Shown here one piece after another: positions 1 through 64,000 of a DNA stretch of 64,000 bases. The DNA comes from Alphaproteobacteria bacterium (lineage in GTDB: Bacteria; Pseudomonadota; Alphaproteobacteria; GM7ARS4; CBDIDI01), in the NCBI GenBank assembly GCA_965277685.1, contig OZ255830.1, positions 761,617-825,616 on the forward strand, read 5' to 3'. Position 1 is the first letter of the stretch; each line of letters begins with the position of its first letter. The notes under the pieces were generated by a model. The model was not told where the DNA came from. It made no database searches and worked only from the letters and a program-made list of their open reading frames with translations. Position numbers and translations under genes: made by a program.

Positions 1-250
1 TCCCCTTTGGCGTTTCCTGGACGACGACCATATCTTGCGCCGTAAGGGCGATGAAATCGGAATCGGCCGCCAGACGCGGTGATGCGACGACGACAATATG
101 GTCCGGGCGCAATCGGCGGGCATTGGCAAGAACGTGACCAACGATGGCAAGGCCGGATACCGGCAGCATCGCTTTTAACCGATTCGGGCCGAGGCGTTTG
201 CCATGACCGGCGGCCAGAATAATCACCGCCAGAGGCTCACCCATCCGCAT
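1..250 (-). CDS. glmU: Bifunctional GlmU (N-acetylglucosamine-1-phosphate uridyltransferase), N-terminal part; runs off the window start
   Basis: Manual translation gives MRMGEPLAVIILAAGHGKRLGPNRLKAMLPVSGLAIVGHVL...VVVQETPKG, a nucleotidyltransferase LAAGxGxR motif. Not in the supplied ORF track because it is truncated. Confidence 0.8.
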   Translation of the reverse strand, partial: MRMGEPLAVIILAAGHGKRLGPNRLKAMLPVSGLAIVGHVLANARRLRPDHIVVVASPRLAADSDFIALTAQDMVVVQETPKG

Positions 251-304
251 CGCCCCTTAATCCAAACCCCCGGGTGTGAAAGCCACCATGCCCATCGTGT
301 CTTT

Positions 305-529
305 CGGGCCAAAAACGCCCGGGCCAAAAACGTGCGGGCCAAAAACATCCGGCCCAAAAAGACATGGGCCAAAAAGACACGGGCCAACAACGCCCGACCC
401 AAAAAGACACGGCCCAAAAACATCCGGCCCAAAAACGCCCGGCCCAGAGAGGTACGGGCCAACAACGCCCGGCACAAAAACGCCCAGCGCAAAAAGGTGC
501 GGGCCAAAAACGCATAGCCCAAAAAGGAT
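305..529. repeat. Intergenic tandem array, 15 copies of a 15-bp unit (CGGGCCAAAAACGCC-like)
   Basis: Units can be read directly at a 15-bp period from 305 to 529, between dapE and glmU. Confidence 0.95.
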
Positions 530-659
530 TTTCGTCATCATAATGCATAGATAGGTCGAAATCATCGATACTGGAACTCCTGACTTTTCTAGCACAGCTT
601 GCCCCCCTCTGAACAGGGACGGGGGGCTTTGAAACAAGCCCGAAAAGCGATATCCGATT

Positions 660-2117
660 CTATTTTTTAGGCCTGAAAAAAACCCGACCGCAAAGATCGT
701 CATAAATCTTTGTCAATGTTTCCAAATCATCGACCGGACACCGTTCATCGGTGGCGTGAATCGTCTTGCTGACCGGGCCGAATTCAACCACCGGACAATA
801 CCCATGGATGAAACGCGCGTCCGAAGTGCCCCCACCCGTTCCCGATTTCGGGCGCAATCGGGTGACCGAATGGATCGAATCGGCCACCATCGTCGCAAAT
901 ATATCGGCATCGACACGAAAAGGCTCGGCGTTGATATGAATGTCGAGATGATAAGGATGCCCGGCCTTGTCCAAGATTTCATGCAGGCGGGCCCCCAAGC
1001 GGGCGCCGCTCCAATGGTCGTTAAAGCGGATATTGAATACGGCCCGCGCCCGCTTGGGGATAACATTGGCGGCGCGATTGCCGACATCGACCGATGTAAT
1101 GGCGCAATGGGACGGCGCGAAAAAGGCACTTCCGTCATCCCATCGCGTTGTGCCGATCATCCCCAGCATTTCCAACAATGGCGGGATCGGGTTATCGGCC
1201 CGCTCGGGATAGGCCGAATGTCCGGCCCGACCGGTGACAATCAATTCCGCGCTGAGGCTGCCGCGCCGCCCAATCTTCATTTCCTCGCCGAGGCGATGGC
1301 TGTTGGTCGGCTCGGCCAGAAGGCAAAAATCGGGGATTTTTCCGTTTGCCTGCATCCACTCGAGGACTTTTGCGGTACCGTTAACCGCTTCGGCCTCTTC
1401 ATCCCCGGTAATCAGAAACGACACCGTTCCGGCAAACGCTCCGTCCGGGCATCGATTCAAAAAGCGGGCAAATCCCGCCACCGCACAGGCCACGGCACCC
1501 TTCATGTCAACCGCGCCGCGCCCGTGCAAAAATCCATCTTTGACCACGCCAGAAAAAGGCGGATGGCACCAATCGGCGGCGTTATCGGCCGGAACGACAT
1601 CGGTATGGCCGGCAAAACACAGATGCGGATGGGCATCACCGCCGCTTTCATGTCCCTCGGCATGTCCCCCATTACGCCCGCTTTCATGTCCCTCGGCACG
1701 CCCACCGTTATGTCCCTCGGCACGCCCGCTTTCATGTCCACCGCTATGTCCCCCATCATGCCCGCTTTCATGTCCCCCATTATGTCCCTCGGCACGCCTA
1801 CCGTCGTACCAGGCGAAAAGATTGACGATTTTTGCCCGATGCGTTCGCGGACGCGTGAACGCCGCACCGGTCGAAGGGGCATCCCCGGATCGCGCGTCTT
1901 GATCGGCATGGGCCGGTTGCTTTGCCTCGGCCTTGTTGGCCGATGGGCGCGCCGGAGCGGGATCATTTTCCCCGCCAAAGGGGAGGTGGCGGCATTGACA
2001 GCCAAGGTCGGTCAATGCCCGGGCAAGAATGGCCTGGGCACCGGCATCTTGGGGGGTGACACTGGCGCAGCGGACAAGATCGCGGGCAAGGGGGACCGGA
2101 TCGACCCACGCGGCCAT
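660..2117 (-). CDS. dapE: Succinyl-diaminopimelate desuccinylase with two insertions
   Basis: Motifs SVTP, LCFAGHTDVVP, GRGAVDMKG, ITGDEE, EPT, GRRGS, GGTSDARF, IHATDE. Start placed at MAAWVDP. Confidence 0.95.
   Translation of the reverse strand: MAAWVDPVPLARDLVRCASVTPQDAGAQAILARALTDLGCQCRHLPFGGENDPAPARPSANKAEAKQPAHADQDARSGDAPSTGAAFTRPRTHRAKIVNLFAWYDGRRAEGHNGGHESGHDGGHSGGHESGRAEGHNGGRAEGHESGRNGGHAEGHESGGDAHPHLCFAGHTDVVPADNAADWCHPPFSGVVKDGFLHGRGAVDMKGAVACAVAGFARFLNRCPDGAFAGTVSFLITGDEEAEAVNGTAKVLEWMQANGKIPDFCLLAEPTNSHRLGEEMKIGRRGSLSAELIVTGRAGHSAYPERADNPIPPLLEMLGMIGTTRWDDGSAFFAPSHCAITSVDVGNRAANVIPKRARAVFNIRFNDHWSGARLGARLHEILDKAGHPYHLDIHINAEPFRVDADIFATMVADSIHSVTRLRPKSGTGGGTSDARFIHGYCPVVEFGPVSKTIHATDERCPVDDLETLTKIYDDLCGRVFFRPKK
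1637..1805 (-). repeat. In-frame 12-bp-unit repeat in dapE (GHES/GHNG/RAEG)
   Basis: Repeated CATGTCCCTCGG/CATGCCCGCTTT units on the + strand. Confidence 0.9.
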
Positions 2118-2331
2118 GCTTTTATCGCGCCGCCCGCCGCGCGCGCCCTTATGCCCCAAGGGAATGCCCCGGAAGATGCTCGGGTAGATACCCCGATAGA
2201 TTCTCGGGGGAGTGCTCGCCGGTGGGCCCCTTTTTATGACCCCTACGCATGAACCCCATGATGCCCCCTATCATGATTCGGGACATTATTCGCATTACGT
2301 CCTTTGCCGGGCCGGGGCGTCATCATTCGCC

Positions 2332-2877
2332 CTAAAGCCGGGGAACCGTGACACCCTTTTGACCCATATATTTGCCCTTGCGATCCGCATAGGACACCTT
2401 GCATTGTCCGGATGCCTTTAGAAAAACAAATTGGGCCGCGCCTTCGTTCGAGTAAATTCGGGCCGGAAGCGGGGTCGTGTTCGAAAACTCGAGGGTAACG
2501 TGCCCCTCCCATTCCGGTTCCAACGGGGTGACGTTAACGATAATGCCACAACGGGCATAGGTCGATTTACCGAGACAAATAACCAAGACGTCCCGGGGGA
2601 TACGAAAATATTCGACCGTTCGGGCAAGGGCGAAAGAATTGGGGGGGATCACACAGCTATCGCCACGGCGATCGACAAATCCCTGCTGGCTGAATTGCTT
2701 GGGGTCAATCATGGCCGAATCAATATTGGTAAAGACCTTGAATTCATCGGCCACCCGGGCGTCATAGCCATAGGACGACAATCCATAGGAAATAACCCCC
2801 TCGCGGTTTTGGGCCGGGGCAAACGGTTCAATCATGCCATTCTTTTTCGCTTGGTCGGCGATCCAATAATCGGGCAT
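2332..2877 (-). CDS. dcd: dCTP deaminase
   Basis: [48 protein letters not shown]. The frame stays open upstream to 3153, so the start is uncertain. Confidence 0.95.
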
Positions 2878-3166
2878 GACCCCGCCTTGGATCGGATCCT
2901 GCGGCGATGCCACCCCATTCTTTAGCGGCGAGAGCGACGGTTCCGTTGATGGGAGCCGTGAAAACCGATCGCTGTTTCGGCGGGCATTTTCCATCCCATT
3001 ACCGCGCGCGAACCGGCCGGCGGCATTGTCCTCTACTTGGCCATTTGCCCGGGCGAGCGGCCCGTTATTGGTTCGGGGCGATCGGGGGTTGGCACTGCCG
3101 TTTGTCTTGTCGTTTGTCTTGCGGGGCATCTTGCGGGGCGTCTTGCAGGGCATCGTTTGGAATATC

Positions 3167-3364
3167 CTACAGGGTGTTTTTCGAAGTGTTTTTCAAAGTG
3201 CCGTCGCCCTTGATGTCTTCGATTATCGGGCGAGGGGGGGTTATCGGGCAAGGGGGGTCGATCGGGCAAGGGGGGGCACCGACGGCGCGCGCGCCCGCGC
3301 CTTGCTTGCGCAATCGCAGATTACGGCGCAGAGCCGCGGCCCGCTGCTTATTCGATACATTCAT
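3167..3364 (-). CDS. Small alphaproteobacterial hypothetical protein ([12 protein letters not shown] type)
   Basis: The N-terminal [15 protein letters not shown] resembles the small conserved ORF often found upstream of dcd. Its ATG overlaps the greA stop. Confidence 0.55.
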
Positions 3365-3885
3365 GCTTTCGTCCCCCCATCTTTTTTGCCCGTATCGGCG
3401 GTTTCACCGTATTCGATCGCGCCGATCTTATAGACGCGCTCGCCCCCCGGCACCGACACGTCGACCTGGTCGTCGACTTTTCGTCCGATCAAGGCCTTGG
3501 CCAAGGGCGAATCGACCGAAATATGCCCTTTTTCCAGATCGGCTTCGGCCGCGCCGACGATCCGATAATGCATTTTATTGCCCCTATTCCCGTCGATTAA
3601 AAGAACGCGCGCGCCGAATTTGACGGTATCGCCGGAAAGATCGCCGACATCGATAATTTGCGCGTGGGAAATGCGATCCTCGAGGTATTGGACTCGGGTT
3701 TCAAGGAAACTCTGCTTTTCCCGGGCCGCGTGATATTCGGCGTTTTCCGAAAGATCGCCCAATTCGCGCGCTTGGGCGATCGCCTGGGTGATTTTGGGAC
3801 GCTCGACGGTCTTGAGCCGATGCAATTCTTGACGCAACGCGGCCAGACCTTCTTCCGTCATCGGATACCGTTTGGATGTGCTCAT
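3361..3885 (-). CDS. greA: Transcription elongation factor GreA
   Basis: [31 protein letters not shown]; conserved position downstream of carB. Confidence 0.97.
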
Positions 3886-4005
3886 AATGCCCATTATATG
3901 CATTGCATGGAGGGCAAATCAAGGAGCGAGGGGGATTCTCGGAAAAGAGAATTTCCGAGAAAGGGGGGCGCCGCCAAAGACCCGGCCCGCGGCCATCATC
4001 GCCGC

Positions 4006-7000
4006 TTAATCGTCTTCGAGAACCACGGGGCGGGTGAAATAATGTTGCAGCGGCTTGACATCAAGGGGGCGGCGCCGAATTTCCCTTATCGCCGCCACCG
4101 CCGCGCGGGCCCCATGGATGGTCGTATAATAGGGAATCCGCGCTTTCAGTGCCGCCCGACGCAGGGTAAAGCTGTCCTTTATCGAACGGGTGCCGGCGGT
4201 GGTATTGATCACCATGGCGATCTCTTGATTATCGATCGCATCGACGATATGGGGGCTTCCTTGGCGCACCTTGCGCACCGTGCGCACATCGAGACCGCCG
4301 CCCTTTAACCAATCGGCCGTACCGCCGGTCGCGCCGAGGGTCAGGCCACCGGTGGCGATATCCCGGGCCAAGGCCAGGGTATCATCGGTTTTATCCGCAT
4401 CCCGCACCGAGAGAAGGATGCACCCGTGCAGCGGCAGGGCGGAATGGGCATCGATTTGGGACTTGGCAAAGGCCCGGGCGAATCCGTGATCCAGGCCCAT
4501 AATTTCCCCGGTCGATTTCATTTCCGGGCCGAGTAAGACATCGCTTTCGGGAAAGCGCGCGAACGGAAAGACCGCTTCCTTGACGGCCATATGATCGGGG
4601 TCGGATTGGGGCAGTTGGAATTGATCGAGCCGCGCGCCAAGCATCACCCGGGTCGCGATCGATGCCACCGGCACGCCGGTTGCCTTTGCGACAAAGGGGA
4701 TCGTTCGGCTTGCCCGGGGGTTGACCTCGAGCACGAAAATATCGCCCCGGTGAATGGCAAATTGGATATTAATCAATCCGATCACGCGCAAGGCCTTGGC
4801 GAGGATGCGCGTTTGCGCGCGCAGCTTATCGACCATCGCCGGCGAAAGGGAATAAGGCGGCAAGGAACAGGCGGAGTCACCGGAATGGATTCCGGCCTGC
4901 TCGATATGTTCCATCACCCCGGCGATATAAACATCGGTGCCGTCGCTGATGGCATCGACATCGACCTCGATCGCGCCGTCCAGATACGAATCGATCAATA
5001 CCGACGTGCCGGGGGAAACGGCAAGGGCATGATTGATGTATCGCTTTAACCCGTCTTGATCGTGGACGATTTCCATCGCCCGCCCGCCAAGAACGTAGGA
5101 CGGGCGCAGCAGCATCGGAAAGGCGATGGTGCGACCGGCCGCCATCGCCGCATCGACGGTCGTGACGATGGCGCCGCGGGTGCGTTTCAGCCCAAGTTGA
5201 TCCAAGAGATTTTGGAACCGTTGCCGATCCTCGGCCAAATCAATCGCATCGGGGGATGTGCCAAGCACCGCAATCTTGTGCCGCACCAATTCGTGGCTTA
5301 GCTTGAGGGGCGTTTGCCCACCGAACTGAACGATGACCCCGGCAAGGGTGCCCCGGCTTTGCTCGGCCTTGATGACGGCGATGACGTCTTCGGCGCTAAG
5401 AGGCTCGAAATACAAGCGATCGGACGTGTCGTAATCGGTCGATACGGTTTCCGGATTGCAGTTGATCATAATGCTTTCAACCCCGACTTCGCGCATTGCA
5501 AAAGCGGCGTGCACGCAGCAATAATCGAATTCGATGCCTTGCCCGATGCGATTGGGCCCACCCCCGAGAATGACCGCCTTGCGCCGGTCGCTGACCATGG
5601 CCTCGCAGTGCTTTGGATCCCCCTTCCAACTGGAATAAAGATAGGCGCTGTGGCTGGCGAATTCGGCGGCGCATGTATCGACCCGCCGGAACAAAGGCCG
5701 GTTATCGTCGGCATCGCCCCATACCCGGGCCCGGGCCCGGGCGGCATCGACCTTGGCCAAGCGGCTAAGGCGGGCATCGGAAAACCCCTGGCTTTTAAGG
5801 CGCCGCCATCCGTGCCGATCCTTGGGAAGCCCGTCTTTTATGATTGTTTTCTCGGTCTCTATCAGATCGGCAATGCGATCGACGAACCAAGGATCATAGC
5901 CACTGATTCGGGCGATCGTCGCCGCGTCCATATTGCGGCGCAGGGCCTCGCCGACCAACAGCAATCGGTCGGGGCGCGGGCGCGATAATTCGAAGGACAA
6001 TCGCTCGAGCACGCTTTTTTCATCGCGGGTTTCGTTTTTCGGTTTTTCGGGATCGCCCTTTTCGGTATTGCTCCGGCCGCCATCATCGGCAAAATCCGGC
6101 GGGGTTTCGTTTTTCGGATTTTCGGGATCGCCCTTTTCAGTATTGCTCCGGCCGCCATCATCGGCAAAATCCGGCGGGGTCTCAAGGCCGTCCAGACCCG
6201 TTTCCATCGATCGCAGGGCTTTTTGAAGGGACTCGCAAAAATCATGGCCGATGGCCATCGTTTCACCGACCGATTTCATCGACGTGCCGAGCAGCGGCTC
6301 ACTCGCCGGGAATTTTTCAAAGGTAAAGCGCGGGATTTTGGTCACGATATAATCGATCGTCGGCTCGAAAGAGGCCGGGGTCACGCCGGTGATGTCGTTA
6401 TCGAGTTCGTCCAACGTGTAGCCGACGGCCAATTTTGCCGCCACCTTGGCAATCGGAAAACCGGTCGCCTTTGACGCCAGCGCACTGGATCGCGATACCC
6501 GGGGGTTCATTTCGATGATGACTTGCTCGCCGGAAACCGGATCGACCGCAAATTGCACATTCGAGCCACCGGTTTCGACCCCGATTTCGCGCAGCACCGC
6601 CAAGGACGCGTCACGCATGCGCTGATACTCTTTGTCGGTCAGGGTAAGGGCCGGGGCAACGGTGATCGAATCGCCGGTATGCACGCCCATCGGATCGACG
6701 TTTTCAATACTGCACACGATAATCGCGTTATCGGCCCGGTCGCGCACGACCTCCATCTCGTATTCTTTCCAGCCGACAATCGATTTTTCGACCAGGATGC
6801 TTCCCTCCGGCGACAAGGCCAGGCCATCGGCGGCAATGCTCTCGAGGGTCGGCATATCCGGGGCCAACCCACCGCCACTGCCGCCAAGGGTAAAGGACGG
6901 GCGAATAATAAGGGGAAACCCCAATTCCCGCGCCGCTTTTTTGGCCTCGTCCAGACTGCGGGCCAGGATGCCGCGCACCGTCTTCAAGCCGATTGCCGCC

Positions 7001-7407
7001 ATCGCGTCGTTAAATTGATCGCGCGATTCCGCCTTTTCAATCGCCCGGGGATCGGCCCCGATCAATTCCACCCCATACCGATCCAGAATGCCTTTGCGGC
7101 TAAGCTCCATCGCCAGATTAAGAACCGTTTGCCCCCCCATGGTGGCAAGCAGCGCCTGCGGGCGTTCGCGACCGATGATGCGGGTGATGACGTCGGCGGT
7201 AAGGGGCTCGATATAGGTGGCATCGGCCAAATCCGGATCGGTCATGATCGTGGCCGGATTGGAATTGACCAGGATAATCCGATAGCCTTCGGCACGCAGG
7301 GCTTTGCACGCCTGGGTTCCCGAATAATCGAATTCGCATGCCTGGCCGATCACGATCGGGCCTGCCCCGATAATCAAAATCGAGGAAATATCACGTCTTT
7401 TCGGCAT
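4006..7407 (-). CDS. carB: Carbamoyl-phosphate synthase large subunit
   Basis: [67 protein letters not shown]. Confidence 0.99.
6027..6180 (-). repeat. 75-bp tandem duplication (25 aa) inside carB
   Basis: [21 protein letters not shown](N/K)PKN occurs twice. Confidence 0.95.
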
Positions 7408-7415
7408 ATCGCACG

Positions 7416-9203
7416 CTATCCTTGACCGGATCCATCCTTTGCATGGGTGGTTGTTTGCTTTTCGCCTTTTTCATTTTGACCCCCGGTGTCGTGATTCTCG
7501 GTATTTTTATCCTGGGTATTTTTATCCCCGGTATTTTGACCCTGGGCTTTTTGCTCTTGGGCGTTTTGCCCCTGGGCTTTTTGACCCCCAGTATTTTGAC
7601 CTTGGGCGTTTTGACCTTTCGCCACGTATTTCCCGCTTAATGCCTCGTGGATCAAAGCGATGCTTTGGCCAATCCCGTAAAAGGCGATAAAGGAACCCAT
7701 CCGCGGGCCTTGATTCTGGCCGAGGAGGATTTCATACAATGCGCTAAACCAGTCTTTCAGGGAAGAAAAATTATGCTCTTTGCCGATCTCATAGACCATG
7801 TTTTGAATGGCCTCGGCCCGATCCGCCCCCCCTTCACGATCGCCATCATGACCATCCCTATCCGCGTCTTGCGCATCGATCGCGGCAAGGCGGCGGGATA
7901 ATTCTTCGATCGCTTTTTTTTCCCGCGCATCGGCCAAGCGATAGCGTTTATGCGGGGCGACAAATCGATGGTAATAACGCACCGCCTTTGCCACCATCGC
8001 ATCCAAAATCGGATCGCTTCCGGCGGTTAGGCGCCGATCGTAACGGGTTAAAAAATTCCACAAAATGACCTCGTCCCGCGCATCGGCCGCAGAGGCCAGG
8101 TTAAGCAGCATCGAATAGGCCGGGCGCGGCATATCGGCCGGCAGATCGCCGCCATGCACATGCCATGCCGGATTGTCGTATCGCTCGGCCGGGCTTTGCC
8201 TGCGCGCCCCGGCCAGGGCGCGCAGGTGATCATCGCTCATCCTTGGAATAATATCAAAATACAACCGCTTGGCCCGGGTCGGCGCATGATACATGAAAAA
8301 AGCAAGGCTTTGTTCCGTTCCGTATTCAAGCCAGGAATCGACCTCCAATCCATTGCCGCGGGATTTGGAGATTTTCTCCCCCTTCTCGTCCAGGAATAAT
8401 TCGTAAATCATGCCGAGAGGCGGCGCCCGGCCGAGAATACGACTGATTTTCGATCCCGTTTGCACCGAGTCCCGCAAATCTTTTCCCGCCATTTCATAAT
8501 CGACGGACATCGCCACCCAACGCATCGCCCAATCCGCCTTCCACTGCAATTTGCACCGCCCGCCAAGAATCGAGATCGTTTTTTCCTTGCCGCCGTCCGG
8601 ATCGCAATAGGTCAAATGATCGCCGGCCATCGCCACGACCTTTGCCTGAAGCACCCGGCCGCTATCCGGGCAAATCGGCAAAAAGGGGGAATAGGTCGCG
8701 CGTCTCTCCTTGCCCAAGGTCGCCGCAACCACGTCCCGTATCGTATCGTGATGGGCAAGAACGCGGCGCAATGTCGCGTCATACGCGCCGCTTTGATACA
8801 TCGCCGTCGCGCTGCAAAACCGATAATCAAAACCAAAGCGATCCAAAAAATCACAAAGCAACGCATTATTATGATCCGCAAAACTGGCGTGGCATCCGAA
8901 CGGGTCGGGAATGGCGCTAAGGGGTTTGTCGATATGGGCCGCCATGCGATCGCGACGGGGAATATTATCCGGCACTTTGCGCAAGCCGTCCATATCATCG
9001 GAAAAGACATAAAGGACGCTGTCGCCGCCGATCTCTCTCCAGGCGCGCCTGATCATCTGGGTGCGCACCACTTCGGCAAAGGTGCCGATATGGGGAAGTC
9101 CGGACGGGCCGTAACCGGTCGCAAAAACGACCTTCTTATCAACCCCGCCCAAATGCGCGGCCAAGCGCCGGGCCTCAAGAAACGGCCACGCCTTACTGGT
9201 CAT
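7416..9203 (-). CDS. lysS: Lysine--tRNA ligase, class I, with a repeat C-terminal tail
   Basis: [63 protein letters not shown]. Tail has [10 protein letters not shown] 15-bp units at about 7490-7618. Confidence 0.97.
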
Positions 9204-9308
9204 TGCCCCGTCTTGATCGACGGGACTTTCCTTTACCGGCATGATATCGCGTTCCTTGCTATAAAAAACATATTTTTAGTGTTATTAAGGAATAAAGAAC
9301 ACTTTTTA

Positions 9309-9336
9309 TTGACAGATTGCCTTTGGACAATAAACT
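9309..9336 (+). promoter_or_regulatory. Putative sigma70 promoter for the DUF2849-cysI-DUF934 operon
   Basis: TTGACA (9309-9314), 16 bp, TAAACT (9331-9336) in an AT-rich divergent intergenic region. Confidence 0.5.
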
Positions 9337-9488
9337 GGACAGGTGCCGTCGTAAATCGAATAATATCCCGGTTTCGAAAAAAACCCTCCGATCGCACCCC
9401 TCCTAATGGGAAAAGGTAACGGCAACGGTGCCGATCCGATGACGGGGGATAACGGTCAAATGAAATATTATGAACGGTATTATGAATC

Positions 9489-9998
9489 ATGGCGTCGGCA
9501 TCATATGAAATACGGGTCATAACTGCCAATCGTTTAATCGACGGCGAGGTCGTCTATTTGACACGGGAAGGCTGGGATACCGATATCAATCGGGCCGATA
9601 CCGGCCATGACGATGCGGCCGTCAAGGTACTCCTCGATCGGGCTTGGGCCGATGAAAAGCAATGCCGCATTATCAGCCCCTATTGGATTGGCGTCACCCG
9701 CCGCGATGGGGGCTTTGTTCCCGTTACCTGGCGCGAGGTCATCCGCACGCACGGGCCGGGCGTTGCCGTTATCGACGGGGTTATTCCCCATGCGCAGGGC
9801 AAATCGGGCTTTGCCCGGCCGGCACCCTCGCCCTGGGTAGGCGACACGGATGGCGATCTCGACGAAAGCGGCCCGCATATTGCCGATCGTCGGGCGGCCC
9901 GGCGATCGCCCTCTCATATCAAAAAAGGGCATATTAAGAAGGGGCATATAAAAAAGGGGCCAACCATAAAGGGGCCAACCATAAAGGAACCACGCTAA
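9489..9998 (+). CDS. DUF2849 family protein with low-complexity tail (HIKKG/PTIKG repeats)
   Basis: VITANRLIDGEVVYL and SPYWI-type motifs; lies directly upstream of a sulfite reductase hemoprotein. Confidence 0.8.
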   Translation: MASASYEIRVITANRLIDGEVVYLTREGWDTDINRADTGHDDAAVKVLLDRAWADEKQCRIISPYWIGVTRRDGGFVPVTWREVIRTHGPGVAVIDGVIPHAQGKSGFARPAPSPWVGDTDGDLDESGPHIADRRAARRSPSHIKKGHIKKGHIKKGPTIKGPTIKEPR

Positions 9999-11815
9999 TG
10001 TACCGCTACGATCAATTCGATCACACCCTCGTCACCCAGCGCGTCGATCAATTTCGCGACCAAGTGCAACGCCGCCTTGCCGGCGATCTCAGCGAGGAAG
10101 AATTCAAGCCGCTGCGGCTGATGAACGGATTATATCTGCAGCTGCATGCCTATATGCTGCGGGTCGCCATTCCCTACGGCGTCTTATCGTCCCGCCAAAT
10201 GCGTGCCCTGGCCACCATCGCCCGCACCTACGACAAGGACTATGGCCACTTTACCACCCGCCAAAACATCCAATACAACTGGATCAAATTGGAACAGATA
10301 TGCGATCTTCTGGCCGATCTTGCCCGGGTCGAAATGCACGCCATCCAAACATCGGGAAACTGCATTCGTAACGTCACCGCCGATCCGTGGGCCGGCGCAT
10401 GCCCGGATGAGGTCGAGGATCCGCGGATATATTGCGAAATCATCCGGCAATGGTCCACTTTTCACCCCGAATTTTCCTTTCTGCCCCGCAAATTCAAGAT
10501 CGCCGTCACCGCCGCCGAGCCCGATCGCGCCGCCGTTAAATTCCACGATATCGGTCTGATCATACGCCGGAATGGGCAGGGGCATGTCGGGTTTGAAGTT
10601 CTGGTCGGCGGCGGGCAAGGGCGCACCCCCCGCGTTGCCCAAACGATCCGCCCGTTTTTGGCGAAAACCGATCTTCTTTCCTATCTCGAGGCGATTTTGC
10701 GGGTCTATAACCGCTATGGTCGGCGCGATAACCTGTTTAAGGCGCGCATTAAAATTCTTGTCGAGAACCTCGGCATCGATGCGATGCGTGAAAAAGTCGA
10801 TGCCGAATGGCAGACCATGCGGGGGCCGATCGGTGCGGGCGGATTGGATTTGCCCCAGGCCGAAATCGATCGAATCCATGCCTATTTCACCCCGCCCGCT
10901 TGGAAAAATATCGCCCAAACGCCCGACAAAAACGAAGATGTGCGCTTGGACATGCGTGGGGGCGGGCGCGCGGGCGCCGCACCATCTGGGGTTAATGGCG
11001 ATCTTAATGGCGGCACCAAGGCGGATCGTAATGGCGACACCAAGGCCGATCGTAATGGCCATGCCAATGGCGATCCTAGGGGCGATCTTAAGGGCGATCG
11101 TAATGGCGATTTTGATCGCTTCGTGCGCTATAACACCGCCCCCCACCGGCAGCCCGGATACGCGATTGTCACGATATCGCTGAAATCATCCGATATGCCG
11201 CCGGGCGATGCCGGCGCCGATCAAATGGACGCCATTGCCGATCTTGCCAAACGCTATTCCTTTGACGAGGTTCGGGTCACCCACAGTCAGAATCTCGTTC
11301 TTCCCCATGTCGAACAAACCGATATTGCCGCCGTCTGGCAAGAACTCTGCCGCATCGGCCTTGGCCATGCCAATATCGATATGATCTCCGATATTATTTG
11401 TTGTCCGGGAATGGATTATTGCGCCCTGGCCACCGCCCGTTCGATTCCGGTCGCCAAACGAATCCAAGACCATTTTCACGATCTTCGCCGCCAATATGAT
11501 ATCGGATCCCTGCAGATCAAGATTTCCGGCTGTATCAATGCCTGTGGCCACCATCACGCCGGTCATATCGGTATTCTCGGCGTCGATCGCCGCGGCGAGG
11601 AATATTATCAAATCACCCTTGGCGGCAGTGCCGATCATGACGCGACCGTCGGCCGCATCATCGGACCCGCGTTTTCCGCCCGCGATATCATCGGGGCGAT
11701 CGATACGATCGTTGCGACCTATCTCGATCTTCGCCGCGACGGCGAAATCTTTCTGCAAACGTGGCGCCGCATCGGTCTTGCCCCCTTCAAGGAGCGCCTT
11801 TATGCCGCTTCTTAA
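9998..11815 (+). CDS. cysI: Sulfite/nitrite reductase hemoprotein subunit (CysI type)
   Basis: MYRYDQFD, LRLMNGLYLQ, HFTTRQNIQ, TSGNCIRN, LPRKFKIA, CCPGMDYC, ISGCINACGHHH. Confidence 0.95.
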   Translation: MYRYDQFDHTLVTQRVDQFRDQVQRRLAGDLSEEEFKPLRLMNGLYLQLHAYMLRVAIPYGVLSSRQMRALATIARTYDKDYGHFTTRQNIQYNWIKLEQICDLLADLARVEMHAIQTSGNCIRNVTADPWAGACPDEVEDPRIYCEIIRQWSTFHPEFSFLPRKFKIAVTAAEPDRAAVKFHDIGLIIRRNGQGHVGFEVLVGGGQGRTPRVAQTIRPFLAKTDLLSYLEAILRVYNRYGRRDNLFKARIKILVENLGIDAMREKVDAEWQTMRGPIGAGGLDLPQAEIDRIHAYFTPPAWKNIAQTPDKNEDVRLDMRGGGRAGAAPSGVNGDLNGGTKADRNGDTKADRNGHANGDPRGDLKGDRNGDFDRFVRYNTAPHRQPGYAIVTISLKSSDMPPGDAGADQMDAIADLAKRYSFDEVRVTHSQNLVLPHVEQTDIAAVWQELCRIGLGHANIDMISDIICCPGMDYCALATARSIPVAKRIQDHFHDLRRQYDIGSLQIKISGCINACGHHHAGHIGILGVDRRGEEYYQITLGGSADHDATVGRIIGPAFSARDIIGAIDTIVATYLDLRRDGEIFLQTWRRIGLAPFKERLYAAS

Positions 11816-23081: not shown

Positions 23082-25181
23082 ATGATTTTCTCCGAATTTT
23101 ACTGGATTGCTATCGCCTCTTCCCTGCTGGCGTTGCTCTATGGAATAGTGGCATCAAGGGCGATTTTGTCAGCAAAAACCGGCACCGCCGCCATGCGCTC
23201 GATCGCCGAAGCCATTCAGGAAGGGGCCCAAGCCTACCTCAACCGGCAATATCGAACCATTGCCGTCGTTGGCATTATCATTGCCCTTGCCATCGGTTTT
23301 TTACTGGGATGGCATGTGACCATCGGCTTTGTTATCGGTGCCGTCCTCAGTGGCGGTGCCGGATATATCGGCATGATGGTATCGGTTCGCGCCAATATTC
23401 GCACCGCCCAGGCCGCGCGCACATCGCTGGCCGGGGCCCTTGATATCGCTTTTCGCTCCGGCGCGGTCACCGGTCTTTTGGTTGTCGGCCTCGCCTTGCT
23501 TGGCGTTAGCGGCTATTACGGCCTCGCCCGCGATTATTTCGCCGCTCTTGAACCGACCATGGAAGGATTGATCGGCATGGGCTTTGGGGCATCCTTGATT
23601 TCGATCTTTGCCCGCCTCGGTGGCGGTATCTTTACCAAGGGCGCCGACGTCGGTGCCGATTTGGTCGGCAAAATCGAAGCGGGCATTCCCGAAGACGACC
23701 CCCGCAACCCGGCCGTCATTGCCGATAATGTCGGCGATAATGTCGGCGATTGCGCCGGTATGGCCGCCGATTTGTTCGAAACCTATGTCGTCACGATCGT
23801 CGCGACCATGCTTTTGGCCGGGATTTTCTTCGAGGGCGCCGGGCCCTTGCAAACTGAGCTGCTCTCGCTTCCCCTCGTATTGGGCGGCAGCTGCATCATC
23901 GCTTCCGTGATCGGCACGTTTTTCGTCCGCCTCGGCCCCTCACAGTCGATTATCAAAGCCCTTTATCGCGGCTTTTTTGCCACCATTGCCGTATCGGCCG
24001 TGTTAATCGCCATCGTGATCGAATGGATGTTCGGCTTTGATTTCGTCTTCTTTACCCAAGGCATCAGTTTCAGTGGTCTTGACATGTATTTATGCGCCCT
24101 GGTCGGATTGGTCGTTACCGCCGCGTTGTTGTCGATCACCCAATATTACACCGGCATCGGCCACAGGCCGGTGGCATTGATTGCCGATGCCTGCAAAACC
24201 GGCCATGCCACAACCATCATTCAAGGGCTTGCCGTCTCGATGGAAGCCACCGCATTGCCGGTTTTGGTCATTTGTGGCGGAATTTTAGCCTCCTATATCT
24301 GCGCCGGTCTTTTCGGTATTGCGATCGCGGCCACCACCATGCTGGCCCTGGCCGGTATCGTCGTTGCTCTGGATGCTTATGGCCCGGTCACCGACAACGC
24401 CGGTGGAATCGCCGAAATGTCATCCATGAGTGGCGATGTGCGCAAAGTCACCGATGCCCTGGACGCCGTCGGCAACACGACCAAGGCGGTCACGAAGGGA
24501 TATGCCATTGGCTCGGCCGGGCTTGCCGCCTTGGTTCTTTTTGCCGTCTATACCTATGACGTGCAACGGTATTTCCCCAACCTTACGATTGATTTCACCC
24601 TCCTTAATCCCTATGTCGTGATTGGTTTATTTGTCGGTGGACTTCTCCCTTATCTTTTCGGCTCGCTTAGCCTGATGGCCGTCGGCCGCGCCGCCGGTGC
24701 CGTCGTTATCGAAGTGCGCCGCCAGATGAAGGAAATCAAAGGCATCATGTCCGGCAAAACAAAACCCGAATACGCCCGGGCGGTCGATATTTTAACCAAG
24801 GCGGCGATTCGTCAAATGATTGTTCCATCGCTTCTGCCCGTCAGCGCCCCCTTACTGCTTTATGGTGTCGTCTGGGCCATCGATGGATCCGGTGCCGCCC
24901 TCAGTGCCCTTGGCGCGATGCTTCTCGGCACCATCGTCACCGGCATCTTTGTTGCGATCTCCATGACCTCCGGCGGGGGGGCATGGGATAATGCGAAAAA
25001 ATATATTGAAGATGGCCATCTCGGCGGCAAAGGTTCCGATGCCCACAAAGCATCGATCACCGGCGATACCGTTGGCGATCCGTATAAAGATACGGCTGGC
25101 CCGGCCATCAATCCGATGATCAAAGTCGTCAATATCGTTGCCCTTATGCTTTTGATGGCGATTGCCCACGGTTCGGGATAA
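23082..25181 (+). CDS. hppA: Membrane H+-translocating pyrophosphatase, K+-independent type
   Basis: [48 protein letters not shown]; GNTTKA (Lys marks the K+-independent type); [14 protein letters not shown]. Confidence 0.97.
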
Positions 25182-25432
25182 CCCGTTTTTCCCGTTATAT
25201 CCATTATGGTGCCAACCGCCGTGGTGACCGAAAAGATTGGCCGATATCGACCCGCCCATGGACGAACCAATCGACCCACGTATCGACCCATATATTGATA
25301 GGCACCCCATTTGCCCGCGCCCTTGCCCGCCTATGGACGAACATATCGACCGACGTATTGATGGGAACCCATCATTTTCACGCTTGGCGGCGGCGCTCGC
25401 CGCGGTTGGGGTTCATTCCGCGCGCCCTTCTT

Positions 25433-26554
25433 ATGTCCTTTGATAAATCCCGTATCCGTGCCGGTTGGCGCGCCCTTATCGCCTTTGCCCCATCCATCGC
25501 AAGCGGGGCTTTTCCCCGTATTTTTTCACGTGTTTTCCCCCATCGTCTTCCCCGTATTTTCCCCCACATTTTTTCACGTATCTTTTGGGGGGGTTCCCCA
25601 GGTGTTTTTCCGGGGGGGAGGGCCCATATATTTTTAGGTGTTTTTCTGGGTGTTTTCTTGGCCGGCTGCGAAAGCCTGATCTATTCCACCCCGCCGCCCC
25701 ATCCGGCCCCGGCCCCTTCCGAATCTTCCGATCATCGGGATACCGCCCGCGCCGTCGGGCCGGTGCAATTGCGCATCGCCAAAGGCGACACCCTTTACTC
25801 GATTTCCCGCCGCTATCGGGTTTCCGTTGCCCAACTCGCGCTGGTCAATGCCATCAAGGCCCCCTATATCCTTCGCATCGGGCAAATCATTACCGTTCCC
25901 GCGCCGCGCTTTCACAAGGTTCGCGCCAATGACACTATCAGCACCCTTGCCCGGCGCTATCGCGTTTCCCAATCCGCGATCGTTAAACTTAATCGTCTGG
26001 ATAAAAACGGTTGGATCCGGATTGGCGAAACCTTGCGTATTCCCGCATCACCACCGTGGCCCGGGCCCGGGGGCATGGACACCGCCGGGGCCAATGCCCC
26101 CACATCGATCAAAAAGCCGCAAAAACGCGTCCGTACTCCGGCGAAAGTCCAACCCGGAAAAATCCCCAAAGGGGGCTTTTCCTGGCCGTTGCGCGGTCGT
26201 CTTTTGGCCACTTTCGGCCAGCAAAAAAATGGCCTGCACAATGATGGCATCAACATCCATGCCCCGCTTGGCACGCCGGTGCGGGCCATCAAAGACGGAA
26301 AAGTCGTCTATATCGGCGATGCCCTTGTCGGTATGGGCAATCTTCTTTTGATTCGCCATGATCGGGGCTGGACATCGGCCTATGCGCATATATCGGCCAT
26401 CCATGTCCAAAACGGAGAAAAAGTCAAAAGCGGACAGATCATCGCCCGGGTCGGCAAAAGTGGCCGGGTTAAACGACCGCAATTGCATTTTCAATTGCGC
26501 CGCCGTTCCGATCCGGTCGACCCGCGCCGCCATTTGCCCCCCCTTTCAAGCTAG
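25433..26554 (+). CDS. LysM/M23 peptidase (NlpD-like lipoprotein)
   Basis: Lipobox LAGC, two LysM repeats (GDTLYSISRRY, NDTISTLARRY), M23 motifs HNDGINI, SAYAH, PQLHF. Start uncertain; a 12-bp repeat precedes the lipobox. Confidence 0.88.
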   Translation: MSFDKSRIRAGWRALIAFAPSIASGAFPRIFSRVFPHRLPRIFPHIFSRIFWGGSPGVFPGGRAHIFLGVFLGVFLAGCESLIYSTPPPHPAPAPSESSDHRDTARAVGPVQLRIAKGDTLYSISRRYRVSVAQLALVNAIKAPYILRIGQIITVPAPRFHKVRANDTISTLARRYRVSQSAIVKLNRLDKNGWIRIGETLRIPASPPWPGPGGMDTAGANAPTSIKKPQKRVRTPAKVQPGKIPKGGFSWPLRGRLLATFGQQKNGLHNDGINIHAPLGTPVRAIKDGKVVYIGDALVGMGNLLLIRHDRGWTSAYAHISAIHVQNGEKVKSGQIIARVGKSGRVKRPQLHFQLRRRSDPVDPRRHLPPLSS

Positions 26555-26565
26555 CCCCTTCGCAT

Positions 26566-26650
26566 CGGACTCCTTCACACTGGGCCTCCTTCACACTGGG
26601 GGCCTCCTTCGCACTGGGGGCCTCCTTCGCACCGGCCCCTTTCACATCGG
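26566..26650. repeat. Tandem repeat of about 18 bp (CTCCTTC(A/G)CACTGGGGGC) after nlpD
   Basis: About four consecutive units visible. Confidence 0.8.
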
Positions 26651-26923
26651 GGGGCCCTTACTGGATTGGATCACGCTTCCTCAAAGCCCCCCATTAGCCC
26701 GGGGGGAGGGGGGGTGCGCTCGCCCAAAGCCTCCCCTTAGTCCGAGGGGCGAGGGGGGGTACGCGTGCCCAAAGCCCCCTCGAGGCCTCACGCGCCAAGA
26801 CCCGCGATACCATCACCGGTAAGATCGCCCCAAAAGTCGCCCGAAAAGGCATCGGGGACCAAAAAAACGCGAATCAAAAAAGAAGCGGTTGAGGTTCAAA
26901 AAAGGACAGGGCGATAAGGGGTT

Positions 26924-27721
26924 TTATCCATCGTGATGCGCGGCCAAGTGGCGCATATATTGCGCCGCCGCCCGCCCGGAACGCCCGCCCCTGGCCCCGG
27001 CCCATTGATCGGCCCGGGTGATGATTTCTTGGACATCGATGGTCAATCGGCGGGCCCGGGCATGGGCTTTCAACATATCGCGCCACTGGGCATCGTCACA
27101 GCCATGAAACCCCAGCCAAAGTCCAAATCGATCGCTCAACGCCAAATCATCTTGTAGCGCGTCGCCCGGATGCGCCTCGTCCGATGCCATCGTCCGACCG
27201 GAAACATGGCGGCGGTTTGACGTTGCGTAAAACACGAAAGGAACCGACCGCATCCCTTGCCCGCTTTCGAGAAAGCTTTTCAGAATATGGGCCCGCGATC
27301 CGCCGTCACCGGCAAAGCAAAGATCGTCGCATAGGATGACGACCGGACACCCGAGAGAAGATAAATGCGGCCCTAAATCATCGACGGTATCAATATCGGT
27401 CACGCGAATATCGACAACGGCAATCGATGCCGCCACCGCGTGGCATACCGACCGCGCAAGCGAGCTTTTGCCCATGCCACGAACCCCCCACAACAACGCG
27501 TCATGGGCCGGACGACCCCGGGCAAAGGCACGGGTATTGGCCAAAAGATCGTCCCGCTGGCGATCAATGCCCCGCAAAAGGGTCAGCGGTTCGGCCGTGA
27601 TCGGGCCAAGACGCCGCAATCGTCTTCCCCGCCATAGCCAATTGTTCCCGCGCGCGCGGCGATAATATTGCCATCCCATCCACATTCGTGCCACACTGGC
27701 GCGGGCAAAAGGGGAAGTCAA
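26924..27721 (-). CDS. DUF815 family AAA ATP-binding protein
   Basis: LRGIDRQRD.L..NT..FARG, LLWGVRGMGKSSL, CDDL, YATSNRRH, SDRFGLWLGF, RSGRAAAQY; typical neighbour of yajC and nlpD. Confidence 0.9.
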   Translation of the reverse strand: MTSPFARASVARMWMGWQYYRRARGNNWLWRGRRLRRLGPITAEPLTLLRGIDRQRDDLLANTRAFARGRPAHDALLWGVRGMGKSSLARSVCHAVAASIAVVDIRVTDIDTVDDLGPHLSSLGCPVVILCDDLCFAGDGGSRAHILKSFLESGQGMRSVPFVFYATSNRRHVSGRTMASDEAHPGDALQDDLALSDRFGLWLGFHGCDDAQWRDMLKAHARARRLTIDVQEIITRADQWAGARGGRSGRAAAQYMRHLAAHHDG

Positions 27722-27778
27722 TCATCACGGACACCATCCACCATCGATCTTTTCCGCGCGCGATATTGGCCCCCCACG

Positions 27779-27949
27779 CGTTATATCGATCAATCATCTT
27801 GCCTGAAGGGGGGGTGCGGCGTTATATCGACCGATCGTCTTGCCTGAAGGGGGGGTGCGGCGTTATATCGACCGATCGTCTTGCCTGAAGAGGGGGTGCG
27901 GCGTTATATCGACCGATCGTCTTGCCTGAAGGGGGGGTGCGGCGTTATA
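27779..27949. repeat. 41-bp direct tandem repeat, 4 copies, no spacers
   Basis: CGTTATATCGACCGATCGTCTTGCCTGAAGGGGGGGTGCGG-type unit at 27779, 27820, 27861 and 27902. Confidence 0.95.
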
Positions 27950-28019
27950 GTCGGGCGTGTTTTGCCCGCATGCCATCGGGCCTTAATGTAAAACCGGGCG
28001 ATGCCCATTGGAAATTATT

Positions 28020-28463
28020 ATGATCATATCTCCTGCCTTTGCCCAAACAGCATCATCCGAAGGAAGTGCCGTGCAACTTTTCCTTCCTCTGATTTTAATT
28101 TTTGCCGTCTTTTATTTTCTTCTTATCCGCCCCCAGCAAAAGAAAATTAAACAGCATCAGGAAATGCTGGCGGCCATCACGCGCGGCGATACGGTCGTCA
28201 CCGGCGGGGGCTTGATCGGAAAGGTGGAAGCGGTCAAGGACGATGCCTTAACGATACGCATCGCCAATGGGGTTGAGGTTCGGGCCTTGCGCTCGACCAT
28301 TTCCCGCATCCATAACGATGGCCCCGCCGCAAAAAACCCGAACCGGGAAAAAACCGATCCGAACGCACATCAAAAACCCAATCAAAAAACCCCCAAGAAA
28401 ACCCCCAATAACCCCGCTAAAAAAATCCAGGCGGCGCGGCGTCGAGGACGGGCCGAGCGATGA
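28020..28463 (+). CDS. yajC: Preprotein translocase subunit YajC with a low-complexity tail
   Basis: MIISPAFAQ, FYFLLIRPQQKK, GDTVVTGGGLIGKV. Confidence 0.96.
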   Translation: MIISPAFAQTASSEGSAVQLFLPLILIFAVFYFLLIRPQQKKIKQHQEMLAAITRGDTVVTGGGLIGKVEAVKDDALTIRIANGVEVRALRSTISRIHNDGPAAKNPNREKTDPNAHQKPNQKTPKKTPNNPAKKIQAARRRGRAER

Positions 28464-30043
28464 TTTATTTTTCCCGCTGGAAAAGTTTCTTTGTCATTGC
28501 TCTGTGCCTTGTTGGCATATCGACCGCACTGCCCAATGTTGTTCCGTCCTCGTGGTTGCGGGCGGTGCCGGACTGGCTTCCCCGGGATCGGGTTAATCTT
28601 GGTCTCGATCTTCAAGGCGGCGCGCATCTGCTGCTGGAAGTCGATGTGCGCGCCGTTATCAACGAACGGCTTGAATCATTGGTCGATGAAGTCCGCTCGG
28701 CCCTGCGCAAGGGCAAAATCGGCTATACCAAGCTGGCGGTGGATAAAGCGAAAGAACGAGTCGTTTTCACCCTTCGCGACGGCAAGGACAGCGATGCCGC
28801 CCGTCAAATCCTGCGCGATATGGACAATCAATCGCGATTTGACATAACCGCGCTTGAAAATAATCGCTTTCAGATCGCGTTCACCCCGCTCGCCCTGCGC
28901 GAGGCAACCAATCAAGTGGTCGAGCAATCGATCGAAGTCGTCCGCAGCCGTGTCGATGAAACCGGCACCCGCGAACCGACCATTCAACGCCAGGGGGCGG
29001 ATCGTATTTTGGTTCAACTTCCCGGCCAAGATCCCGAACGAATCAAGGCTCTTTTGGGGCGCACCGCGAAATTGACGTTTCACATGGTCGATCCGACCAC
29101 CACCGCTTTGGCCGAAAAAAGAGGCGCCATCCCGGCCGGCGCCATTCGGGTTCCGGCCATCGATAGTTCCGATCCGGAAGGCGAATATATTCTGCGGCGC
29201 AAGGTCGCCCTTAGCGGGGAGCTTTTGACCAACGCCACGGCAAGTTTCAATTCCCAGCGCGGCGAATACGTCGTCACCGTGACTTTCGACAGCCAAGGCG
29301 CGCGCCGTTTTTCCCGGCTAACCCGCGAGAATGTCGGCAAACGCATGGCCATCGTGCTTGACGGTAAAGTCATCAGCGCACCGGTCATCAACGAAGCCAT
29401 TCCCGGCGGCACCGCCGAAATCAGCGGCCGCTTCACCGCGCAAACCGGCAACGATCTGGCATTGCTGTTGCGGGCCGGGGCATTGCCCGCACCCCTTCAA
29501 GTCATCGAGGAACGTTCCGTCGGCCCATCCCTTGGCGCCGATTCGGTCCACGCCGGAAAAATTGCCAGTATCGTCGCCCTGATCGGCGTCATTGTCTTCA
29601 TGGCGATCTGCTATGGCCTTTTCGGCCTGTTTGCCAACTTGGCCTTGCTTATCAATCTCGCCCTTCTCTTTGGCGCGTTATCCCTTCTTTCGGCCACCCT
29701 GACCTTGCCCGGCATCGCCGGTATCATCTTGACCCTCGGGATGGCGGTCGATGCCAATGTTCTGGTCTTTGAGCGCATCCGTGAGGAAATACGCATGGGC
29801 CGCACCCCGGTCAACGCGATCGAACATGGCTATGGGCGCGCCCTTCGCACCATCATCGACGCGAATTTAACCACCCTTATTGCCGCCTTTTTGCTTTATC
29901 TGTTCGGCTCTGGCCCCATCAAGGGCTTTGCCGTCACATTGTCGATCGGCATCGTTACGTCGATGTTCACCGCTATCATGGTCACCCGTTTGATGATTGT
30001 CACCTGGCTTCGGCGCAGCAATGCCCGCCTTCTTCCGATCTAA
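28460..30043 (+). CDS. secD: Protein translocase subunit SecD
   Basis: LGLDLQGGAHLL, GPSLGADS, LTLPGIAG, GMAVDANVLVFERIREE, GPIKGFAVTL. Confidence 0.98.
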   Translation: MIYFSRWKSFFVIALCLVGISTALPNVVPSSWLRAVPDWLPRDRVNLGLDLQGGAHLLLEVDVRAVINERLESLVDEVRSALRKGKIGYTKLAVDKAKERVVFTLRDGKDSDAARQILRDMDNQSRFDITALENNRFQIAFTPLALREATNQVVEQSIEVVRSRVDETGTREPTIQRQGADRILVQLPGQDPERIKALLGRTAKLTFHMVDPTTTALAEKRGAIPAGAIRVPAIDSSDPEGEYILRRKVALSGELLTNATASFNSQRGEYVVTVTFDSQGARRFSRLTRENVGKRMAIVLDGKVISAPVINEAIPGGTAEISGRFTAQTGNDLALLLRAGALPAPLQVIEERSVGPSLGADSVHAGKIASIVALIGVIVFMAICYGLFGLFANLALLINLALLFGALSLLSATLTLPGIAGIILTLGMAVDANVLVFERIREEIRMGRTPVNAIEHGYGRALRTIIDANLTTLIAAFLLYLFGSGPIKGFAVTLSIGIVTSMFTAIMVTRLMIVTWLRRSNARLLPI

Positions 30044-30383
30044 CCCATATATACGCGATACCAAGGATTGCATGCGATGTTGAAAGGATTATCTCTTCTG
30101 ACCGGGTTCACCGCCATCATGGTCACCCGTTTGATGATTGTCACCTGGCTTCGGCGCAGCAATGCCCGCCTTCTTCCGATCTAACCCATATATACGCGAT
30201 ACCAAGGATTACATGCGATGTTGAAAGGATTATCTCTTCTGACCGGGTTCACCGCCATCATGGTCACCCGTTTGATGATTGTCACCTGGCTCCGGCGCAG
30301 CAATGCCCGCCTTCTTCCGATCTAACCCATATATACGCGATACCAAGGATTACATGCGATGTTGAAAGGATTATCTCTTCTGA
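29965..30383 (+). repeat. 141-bp tandem triplication spanning the secD 3' end, the spacer and the secF 5' end
   Basis: GTTCACCGC at 29965, 30106 and 30247; copies differ at about 3 positions. Confidence 0.96.
30077..30184 (+). CDS. Chimeric SecF(N)-SecD(C) 35-aa mini-ORF; a second copy lies at 30218-30325
   Basis: MLKGLSLLTGFTAIMVTRLMIVTWLRRSNARLLPI*, preceded by the same upstream sequence as secF. Expression is unproven. Confidence 0.4.
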   Translation: MLKGLSLLTGFTAIMVTRLMIVTWLRRSNARLLPI

Positions 30384-31318
30384 GCGGCGTGCCACGCCTT
30401 CCCTTTATGCGTTGGCGCTTTTTCGCGCTGGCCGTATCGGCCGTGTTCGTGGTCGCTTCGCTCGTCGCTCTTGTTTACCAAAACCTTAATTACGGTATTG
30501 ATTTTCGCGGCGGCATCATGATCGAGGCCAAATTCACCTCCCCGCCCGATATTGTCGATTTGCGCAGCCGGCTTGAAACAAGCCAACTTGGCGATATCGA
30601 AATCCAGCAATTCGGCGCGCCCGATACCATTCTTGTCCGGGTTCAAGAACAAGACGGCGGCGAGCGCGAGCGCATTGCCGCCATCGGTACAATCAAATCC
30701 TATCTTGGTGACGATGTCGATTATCGGCGCACCGAATTCGTCGGGCCGAAAATCGGGGAAGAATTGAAATGGCAGGGCATATGGGCCGTGACCTACGCCG
30801 TCTTGGCGATATTGCTGTATATTTGGTTTCGCTTTGAAGGATGGCAATTCGCGGTCGCATCGATTATTGCCTTGCTCCACGACGTTATTTTAACCCTTGG
30901 CTTGTTTTCGGTTTTTCGCTTTGAGTTCAATCTTGCCACCATCGCCGCCATTTTAACCATTGCCGGATATTCCATTAACGATACGGTCGTTGTTTTCGAC
31001 CGGGTGCGCGAAAATATGGCCAAACACCGATCGCGCCCGCTTGTCGATATTCTCAATATATCCTTGAACGAAACCTTGTCGCGAACATTGATGACCTCGC
31101 TGACGACATTGCTGGCGTTATTTGCGCTTGTCCTTTTCGGCGGTGCCGTCATTCGTGATTTTGTCATCGCCATGATCTGGGGCGTGATTATCGGAACATG
31201 GTCATCGATTTTCATTGCCGTGCCGATTCTCGATTTTTTCCGTTTGCCCGCCCGTCTTGCCGACACGACCGATCAAGACAAGGCGGGGGCGCGGGCCGGG
31301 GCATCACGTCGCTCTTAA
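30359..31318 (+). CDS. secF: Protein translocase subunit SecF
   Basis: LNYGIDFRGG, EFVGPKIGEEL, GYSINDTVVVFDRVREN, TLSRTLMTS, GTWSSIFIA. Confidence 0.98.
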   Translation: MLKGLSLLSGVPRLPFMRWRFFALAVSAVFVVASLVALVYQNLNYGIDFRGGIMIEAKFTSPPDIVDLRSRLETSQLGDIEIQQFGAPDTILVRVQEQDGGERERIAAIGTIKSYLGDDVDYRRTEFVGPKIGEELKWQGIWAVTYAVLAILLYIWFRFEGWQFAVASIIALLHDVILTLGLFSVFRFEFNLATIAAILTIAGYSINDTVVVFDRVRENMAKHRSRPLVDILNISLNETLSRTLMTSLTTLLALFALVLFGGAVIRDFVIAMIWGVIIGTWSSIFIAVPILDFFRLPARLADTTDQDKAGARAGASRRS

Positions 31319-31334
31319 GGCGGTCGGCGGGGTT

Positions 31335-34300
31335 ATGGCGGCGCCTTTTATCCATCTTCGCCACTGGTCCCATTATTCCTTTTTAAAAAGCGCCCTTCGG
31401 GTCGACGATATCGTTTCGATCGCCGCGAATGCGACCGTTCCGGCCGTCGGGCTGTGCGACGATACCAATCTTTCGGCGGTTCCCGAACTCAGCAAAAAAG
31501 CGCTTGCCCGGGGCATCCAGCCGATTATCGGCGCCACTTTTGCCCTGCGCCTCGACAATGATCATATCCATCATCTGCCGCTTTTCGTGTCCCATGCCGA
31601 AGGTTGGGACAACCTTGTCCGATTGGTCAATGCCGCCCATACCCGCACCGATCGCTATGATGACAAACCCTATATATCCATATCGGAATTGGCCGCCGCC
31701 AACGCCGGGCTGATCGCCTTGAGTGGTGATTTTCTATCCACCGCCAATATCGGCAAGACCCTTCCGGCCATCTTAACCCGGCTTGCCACCGTTTTTCCTT
31801 CTCGTTTTTATGTCGAGTTATCGCGCCACGGCTATAACGGCGAGGAAGGGCTTATCGCCCGATTGGTCGATCAAGCGGATCGCCACGGATGGCCGTTGCT
31901 TGGGACCAATCATTGCTTTTTTCCCGATCGGTCGATGCGGGAAGCCTATGAAGTGCTGCGATGCATCGCCAATCAGCAGACCATTCATGATGACGCGCGC
32001 GAAAGAGTCATGGAAAGCCACCATCCGCGCGGCAGTGACGAAATGCGCGATGTGTTTTCCGATCTTAGTGACGCATGCGATCATTCCTTGGTCTTTGCCC
32101 GGCGCTGCGGTTGGTATCCGGAAGGGCGCAAACCCCATTTGCCGCCCTTTCCTTGCCCGCCGCATAACGACGAAGTTCGTGAATTGACCCAACGGGCGAA
32201 GATCGGTCTTTGCGCCCGTCTTGAGGCCGCACACCTTGAGGCCGCGCATATCGGCATCGCCCCCGAAAATCCGCCCCCCCTCGAAAATCCGCCCGCCGAC
32301 AATCCGACCGGCAATCGGCAGGAAGGGGAATCCCCCTCCGAAAATCCGCCCCCCACCGAAAATCCGCCCCCTGCCGAAAAATCGCCCGCCGATCGACAGG
32401 AGGGGGAGCCCCCCGCCCGCACCACGCCAATCAAGGAGGACGAAAAAACAAAAAACGCGACCCTTTATCAAGAGAGACTCGCCTATGAAATCACGATTAT
32501 CGCAAAAATGGGATTTGCCGGTTATTTCCTGATCGTTGCCGATTTCGTCGCTTGGGCGAAAGAAAACTCCATCCCGGTCGGCCCGGGGCGCGGATCCGGG
32601 GCCGGCAGTGCCGTTGCCTGGGCCCTTGGCATCACCGATCTTGACCCTATTCGCCATGGCCTTTTATTCGAGCGCTTTCTTAACCCGGAACGCGTTTCAA
32701 TGCCCGATTTCGATATTGATTTTTGCCAGGAACGGCGCGACGAGGTGATTGCTTATCTCCGGCGCAAATACGGGCCCGATCATGTCGCCCATATCATCAC
32801 TTTCGGCACCTTGAAAGCCCGGGCCGTTTTGCGCGACGTCGGCCGGGTGCTGGCCATCCCCTATGGTACGGTCGATGAAATATGCAAACTCGTCCCTTCC
32901 GATCCCGCCAATCCCGTGACCCTTTCCAGCGCACTGGAAAGCGAGGCCGAACTTAAACAGCGCCGGACATCCCAAGAGGTGACCCGCATGATGGATATTT
33001 CCATGCAGTTGGAAGGATTATACCGCCACGCGTCCACCCACGCCGCCGGTATCGTTATCGGCGAGGACGCGTTGGATCAAACGGTGCCGTTGATTCGCGA
33101 CCAAAAAGGCCATCTTGCCACGCAATTCTCGATGAAACATGTCGAGCACGCCGGACTGGTGAAATTCGATCTTCTCGGCCTTAAAACGTTAAGCATGATT
33201 GCCCGCACGCTTTCCATGCTTCGCGCCGGTGGAACGGTGATTGACCTTTCCACCCTTAGCCTTGATGACAAAGACACCTATCACCTTCTTGGCCGTGCCC
33301 GCACCACCGGCGTCTTTCAATTGGAAAGCGCGGGAATGCGCGATGTCCTAAAGGGACTGCGCCCCGATCGCTTTGCCGATATTATCGCGGTTGTCGCCCT
33401 TTATCGACCGGGGCCGATGGACAATATCCCAAGCTATATCGGTCGCAAACACGGCAAGGAAAAAATACATTATCTGGATCCGCGCTTTGAAAGCATTCTC
33501 GCCGAGACTTACGGCATTATCATCTATCAAGAGCAGGTGATGGAAATCGCCCGGGTGATGTCGGGATTTTCCCTCGCCCGGGCCGATCTTCTTCGCCAAG
33601 CGATGGGGAAAAAAGATCACGATGTGATGGCCGCGCAAAGACGCGATTTTATCACCGGCGCAAAGGGTCGCGGGGTCGAGGAAAATACCGCGATACGGAT
33701 TTTCGAGGAAGTGCGTAAATTTGCCGGTTATGGATTTAATAAAAGCCACGCCGCCTGTTATGCCTTGATTGCCTATTGGACCGCTTGGTTAAAAACCCAT
33801 TTTCCCGTTGAATTTCTGGCCGCCTCCATGTCGATGGATATCCATAACACCGATAAAATCAACATTTTTCGCGAAGAGGCGATCCGATCGAAAATCACCA
33901 TCGAGCCGCCCGATATCAATCGCTCGGACGTTTTGTTCAGTGTCGGCCCGTCTCCCCATGATTCCCAGGATAATTCCGCCTCCGATAATTCCCCCCATGA
34001 TTCCTCAGATGGTTCTCGCAAGAGCGACCACCATCCCGGCACAGGTGCCGACCCATCCCAAAAATCGCCATCGCCAAACAACGCGACCCCATATGCCCCA
34101 TCCTCAAACGACACTTCCGGAAAGGGCGGAAAGGGCGGAAAGGGCGGAAGGAGCGCGCCGCAAAATCACCCGCCCCCATCGCCAAACCATACCCCCACGA
34201 CTCATACCAAGACCATTCGCTATGGACTGGCGGCGGTGCGTAACGTCGGGCGCGAGGCGGCCGCGCATCTGGTGGCGATGCGCACGCAAGACGGTGATTT

Positions 34301-35285
34301 CACCACCCTTGCCGATTTCACCAGTCGGGTCGATGCGAAAAGCATGAATAAAAGAATGCTGGAAAATTTGGCCGCGGCCGGGGCTTTTGACACGATTGAA
34401 AAAAATCGCCACAAAGTCTATGCCAATGCCGATTTGATCGCGCGCGCGGCCAGCATGCAAAATGACGATGATGGCCAGGAATCGTTGTTCGATAAAAAAG
34501 TCCACGCCCGACATATCACCTTTAAAAAAGTCGATGCCTGGAATTCGGTCGATATGTTGGAGCGTGAATTTTCCGCCCTCGGCTTTTATCTCCATTCCCA
34601 TCCCCTTGACCGATACCGCAACGTTCTTGACCGGTGTCCGGTCGTCAGCCACCTGCATCTGGCCGATATGCTTGAATCGGACCCCAAATCGCGCGGGGTC
34701 ATCATGGCCGGATCGGTCGTCAAAAGTCGCGAATTGCAGTCCCGGCGCGACCAAAGCCGCTTGGCCTTTGTTCAACTGGCCGATGTTTCCGGTGTGTTTG
34801 AAATCGGCGTTTTCGCACAAACCCTGGAACGCTGTCGTGATATTATCCAACCGGGATCGGTCGTTCTTGCCCAAATCCAGGCCACGATTAACGGCGGCAA
34901 TATCCGCCTTAACGCCCGCGATATTCTGGCGATCGACAAAGTCGCCGCCATGGCACCATCGACGTTAATCATTGACCTCAAAGAACCCGCCGGTGTCACG
35001 GCCTTGCGCCAATGGATCGATCACGATTCATCGGGCCGCGCCAACGATAAAAATCGCACTTGGGTGCGCGTGCGCCTGCTTTTGAATGACGCGCGGGAAA
35101 TAACCTTTCGTATCGAACAAAGGGTCCATGCCGACCGGCAAAACGTCGAGCGACTGCGCAACCATCCATCCATTGCCAATGTTAAGGAAATCCTCCGGTT
35201 GCCTTTTTTCAGTGATGCGGCACCATCGCGCTATGGCGGGGACGCTTCTCGCTTTGATGGCGCCGCACGCGGCCCGGGCTTTTAA
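31335..35285 (+). CDS. dnaE: DNA polymerase III alpha subunit with two large insertions
   Basis: PVGPGRGSGAGS, FERFLNPERVSMPDFDIDF, STHAAG, KFDLLGLKTL, YGFNKSHA, IRYGLAAVRNVG, LGFYLHSHPL. Confidence 0.98.
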   Translation: MAAPFIHLRHWSHYSFLKSALRVDDIVSIAANATVPAVGLCDDTNLSAVPELSKKALARGIQPIIGATFALRLDNDHIHHLPLFVSHAEGWDNLVRLVNAAHTRTDRYDDKPYISISELAAANAGLIALSGDFLSTANIGKTLPAILTRLATVFPSRFYVELSRHGYNGEEGLIARLVDQADRHGWPLLGTNHCFFPDRSMREAYEVLRCIANQQTIHDDARERVMESHHPRGSDEMRDVFSDLSDACDHSLVFARRCGWYPEGRKPHLPPFPCPPHNDEVRELTQRAKIGLCARLEAAHLEAAHIGIAPENPPPLENPPADNPTGNRQEGESPSENPPPTENPPPAEKSPADRQEGEPPARTTPIKEDEKTKNATLYQERLAYEITIIAKMGFAGYFLIVADFVAWAKENSIPVGPGRGSGAGSAVAWALGITDLDPIRHGLLFERFLNPERVSMPDFDIDFCQERRDEVIAYLRRKYGPDHVAHIITFGTLKARAVLRDVGRVLAIPYGTVDEICKLVPSDPANPVTLSSALESEAELKQRRTSQEVTRMMDISMQLEGLYRHASTHAAGIVIGEDALDQTVPLIRDQKGHLATQFSMKHVEHAGLVKFDLLGLKTLSMIARTLSMLRAGGTVIDLSTLSLDDKDTYHLLGRARTTGVFQLESAGMRDVLKGLRPDRFADIIAVVALYRPGPMDNIPSYIGRKHGKEKIHYLDPRFESILAETYGIIIYQEQVMEIARVMSGFSLARADLLRQAMGKKDHDVMAAQRRDFITGAKGRGVEENTAIRIFEEVRKFAGYGFNKSHAACYALIAYWTAWLKTHFPVEFLAASMSMDIHNTDKINIFREEAIRSKITIEPPDINRSDVLFSVGPSPHDSQDNSASDNSPHDSSDGSRKSDHHPGTGADPSQKSPSPNNATPYAPSSNDTSGKGGKGGKGGRSAPQNHPPPSPNHTPTTHTKTIRYGLAAVRNVGREAAAHLVAMRTQDGDFTTLADFTSRVDAKSMNKRMLENLAAAGAFDTIEKNRHKVYANADLIARAASMQNDDDGQESLFDKKVHARHITFKKVDAWNSVDMLEREFSALGFYLHSHPLDRYRNVLDRCPVVSHLHLADMLESDPKSRGVIMAGSVVKSRELQSRRDQSRLAFVQLADVSGVFEIGVFAQTLERCRDIIQPGSVVLAQIQATINGGNIRLNARDILAIDKVAAMAPSTLIIDLKEPAGVTALRQWIDHDSSGRANDKNRTWVRVRLLLNDAREITFRIEQRVHADRQNVERLRNHPSIANVKEILRLPFFSDAAPSRYGGDASRFDGAARGPGF

Positions 35286-35307
35286 ATTTCTTTTCGGCCA
35301 TCCAAAA

Positions 35308-35916
35308 ATGACACGCGATCGACACCACCTCACCAACGATATTTACATTGCCCTTGGATCTAACCTTGGCTCTAGCCTCGGCGCTAATCGTGATTCCGAT
35401 CTTGATTCCGGTCTTGATTTCGATCTTGATTCCGGGCGCCCCTCTAATCTTGGCGGCAAAGCCCCCGTCACGCCCCTTGATAATTGCAGGCAGGCCTTGC
35501 GTTACCTCGACCAAAGCCCATCGATCCGGGTCGTGCAATCCGCGCCCTGGTATAAAAGCCCGCCCGAGGATCGATCGACCCAACCATGGTATATCAATGG
35601 CGCCGCCAAAATCACGACATCCCTTAACCCGGCCCGGCTTCTTGCCCGACTCCACGATATTGAAGAGAGAATGGGACGGGTTCGCCGCCGTATCGGTGAA
35701 TCGCGGGTGATTGATCTGGATTTGCTCGATTATGGCGGACTCATCCACGCCCAAGCCCCGATATTACCCCACCCACGGATCGAAAACCGCGCCTTTGTCT
35801 TGCTGCCCCTGGCCGATATTGCCCCCCATTGGTGCCACCCTCGATCCCATACGCCAATCCATGACTTGATCGATCGGCTTGCCCCGTCTCCTATTGAACG
35901 GATGGACGAACGATAG
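35308..35916 (+). CDS. folK: 2-amino-4-hydroxy-6-hydroxymethyldihydropteridine diphosphokinase
   Basis: YIALGSNLG, WYINGAA, GRVR...RVIDLDLL, LPHPRIENRAFVLLPL. 12-bp DSDL/DSGL repeat at about 35390-35440. Confidence 0.95.
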   Translation: MTRDRHHLTNDIYIALGSNLGSSLGANRDSDLDSGLDFDLDSGRPSNLGGKAPVTPLDNCRQALRYLDQSPSIRVVQSAPWYKSPPEDRSTQPWYINGAAKITTSLNPARLLARLHDIEERMGRVRRRIGESRVIDLDLLDYGGLIHAQAPILPHPRIENRAFVLLPLADIAPHWCHPRSHTPIHDLIDRLAPSPIERMDER

Positions 35917-36063
35917 ACGTGCCGCCCGTGGAAAAAGGGCGAAGAGGGAAGGGCAATGGGAGGAAGAGAGCAAAGAGGGGGCTTTGCTTTTGTCCGCGAC
36001 TGGCTTATATATCCCGATAGTGGTAGCGGTTGATCATTCAACCGCCGATTAAAGGAGAACATC

Positions 36064-36480
36064 ATGGCCCGCGTAACCGTTGAAGACTGCGTATTGAAGG
36101 TGAACAATTTGTTTAAGATTGTCGCTCTGGCCGGGCGCCGGGCGCGCGACATCGCCGCCGGCGAGGAACTTAAGGTCGAGCGTGAAAACGATAAAAACAC
36201 CGTTGTTTCCCTGCGTGAAATCGCCAAAAGCGACCTTGATCTTGATCAACTCGAAGAAAATATCATCGATTCCTTGCAGAAATATTCTCCGGTCGAGGAA
36301 GAAAGCCAGATCGAGGAAGTGGCCTTGCATCTTCCGCCGCAACCGCCAAGCACCGATGACGGCGATAAGGGCGAGAGCCGCCTTAAAAATCCATCGGCCG
36401 CGCATATCGTTAAGAAACCGATAGAAAAATCCCCCGAAGAACCCGCGGAGGCAAAAGACGATCCGGAACATACCGCCTGA
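36064..36480 (+). CDS. rpoZ: RNA polymerase omega subunit
   Basis: [40 protein letters not shown]. Confidence 0.97.
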
Positions 36481-36965
36481 CCCGAAACCACGTTTTATCC
36501 AGCCCGATCATCCCCTTAATCATTACCTTAATTATTACTGGGCCGGGGCGGCGGCCGGGGGCGTGACGCTCGCGAAAAACACAACCGGTGCCAAAAAGGC
36601 GTGGCCTTGGTCATGAATCATTGGCCATACATCATTTCAGGGCGGATTATTCCGGAATCGCGCATTCTTAAGGAGATATCCTAGGGGAAATTATTCCGGG
36701 TGGCGATTATCCTGGGGGCGATTATTCTAAGGGGCGGGCGGACGCGATATGCCGCCACCCCCACGAAACACGGCCGAAAGACACCCTAAAAAACATTCTT
36801 GCCCCCCAAAAAAGAAGACACCCCCCCAAAAAGAAGACCCCGCGAGAGAAGCCCCCCAAAAGAAAACCCATCAAGAGAAAAATGCGAAACCCGAAGAAAA
36901 CCCTAGTCCTTGGTCACAACCGGAATATATGGGTCATAGAGGGATCCCTATTCAGGTACTAAACC

Positions 36966-39323
36966 ATGTTGCGCCAGAGTGAATTGATCGAGCGGGTTGC
37001 ATCCTATATTCCGGATCTTGATGAAGCCCTTCTCAATCGGGCCTATATCACCGCGATGCAAGCCCATGGCAGTCAACGACGCGCATCGGGAGATCCGTAT
37101 TTTTCCCACCCGGTTGAAGTCGCCGGCATCCTTGCCGATATGAAATTGGATTCGGCCACCATCGCAACCGGGCTTTTGCATGACGTGGTCGAGGACACCG
37201 ATATCACCTGTGCCGATATTCAAGAAAAATTTGGCGATGAAATCGCCTCTCTGGTCGAGGGCGTCACGAAGCTTTCCCGTATTCCCCTGAAAAAAGATAC
37301 CCGGCACCATAATCTGGAACAGGCCGAAAATTTTCGTAAATTCATCCTTGCCATTTCCAAAGATGTGCGCGTCTTGCTAATCAAACTTGCCGACCGATTG
37401 CACAATATGCGCACCCTCGAACACATCACCAACCAGGCAAAGCGCCGCCGCATCGCTTTGGAAACAAGCGATATATACGCACCGCTAGCGCAAAGAATGG
37501 GGATGAATCGGCTTTGCTGTGAGCTTGACGACCTGGCCTTTCTCCAGCTTGAACCCCAAGCCGCACGCCGCATGCGCGATCATCTGCGCCACCATTTAAC
37601 CGGCAGTGAAGAATTCACGCGCACGACCATCCGCGCGTTGGAAGATTTGATGCGCCGCAAGAAAATTCACCGCGTCACGGTCGAGGGTCGATCAAAAAGC
37701 CCATCTTCGATCTGGCGCAAAATGAAAGAACGGGCGGTATCGCTGGACAATATCGATGATCTTTTGGCTTTTCGCATTGTCGTTTCCTCCATCGAGGATT
37801 GCTATCGCGCCCTTGGCGTTTTGCATCGCAAATACCGGTTTATCCCCGGCTTGTTCAAAGACTATATCTCGACCCCAAAACCCAATGGCTACCGATCCTT
37901 GCATACCCATATCATCGGCCCGAATCAGCACCGCTGTGAAATTCAAATTCGAAGCCGCACCATGGAAGCGGTTGCCCGCATGGGGGTTGCCTCCCATTGG
38001 CGATATAAACAGAACGTGCCGCAAAATCCGCAGCACCGCGAACGGAAGAATTACCGATGGATGCAGGAATTGCTCGATATTCTGAACCACAGCGAATCGC
38101 CGGAAGAATTTCTATCCCACAGCCGCCTGCAAATGTACCGCGATCAGGTTTTTTGTTTTACCCCGAAGGGCGATATCATCACCTTGCCCAAAGGCGCGAC
38201 CGGCCTTGATTTCGCCTATGCCGTACATACCGATATCGGACGGCGCTGTGGCGGCGTGAAAATCAACGGCAGTGCCGCCGCCCTAAGCCGCGTTCTTCAT
38301 AACGGTGACAGCGTCGAGGTCATTCGCACCCGCGAAGCGCATATTCCTTCCAATTGGGCCGAAATAAGCCGCACCGGCAAAGCCCAAGCCGGTATACGGC
38401 GATTGATAAGACAACGCCAAAGGGAGGAATTCATCGCCCTTGGTCATGATATTTTGCGCACATTGTGCCAGCAAAAAAATATCGTCTTTGGTCCCGAATT
38501 GTTCACCCCGGCGTTACTGAAAGCCATCGATCTGCCATCGGCCGAAGATGTGTTTTTCGCCATCGCCATCGGCCTGCGCGACAGCACCAGCGTTCTTCGT
38601 CATATTCTTGCCGATCACCCGTCCAAAAAATCCCCCGCCGCCATATCGATCGAGGAATCCGCGTCCAACGAAAAAGGATTGTCGATTCACGGGTTTACCG
38701 CCGGGGTTTCCATCCACTATGCCGGATGTTGCCATCCCCTGCCCGGGGATGATGTCATCGGCATTGCCGGAAAGGGCGGCATTACCGTCCATATTGCCGA
38801 CTGCGGGCAGATCCCGCCCGATCAAAAGACCATTGCCCTTTGCTGGCGGCGGGATGCGCATCGCGCGGCCCACACCAAGTCCGATACAATCAAAGATGGT
38901 GCCAAAAACCCCACGACAAAAAACCATATGGGCAAAAACCATATGGGCAAAAACCATATGGGCAAAAACCTCACCACAAATCATATGGGCACAAACCATA
39001 CGGGCACAAATCATATGGGCACAAATCATACGGGCACAAATCATATGGGCACAAATCATACGGGCAAAAACCATACGGGTAAAAATCATATCGGCCGCTT
39101 GCACGCACGATTGTCGAACCAGGCCGGTTCCCTTGGTCGCCTGTCGAGTACCATCGCCCGTAATGACAGCAATATCAGCAACCTTAAAATCATCCGACGC
39201 AATCAAAATGCTTTTGATATCAGTCTTGATTTAGAAGTCCATGACGCGCCCCACTTATCGCGAATCATCAACGATCTTCAATCTTCGCCGCATATCCTGT
39301 CCGTTGCCCGGGTCGGGCGGTAA
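36966..39323 (+). CDS. spoT: Bifunctional (p)ppGpp synthetase/hydrolase (RelA/SpoT homologue)
   Basis: GDPYFSHP, LLHDVVED, IKLADRLHNMRTL, DLLAFR, KDYISTPKPNGYRSLHT, TGS domain, CCHPLPGD, ACT domain. Confidence 0.98.
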   Translation: MLRQSELIERVASYIPDLDEALLNRAYITAMQAHGSQRRASGDPYFSHPVEVAGILADMKLDSATIATGLLHDVVEDTDITCADIQEKFGDEIASLVEGVTKLSRIPLKKDTRHHNLEQAENFRKFILAISKDVRVLLIKLADRLHNMRTLEHITNQAKRRRIALETSDIYAPLAQRMGMNRLCCELDDLAFLQLEPQAARRMRDHLRHHLTGSEEFTRTTIRALEDLMRRKKIHRVTVEGRSKSPSSIWRKMKERAVSLDNIDDLLAFRIVVSSIEDCYRALGVLHRKYRFIPGLFKDYISTPKPNGYRSLHTHIIGPNQHRCEIQIRSRTMEAVARMGVASHWRYKQNVPQNPQHRERKNYRWMQELLDILNHSESPEEFLSHSRLQMYRDQVFCFTPKGDIITLPKGATGLDFAYAVHTDIGRRCGGVKINGSAAALSRVLHNGDSVEVIRTREAHIPSNWAEISRTGKAQAGIRRLIRQRQREEFIALGHDILRTLCQQKNIVFGPELFTPALLKAIDLPSAEDVFFAIAIGLRDSTSVLRHILADHPSKKSPAAISIEESASNEKGLSIHGFTAGVSIHYAGCCHPLPGDDVIGIAGKGGITVHIADCGQIPPDQKTIALCWRRDAHRAAHTKSDTIKDGAKNPTTKNHMGKNHMGKNHMGKNLTTNHMGTNHTGTNHMGTNHTGTNHMGTNHTGKNHTGKNHIGRLHARLSNQAGSLGRLSSTIARNDSNISNLKIIRRNQNAFDISLDLEVHDAPHLSRIINDLQSSPHILSVARVGR
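38917..39092 (+). repeat. In-frame 15-bp repeat ((K/T)NH(M/T)G, about 11 copies) before the ACT domain of Rsh
   Basis: GGCAAAAACCATATG / GGCACAAATCATACG units. Confidence 0.95.
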
Positions 39324-39325
39324 AG

Positions 39326-39859
39326 ATGGTGTTTCGCCGCCGTCGAAAGATGCGAAAATCGGAACGATTACGCTCTATCTTATGGCCGAAAACAGGGTGG
39401 AAGCGATCTTCCAAATATATTCTTTACCGTCTTTTGCGTCTTTCCGCCGCGCCCGATGCCATTGCCGGCGGATTGGCATGGGGGGGGGCGGTGTCGTTCA
39501 CCCCGTTTATCGGATTTCACCTGATCATGGCTTTTTCCCTGGCCCGAATATTCGGGCATAACGTGATCGCCGCCGTGGTCGGAACCATGGTCGGCAATCC
39601 TTGGACATTTCCTTTTATATGGGCTTTGCTTTACGAAATCGGCACCTTGTTGCACCCGATTCAAACCCCCTTGCCGGATTGGGATCATTTTACTTTATCT
39701 TTTGTCGGCGAATATTTCTGGCAAATCTTTTTCCCGATGCTCCTCGCATCGGTGCCGATTGCCGTTGTGACCTGGTTTTCTCTGTTTTATGGTTTGCGTT
39801 ATCTGATTCCGATTATGCGCCGCCGCCTACGGAAAAAATCGGAAAAAGCCGGGTCATGA
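39326..39859 (+). CDS. DUF2062 family membrane protein
   Basis: WPKTGWKRS, IAGGLAWG.AVSFTPFIGFH, VGNPWTFPFIW; lies between rsh and pdxJ. Confidence 0.88.
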   Translation: MVFRRRRKMRKSERLRSILWPKTGWKRSSKYILYRLLRLSAAPDAIAGGLAWGGAVSFTPFIGFHLIMAFSLARIFGHNVIAAVVGTMVGNPWTFPFIWALLYEIGTLLHPIQTPLPDWDHFTLSFVGEYFWQIFFPMLLASVPIAVVTWFSLFYGLRYLIPIMRRRLRKKSEKAGS

Positions 39860-40779
39860 AAAAAGCCGCCCCCCCATCGCAACCGGAAAAAACCCCCATG
39901 CCGCCCCCAAAAAACCCCCATGGAAAAACCCCCCATGCCGTCCCCCAAAAAAACCCAATGGAAAAAAAACCCGTGGCAAACTCTCTAATGGAAAAAAAAA
40001 CCCTAATCGAAAAAAAGCCCCTAATAGAAAAAAACCCAATGGCAAAAAATCGGCAAGGGGAAAGACGGATGGGGGTTAATATCGACCATGTCGCGACCTT
40101 AAGAAACGTTCGCGGCACCGATTATCCCGATCCCATCACGATGATCGATCCCCTCGTTCGAGGTGGCGCGTCATCGATCACCGTTCATCTGCGTGAAGAC
40201 CGCCGCCATATCCGTGACGATGACGTCATCCGCTTGATCGATCAAAGTCCGCTGCCGATCAATCTTGAAATCGCGGCAAACGACACGATGATCGATTTTG
40301 CCTTGCGCCATCGCCCTGCTTTTTGCTGTTTGGTTCCGGAACGAAGGGAAGAACAAACGACGGAAAGCGGTCTTCACCTGCAGACCATCCATGAAAAAAT
40401 CCAACCTTGGATCGCAAAATTGCGCCCCGCGCCGGTGCGGGTTTCCCTTTTTCTCGATCCATATCCGGACATTATCCGGGCCGGCGCAAAAAGCGGCGCA
40501 CACGCCATCGAGCTTCACACCGGCGCCTATTGCAACGCCGTTTCGGCCAAGACGAAACAGGCCGAAATTAACCGCTTGCGAAAGGCCGGCGCCCTTTGCC
40601 GCGAACTTGGCATAGAATGCCATGCCGGACATGGTCTGAATTTGGATAACGTCGATCCGATCGCGGCCATTCCATCGATCCGGGAATTCAATATTGGCCA
40701 TTCGATCGTCGCGCGCGCATTGCATATCGGTATGGAAAAAGCGGTCCGGGAAATGCGCGATAAAATCATCCCGTCATGA
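39856..40779 (+). CDS. pdxJ: Pyridoxine 5'-phosphate synthase with a low-complexity N-terminal extension of about 70 aa
   Basis: GVNIDHVATLRNVRG, ITVHLREDRRHI, LVPERREEQTTESGL, IELHTG, HAGHGL, EFNIGH. Confidence 0.97.
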   Translation: MKKAAPPSQPEKTPMPPPKNPHGKTPHAVPQKNPMEKKPVANSLMEKKTLIEKKPLIEKNPMAKNRQGERRMGVNIDHVATLRNVRGTDYPDPITMIDPLVRGGASSITVHLREDRRHIRDDDVIRLIDQSPLPINLEIAANDTMIDFALRHRPAFCCLVPERREEQTTESGLHLQTIHEKIQPWIAKLRPAPVRVSLFLDPYPDIIRAGAKSGAHAIELHTGAYCNAVSAKTKQAEINRLRKAGALCRELGIECHAGHGLNLDNVDPIAAIPSIREFNIGHSIVARALHIGMEKAVREMRDKIIPS

Positions 40780-41267
40780 TTATCGCGATTGGGTGCGATC
40801 TGGTCGAAGTTGCGCGTATCACCCGCGCGATGCAGCGTTTTGGCCACCGTTTTAGCCACCGCCTTTTTACCGATGGCGAGCGGGCGTTTTGCGAGGGCAA
40901 AAAACACCGCCATCGGCAATGGGAAAGCTATGCCTGTCGCTTTGCCGCCAAAGAAGCCTGTTTCAAAGCCCTTTATTCCGGGACGTGGACATCGCCCCAT
41001 CGACCAAAAACCACGCGCGCCACTTTGCCCCTCGCGCATGACCCGCCCGCGCCCGCCCGCCCGACCGGTATTGGTTGGCGCCATATGGAAGTCGTCCGCG
41101 AAAATCATAGCCCCCCGCGGCTAACATTGCACGACCGGGCCGAATATTATCTGCGGCGGATGACCCCCACCGGATACCACCCTTTTATCCATCTTTCCTT
41201 AAGCGGCGAGCGATGCCACGCGCAAGCAATGGTCGTCATCGGTGCGACGAAAACCCGCGCCCGATAA
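40776..41267 (+). CDS. acpS: Holo-ACP synthase with an insertion
   Basis: IIAIGCDLVE, RLFTDGE, ACRFAAKEACFKAL, HLSLS; Pro-rich insertion of about 25 aa. Confidence 0.95.
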   Translation: MIIAIGCDLVEVARITRAMQRFGHRFSHRLFTDGERAFCEGKKHRHRQWESYACRFAAKEACFKALYSGTWTSPHRPKTTRATLPLAHDPPAPARPTGIGWRHMEVVRENHSPPRLTLHDRAEYYLRRMTPTGYHPFIHLSLSGERCHAQAMVVIGATKTRAR

Positions 41268-41394
41268 TGATCGAAGCAAGCCGATTTCCACCCGCGCCCG
41301 CCCCGCGCCCCATCGCAAGAGGTCATCCGCCCGTCGATAAAAAGGATACATCGACCCGGCCCCTTTTTTGCACCGCCCCCAACAACTCCTTTAT

Positions 41395-41551
41395 GCATCG
41401 CTTTTAAAGGGGGGAAGCCACCCTTTTCCTTGACGCATTGCTTTTAGAGGGGCGGCATCGCTTTTAGAGGGGGAAAGCCACCCCTTCCCTTGACGCATCG
41501 CTTTTAGAGGGGGAAAGCCACCCCTTCCCTTGACGCATTGCTTTTAGGCGG
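41395..41551. repeat. Intergenic 40-bp tandem repeat between the convergent acpS and rpsD genes
   Basis: CTTTTA(G/A)AGGGGG at 41401, 41461 and 41501, with partial units at 41441 and 41541. Confidence 0.88.
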
Positions 41552-41610
41552 GGATGTCTTTGGCCGCCGCAGCGGCGTGCAATCCAAGGGGTTCTTGGGG
41601 GTAGCGCCGA

Positions 41611-42228
41611 TTAGCGCGAATAGAATTCGATGATTAAATTCGGTTCCATATGCGAGGGATACGGTACTTCGTGCAACGCGGGCGGGCGGATAAACTTGCC
41701 CTTCAACGTATCCAGATCAACATCCAGATACTCCGGTATATCACGCTCGGGGGATACGATCGCATCCAATACCATCGGTAATTCGCGCGCGGCCCGGCGT
41801 ACCTCGATGACATCGTTATCGCGGACGCGATACGATGGAATATTAACCCGCTTGCCGTTAACCATAACATGCCCATGGTTGACGAATTGACGGGCGGCAA
41901 ACACGGTCGGGACATATTTCATCCGGTAAACCACCGCGTCCAAACGCCTTTCCAGAAGGTGTATCAGATTTTCCGCCGTATTACCGCGCTGACCCGCCGC
42001 TTTTTCATAAATGCCGCGAAACTGCTTTTCCGTGATATTGCCGTAATATCCCTTCAGCTTCTGCTTTGCCATCAACTGCGTGCCATAGTCGGAAATCTTC
42101 CGCCGGCGAGCGGCACCATGCTGTCCGGGACCGGTTTCACGCCGATTAAAGGGACTTTTTGGTCGCCCCCAAAGATTCACTTTTAAACGGCGATCAATCT
42201 TGTGTTTCGATTCGATGCGTTTGGTCAT
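41611..42228 (-). CDS. rpsD: 30S ribosomal protein S4
   Basis: [55 protein letters not shown]. Confidence 0.99.
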
Positions 42229-42338
42229 GCCATCCCTGTTGTCTTTTGTGCCGTCATTCCGAAGAACCGGCCGAATGAAAATCTCTCTTCGCCGTAATTA
42301 CAACAGCGAAAGGGCATAAACACCCAACCACGCCCATT

Positions 42339-42375
42339 TGTCAAGGTTGCGAAGCACCCAGACCTCGTCTATAGT
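42339..42375. promoter_or_regulatory. Back-to-back divergent promoter elements (rpsD and rpmE directions)
   Basis: Minus-strand TTGACA at 42339-42344 with a weak -10. Plus-strand TTGCGA (42347-42352), 17 bp, TATAGT (42370-42375), then GC-rich GCGTCCGCC. Confidence 0.55.
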
Positions 42376-42590
42376 GCGTCCGCCCTACCCAATGCCCCAA
42401 ACGGCGGTGGTCACCCACCGGTATGCCCGTTAGGTGCGAGGGGCGCGAAAAACGCCGCCCCGCCCCATCCACAAGCATGCGGATGCGCAAGCGGCACCCG
42501 GTGAGGCAGGCGATGGGGCAAGCGACGCGGCAGGCGGCGAGCCCTTGAAAAAAGGCCGGCATCGGGCCAAAAAAGAGCACCGGCCATAGG

Positions 42591-42775
42591 AAAACCGGCC
42601 GGAGATATTGAAAAACCGGCGGGAGACATTAAAAAACCAACGGCGGCCATCGGAAAACCGGCCGGAGATATTGAAAAACCGGCGGGAGACATTAAAAAAC
42701 CAACGGCGGCCATCGGAAAACCGGCCGGAGATATTGAAAAACCGGCGGGAGACATTAAAAAACCAACGGCGGCGC
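42591..42775. repeat. 63-bp higher-order tandem repeat (three subunits of about 21 bp), 3 copies
   Basis: AAAACCGGCCGGAGATATTG at 42591, 42654 and 42717. Confidence 0.95.
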
Positions 42776-42933
42776 GAACCAAGGGATGGCCCCAATCAAG
42801 GAGCAAACGGATAGCAATAGCCGATAAATACACCGATAAATACAATGGCCATTGCCTTTCCATTGATGCCGGATATCATCCGGCCATCGGCAAAAACGGA
42901 AAAAAGACCCGATCACACGATAGGAAAACCAAG

Positions 42934-43314
42934 ATGAAAAAAGACATTCACCCCGATTACCATGACATCACCGTTGTTTTGACCAACGGCAAATCTTTCA
43001 AGACCCGATCGACCTGGGGGAAAAAGGGCAAAAGCTTGAAATTGGATATCGATGTCACCACCCACCCGGCATGGACCGGTGGTGGCCTGAAATTGATTGA
43101 TACCGGTGGTCAGTTAAAGCGGTTCCAAAAACGTTTTGCCGGGGTTGGCATTTCGTCATCTTTCGGGGGTGGCGATGCGAAAAAATCACCCCCCAATAAT
43201 GATGCCGCTAATGATGCCGCACAAAACGCCCATCCCGAAGAAGCCGCCGACACACAAGCCGTTGCCGGGCAAGCGGAAAAACCCCCACAAAAACCCACGC
43301 AAAAAGATGCCTAG
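42934..43314 (+). CDS. rpmE: 50S ribosomal protein L31 (Cys-lacking type) with a tail of about 55 aa
   Basis: [37 protein letters not shown]. Confidence 0.96.
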
Positions 43315-43444
43315 ACCGATTGCGGCGGCGATGCGGGTAACGATGACGATGCCTCAAATCCGCCAAATCGCAGGCACTCAAATCATGCCCCCCCAAATTG
43401 CAGACTCTCAAATCTTTGGCGCGAATCGCTAACGTTGCCCAAGG

Positions 43445-44482
43445 ATGAGTACCGTTTCGCCATCAACCGGATCCCTTCCTTCCCACCGAACCGGTATCGT
43501 TGCGACAAAACCGGGCGGGCCGGAGGTTCTTGCCCCCGTCAAGCGTGATATCGTCCCCCCGCAAGAAGACGAGGTCTTGATCAAAGTCCACGCCGCCGGG
43601 GTTAATCGGCCCGACCTTCTGCAACGCGCCGGTCTTTATCCCCCGCCAAAAGGGGCCGATGACGTCCTTGGTCTTGAAGTTGCCGGCACCGTTGTCGCCA
43701 CCGGGGCAGCCCATCGATGGCGGCCGGGCGATCGGGTTTGCGCCCTTGTCACCGGCGGTGGATACGCCGATTATTGTCTTGCCGATCACGGCCATTGTCT
43801 GCCGATTCCATCCAACCTTGATTTTATCGCCGCGGCTTGTTTGCCGGAAACCGTTTTCACGGTTTGGGCCAATCTGGTCGATCGGGCCGGTCTTTGCGCC
43901 GGTAAAAGCATTCTTGTCCATGGCGGTAGCGGCGGTATCGGCAGTACCGCGATTCAAATTGCGAAAATGATGGGCGCGACCGTTTTTACCACCGTCGGCA
44001 GTCCGGAAAAAATCGAATTCTGCCGCTCCCTTGGCATCGAGCATGCCATTGATTACAAAAACCGTGATTTTGTCGATGACATTCGCGCGGCAACACGCGG
44101 CAAAGGGGTCGATATTATTTTCGATATGGTCGGCGGCGATTACATCGAGCGCAATATTTCGCTTCTTGCCCGGGATGGATGGCTTGTCAATATCGCCTAT
44201 CAAAAGGGCGCCAAAGCGTTGATCAACTTTCTGCCCGTGATGTTAAAACGATTGACGATCACCGGATCGACTCTGCGCATCCGGGATGCCGCGTTCAAGA
44301 CCGATCTTGCTTCCCGCGTCTATCAAAATGTTTGGCCCTGGTTGGAAAATGGATCGATGGTGCCGAAAATCGACCGGGTCTTTCCCCTCGCACAAGCAGG
44401 CGATGCCCATCGATATATGGAAAGCGGACGGCATATGGGCAAAATTGCCCTGGACGTGACCGCGCCCTCGCAAGCCGATTAA
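43445..44482 (+). CDS. NAD(P)H:quinone oxidoreductase (PIG3/zeta-crystallin family)
   Basis: AAGVNRPDLLQRAGLYPPP, LGLEVAG, GGGYA, LVHGGSGGIG, KRLTITGSTLR, HMGKI. Confidence 0.93.
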   Translation: MSTVSPSTGSLPSHRTGIVATKPGGPEVLAPVKRDIVPPQEDEVLIKVHAAGVNRPDLLQRAGLYPPPKGADDVLGLEVAGTVVATGAAHRWRPGDRVCALVTGGGYADYCLADHGHCLPIPSNLDFIAAACLPETVFTVWANLVDRAGLCAGKSILVHGGSGGIGSTAIQIAKMMGATVFTTVGSPEKIEFCRSLGIEHAIDYKNRDFVDDIRAATRGKGVDIIFDMVGGDYIERNISLLARDGWLVNIAYQKGAKALINFLPVMLKRLTITGSTLRIRDAAFKTDLASRVYQNVWPWLENGSMVPKIDRVFPLAQAGDAHRYMESGRHMGKIALDVTAPSQAD

Positions 44483-44707
44483 AGGGGCCGATTAAAGGGG
44501 CCGATAAAAAATCCTACCATCGGGGCGGTGCGGCAAAAAAACATCCCTAAGAACAAAAAAACATCCCTAAAAAAAGGGTTTGGACAGCCAAGCGCACTCT
44601 GAAACGGCGATGATCGCTATCCGTATCGGATTTGCCCGACTAGGATTTTTTCTCAGACCCTGTTATGGATGAGGCCAACCCCCGGATTAGGGAACAAGGA
44701 GAACCCC

Positions 44708-45580
44708 ATGAATAAACCAATTATGCCGATGGGAACGGCTGTCTGGCTCGTTGACAATACATCCTTAACCTTCGAACAGATTGCCGATTTCGTCCAAATG
44801 CACGTCCTTGAAATCAAGGCCGTTGCCGACGGCGAGATCGGGGCATCGATCACCGGATGGGATCCGCTGGCGAATGGTCAATTGAAGGGCGATGAAATCC
44901 AACGCTGTGAATCGGACAAAGACGCGCGGCTGCAACTATCCGCAAAAATCGCCATGCCGAAAAGCATCAAGCGAAAAAAAGTCCGGACCTATACCCCCAT
45001 CGTCAAACGCAATAATCGCATCGGCGCGATCAATTGGTTGTTGCGCAACAAACAGGGACTTTCGGAGAAAAAAATTGCCGCCCTGCTTGGCGCCAGTATC
45101 GCAACCGTTCAATCCGTTGCCCGGGGAACCCATTGGAACAGCGCCCATGTCGAAGCCCGGCATCCGGTTGAAAGCGGTGTTTGCACCCGCGAAGATTACG
45201 ATGCCGTCATTCACGACTTTGAAAAGGATAACCCCCCACCACCGGTCATATCGTCGGGATCGCCAGACGAGGCCACCAACGAGGCCGCCCCGAAAAAAGA
45301 CCCGTTCCATGATGCCTTTGCCGCCGCTTCGCGCCGGTCTTCGCCACCCATACCCCCATCGGGATCATCGCCAAGATCCCCCGGATCATCATCAAGATCA
45401 TCCGCGGCCGAAATTGCCGCCGCTTTTTTCAATTCGCCAAAGCCGGTCGATCCGCCCCCCGTTGATCCCCCCCCGGTCGATCAACACCAAGTCGAGCAAC
45501 CCCCGGTCGACCCATCCCAAGTCGACCCGGCCCAAAAGGAACCCGCCGCCAAGGAAACCGACACGGCGGAGGAAAAATAA
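44708..45580 (+). CDS. DUF1013 family protein with a Pro/Ser-rich tail
   Basis: PIMPMGTAVWLVDNTSLTFEQIADF, YTPIVKR, THWN, PVESGVCT. Confidence 0.9.
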   Translation: MNKPIMPMGTAVWLVDNTSLTFEQIADFVQMHVLEIKAVADGEIGASITGWDPLANGQLKGDEIQRCESDKDARLQLSAKIAMPKSIKRKKVRTYTPIVKRNNRIGAINWLLRNKQGLSEKKIAALLGASIATVQSVARGTHWNSAHVEARHPVESGVCTREDYDAVIHDFEKDNPPPPVISSGSPDEATNEAAPKKDPFHDAFAAASRRSSPPIPPSGSSPRSPGSSSRSSAAEIAAAFFNSPKPVDPPPVDPPPVDQHQVEQPPVDPSQVDPAQKEPAAKETDTAEEK

Positions 45581-45631
45581 CGGGCCTATGATGCTTTTCC
45601 CGCTTCGCGATACGACACCGATCATCCTTTC

Positions 45632-45856
45632 ATGAATTGGTTTTCCGGCATTGTCATTGCCATCGTTATTTGGTGGATGGTTTTCTTCATTGTCCTGCCG
45701 TGGCATTCGGGGCCGATGAAGAATCCGCCGCAAGGCCATGATGAAAGCGCGCCGGAACACCCGCGCATCGGATTTAAATTTCTCCTGACAACCATTATCA
45801 CCGCCGTGATATGGATTCCGGTCGCGTATTTGATCTCCATCCTTATTTCTCGATAA
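45632..45856 (+). CDS. DUF1467 family small membrane protein
   Basis: IVIWWMVFFIVLPW, GHDESAPEHP, KFLLTT. Confidence 0.85.
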   Translation: MNWFSGIVIAIVIWWMVFFIVLPWHSGPMKNPPQGHDESAPEHPRIGFKFLLTTIITAVIWIPVAYLISILISR

Positions 45857-45966
45857 AGGCTCTTGATACAAAGGGGCGCCCCGATCGAACCGGCGGGTCG
45901 CAAAGCGGGCCGGTAAATATTCGAAGGAAATCGATCCGGTGAGCGCATCCGGCCGATACGGCCAAA

Positions 45967-46125
45967 CAAATCGGATGGGGCCAATCGGATGGGGCAAATC
46001 GGACTGGGAATATCGGATGGGGCAAATAGGATCCGATCGCTATGTTCGCCGGATACGGTCGAACAAATCGGATGGGGCAAATCGGATGGGGCAAATCGTG
46101 CCGAACAAATTGGATGGGGCGAATA
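45967..46125. repeat. 14-bp tandem array (AATCGGATGGGGCA), about 11 units
   Basis: The period is 14 bp, not a multiple of 3; lies just upstream of tag. Confidence 0.88.
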
Positions 46126-46166
46126 TGGACGAAGACCAAGCCGGCACAGAAAAAGGAAAGACCCCG

Positions 46167-46754
46167 ATGCCAAGCTATTGTCAGATTTCCCGCAATGATC
46201 CGGTGCACGGCCCCTATCACGACCACGAGCATGGATTTCCAACCGACGACAACCGGGTTTTGTTCGAGCGCCTGGCCATGGAAATTCATCAAGCCGGACT
46301 AAGTTGGCGTCTTATCCTTCAGCGTCGGCAAGGGCTTCGCCAATGCTGGGGGCATTTCGACCCGCATGTCGTGGCCGCCTTTACCGATAGCGACCGCAAT
46401 CGCCTGATCGCCGATCCAAGAGCCATCCGCAACCGCCTAAAAATTGACGCGATTATCCATAACGCCAAAGTTGTCCGGCGCTGGATCGATACCCATGGAT
46501 CGTTGCACGGCTGGATCCGGGCCCATCACCCCCGCGACCTTGATCAATGGACGATTTTATTCAAAAAACATCTTCGCTTTATCGGGCCGACCATCGTCCA
46601 TGAATTCCTGGTCGGCACCGCGGTTTTGCCCGGGGGTCACGACAAGGATTGTCCCCTTGCCCCGATCATCGCCAAATTGCAGCCCCTTTTCCTGGAAACC
46701 GGAACCGATGCGAAAAACCCCAAAGAAAAACCCCAAACCAAGAGCCTTAAGTAA
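46167..46754 (+). CDS. tag: DNA-3-methyladenine glycosylase I
   Basis: YHDHEHG, LFERLAMEIHQAGLSW..IL, IRNRLKIDAIIHNA, GHDKDC. The frame is open from 45939, so the start is uncertain. Confidence 0.92.
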   Translation: MPSYCQISRNDPVHGPYHDHEHGFPTDDNRVLFERLAMEIHQAGLSWRLILQRRQGLRQCWGHFDPHVVAAFTDSDRNRLIADPRAIRNRLKIDAIIHNAKVVRRWIDTHGSLHGWIRAHHPRDLDQWTILFKKHLRFIGPTIVHEFLVGTAVLPGGHDKDCPLAPIIAKLQPLFLETGTDAKNPKEKPQTKSLK

Positions 46755-46996
46755 AGAACCCGGCATGAAAATCCGGGCCGACCCCGCCCAAAAAAAGAAA
46801 CGACCGATACACCCCATATCCCCGTATTCGGGAGTACTGCGATGATCGACCCGGGCATTGATTTGGGCATCTTCATCCGGACATCGGCCCGGGCATCGAT
46901 TCGGCTATCGATTTGGGCAAGCGGTGGCAAAACCATTCTTTTGCTTGTGAAAAAAAGGTTTTCAATGCTAGATAGCCCGATAAGGATATCCGACCA

Positions 46997-48409
46997 ATGA
47001 CACATTCCTGGCACCCTTCCATCTGGCGCGACCATAAGGTTCTGCACCAACCACGTTACGATGACGAAAAGGACTTGGCGCGGGTTTGCGCCCGCATCCG
47101 CCGCTATCCACCGATTGTATCGGCCGGGGAAGTGCGCGATCTTTCCCGCAAACTTGCCGCCGTTGCCCACGGACAGGCCTTCATCCTGCAGGGTGGGGAC
47201 TGCGCCGAGAGTTTTGCCGAATTTCATCCCGACACCATCCGCGATACCTTTCGGGTGTTGTTGCAGATGGCCATTGTTTTAACCTTTGCCACCTCCTTGC
47301 CCGTTGTCAAAATCGGCCGAATGGCCGGACAATATGTCAAACCCCGATCCAGCCCCGAGGAAACCCGCGGCGATCAAACCCACCCCAGCTATCTTGGCGA
47401 TATGGTCAATGATATTGAATTTAACGCCGGGCCGCGCCGGGCCGATCCGGCCCGCATCGAGCGCGGATACTTCCATTCGACCGCAACCATGAATCTTGTC
47501 CGGGCGCTGGCCGCCGGTGGCTATGCCGATCTGCACAAGGTCCATCGCTGGATGCTTGGCTTTGTCGAGCAAAGCCCCCAAGCCGAAAAATATCGCTTGC
47601 TCGCCGATCAAATCAGCAGCTGTACCGGTTTTATCAATGCCTGTGGCATCACCGCCGCAACGTCGCGCCAAATTCGGGAAGTCGATTTTTACACGTCCCA
47701 CGAAGCGCTTTTGATGCCCTATGAAGAAGCCATGACACGCATCGATAGCACCAGTGGCGATTGGTACGACGTCAGTGCCCATATGCTATGGATCGGCAAC
47801 CGAACGGCCTTTGCCGGCAGTGCCCATGTCGCTTTTTTACGCGGTGTCGGCAATCCGATCGGCATTAAAGTCGGGGATCACGTCAAGCCCGATGATTTGC
47901 TCAAGCTGATCGATATTCTCGATCCGGATAATATCCCCGGTCGCTTGACCCTGATCGCCCGCATGGGCAGCGATAAGATCATGGATCGCCTTCCTCTTTT
48001 GCTGCGCCGGGTGTCGGATCACGGAAAAAAGGTGATATGGTCCTGCGATCCGATGCACGGCAATGTGGTGAAATCCTCGACCGGCTATAAAACCCGTCCC
48101 TTCCAACGCATTCTTTCCGAAGTCCGGGATTTTTGCGCCATTCACCGGGCCGAAGGCTGTCATATCGGCGGCATTCACCTTGAAATGACCGGACAAAACG
48201 TGACCGAGTGCACCGGCGGCTCTCGGGAAGTGACCGAAAGCGCCCTTAGCGATCGGTATCATACCCATTGCGATCCCCGATTAAACGCCGACCAATCCCT
48301 TGAGTTAGCGTTTTTGCTGGCCGAGGAATTGAAAAAAGTCAAACCGATGTCCCGCTTGGACGCACGTCAAAACAACAACGATGGGTCAAAAAGCCAAAGG
48401 CGGGCATAA
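46997..48409 (+). CDS. Class II DAHP synthase
   Basis: [70 protein letters not shown]. Confidence 0.96.
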
Positions 48410-48415
48410 ACGACC

Positions 48416-50359
48416 ATGAGTCGCAGTCTGAAGATTGCTTTGGCCCAAGAAAATTTCACCGTCGGTGATCTTGCCGGCAACAGCGCGGTGATCCTCTCTT
48501 CGCGAAAAAAAGCCTGCCGGAGTACCGATCCTTCCTTTTCCGGAAACATTGCCACGGCCAAGGATATGGGCGGAGATAGGGCCGGGGATAAGGCCGGGGA
48601 TAGGGCCGGGAATACATTCAGGGATACGGCCAAGGATATATCCGGGGATATTACCGGTGCCGACGTCATTGTCTTTAGCGAGCTTGCCATCACCGGCTAT
48701 CCTTGCGAGGACTTGCTTTATCGGCGCGCCTTTGTCGATGCGGCCGAGGCCGCCATTCGCGATTTAGCCGCGGTCACCGCCGATGGTGGACCCGCCCTTC
48801 TGGTCGGTGGACCCCGCTATCACCAAGAAAAATTATTCAACAGCGTTTTCTTTCTCGATAACGGCACCGTTCAAGCCGTATCCGATAAGCATAAATTGCC
48901 CAATTACGGCGTCTTTGACGAACAGCGATTATTCGATCCAGGACCCCTTCCCGGGCCGATTGCCATGCGTTCGATTCCGGTTGGCGTTATGATTTGCGAA
49001 GATATGTGGAGTCCTTCGGTCGCGCGCTGTTTGGCCGAAACCGGCGCCCGCGTTTTATGCACCGTCAACGCCTCTCCCTTTTCCAAAGGGCAAGACGATC
49101 TTCGCAAAACCCATGCCGGGGTTAATTGCCGCCACAGCGAACTTCCCATGATTTACGTCAATCAATGCGGTGGTCAAGACGAATTGGTCTTTGACGGATC
49201 GTCCTTTGTCCTTGATCGCGGCGCTAAATTGCACGGTCAAATGGATTCTTTTGTCCCGGCCCATAATATGGTGACGATCCGCGAGGATGGCGCGATCACT
49301 TCCGCGCCGTTTTATCCGCTGTCCGACAAGAATCGCCACCCCTCAACCGATCATCGCCCCAATCGCCCCAGTCGCCCCGATCAAAAGCATCCTCGGGTGG
49401 CTAGTAGGGCGGATCTTGGGGCGGATATTGGGGCATATTCGGCCGATGCCCCGAAAAAAAACCCCGCGCCATCGGCGATCGATCGCAAAGAACGGCAAGA
49501 CCTGGGGGATATGTATCAGGCACTCATGCTTGGTCTTGTCGATTACGCCCGCAAAAACACCTTCGAAAAAGTGGTGATCGGGCTTTCCGGCGGGATCGAT
49601 TCCGCCCTTAGCATGATGCTTGCCGTCGATGCCATCGGCCCGGAGAACGTCACCGGATTGATGATGCCGTCGCCCTATACATCGGCCCAATCGACCGACG
49701 ATGCCGATGCCTTGGTCAAAAGCCTCGGCACGACATTGCGCCGGATTCCGATCACCGATGCCATGCATCTTTTACGTGACACCATCCCATGGAAAGCCAA
49801 TGCGATTGCCGACCAGAATCTGCAAGCCCGCTTGCGCGGCTTGATTTTAATGGATTTTTCAAACAGTACCGGCGCGTTATTGGTATCGACCGGAAATAAA
49901 TCCGAAGCCGCCGTCGGCTATATGACCCTTTATGGCGATATGTGCGGCGGGTTGAATATCCTCAAGGATGTTTACAAAACCACGGTCTATGATCTTAGCC
50001 GATGGCGCCAACACCACCGACCGCGCGCAAGCTTGGCCCCAAAAGGCGCCATGATTGGCCAAAGCATCCTTGACCGCCCCCCATCGGCCGAGCTTTGCCC
50101 CGATCAAAAAGACACCGATAACTTACCCCCCTATGCGGTATTGGATCGGATTCTGTTCGCCATGCTCGACGAAAATCTTTCCCTCGACCAAATAACACGG
50201 AAAGGCTTTGATCAAAAACTGGTCAAAAAAATATGGCGCATGGTTGCCGGAGCCGAATATAAACGCCGTCAGGCACCCCCGGGTATTCGGGTTTCGCGCT
50301 GTCTTTTATCGCGGGAACGCCGCTATCCCATCGTTAACCGGGCAAAGGATCACTATTGA
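48416..50359 (+). CDS. nadE: Glutamine-dependent NAD+ synthetase with two insertions
   Basis: LAQENFTVGDLAGN, ELAITGYP, LPNYGVFDE, ICEDMW, GLSGGIDSA, NLQARLRG, STGNKSE, PPSAEL..DQKD. Confidence 0.97.
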   Translation: MSRSLKIALAQENFTVGDLAGNSAVILSSRKKACRSTDPSFSGNIATAKDMGGDRAGDKAGDRAGNTFRDTAKDISGDITGADVIVFSELAITGYPCEDLLYRRAFVDAAEAAIRDLAAVTADGGPALLVGGPRYHQEKLFNSVFFLDNGTVQAVSDKHKLPNYGVFDEQRLFDPGPLPGPIAMRSIPVGVMICEDMWSPSVARCLAETGARVLCTVNASPFSKGQDDLRKTHAGVNCRHSELPMIYVNQCGGQDELVFDGSSFVLDRGAKLHGQMDSFVPAHNMVTIREDGAITSAPFYPLSDKNRHPSTDHRPNRPSRPDQKHPRVASRADLGADIGAYSADAPKKNPAPSAIDRKERQDLGDMYQALMLGLVDYARKNTFEKVVIGLSGGIDSALSMMLAVDAIGPENVTGLMMPSPYTSAQSTDDADALVKSLGTTLRRIPITDAMHLLRDTIPWKANAIADQNLQARLRGLILMDFSNSTGALLVSTGNKSEAAVGYMTLYGDMCGGLNILKDVYKTTVYDLSRWRQHHRPRASLAPKGAMIGQSILDRPPSAELCPDQKDTDNLPPYAVLDRILFAMLDENLSLDQITRKGFDQKLVKKIWRMVAGAEYKRRQAPPGIRVSRCLLSRERRYPIVNRAKDHY

Positions 50360-51840
50360 TGACGATAAAAACCCGCTTTGCGCCCAGCCCAACCGGACAT
50401 CTTCATGTCGGCAATGCGCGCATCGCTCTTTTTAATTGGCTTCTCGCGCGGCGGTTTGACGGAGAGTGCCTGTTGCGGCTGGACGATACCGATGCGATTC
50501 GCAGCCGGGCCGAATTTGCCGACCAAATCAAAGCCGACCTTGCTTGGTTGGGTTTGGATTTTGACGAAACCATCCATCAATCGAATCGCACCGATCGCTA
50601 TATGGAGGTCTTTGAACGGCTGCGCCGCCAGGATGCCCTGTATCCTTGTTATGAAAGCCAAGAAGAACTGGATCGCTTGCGCACCCGCCTGCGCGCGCAA
50701 AAGAGAGCCCCCAGTTTTCGCCGCATTCACGCGCGCGATAAAAACGATGGCGATGGCGATCCTTATTGGCGCTTTTGCCTCAGCAACGGCGCGATGGAAT
50801 GGGAAGAGCCGATTTTCGGCAAACGCCGGGTGCATCTTTCCCATCTATCGGATCCGATTATCCGGCGTGGTGACGGCACGTTTTTATATCTATTGCCCAG
50901 TGTCATCGACGATATCGATTTTGCCGTCAATCGGGTTTTACGCGGCGAGGATCACATGACCAACACCGCCGTCCAGATCGATATGCTGGAGCGCATCGCC
51001 ACCACCACCCATACCACCACCCATACCACCGCCCAGGCCACCACCCGGGCCACCGCCCATACCGCCGCCCCCGCCGACCATGCCGCCGCAAATCCGCCAA
51101 AGCCCCATCATTCGGATATCCGTTTCATTCATCTGCCCCTGCTCTGTGACAGCGGCGGCAAAGGATTATCGAAACGCCATTCGCTTGCCCTTACCCTTGC
51201 CCGGTTGCGCCGTGAGGGAATCGAGCCGATCGGCATTCATCAAGTCCTTTTCCGGCTTGGCCAAAGCATGCCGACCGATGCCCGCGATCTTGCCGATATG
51301 ATCCGTATTTTTGACGTTACCACCTATTCGCGCGCACCGGCCCGTCTTGCCGATGACGCTTTTGTCAAAGCCAGTGGCCAGATTCTCCAATCCTTGCCCC
51401 TTGCCGCCATCCGCACACGGCTGGAGAAAAAAAATCCCGCCCTTGCCGGCGCCCTGACCAAGGCGATGTGGGCCATCATCGGGCCTAATATCACAACCGT
51501 GGACGAGGTCGCTTTTTGGATCGCGGTGTGCGTCGATACCCTCGCGCCGCCCGGTTCTATCGATGGCGGTCCTACCGATAGCGATATCCTAGACGCGGCC
51601 CTTGCTTGCCTGCCTCAAAACCCATGGCCGGACGATGTTTGGAATATCTGGATCAAAGCATTAAAGAAGAACGTCACCGCACGGGGCAAAGCGCTGTTCC
51701 AACCGATCCGAATCGCCTTGACCGGCCGCCCGAGTGGGCCGGAACTTGGCCGGCTTTTACCCCTGATCGGGTCGGAGCGCACCAAAAAGCGGTTGCAAAA
51801 CCATTTGGAAAAAACACGGATCGACCCATCAATCTTATGA
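50356..51840 (+). CDS. gltX: Glutamate--tRNA ligase (non-discriminating or second-copy type) with a Thr/Ala-rich insertion
   Basis: TRFAPSPTGHLHVGNAR, LRLDDTD, VLRGEDH, GLSKR, IRIALTGR..GPEL. Confidence 0.95.
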   Translation: MMTIKTRFAPSPTGHLHVGNARIALFNWLLARRFDGECLLRLDDTDAIRSRAEFADQIKADLAWLGLDFDETIHQSNRTDRYMEVFERLRRQDALYPCYESQEELDRLRTRLRAQKRAPSFRRIHARDKNDGDGDPYWRFCLSNGAMEWEEPIFGKRRVHLSHLSDPIIRRGDGTFLYLLPSVIDDIDFAVNRVLRGEDHMTNTAVQIDMLERIATTTHTTTHTTAQATTRATAHTAAPADHAAANPPKPHHSDIRFIHLPLLCDSGGKGLSKRHSLALTLARLRREGIEPIGIHQVLFRLGQSMPTDARDLADMIRIFDVTTYSRAPARLADDAFVKASGQILQSLPLAAIRTRLEKKNPALAGALTKAMWAIIGPNITTVDEVAFWIAVCVDTLAPPGSIDGGPTDSDILDAALACLPQNPWPDDVWNIWIKALKKNVTARGKALFQPIRIALTGRPSGPELGRLLPLIGSERTKKRLQNHLEKTRIDPSIL

Positions 51841-53372
51841 TTCTATCTTTGTTTGATACCTTGGCCGGAAAAAAACGCCCTTTTTCCCCTCTGGAAAAAA
51901 ATCATGTTCGCATCTATGTCTGCGGCCCGACGGTGTATGATTTTGCCCATGTCGGCAATGCCCGACCGATGGTCGTTTTTGACGTCCTGGTCCGTTTGTT
52001 GCGCCGTCTTTATAAAACCGTCACCTATGTCCGCAACATCACCGATATTGATGATAAAATCATCGCGGCGGCCGATCAAAACGGGCAAGATATCAAGACT
52101 TTTGCCGAACGTTTTCAAAACGCGTTTATCGCCGATATGGATCGGTTGGATGTCAAACCCCCCGATCACGCCCCATGCGCGACCGATCACATCGATGATA
52201 TGATCGCCATGATCACGACCCTTATCGACGACCGATATGCCTATTGCCGCGACGGTCATGTTCTTTTTTCCGTCGCCAAAGCCCCGGATTACGGCCTGTT
52301 ATCCAAGCGCAGCGCCGCCCGGCAGCGGGCCGGAGCCGGGGCGCGTCCTCAAATTCAGGCTCAAATCCACTCTCAAATCCACTCTCAAATTCAGGCCCAC
52401 ATTCAGACGGGGGGGCAAGCGGATGTTCACCCTCAAGCTCAGGCCCAAGGTCACCCTCAGATTCAGGCCCAAGGTCAGACCCATATTCAGACGGGGGTTA
52501 TCCGGGGCGATTATAAACGCGACAGTGGCGATTTCGTTCTGTGGAAACCATCCCCGCCGACCATGCCGGGGTGGGACAGTCCTTGGGGACGGGGTCGTCC
52601 GGGATGGCATATTGAATGCTCGGCGATGAGTCACCGCTATCTAAAAACGCCCTTTGACATCCATGGCGGCGGCGCCGATCTGATCTTTCCTCATCATGAA
52701 AATGAAATGGCGCAAAGTTGCTGTGCTTTGAACACAAAAACGATGGCCAATTTTTGGATCCATAACGGCTATCTGACGATGGAAGGGGAAAAAATGTCAA
52801 AATCCCTCGGCAATGTCGTCACCATCCGCGATGCTTGCCGGATATACCGCCCGGAAGTCGTGCGCGCTCTTTTGCTTTCCAGCCATTATCGCCACCCTTT
52901 GGATTGGAACCGGGCAACCCTGGAAGCGACCCGGGCCGGGTTAAATCGACTCTATCAAGCATTGGCCGATTCCAAACCGGCGGGGAAAATCACCGATACA
53001 AACGATGATCCGGTGGTATCGGCCCTGCTTGACGATCTGAACACACCGGCGGCTCTTGCCGCCCTTCATGCCTGTGCCCGGCGCGTCCATAAAGCCAACG
53101 GGGAAGAAAAAATCAAAGCGCAAGAACAACTGCGGCGCGGCGCGCGGCTTTTGGGACTGCTGCGGCAAGAAAGCCGGCAATGGTTTCAATCCGACACCCG
53201 CAAGGCATCCCCAAGCGAAGAATGGATCGATCAACGAATTGCCCTTCGCCAAAAAGCCCGGCGGGAAAAAAATTACGCATTGGCCGATACGCTGCGTGAA
53301 GAATTGGAAGGGGCGGGTATAATCCTTGAGGACAACGCCACCGAAACACGCTGGAAAAGAAATGACCGCTAA
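51837..53372 (+). CDS. cysS: Cysteine--tRNA ligase with a Gln/His-rich insertion
   Basis: YVCGPTVYDFAHVGNAR, VRNITDIDDKII, DFVLWKP, GRPGWHIECSAM, HGGGADLIFPHHENE, KMSKSLGN. Confidence 0.98.
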   Translation: MILSLFDTLAGKKRPFSPLEKNHVRIYVCGPTVYDFAHVGNARPMVVFDVLVRLLRRLYKTVTYVRNITDIDDKIIAAADQNGQDIKTFAERFQNAFIADMDRLDVKPPDHAPCATDHIDDMIAMITTLIDDRYAYCRDGHVLFSVAKAPDYGLLSKRSAARQRAGAGARPQIQAQIHSQIHSQIQAHIQTGGQADVHPQAQAQGHPQIQAQGQTHIQTGVIRGDYKRDSGDFVLWKPSPPTMPGWDSPWGRGRPGWHIECSAMSHRYLKTPFDIHGGGADLIFPHHENEMAQSCCALNTKTMANFWIHNGYLTMEGEKMSKSLGNVVTIRDACRIYRPEVVRALLLSSHYRHPLDWNRATLEATRAGLNRLYQALADSKPAGKITDTNDDPVVSALLDDLNTPAALAALHACARRVHKANGEEKIKAQEQLRRGARLLGLLRQESRQWFQSDTRKASPSEEWIDQRIALRQKARREKNYALADTLREELEGAGIILEDNATETRWKRNDR

Positions 53373-53443
53373 TCATCGCACCATGCACACAACCAAGCGC
53401 CATCATGTCCGGTCGAGCGTTGCAAAAGCGGATCGCGCATAAC

Positions 53444-55078
53444 ATGAAAGACGACGCCAACACCCCGGCCAATTACATATGGCTTTATGATTCGACGTTG
53501 CGCGACGGCGCCCAAACCCGGGGTGTCGATTTCAATCTTGCCGATAAAGTCACCCTGGTGCGGGCTTTGGATGATTTCGGGATCGATTACATCGAAGCGG
53601 GCTGGCCCGGATCCAACCCGATCGATGACCGTTTTTTCGAAAAAGCCCCGAATTTGAAAAAAAGCCGCCTGACCGCTTTTGGCATGACCCGGCGGGCCGG
53701 CATCGAAGCGCGGCGCGATCGTGGCTTGGCTAATCTTGCGAAAATTTCCTGCGATCATGTCTGCATCGTCGGCAAATCCTGGGCCTTTCAAGCCAAAGAA
53801 GCCCTTGGCATCAGCCGCGATGAAAATCTCGCCATGATTTTTGATTCGATCCGCTTCCTGCGCGATCAGGGCAAAACCGTGCTTTTTGATGCCGAACATT
53901 TTTTTGACGGATGGAAAGAAGATGCCGATTACGCCCGGGCCTGTATTGAGCAAGCCCGCAAAGCCGGGGCGCGCTGGATCGTTCTTTGCGATACCAATGG
54001 CGGCACCTTGCCCGATCGGATCGAAGAAATCACCGATGCTGCGGCCCGCTGCATCGATGGACACCACCTGGCCATCCATTGCCATGAAGACACCGATAAC
54101 GCCACCGCCAATTCTTTGGCCGCCGTTCGCGCCGGAGCGCGGCAAATTCAAGGCACCTTTAACGGCCTTGGCGAACGTTGCGGCAACGCGAATTTGGTGT
54201 CCATTCTTCCTTCTCTGATTTTAAAAATGGGGTTCAAGACGGCGATCGATGCGGCAGGATTAAAGCGTCTGCGGCAAGTATCCGGTCAAATTGACGCTTG
54301 GCTTAATCGCCCGCCCGATCCGGGGGCGCCCTATATCGGTGATTTCGCCTTTTCCCATAAAGGCGGGCTGCACGCATCGGCCGTTGGTAAAAATCCGCGC
54401 TGTTACGAACATATCGATCCGGAAGCCGTCGGTAATCGCCGCCATATCCTGGTATCGGTTCAAGCCGGCAAGACATCGATCATGACGCGCTTGCATCATA
54501 TGGGCATACCCCTGGAAAAAGATGACCCGCGGCTGGCCGAATTGCTGAATATCGTCAAGGAGCGATCCCTCGAAGGATATTCCTATGACGGGGCCGAAGC
54601 GAGTTTTGAGATTCTGGCCCGCCGGGTTTTATCGCCGATGCCGGATTATTTCACGATCCGCGAATATCAAATCGTTAACCATCATCGCCAAAACGACCAT
54701 GGCCGGATCACCGCGCAATCAACGGCAAAGGTGCACATTCTGGCCAAGGGAAAAATCCATACCGCCACGGCCGAAGGCAACGGCCCCGTCCATGCCCTTG
54801 ATAACGCTTTGCGGCGCGCCTTGATTCCCATTTTTCCGCCGCTGGCCGATTTGCGTTTGGTCAATTACAAAGTCCGTATTTTATCGCCATCCAGCGATAC
54901 ATCGGCAAAAACCCGGGTGATGATCACCTGCAGTGACCGACAAAAGCGATTTTGGAACACGCTTGGCGTTTCCACCGATGTCATCGATGCATCACGGCGG
55001 GCTTTGATCGATGCCTTTGTCTGGAAGTTATTTCACGAAAAGGCCGATATATCTCGCGCGGGAAAAAATCCGGAATAA
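53444..55078 (+). CDS. cimA: Citramalate synthase (LeuA-like family)
   Basis: LYDSTLRDGAQ, YIEAGWPGSNP, FDAEHFFDG, LCDTNGG, GLGERCGNANL, HKGGLHASA, GNGPVHALDNALR; lies in the nadE-gltX-cysS-cimA cluster. Confidence 0.92.
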   Translation: MKDDANTPANYIWLYDSTLRDGAQTRGVDFNLADKVTLVRALDDFGIDYIEAGWPGSNPIDDRFFEKAPNLKKSRLTAFGMTRRAGIEARRDRGLANLAKISCDHVCIVGKSWAFQAKEALGISRDENLAMIFDSIRFLRDQGKTVLFDAEHFFDGWKEDADYARACIEQARKAGARWIVLCDTNGGTLPDRIEEITDAAARCIDGHHLAIHCHEDTDNATANSLAAVRAGARQIQGTFNGLGERCGNANLVSILPSLILKMGFKTAIDAAGLKRLRQVSGQIDAWLNRPPDPGAPYIGDFAFSHKGGLHASAVGKNPRCYEHIDPEAVGNRRHILVSVQAGKTSIMTRLHHMGIPLEKDDPRLAELLNIVKERSLEGYSYDGAEASFEILARRVLSPMPDYFTIREYQIVNHHRQNDHGRITAQSTAKVHILAKGKIHTATAEGNGPVHALDNALRRALIPIFPPLADLRLVNYKVRILSPSSDTSAKTRVMITCSDRQKRFWNTLGVSTDVIDASRRALIDAFVWKLFHEKADISRAGKNPE

Positions 55079-55087
55079 GAACCCGGT

Positions 55088-55155
55088 TTCGATATTTTAG
55101 GCCGATATTTTGGGCCCCATATTTTAGGCCGATATTTTGGCCCTATATTTTTAGC
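55088..55155. repeat. 13/14-bp tandem repeat (GATATTTTAGGCC-like)
   Basis: About five consecutive units between cimA and trmJ. Confidence 0.8.
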
Positions 55156-55190
55156 CTTTAGCTCTTTTTTACCCATGGGATAAAGCCATC

Positions 55191-56063
55191 ATGAAAAACG
55201 ATCGAAAAACCGAAAGAGAGCATTTATCCGCCCCCGCCGTGATTCTTTTCCAGCCCCAGCTTGGGGGCAATATCGGCTCTACCGCGCGGGCGATGCTGAA
55301 TACGGGATTGACCGATTTGCGTGTGGTCATCGATCCCACCCCATACTCGAAATCCAAATGGGCAACGAAATGGAACCATATGCACGGCCAAGCCCGAATC
55401 ATGGCCGCCGGCGCACGATCGATGCTGGATGGATTGACCCCCCTGCCAAGCTTTGATCGCGCCTGCGCGGGGATCACCCGTCTGTACGGCGCAACCGCCC
55501 GGGGGCGCGATGCTAATCAACGGGTTATGGATCCGCGCAGTGCCGCCGCCGCCATGCGCCGCGATATTGCCGAGGGCGGCACACCGGCCATTGTTTTCGG
55601 CCCCGAATCAAGCGGCTTTGATAACGATGTCGCAAGCCGTTGCGACGCGCTTATCATCGCCGGATTGAACCCACAATTTCGCTCTCTCAATCTGGCCCAA
55701 GCGGTTCTGTTAATCGGATATGAATGGTGGATGCAGGCCCCCGCCCGTCTTCGCGACCAGACCGTTCGAAAAGGGGCAAAACCGGCCTTGCGCGGGGATA
55801 TTGAACATCTTTTCGATCACCTTGAATCGGCCCTCGATCAAGGAAAATTCTTTGCCTCCCCCCAACAAAAACCGGCGATGATGCGCAATATTCGCAATCT
55901 TTTCCTACGCGCCGGTCTGCTCGACCGCGAGGTGCGGGCCTTGCGGGGGATTATCCATTGTCTTTCCGATTCCACCCCCCATCAAAACGCCCCGAAACCC
56001 CCCGGGGGAAAATCCCCCGGGAAAAACCCCCCCGGGAAAAACCCGGTCGGAACGCCGTTTTAA
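55191..56063 (+). CDS. trmJ: SPOUT RNA methyltransferase, TrmJ/LasT family
   Basis: PQLGGNIGSTARAMLNTG, IVFGPESSG, SLNLAQAV, NIRNLFLR. Confidence 0.9.
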   Translation: MKNDRKTEREHLSAPAVILFQPQLGGNIGSTARAMLNTGLTDLRVVIDPTPYSKSKWATKWNHMHGQARIMAAGARSMLDGLTPLPSFDRACAGITRLYGATARGRDANQRVMDPRSAAAAMRRDIAEGGTPAIVFGPESSGFDNDVASRCDALIIAGLNPQFRSLNLAQAVLLIGYEWWMQAPARLRDQTVRKGAKPALRGDIEHLFDHLESALDQGKFFASPQQKPAMMRNIRNLFLRAGLLDREVRALRGIIHCLSDSTPHQNAPKPPGGKSPGKNPPGKNPVGTPF

Positions 56064-56664
56064 TATGGCCCGCGATCGTGACCAGGCGCCGATAACTATC
56101 GCGCCGACCAAGCCCGGTCGGCACCGTCCAATCGGCCAAGCGTCGGGCTTGAAAGGACGGGATTTGCCGCAGGCCCGCGGTCGTGAATTTCGTCCGGTTG
56201 ATCCCCGGGCGCCGATGCACCCTTTGCCATCGAATAAAGGCCGGGGCACAGGTAACGATCACCCGATCGCATTGGCGATCAAGGCCGGTTTCAAATAAAA
56301 GCGGCACGTCAAGAAGACAAAACGCGCACCCGTTCCTAAACGCGCGCCGGATAAAATCGCGCCTTATCATATCCAGTCGCGGATGAACCACGCCCTCGAG
56401 GCGGGCCAGACGGGCCGGATCGGCAAAAACAAAAGAACCCAAAGCCGCCCGATCGATACCTTTATTTTTTCCTAAAAACGCTTCCGGCACGTCTTGTCCG
56501 AAAAGGTGGTGCAGCTGCTTTTGCATTTGCCGATCATGGGCAAAGAGGGCATGGACATGGGCATCGGCATTATAAATCGGCGCGGCGATAATCGCGCCAA
56601 GCATGGCCGCGGCCGTGCTTTTTCCACTGCCGATGGCACCGGTGATGCCGATCGTCATCATCAT
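55951..56664 (-). CDS. coaE: Dephospho-CoA kinase
   Basis: IGITGAIGSGKST, ADAHVHAL, LEGVVHP, LDVPLLFETG; lies downstream of aroE. Confidence 0.95.
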   Translation of the reverse strand: MMMTIGITGAIGSGKSTAAAMLGAIIAAPIYNADAHVHALFAHDRQMQKQLHHLFGQDVPEAFLGKNKGIDRAALGSFVFADPARLARLEGVVHPRLDMIRRDFIRRAFRNGCAFCLLDVPLLFETGLDRQCDRVIVTCAPAFIRWQRVHRRPGINRTKFTTAGLRQIPSFQARRLADWTVPTGLGRRDSYRRLVTIAGHIKTAFRPGFSRGGFSRGIFPRGVSGRFDGGWNRKDNG

Positions 56665-56713
56665 CCCGCCCCAAGGGTTTGCCCGGAATTTTCACGGGGA
56701 TATTTATGGGCCA

Positions 56714-57670
56714 TCACGATATCGCCGCGTCCAGTAATTGGCGCAATTCGATATGATCGTCCGGTGTAAAACCGAACCAATGGTGAAATGCCTTTTGTCC
56801 CTGCGCGATTAACATATCGATACCGCCGATGGTCGCGTATCCGGCGATCCGCGCCCGCTTGATTAAATCGGTGTTCTTTGGCGCATACACCAAATCATAG
56901 ACCAATGCGCCTTGGGCAAGGCCTTCAAGGTCAACGTCCAGCCGGGGATATCCATCCATTCCACACGGCGTTGCATTGACGAATAAATCGGCATGATCAA
57001 GCGCGTCTTTCGCTTTGTCCATCGTCAGGACGCGGATCGTATTTTTATTGCTCGGGATTTTTTGCCCGGGTTTAACAACGCCATTCCCGCGATCCGTCAC
57101 CGATGGCGGCCCATTGACCGTATCGATCCATCGATTGAACGCATCCATCTTTGTTTTTGACCCACGGCGGACCAAAACGCGCACATCCTTAACGCCATAG
57201 TCCAATAATCCGCAAATCACCGCGCGGGCCGCACCGCCGCTGCCGCTTATACAGGCGGCGGAAAAACGTGCCCGATTACGCGTGGTCGAATCGGGGGCGG
57301 CAATTTTTTCAATCGGGGCGAGAAAGCCGGCAACATCCGTATTATCACCATGCAAAGCACCGTCCTTTGACCCGACCGTGATGGTATTGACGGCGCCAAG
57401 ACGGCGGGCCTGATCGCCGAGGTGATCCAGAAAAGGCACCACCGCCTGCTTGTGGGGAATGGTGACGTTACAGCCGATATAACGGTGGCGCATGCCATCG
57501 ATGAATCGGGAAAGATCATCGCTGCTTACATTGACGGCGCGATAGCGCGCCTTGATACGATTTTCTTTCAGCCAATGATTATGCATCAAAGGGGAGAGCG
57601 AATAATCGACACTGCCACCGATAACGGCCAATATCTCCCTTGGCGCCGATATCCGATTTTTCGGGGTCAA
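56714..57670 (-). CDS. aroE: Shikimate dehydrogenase
   Basis: SLSPLMHNHW, GCNVTIPHK, GAVNT, GDNTDVAGF, GSGGAARA, VNATPCGM, YDLVYAP, GIDMLIAQG. Confidence 0.97.
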   Translation of the reverse strand: MTPKNRISAPREILAVIGGSVDYSLSPLMHNHWLKENRIKARYRAVNVSSDDLSRFIDGMRHRYIGCNVTIPHKQAVVPFLDHLGDQARRLGAVNTITVGSKDGALHGDNTDVAGFLAPIEKIAAPDSTTRNRARFSAACISGSGGAARAVICGLLDYGVKDVRVLVRRGSKTKMDAFNRWIDTVNGPPSVTDRGNGVVKPGQKIPSNKNTIRVLTMDKAKDALDHADLFVNATPCGMDGYPRLDVDLEGLAQGALVYDLVYAPKNTDLIKRARIAGYATIGGIDMLIAQGQKAFHHWFGFTPDDHIELRQLLDAAIS

Positions 57671-57674
57671 TCGA

Positions 57675-58529
57675 CTATTCCCCGATACCGCGTATCAAAG
57701 ATTTGGCGCCGTATCGGCGCAACGCCGTCAAAAGAGGCATCATCGGCAACCCGAGGATGGCGAAAAAATCCCCGTCCATATCCTTGATTAGTTGAATCCC
57801 CGGCCCTTCTATGCGACATACCCCGGGGGTCGTGTGCTGCGTTTCAAGGGCAAGATAAGCATCGAGGGCATGATCGCTAAAATCGTGCATCGTTAACCGA
57901 GAATGATCGGTGTGATGCCAAATTTCAGCCCCGTTCCGCCAAAGACTAACGGCGCTGAAAAGATTATGGCAACCACCGCGCATCCATTGCAATTGACGGC
58001 GCGCTTCCTGTGTATTGGCGGGTTTTGATATGCGTTTGCCCCGGCTTTCCAATATTTGATCGCAACCGATGATCAGATCGTTATCCATAGTATCGGTATC
58101 TGAGCCATCATTATCCGGGGCATCATTATCGGGGGCATCGTTATCCGGATCGCCGCCGATCGGATCGCCGCCGCCAAAATCGGTATCCGAACGGGATTTG
58201 GCCCGCTGGCTTTTGTCGCCCCTGTTCGAATCGTGACCCGAATCGTGAGATACATCCCGAAATGGACCCAATAATGGATGTTGGAATAATTGGGGGGGCG
58301 TTAAGGACGGCGACTTGGAAGATATCGACCGGGGGCGGGGGGATGCCAACCGGCTTGCGATCGCCGCGGCTTTTTGACGGGCGAGGTACAACGCCATATC
58401 CCCATTCGTCAAATGCGGTTTTGATCGGCGCAAGGATTCTTCATCGAGATCGGCCGGATATACCGCAACCGCGATTCCGGCACGATTCAAAAGCCGCTTT
58501 CGAATGGGACTGGCAGAAGCAAGAATCAT
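57675..58529 (-). CDS. maf: Maf family nucleoside triphosphate pyrophosphatase with an insertion of about 80 aa
   Basis: MILASASPIR, IIGCDQ, ISKP, GVCRIEGPG, DFFAILGLPM. Confidence 0.93.
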   Translation of the reverse strand: MILASASPIRKRLLNRAGIAVAVYPADLDEESLRRSKPHLTNGDMALYLARQKAAAIASRLASPRPRSISSKSPSLTPPQLFQHPLLGPFRDVSHDSGHDSNRGDKSQRAKSRSDTDFGGGDPIGGDPDNDAPDNDAPDNDGSDTDTMDNDLIIGCDQILESRGKRISKPANTQEARRQLQWMRGGCHNLFSAVSLWRNGAEIWHHTDHSRLTMHDFSDHALDAYLALETQHTTPGVCRIEGPGIQLIKDMDGDFFAILGLPMMPLLTALRRYGAKSLIRGIGE

Positions 58530-59139
58530 GATTTTTTAACGGCGCGAACGGAAGGGGATAATAATGGGGAAAATCAATGTAACAAAATGGTAAGAAATGG
58601 GGACAAGCAAGATCTATCCCCCCTTATCTTTTTTTATCCACACCAAATCAAGATCGGTCTTTGGCTTTCTTCCTTTTCTGGGGATAACGAGGATAACATC
58701 CAAAAAAACCGGGTTTATAACGCCATTATGATCGATTTAAATCGTTAGTAAAGATGGGGAACGATGCCCGGCGGTGCGGTATTAAAAATAGCACCCCCAT
58801 GATTCCACCAACCAACAACAAGTACCTTCTTATTATATGTTGTACTGAATATGGTTGGGATCAAACAGCGCGGATCGTCTCGGCCCTGTTTTTCTTTATC
58901 GGTCGATTTCTTGTCCCCGCGCCGATCAGACGTCTTGACAAGAGGCGAACACTCCTCTAGCGTTTTTTTAGGCCTGCTTATCGTTTTTCCTTTGTCCCGT
59001 TTTGACATGAATGGAAAAGGCGGGCGGTTTATTCTTTTGAACGCTCTTTTCGTGGGAGCGTCTTTTTACTCCCATCTCCCGCAAAAACCGATAAAAGATC
59101 ATTTTATCCCGGTTTTTACGGTGCCATCCATTTCATATT
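58530..59139. other. Candidate chromosomal replication origin (oriC)
   Basis: Perfect DnaA box TTATCCACA at 58634-58642, a 1-mismatch inverted box at 58679-58687, an AT-rich stretch, CtrA-like TTAA-N7-GTAA at 58737-58751, the maf/rho syntenic position, and an apparent C>G to G>C skew switch in sampled lines. Confidence 0.65.
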
Positions 59140-60396
59140 ATGAATCTCAAAGAACTGAAAAGTAAGTCGCCATCGGATCTTTTGGCTTTTGCCGAGAGTT
59201 TGGATATCGAAAACGCGTCCAATCTGCGCAAGCAAGATATGATGTTTACGATTCTCAAGCGATTGTCCGATCAGGGTAAAATGATTTCGGGAAGCGGCGT
59301 GCTTGAGATTCTTCAAGACGGTTTCGGTTTTCTGCGCTCGTCCGATTCCAATTATCTTCCCGGATCGGATGATATTTATGTTTCGCCGGCAACCATCAAG
59401 AAAATAGGGTTGCGCAACGGCGATACGCTGGAGGGGGAAATAAGGGCCCCATCCGATAACGAACGTTATTTTGCCCTCGATAAAATCGCGACCGTTAATT
59501 TCGAGGAACAAAAAGCGCTTCGCCACCGAATCAATTTCGATAATTTAACCGCGCTTTACCCGCAAGAGAGTTTGAATCTCGAGATTGAAGGATCCGGGGC
59601 AAAAGGGATGACAACCCGGATAATCAATCTGATTACCCCGCTGGGTAAGGGGCAGCGGGCCTTGATTGTTGCACCGCCGCGGACCGGCAAGACGATGATG
59701 TTGCAAAACATCGCCCATGCGATCACGACCAATCATCCGGAAGCCTATGTTCTTGTTCTTTTGATCGACGAGCGTCCCGAGGAAGTGACCGATATGGCCC
59801 GATCGGTCAAAGGCGAGGTCGTATCATCGACCTTTGACGAACCGGCCACCCGCCACGTTCAAGTCGCGGAGATGGTCATATCAAAAGCGAAAAGATTGGT
59901 CGAACACAAACGCGATGTCGTCATATTGCTTGATTCGATCACCCGTCTGGCCCGGGCCTATAACACGATGGTTCCAAGTTCCGGCAAGGTGTTGACCGGT
60001 GGTGTCGATGCCAATGCGTTACAACGGCCAAAACGCTTTTTCGGGGCGGCCCGTAATATCGAAGAAGGGGGATCGTTGACCATTATCGGCACCGCATTGG
60101 TCGATACCGGATCGCGGATGGACGAGGTGATTTTCGAAGAATTCAAGGGAACCGGCAATTCGGAAATTATTCTGGATCGCAAATTGTCGGACAAGAGGGT
60201 CTTTCCGTCGATTGATATCACGAAATCGGGAACCCGCAAGGAAGAGCTTTTGATCGATAAAACCCAGCTTGGAAAATTGTGGATGTTGCGCCGTATCCTG
60301 TTGCCGATGGGGGTTGTCGATGCGATGGAATTTTTACTCGATAAGATGCGCAGCACCAAGGATAATCAAGCGTTTTTCGATTCGATGAACAGTTAA
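59140..60396 (+). CDS. rho: Transcription termination factor Rho
   Basis: [76 protein letters not shown]. Confidence 0.99.
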
Positions 60397-60424
60397 GAGG
60401 CCCGCTTTTAACCGTCGGTGAGGC

Positions 60425-60650
60425 CGTGCCCCATCTTTTTAGGGGCTGTTTCCCGGGGCCGTGGTTTTCCCATCTTTTTTGGGTTGTTTAACCCGCTTTT
60501 CCAGGGCTGTTTGCCGGGGCCGCTTTCGGATCATTGACCGGGGGTATTTCCAATGACCCGGATTTCTCGAGGCCGTGATTGCCCCATCTTTTTAGGGTTG
60601 TTCAACCCGCTTTTCCCGGGGCCGCTTTCGGGCGGCGTTTTTCCGGTCTA
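60425..60650. repeat. Degenerate G/T-rich repeats downstream of rho
   Basis: CCCATCTTTTTAGGG and CCGGGGCCG blocks recur several times. Confidence 0.6.
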
Positions 60651-60727
60651 TTCCCGTTCTATTTCTTGAGGTATTTCCATTCTATTCCGGTTTTATTTCC
60701 GGGGCGGGTGCGTTTTGGTCGGTTTTT

Positions 60728-61207
60728 TTAAGACCGTTCGTGGTCAAGCAGTTGTTTTTTCAAAGAAAGGCCGTGTTTTCGGCCGATATAGCCACCGCCC
60801 AGGGGCGTTGCCGCAATGACGCGATGACACGGAATCACAAGGGAAAACCGATTATCGCGGCAGGCACCGCCAACGGCGCGCGCGTTGCTTTTTGCTTGGG
60901 TCGGATTTAATTGCCGGGCAACATCGCCATAGGTTATTTGCTCGCCCACTTTGGTGGTGGATAAAAAATGCCACACTTGGCGCCGGTAATCGGTACCATC
61001 GATTAAAAGGGGAAGATCGTGCGGATCGGGCCATTGCTTTTTGACATAGGCATCGATCCAGTCGCGCAACCGGGATAACGCTTTGGACGTTGACGGTTCG
61101 TGATCGAACGCGGCGACGGTATCGTCATCCCACCGAATGAAAAGAATGTGTTCGTCGTTATACCGGACGTTCAATCGCCCCCAGGGCAGGTATAATTGGG
61201 TAAACAT
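60728..61207 (-). CDS. ogt: Methylated-DNA--protein-cysteine methyltransferase
   Basis: ITYGDVA, ARAVGGAC, LVIPCHRV (active-site PCHR), GGY.G..GLSLKKQLLDHE. Confidence 0.92.
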   Translation of the reverse strand: MFTQLYLPWGRLNVRYNDEHILFIRWDDDTVAAFDHEPSTSKALSRLRDWIDAYVKKQWPDPHDLPLLIDGTDYRRQVWHFLSTTKVGEQITYGDVARQLNPTQAKSNARAVGGACRDNRFSLVIPCHRVIAATPLGGGYIGRKHGLSLKKQLLDHERS

Positions 61208-61256
61208 GCCCCGATTCTATCATACTCGGGCATACACGGGCTAAAAAATGATATTA

Positions 61257-63995
61257 TTAATCCGGTTTCGTCTTCGGTTTGGCCGCCGTGGCGGTCGGCT
61301 TGGCTTTGGCCGCGGCCGCGCGCGGCCCGCCACCCAATGCCCCCTGAGATTTTAAGGGTTTTGTTGAGGGCGGTGTTGCCGGTGATGTTGCCGATGACCA
61401 TAAAGCCTTACTCGATAAAATTTCCTCAAGGTCACGGGCCCGGTAGACCGGCGCGAGGCACTGATGGCCGAGGCAAAGAATAGCACCGGGTTTTTTGAAT
61501 GACGGCGAATCCGATTTTTTGGCTCGGGTCGATAGGATTTTTTCGTTGCTCTTTGGATCTTTTTTCTTTTGGGAAGAGCCATGATTGCCATTGACCGATG
61601 TTTCAGAATCGGTGGAATCAAAGGATGGATCATCGCCGCCATTAAAGGTGCCATTGGTGCTTTTGCCCGATGATTTGGGGCCCGGTTTTTGTTGCGGCGG
61701 CTGATGGCTTATGACGATATAGGGTCCGGCATGGGCATTGGCAACGGCGGCCAAGGCTTTGAAGGTTTTTCGTTTCGGATTGCCGACAAGATGAAGAAGA
61801 TAGGGTCTGTGCAAGAAAGCGGCCACATTGGTAAGGGTCGCATGGGCGATCAGGTCTTTTTCCATGGCTTTGGCAAAAAGGGCGATGATCGCATCGGCCC
61901 GTTGGCGATAAAGCGGGTTTCCGGTTAAAAGCCAGAGGCGGACAAAAACGTCACAAAGAATCGATTGGCCGGCCGGAATCGTCAGATCGCGCACCGTTTT
62001 AATCCGAACGATGACATCGTTTCGGTCGTTGGCACTGAGGAAATAGCCCCCTTTATCGGCATCGTAGTGATGGTTTCGAGCGATGGCCACGATATCTTGC
62101 GCCTTTTGCAGATAGGCCGGATTGCCGCCGGCCTCGTAAAGGCCAAGGGCGGCCCGGGCGAAAAAAGCGATATCATCCAGTGTCGCGACATGGCGGCGGG
62201 TGATCGCATCATGATACAATCGCCCTTTGTCCAGCGCGGCTTTTTCAAGGGCGCCAAAGGCTTTTTCGGCGCGGTCAATCCATTCCGGTTTGGCCAAGAC
62301 CTGACCGGCCCGGGTAAGGGCATGAATCATCATCGCGTTCCAGTCGCAAAGGGCTTTATCGTCGCGGTTGGGGGCGGGTCTTTTCTGGCGTTGTTTAAAA
62401 AGGCGTTGGCGGCATTTTTCGAGTTTTGCATCGGTCAGTGACGCGATGATGCGCTCTCCGGTCGAATCGAGCTGATGCAAGATATTCGCGCCTTGGTAAT
62501 GGCCCTGATCGAGGATCGAATAAAATTGCCCAAAGGTATTTTTAAGCCGTCCCAAAGTGTGATTCAGTGCATCGGTAGACCAAAGATAATAAGCGCCTTC
62601 CTGTTTTTCTTCCGATGGGGGGGCGCTCCGTTTTGTCGGACTTTCTTTGCGCATGGACGTGCCGGCCCGGCGCAGCATACTCCAAAGATTCTTCTTCTTG
62701 CTTGCAACCGGTTTGGAATCGGCATCCAAGGATGCCGCCCATAGGCCCTTTGGCAACCGCATCTCACGCTCGAGCCAGGCGATGGTTTGTTCAACCCGTT
62801 GGCGCCAGAACGGCGATTGATTTTCCTGCCAGCCAAGGCATAACCATTCGACGATAAGGGCGTTGTCATAAAGCATTTTTTCAAAATGGGGAACAAGCCA
62901 TCGGGCATCGACGCTATAGCGGGCATAGCCGCCGCCGAGATGATCATAAATTCCCCCGGTCGACATATGCTCGATGGTGCGCAGAAAGGCATCGCGCAGC
63001 GGTCGATAACCGTTTTCGCGCCACAGTCGATGAAGCATGAAGAAAAGGGGTGCTTGGGGAAACTTGGGTGCGCCGCGCAATCCCCCGTTGATCGGGTCGA
63101 GTAAATGGATCATTTTCTCGCCCATGATGCGCTCGTTTTTTTGGCGGCTGGCCGATTGGGCAAGATATTGGGGGCCGTTTTGGACGACCGGGCCGTCCTG
63201 TGGTCCGGCAAGACCGGCGATCGCTTGTTTTAAGGTTTGGCAGCGCTTGGCGATGGCATTGCGATCTTGTTGCCACAACAGGGAAACGCGCTCGAGGACA
63301 TAGCCAAATCCGGTCATGCCGTCGCGATCTTTGTCGGGAAAATATGTGCCCCCCCAAAAAGGTTCGCGATCGGGGGTTAAAAACATGGTCAACGGCCACC
63401 CGCCGTGGGATCCGTCGGCGGTAAGAGCGGCTTGATAGATGGTGTCGATATCCGGTCTTTCTTCACGGTCGACTTTCACGGGAATAAAATGGCGGTTGAT
63501 AACGGTCGCGATATCCGGATTTTCAAAGCTTTCCCGGGCCATGACATGGCACCAATGGCAGGCGGCATAGCCGATCGACAGCAAGACCGGACGATCGAGG
63601 CGCCGGGCTTCGGCAAATGCTTGATCCGACCAGGAAAACCATTGGACCGGATTATCCTTGTGTTGCAGGAGATAGGGGCTGGTTTGTCCGGTTAATCCGG
63701 CCCCTTGCAATGAAACGGCGGATTCAAGTGCAAGGTTCGATGGCGCTCTTTTTATCGGCGTGGTCCCTTTTTCGGTTTTTGCCCGGGCCGGGGCTTGGGT
63801 GGAAGATTTTTTGAATGGTGTTTTATTTTTTGTGCTCATGGGACTATATCTGGAAGTTCTTGTTCGCGGACGCAAGCGAATTTTATCGGTTGCGGGTTTC
63901 GTTTTTGAACTTAAAACAGGGCTTTTGACCATCGATAGATCCATTTCATCTGTTGATTTATTTCTTTGTGGCATCACATCCAGGAGATATCCCAT
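61257..63995 (-). CDS. Thioredoxin-domain protein, YyaL/SSP411 family, with extensions
   Basis: [85 protein letters not shown]. The true start may be near 63839. Confidence 0.93.
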
Positions 63996-64000
63996 CGATT

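Follow-up and report, generated by a model that had tools for sequence, protein, structure and literature searches.

RESULTS

Extra segments in the encoded proteins

The window, a 64-kb stretch of a 1.63-Mb contig to which all array statistics refer, holds 42 homology-supported genes, all with intact open reading frames (ORFs), and 19% of it is noncoding. In 22 of these genes the product carries extra segments of 15 to 208 amino acids (aa) each, which make up approximately 10% of the encoded residues. When aligned to solved structures, to family models, or to syntenic free-living orthologues, 15 of the 22 show internal insertions. The original prediction had given about 25 of about 47 genes and sizes of 15 to 170 aa; the recount lowers the first figures and widens the second. 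All 20 gene names that it used were verified with NCBIfam or Pfam, and dnaA through homologues and their Pfam domains. The segments, with tandem arrays detected by TRF, are as follows.

1641..1970, minus strand: dapE, internal insertion, ~110 aa (PDB 4o23 9-51 + 60-378 align to query 21-63 + 174-493); 12/24/36-bp array, GH(N/E/D/S)GG repeats, 1674-1798 (TRF)
6031..6174, minus: carB, internal insertion, 48 aa, 75-bp unit x2.1 at 97% identity (NCBIfam, TRF); residues 2-411 + 460-1123 match NCBIfam model positions 1-409 + 411-1057
7419..7628, minus: lysS, C-terminal tail, 70 aa (NF001968 model stops at residue 538 of 608); 15/30-bp array, GQNAQ-type, 7499-7616 (TRF)
9765..9995, plus: DUF2849, C-terminal tail (Pfam PF11011 spans residues 9-92 of 169); 15-bp array (HIKKG / PTIKG), 9915-9987 (TRF)
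10895..11152, plus: cysI/nirA-like, internal insertion, ~90 aa extra (PDB 1zj8 101-326 + 367-556 align to query 48-277 + 408-588); 12/24-bp array, 10993-11110 (TRF)
12913..13200, plus: lexA, expanded interdomain linker, 18-bp array (TIGR00498 positions 74-201 align to residues 175-301)
18238..18447, plus: dnaA, N-terminal tract, probably translated, 12-bp (PIDT) and 15/45-bp (DP[RK][AS]L) arrays (homologue comparison)
21135..21758, plus: recF, internal insertion, ~180-200 aa, three 15-bp arrays, PNEI-type (PDB 5zwu alignment)
28311..28460, plus: yajC, C-terminal low-complexity tail, 50 aa (TIGR00739 model stops at residue 101 of 151)
32223..32435, plus: dnaE insertion 1, 71 aa, 18-bp arrays, ENPPP-type (E. 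coli Pol III alpha 304/311, 5fku)
33939..34211, plus: dnaE insertion 2, 91 aa, including a 9-bp GKG array (E. coli Pol III alpha 823/830)
35374..35466, plus: folK, internal insertion, ~30 aa, after the GSNLG motif (translation, TIGR01498 alignment); 12-bp array, 35387-35434 (TRF)
38883..39101, plus: rsh (RelA/SpoT), internal insertion, 15-bp x12 array (KNHMG / TNHTG), 38919-39095 (TRF); TIGR00691 positions 1-611 align to residues 26-635, and ~74 aa extra precede the C-terminal domain
40986..41096, plus: acpS, internal segment, ~29 aa extra, no visible repeat (PDB 3qmn 4-70 + 108-126 align to query 1-70 + 137-155)
43147..43311, plus: rpmE (L31), C-terminal tail, 55 aa (NF001809 model stops at residue 71 of 126)
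45218..45577, plus: TrcR (DUF1013), C-terminal low-complexity tail (Pfam PF06242 spans residues 47-183 of 303); 15-bp PVDPP array, 45446-45527 (TRF)
48515..48646, plus: nadE insertion 1, 44 aa, 12/24-bp array, GD[RK]A (not in syntenic Varunaivibrio orthologue)
49331..49489, plus: nadE insertion 2, ~45-50 aa, between nitrilase and synthetase domains (not in syntenic Varunaivibrio orthologue)
51016..51123, plus: gltX, internal insertion, 36 aa, 12/36-bp array (not in Varunaivibrio orthologue)
52338..52511, plus: cysS, internal insertion, ~53 aa, 12/24-bp arrays, QIQAQIHS (8qhp residues 180/182; not in Varunaivibrio orthologue)
55974..56060, plus: trmJ, C-terminal tail, 29 aa, on a 14/15-bp array (orthologue comparison)
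57035..57145, minus: aroE, internal segment, ~27 aa extra (PDB 2egg 24-169 + 192-291 align to query 12-164 + 214-313)
58083..58352, minus: maf, internal insertion, ~87 aa, 15-bp array, PDNDA (PDB 1ex2 5-59 + 63-186 align to query 1-59 + 150-274)
61260..61424, minus: yyaL, C-terminal tail, 55 aa (7tkv stops at query residue 857)
61497..61778, minus: yyaL insertion 2, ~53 aa extra (query 740-833 = 7tkv 601-641)
62610..62711, minus: yyaL insertion 1, 34 aa, query 429-462 (exactly at residue 327 of PDB 7tkv)

The acpS, aroE, and yyaL segments, which had been among the examples offered, are indeed extra and of low complexity but lack repeats detectable by TRF, and no repeat was detected in parts of the dapE and recF insertions either. 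The coaE tail is the opposite strand of the trmJ tail array, and the coaE model ends early.

The lexA gene measures 912 nt, against 630 to 777 nt in 80 metagenome LexA matches, and the RecF product has 562 aa, against 363 to 483 aa in the best 149 representatives; its insertion is absent from these representatives and from orthologues of 386 and 410 aa. For dnaA, the arrays are present as claimed, in a tract that is N-terminal and, judged from the sequence, probably translated. The upstream stop codon and the ATG at 18211 overlap, an arrangement also found in a relative, and translation is probable rather than proven because an alternative TTG start lies at codon 90 (18442). The tract is absent from P0001 and five other homologues, and from the best 120 DnaA matches.

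The claim that catalytic motifs remain intact held for the four proteins examined. The columns of the HIGH and KMSKS regions of GluRS are invariant across 46 aligned sequences, CysRS retains HVGN, KMSKS, HIEC, and HHENE, and the Walker A motifs are retained in DnaA and RecF.

Abundance and mutual independence of the arrays

With TRF calls of score ≥50, after merging, the window contains 47 arrays that occupy 4,996 bp, at a density of 7.3 arrays per 10 kb. Shuffled windows gave 0.37 arrays (dinucleotide) and 0.8 arrays (local 150-bp). Coverage is 7.8%, compared with 0.23% in 80 metagenome loci (621 kb in total; 0.48 arrays per 10 kb), which bears out the predicted repeat and low-complexity insertions in core enzymes. 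Five other control loci have 0 to 1.4 arrays per 10 kb, and the same range is quoted for syntenic free-living relatives.

The arrays are mutually nonhomologous, as had been proposed: blastn of array against array revealed no similarity from one gene to another, and dispersed self-matches farther than 1 kb apart were absent. In the all-against-all comparison, 5 array pairs reached E ≤ 1e-3, three of them neighbors within one gene or region and the other two resting on 14- and 22-nt matches of marginal significance. A hairpin signal was absent, with 9 of 10 inserts folding no better than shuffles.

Arrays in coding and noncoding DNA

Arrays cover 25% of the noncoding DNA, against 3.6% of the coding DNA. 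Noncoding features, given without strand, include two triplications across gene ends and arrays that had been read as protein.

22484..22973: 161-bp x3 tandem triplication of the recF 3' end, stop codon, and downstream DNA (TRF; copies 95-97% identical)
29965..30387: 141-bp x3 tandem triplication of the secD stop/secF start junction (TRF; copies 97-99% identical)
13840..14166: intergenic 108-bp x3 array (TRF)
305-525, 3223-3276, 12361-12492, 13711-13748, 17477-17657, 26557-26779: other intergenic arrays, first six (TRF)
27778-27949, 36677-36879, 41395-41554, 42581-42773, 44474-44509, 55090-55151: other intergenic arrays, last six (TRF)
39871..40049: array upstream of pdxJ, periods 15, 16, 18, 22, and 38, misread as a protein extension
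45967..46133: noncoding 14-bp arrays upstream of tag (tag model begins at residue 81; ATG at codon 77)

The pdxJ insertion named in the original prediction was rejected, as the array sits upstream of a good start and not within the protein. The pdxJ model begins at residue 154-156, close to an ATG (codon 157, M157) that is immediately preceded by a G-rich stretch; because arrays of such mixed periods precede this start, the extension is, on sequence grounds, very probably noncoding. An ORF extension of tag, with period-14 arrays upstream of the codon-77 ATG, is likewise very probably noncoding, and the dcd ORF extension is probably noncoding upstream DNA as well.

Of 23 coding arrays, 21 have units divisible by three, compared with 7 of 17 intergenic ones (Fisher p = 0.0012), and copy-number change in those 21 therefore keeps the reading frame. 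Coding arrays are built mostly from units of 12, 15, and 18 bp, as had been claimed; their shortest periods are 9, 12, 15, 18, 24, and 75, with single cases of 13 and 14, against 12 to 21, 24, 41, 45, 49, 108, 141, and 161 in noncoding arrays. In 12 of 22 arrays the gene uses whichever stop-free frame is most hydrophilic, and all of the frames used have negative hydropathy.

Composition and homopolymer runs

The translated frames are hydrophilic, of low complexity, and rich in Pro, Asn, Lys, Gly, and His. Mean Kyte-Doolittle hydropathy is −1.31 for the inserts and −0.17 for the cores, and the inserts are enriched in Pro (2.6-fold), Asn (2.35-fold), and Lys (1.7-fold). This composition agrees with the disordered loops that had been proposed, for which structural support comes from a model of GltX: the AF2 model has a mean pLDDT of 89, and only residues 220-244, within the insertion, fall below 50, so that this insertion is predicted to form a disordered loop on an intact fold.

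A new observation is that the repeat units are seated on C/G homopolymer runs, in coding and noncoding arrays alike. Runs at least 4 nt long are found in 12 of 22 coding units (2.5 expected) and 12 of 18 noncoding units (3.5 expected), and CCCCC is present in 14 of 40 units (1.5 expected). Outside arrays, C/G runs are 1.6 to 3.5 times commoner than in GC-matched loci. The association, which could partly reflect which units are tolerated, is not evident among seven array units of the relative L003. Seeding on such runs indicates that mutation bias plus selection shapes the Pro/Gly/Lys/Asn composition.

Orthologues and the one detectable relative

The segments were not found in the syntenic orthologues of Varunaivibrio, Rhodospirillaceae KN72, and a MAG. 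The sole detectable relative is L003, an independent short-read Logan assembly with DnaA 84% identical (core, 82-84%) and protein identities of 49-84% to the window lineage. Its array density, 6.8 per 10 kb, is like that of the window. In L003 the DnaA tract is absent, and LexA and RecF carry, at the positions found here, arrays of different sequence; the RecF array is shorter there, and a P-N-E motif is common to both lineages. Shared sites with different sequences indicate turnover, and the arrays are thus not all new, some being old and fast-turning-over. The proposal of de novo growth is therefore upheld by the free-living orthologues and qualified by the LexA and RecF sites.

DISCUSSION

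We consider it likely that this lineage has an unusually high rate of local tandem duplication, with selection filtering the survivors inside genes. Direct support comes from the array excess and the frame filter, from the finding that the arrays form no common family and that orthologues lack the segments, and from composition and the homopolymer association, together with site-sharing and sequence turnover in the one known relative. The source is likely replication slippage or template switching over 12 to 20 nt, occasionally 40 to 160 nt, and C/G or A homopolymer runs may often prime it as microhomology or pause sites. Duplication would act chromosome-wide, noncoding DNA accumulating arrays of any period, and gene-end duplications that include a stop or start codon would be neutral and persist; the 141- and 161-bp triplications straddling gene ends point to such a general process. 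Inside genes, selection would purge nearly all but those arrays with units of a multiple of three that encode hydrophilic, Pro/Gly/Asn/Lys/His/Ser/Asp-rich peptide and occupy surface loops, interdomain linkers, or termini. Survivors would expand and contract, and point mutation would degrade them into segments of low complexity that are probably disordered, with purifying selection continuing on the catalytic cores. The nonrepetitive segments (acpS, aroE, yyaL, and parts of dapE and recF) are assumed to be decayed arrays. The segments are presumably translated and retained in the mature proteins, and a small population size may let mildly harmful insertions fix. Copies that are 95-100% identical are the one sign that copy-number change may be ongoing; likewise, the 1.63-Mb contig and the 19% of noncoding DNA are the one ground on which the weak purifying selection and host association of the original prediction might be proposed.

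That the segments are kept as useful disordered regions (in regulation, scaffolding, stress tolerance, or host interaction) rather than as mutational passengers seems unlikely. The LexA and RecF sites keep arrays in two lineages at 49-84% protein identity and the frames in use are strongly hydrophilic, but noncoding DNA holds such arrays at seven times the density, neutral duplications span gene ends, and sequences at the shared sites are not conserved. Moreover, the segments are mutually unrelated, lie in enzymes without a common function, and follow in composition the homopolymer-rich units that noncoding arrays also contain. It is very improbable that these are pseudogenes in decay or that assembly or sequencing artifacts produced the arrays, despite the small genome and the noncoding share of the window: every ORF is intact, the examined core motifs are present, the DnaA core shares 82-84% identity with that of the relative, and the rule of three is confined to genes. 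Misassembly could have altered how many near-identical 141-, 161-, and 63-bp units are counted, yet most arrays have diverged copies (63-90% match), beyond an assembler's making, and the relative's independent assembly displays the same pattern.

The abundance of simple repeats and homopolymer runs might recall contingency loci, whose phase variation turns genes on and off. This can hardly apply: the genes encode essential housekeeping enzymes, not surface or restriction functions, and for coding arrays the idea is refuted by periods that leave the frame unshifted when copy number changes. A mobile element family transposing in-frame, like Rickettsia palindromic elements or other MITEs, would explain in-frame insertions in alphaproteobacterial housekeeping genes with ORFs preserved, but it is close to refuted by arrays that are unrelated, each insert being made of its own 12-18-bp unit, and by the lack of hairpins and dispersed repeats within the window. 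The original prediction had favored a strong local tandem-duplication bias over such a family, and the coverage of noncoding DNA and the gene-end triplications agree with it. With local duplication under selection as the preferred reading, the window would be, for bacteria, an unusually clear example of disordered protein segments that arise de novo, in about half of essential enzymes. Rickettsia palindromic elements, in contrast, insert into proteins as one mobile family, whereas the arrays of the window are mutually unrelated.

Gene content and relatives of the window

The window has a GC content of 55% and holds 42 homology-supported protein genes in its 64 kb. The gene names assigned in the original prediction were upheld by NCBIfam and Pfam and, for dnaA, by homologues and their Pfam domains.

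Protein genes of the window, by block
Left end, minus strand: dapE, dcd, greA, carB, class-I lysS
Next block: DUF2849, cysI/nirA-like sulfite reductase, DUF934, lexA, gyrB, rhodanese, dnaA, dnaN, recF, hppA, DipM-like M23 peptidase
Third block: DUF815, yajC, secD, secF, dnaE, folK, rsh, pdxJ, acpS, rpsD, rpmE, quinone oxidoreductase, TrcR
Last block: tag, class-II DAHP synthase, nadE, gltX, cysS, cimA, trmJ, coaE, aroE, maf, rho, ogt, yyaL

The closest homologues of DnaA and GluRS come from unnamed alphaproteobacterial MAGs and from Rhodospirillales (Stella, Varunaivibrio, and Tistlia), at an identity of just 41 to 62%. Each of the window proteins looked up is a singleton cluster at 90% identity, and all derive from one contig of 1,633,338 bp. 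The only detectable relative is L003, a Logan contig of 5.9 kb (run SRR25758456), the DnaA of which is 82 to 84% identical to that of the window. A search of the contigs of GTDB representatives with DnaN returned only distant matches in Bacteroidales and Acidobacteria and no close relative, and a search with gltX did not recover the orthologue of this relative (top match 41 to 43% identical). A concatenated query of 2,228 aa aimed at several orthologues of the relative gave no match. Scanning metagenomes with a LexA alignment found no close relative and returned 80 loci, which were used as controls. Given its similar size and GC content, Candidatus Riegeria is a possible relative; its genome has 1.34 Mb, 51.8% GC, and a coding density of 83.9%, and repeats are unmentioned in its description (PMC6486704).

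Tandem-repeat arrays in coding and non-coding DNA

Tandem repeats were called with TRF at a score of at least 50 and merged, which gave 47 arrays covering 4,996 bp of the window.

Density of tandem-repeat arrays (arrays per 10 kb; share of bases)
Window: 7.3; 7.8%
Relative L003: 6.8; 3.3%
80 metagenome loci carrying a LexA homologue (56% GC, 621 kb in total): 0.48; 0.23%
Free-living relatives sharing these genes (L004 to L006): 0.5 to 1.4; 0.2 to 0.6%

Shuffling the window left a mean of 0.37 arrays (30 dinucleotide-preserving shuffles) or 0.8 arrays (local 150-bp shuffles). The excess of repeats and low-complexity sequence that had been claimed from the sequence alone is thus real. Non-coding DNA makes up 19.4% of the window, and arrays fill 25% of it versus 3.6% of the coding DNA; dense tandem repeats in long intergenic regions, as in Ehrlichia ruminantium, are therefore found here as well.

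Of the 23 demonstrably coding arrays, 21 have a shortest period divisible by three, compared with only 7 of the 17 intergenic ones (Fisher p = 0.0012). Against the one third expected, the coding arrays deviate strongly (binomial p = 1e-8), whereas the intergenic arrays are at chance level. The periods of the coding arrays are 9, 12, 15, 18, 24, and 75, plus a single 13 and a single 14, and the non-coding arrays additionally use 13, 14, 16, 19, 20, 21, 41, 45, 49, and 108. Both sets share one range of unit lengths, and they are the product of a single process with two outcomes.

Two young triplications straddle gene ends.

22484-22973: 161-bp unit, copies 95 to 97% identical; 3'-terminal 115 nt of recF with the stop codon, and DNA beyond it
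29965-30387: 141-bp unit, copies 97 to 99% identical; secD stop, spacer, and secF start

The proteins are unaltered by either event, and these triplications show that arbitrary local sequence gets duplicated. They also yield spurious small ORFs and place two pseudo-junctions between secD and secF.

Further repeats produce open frames or overlapping gene ends.

305-525: longest short-unit array (15 bp, 14.7 copies), downstream of dapE; five of six frames open, with ORFs called on both strands and none with a family match
42581-42773: 63-bp array (3.1 copies, 99% identity) in the divergent rpsD-rpmE intergenic region
55951-56063: 113-bp overlap of the convergent genes trmJ (+) and coaE (-) on one 14/15-bp array

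The 63-bp array gives rise to a hydrophobic ORF of 150 aa that has no family match and is probably spurious, and the C-terminal tails of TrmJ and CoaE come from opposite strands of one repeat.

Extra segments in core enzymes

Segments of at least 15 aa that are absent from homologues were found in 22 of the 42 genes and are internal in 15 of these. They sum to about 1,780 residues, or roughly 10% of the residues encoded by these genes, and 16 of the 22 genes contain TRF arrays, that is, short units arranged head to tail. The host ORFs are all open, and the conserved flanks align on both sides in the same frame, in agreement with the in-frame insertions that had been proposed.

Extra segments in selected proteins (boundaries accurate to about 5 to 10 residues)
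dapE: about 110 aa, between residues 51 and 60 of 4o23
recF: about 180 to 200 aa, from structure alignment and shorter orthologues
cysS: 53 aa, between residues 180 and 182 of 8qhp
maf: about 87 aa, from alignment
dnaE: 71 aa between residues 304 and 311 of E. coli alpha; 91 aa between its residues 823 and 830
cysI: about 90 aa, from alignment
aroE: about 27 aa, from alignment
acpS: about 29 aa, from alignment
yyaL: 34 aa at residue 327 of 7tkv, a further stretch of about 53 aa, and a 55-aa tail, from alignment
carB: 48 aa, from the family model

The free-living Varunaivibrio sulfuroxidans retains the gene order DAHP synthase, nadE, gltX, cysS, cimA, and trmJ. None of the extra stretches of nadE (two), gltX, and cysS is present in its orthologues, nor is the tail of trmJ. 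The DAHP synthase and CimA of this species match the window proteins nearly end to end, as do DnaN and GyrB of two other relatives. RecF has 562 aa in the window versus 363 to 483 aa in the best 149 representatives from a search of 1.84 billion proteins. Sharing of the segments with free-living relatives would have spoken against lineage-specific growth; they are absent from the syntenic orthologues in L004 to L006, from the best 120 DnaA homologues and 149 RecF representatives, and from the 80 LexA loci. The catalytic motifs, said to remain intact, were so where checked: the HIGH-region and KMSKS-region columns of GluRS are invariant over 46 aligned sequences, CysRS keeps HVGN, KMSKS, and its zinc ligands, and DnaA and RecF keep Walker A.

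The translated segments differ from the protein cores in composition. Pro (2.6-fold) and Asn (2.35-fold) are enriched, together with Lys, His, Gly, and Ser, while Leu, Val, Met, Tyr, and Cys are four-fold depleted, and the mean Kyte-Doolittle hydropathy is -1.31 in the inserts versus -0.17 in the cores. In each of the 22 coding arrays, the hydropathy of the translated frame is below zero, and in 12 this frame is the most hydrophilic of those without stops.

The gltX gene (50356-51840) is strongly divergent, with 41 to 47% identity to its best homologues versus 62% for DnaA, and it scores 257 bits against an NCBIfam equivalog cut-off of 290, with the match confined to the N-terminal half. Despite this score, the AlphaFold2 model of GltX (46 sequences) is confident across the whole fold (mean pLDDT 89). 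The only stretch below 50, residues 220 to 244, is the insertion, which takes the form of coil linking a helix to a strand in the model.

Extensions that are not insertions

The insertion predicted in pdxJ did not hold: it lies upstream of the start of the family model (residue 154 to 156), in arrays of periods 15, 16, 18, 22, and 38, and an ATG with a G-rich stretch immediately 5' of it is found at codon 157. Judged from the sequence, this extension is very probably non-coding DNA that chances to stay open. The extension of the tag ORF, made of 14-bp arrays, is likewise very probably non-coding rather than protein, and that of dcd probably so. The dnaA tract is N-terminal. Its ATG at 18211 overlaps the stop codon of the upstream rhodanese gene. 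Since the same overlap is found in L003 and both arrays of the tract have periods divisible by three, the tract is likely translated, with a TTG at codon 90 as the alternative start. A TRF match in hppA (23723-23750; DNVGDNVGD) was not counted as an insertion, as membrane pyrophosphatases conserve this duplicated motif. Gene callers thus run ORFs through upstream arrays, as for pdxJ, tag, and dcd, and family cut-offs can fail, as for gltX; such genomes therefore need careful annotation.

Turnover in the relative

The DnaA tract is absent from L003. The LexA linker and RecF insertion of L003 occupy the same positions as in the window, with different lengths and units. The extra residues of RecF number about 70 in L003, in NEPN-type units, and about 200 in the window, in APNEI and DPNEI units. 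The P-N-E motif common to both suggests that the RecF array is older than the split between the two and has turned over since. Given arrays at the same sites in L003, the phenomenon belongs to a clade and not to one strain. The ages of the arrays are mixed, some being old and others recent, with copies 96 to 100% identical. Gene order differs as well: in L003 (261-3474), lexA directly precedes rhodanese and dnaA, whereas a 108-bp array of three copies, gyrB, and an intron-containing tRNA-Thr gene intervene in the window (12706-19794).

This tRNA-Thr(GGU) gene (16900-17218, minus strand) contains a group I intron of 246 nt, which follows position 36 of the anticodon and matches Rfam RF00028 over its full length with 54.8 bits; ARAGORN calls the tRNA only when introns are allowed. 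To our knowledge, no bacterial tRNA-Thr has been described with such an intron.

Origin of the arrays

The arrays and extra segments are well explained by a raised rate of tandem duplication throughout the genome, with selection filtering frame, hydrophilicity, and permissive position and so giving rise to disordered loops in essential enzymes; we consider this likely. Weak purifying selection and host association, also proposed originally, are possible and would fit a genome of 1.63 Mb with 19% non-coding DNA. Disordered regions acquired adaptively are an unlikely source, given that the arrays are denser in non-coding DNA and that sequence is not conserved at the sites shared with L003. A phase-variable function as contingency loci is scarcely credible for the coding arrays: units divisible by three keep the frame when copy number changes, and the genes are housekeeping genes.

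A mobile element family, with which the original prediction had contrasted these insertions, would also place segments in frame, as observed, but calls for a shared family and palindromy. As had been claimed, the arrays are mutually non-homologous; all-versus-all blastn matched only neighbouring arrays of the same gene, besides two marginal matches of 14 to 22 nt, and a blastn comparison of the window with itself revealed no dispersed matches more than 1 kb apart. Nine of ten inserts folded no better than shuffles (z of -0.9 to +1.8), the rsh array, the unit of which contains CATATG, being the sole hairpin outlier (z = -3.1). The absence of cross-similarity and of hairpins rules against such a family, which we regard as highly improbable. 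Pseudogenes or an assembly artefact are very unlikely too, with intact ORFs, diverged copies, and the same pattern in an independent assembly.

Homopolymer runs and a model for duplication

Runs of at least four C or G were found in 12 of 22 coding units (2.5 expected; maximum of 8 over 2,000 resamplings) and in 12 of 18 non-coding units (3.5 expected; maximum of 10). CCCCC or GGGGG occurs in 14 of 40 units, against 1.5 expected, and AAAA is enriched too. Outside the arrays, C/G runs are 1.6 to 3.5 times commoner in the window than in GC-matched loci. No such association stands out among the seven array units of L003. The enrichment in non-coding arrays places it in the mutational process, beyond protein tolerance alone, and units built around homopolymer runs explain the bias towards Pro (CCN), Gly (GGN), and Lys/Asn (AAR/AAY). 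The homopolymer basis of the repeat units is a new clue to the mechanism.

Homopolymer runs of all kinds were also counted. Those of at least 5 nt number 9.4 per kb in the window versus 1.5 to 6.7 per kb in six other loci, and those of at least 7 nt number 1.08 per kb in the window, 1.02 in L003, and 0 to 0.48 in five control loci.

In the simplest model, slipped-strand mispairing, a step that we infer, would take place between nearby homopolymer runs. The runs would serve as microhomology or pause sites, and the 12 to 20 nt between them would be duplicated, with the array expanding afterwards.

The maf-rho intergenic region (58530-59139) has the lowest GC content of the window (44 to 45%) and contains its only perfect DnaA box, TTATCCACA (58634-58642), along with a box with one mismatch (58679-58687). 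Near 58 kb the cumulative GC skew is at its lowest and switches sign, and the replication part of the GC3 skew, which adds to a coding-strand part, flips sign at this site. The flanking order coaE-aroE-maf / rho is typical of alphaproteobacterial origins. From these sequence features, the region is the probable chromosomal replication origin. If the origin lies at about 58.8 kb, some 70% of the coding sequence to the left of it (9489-56063) is on the plus strand and would be transcribed head-on to replication; this includes dnaA, dnaN, dnaE, secDF, hppA, and three aminoacyl-tRNA synthetase genes. A link between this orientation and the duplication bias is speculative.

More tentatively, the window genome and its only detectable relative may form a lineage in a lasting "tandem-duplication mutator" state, seeded by C/G and A runs and possibly tied to an altered replisome (Pol III alpha with two insertions and RecF with about 200 extra residues) and to the mostly head-on genes by the origin, leading to a Plasmodium-like spread of disordered segments through the core proteome. 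Were this so, the lineage would be a natural system for following how disordered regions emerge in essential enzymes, turn over there, and are perhaps co-opted.

Comparison with known systems

As far as the published account describes it, Ehrlichia ruminantium, also an alphaproteobacterium, combines a small genome and long intergenic regions with tandem repeats that actively expand and contract in its non-coding DNA (Collins et al. 2005 and Frutos et al. 2006, as cited in PMC10710844). On that account, it is the closest bacterial precedent. Non-coding DNA is the target described there, whereas the window also has in-frame arrays of 12 to 18 bp in about half of its core enzymes. The repeat units of E. 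ruminantium are reportedly about 150 bp long and would then resemble the 108-, 141-, and 161-bp units of the window. Its GC content is about 27%, compared with 55% in the window, and it belongs to the Rickettsiales, whereas the nearest named homologues of the window are from Rhodospirillales. Rickettsia palindromic elements, like the inserts described here, lie in frame at permissive positions of conserved alphaproteobacterial protein genes; they are, however, one dispersed palindromic mobile family, and the inserts are local arrays, each with its own unit. Bacterial surface and effector VNTRs, such as those of the tandem-repeat proteins of Ehrlichia and Anaplasma, are similarly made by slippage from units divisible by three within ORFs. 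Diversifying selection acts on the secreted or surface proteins in which they concentrate, whereas the window arrays are found in core enzymes of the cytosol (aminoacyl-tRNA synthetases, Pol III alpha, RecF, DapE, CarB, and NadE).

By outcome, the nearest analogue is Plasmodium falciparum, with proteome-wide hydrophilic low-complexity segments in loops of conserved enzymes. The insertions in its housekeeping proteins mirror the base composition of its genome and have been ascribed to slippage or unequal recombination. In this eukaryote the bias is AT-driven and favours Asn and Lys, whereas the bacterial window encodes Pro, Asn, Lys, Gly, and His from C, A, and G runs. The origin of disordered low-complexity segments has been studied mainly in eukaryotes, and there the parent repeats have, as a rule, decayed; in the window the parent units can still be seen, and non-coding DNA shows the same process at work. 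The raw mutational input (non-coding arrays of any period and duplications straddling gene ends) lies beside the selected output (hydrophilic arrays of periods divisible by three in loops of essential enzymes) in one compact genome, which allows mutation bias to be told apart from selection in quantitative terms. CysRS, DapE, RecF, and Pol III alpha, with about 53, 110, 200, and 71 + 91 extra residues, respectively, offer test cases for the tolerance of loop insertions. The mechanisms are familiar from these systems; what is unusual is their reach into a bacterial core proteome, with input and filtered output both visible.
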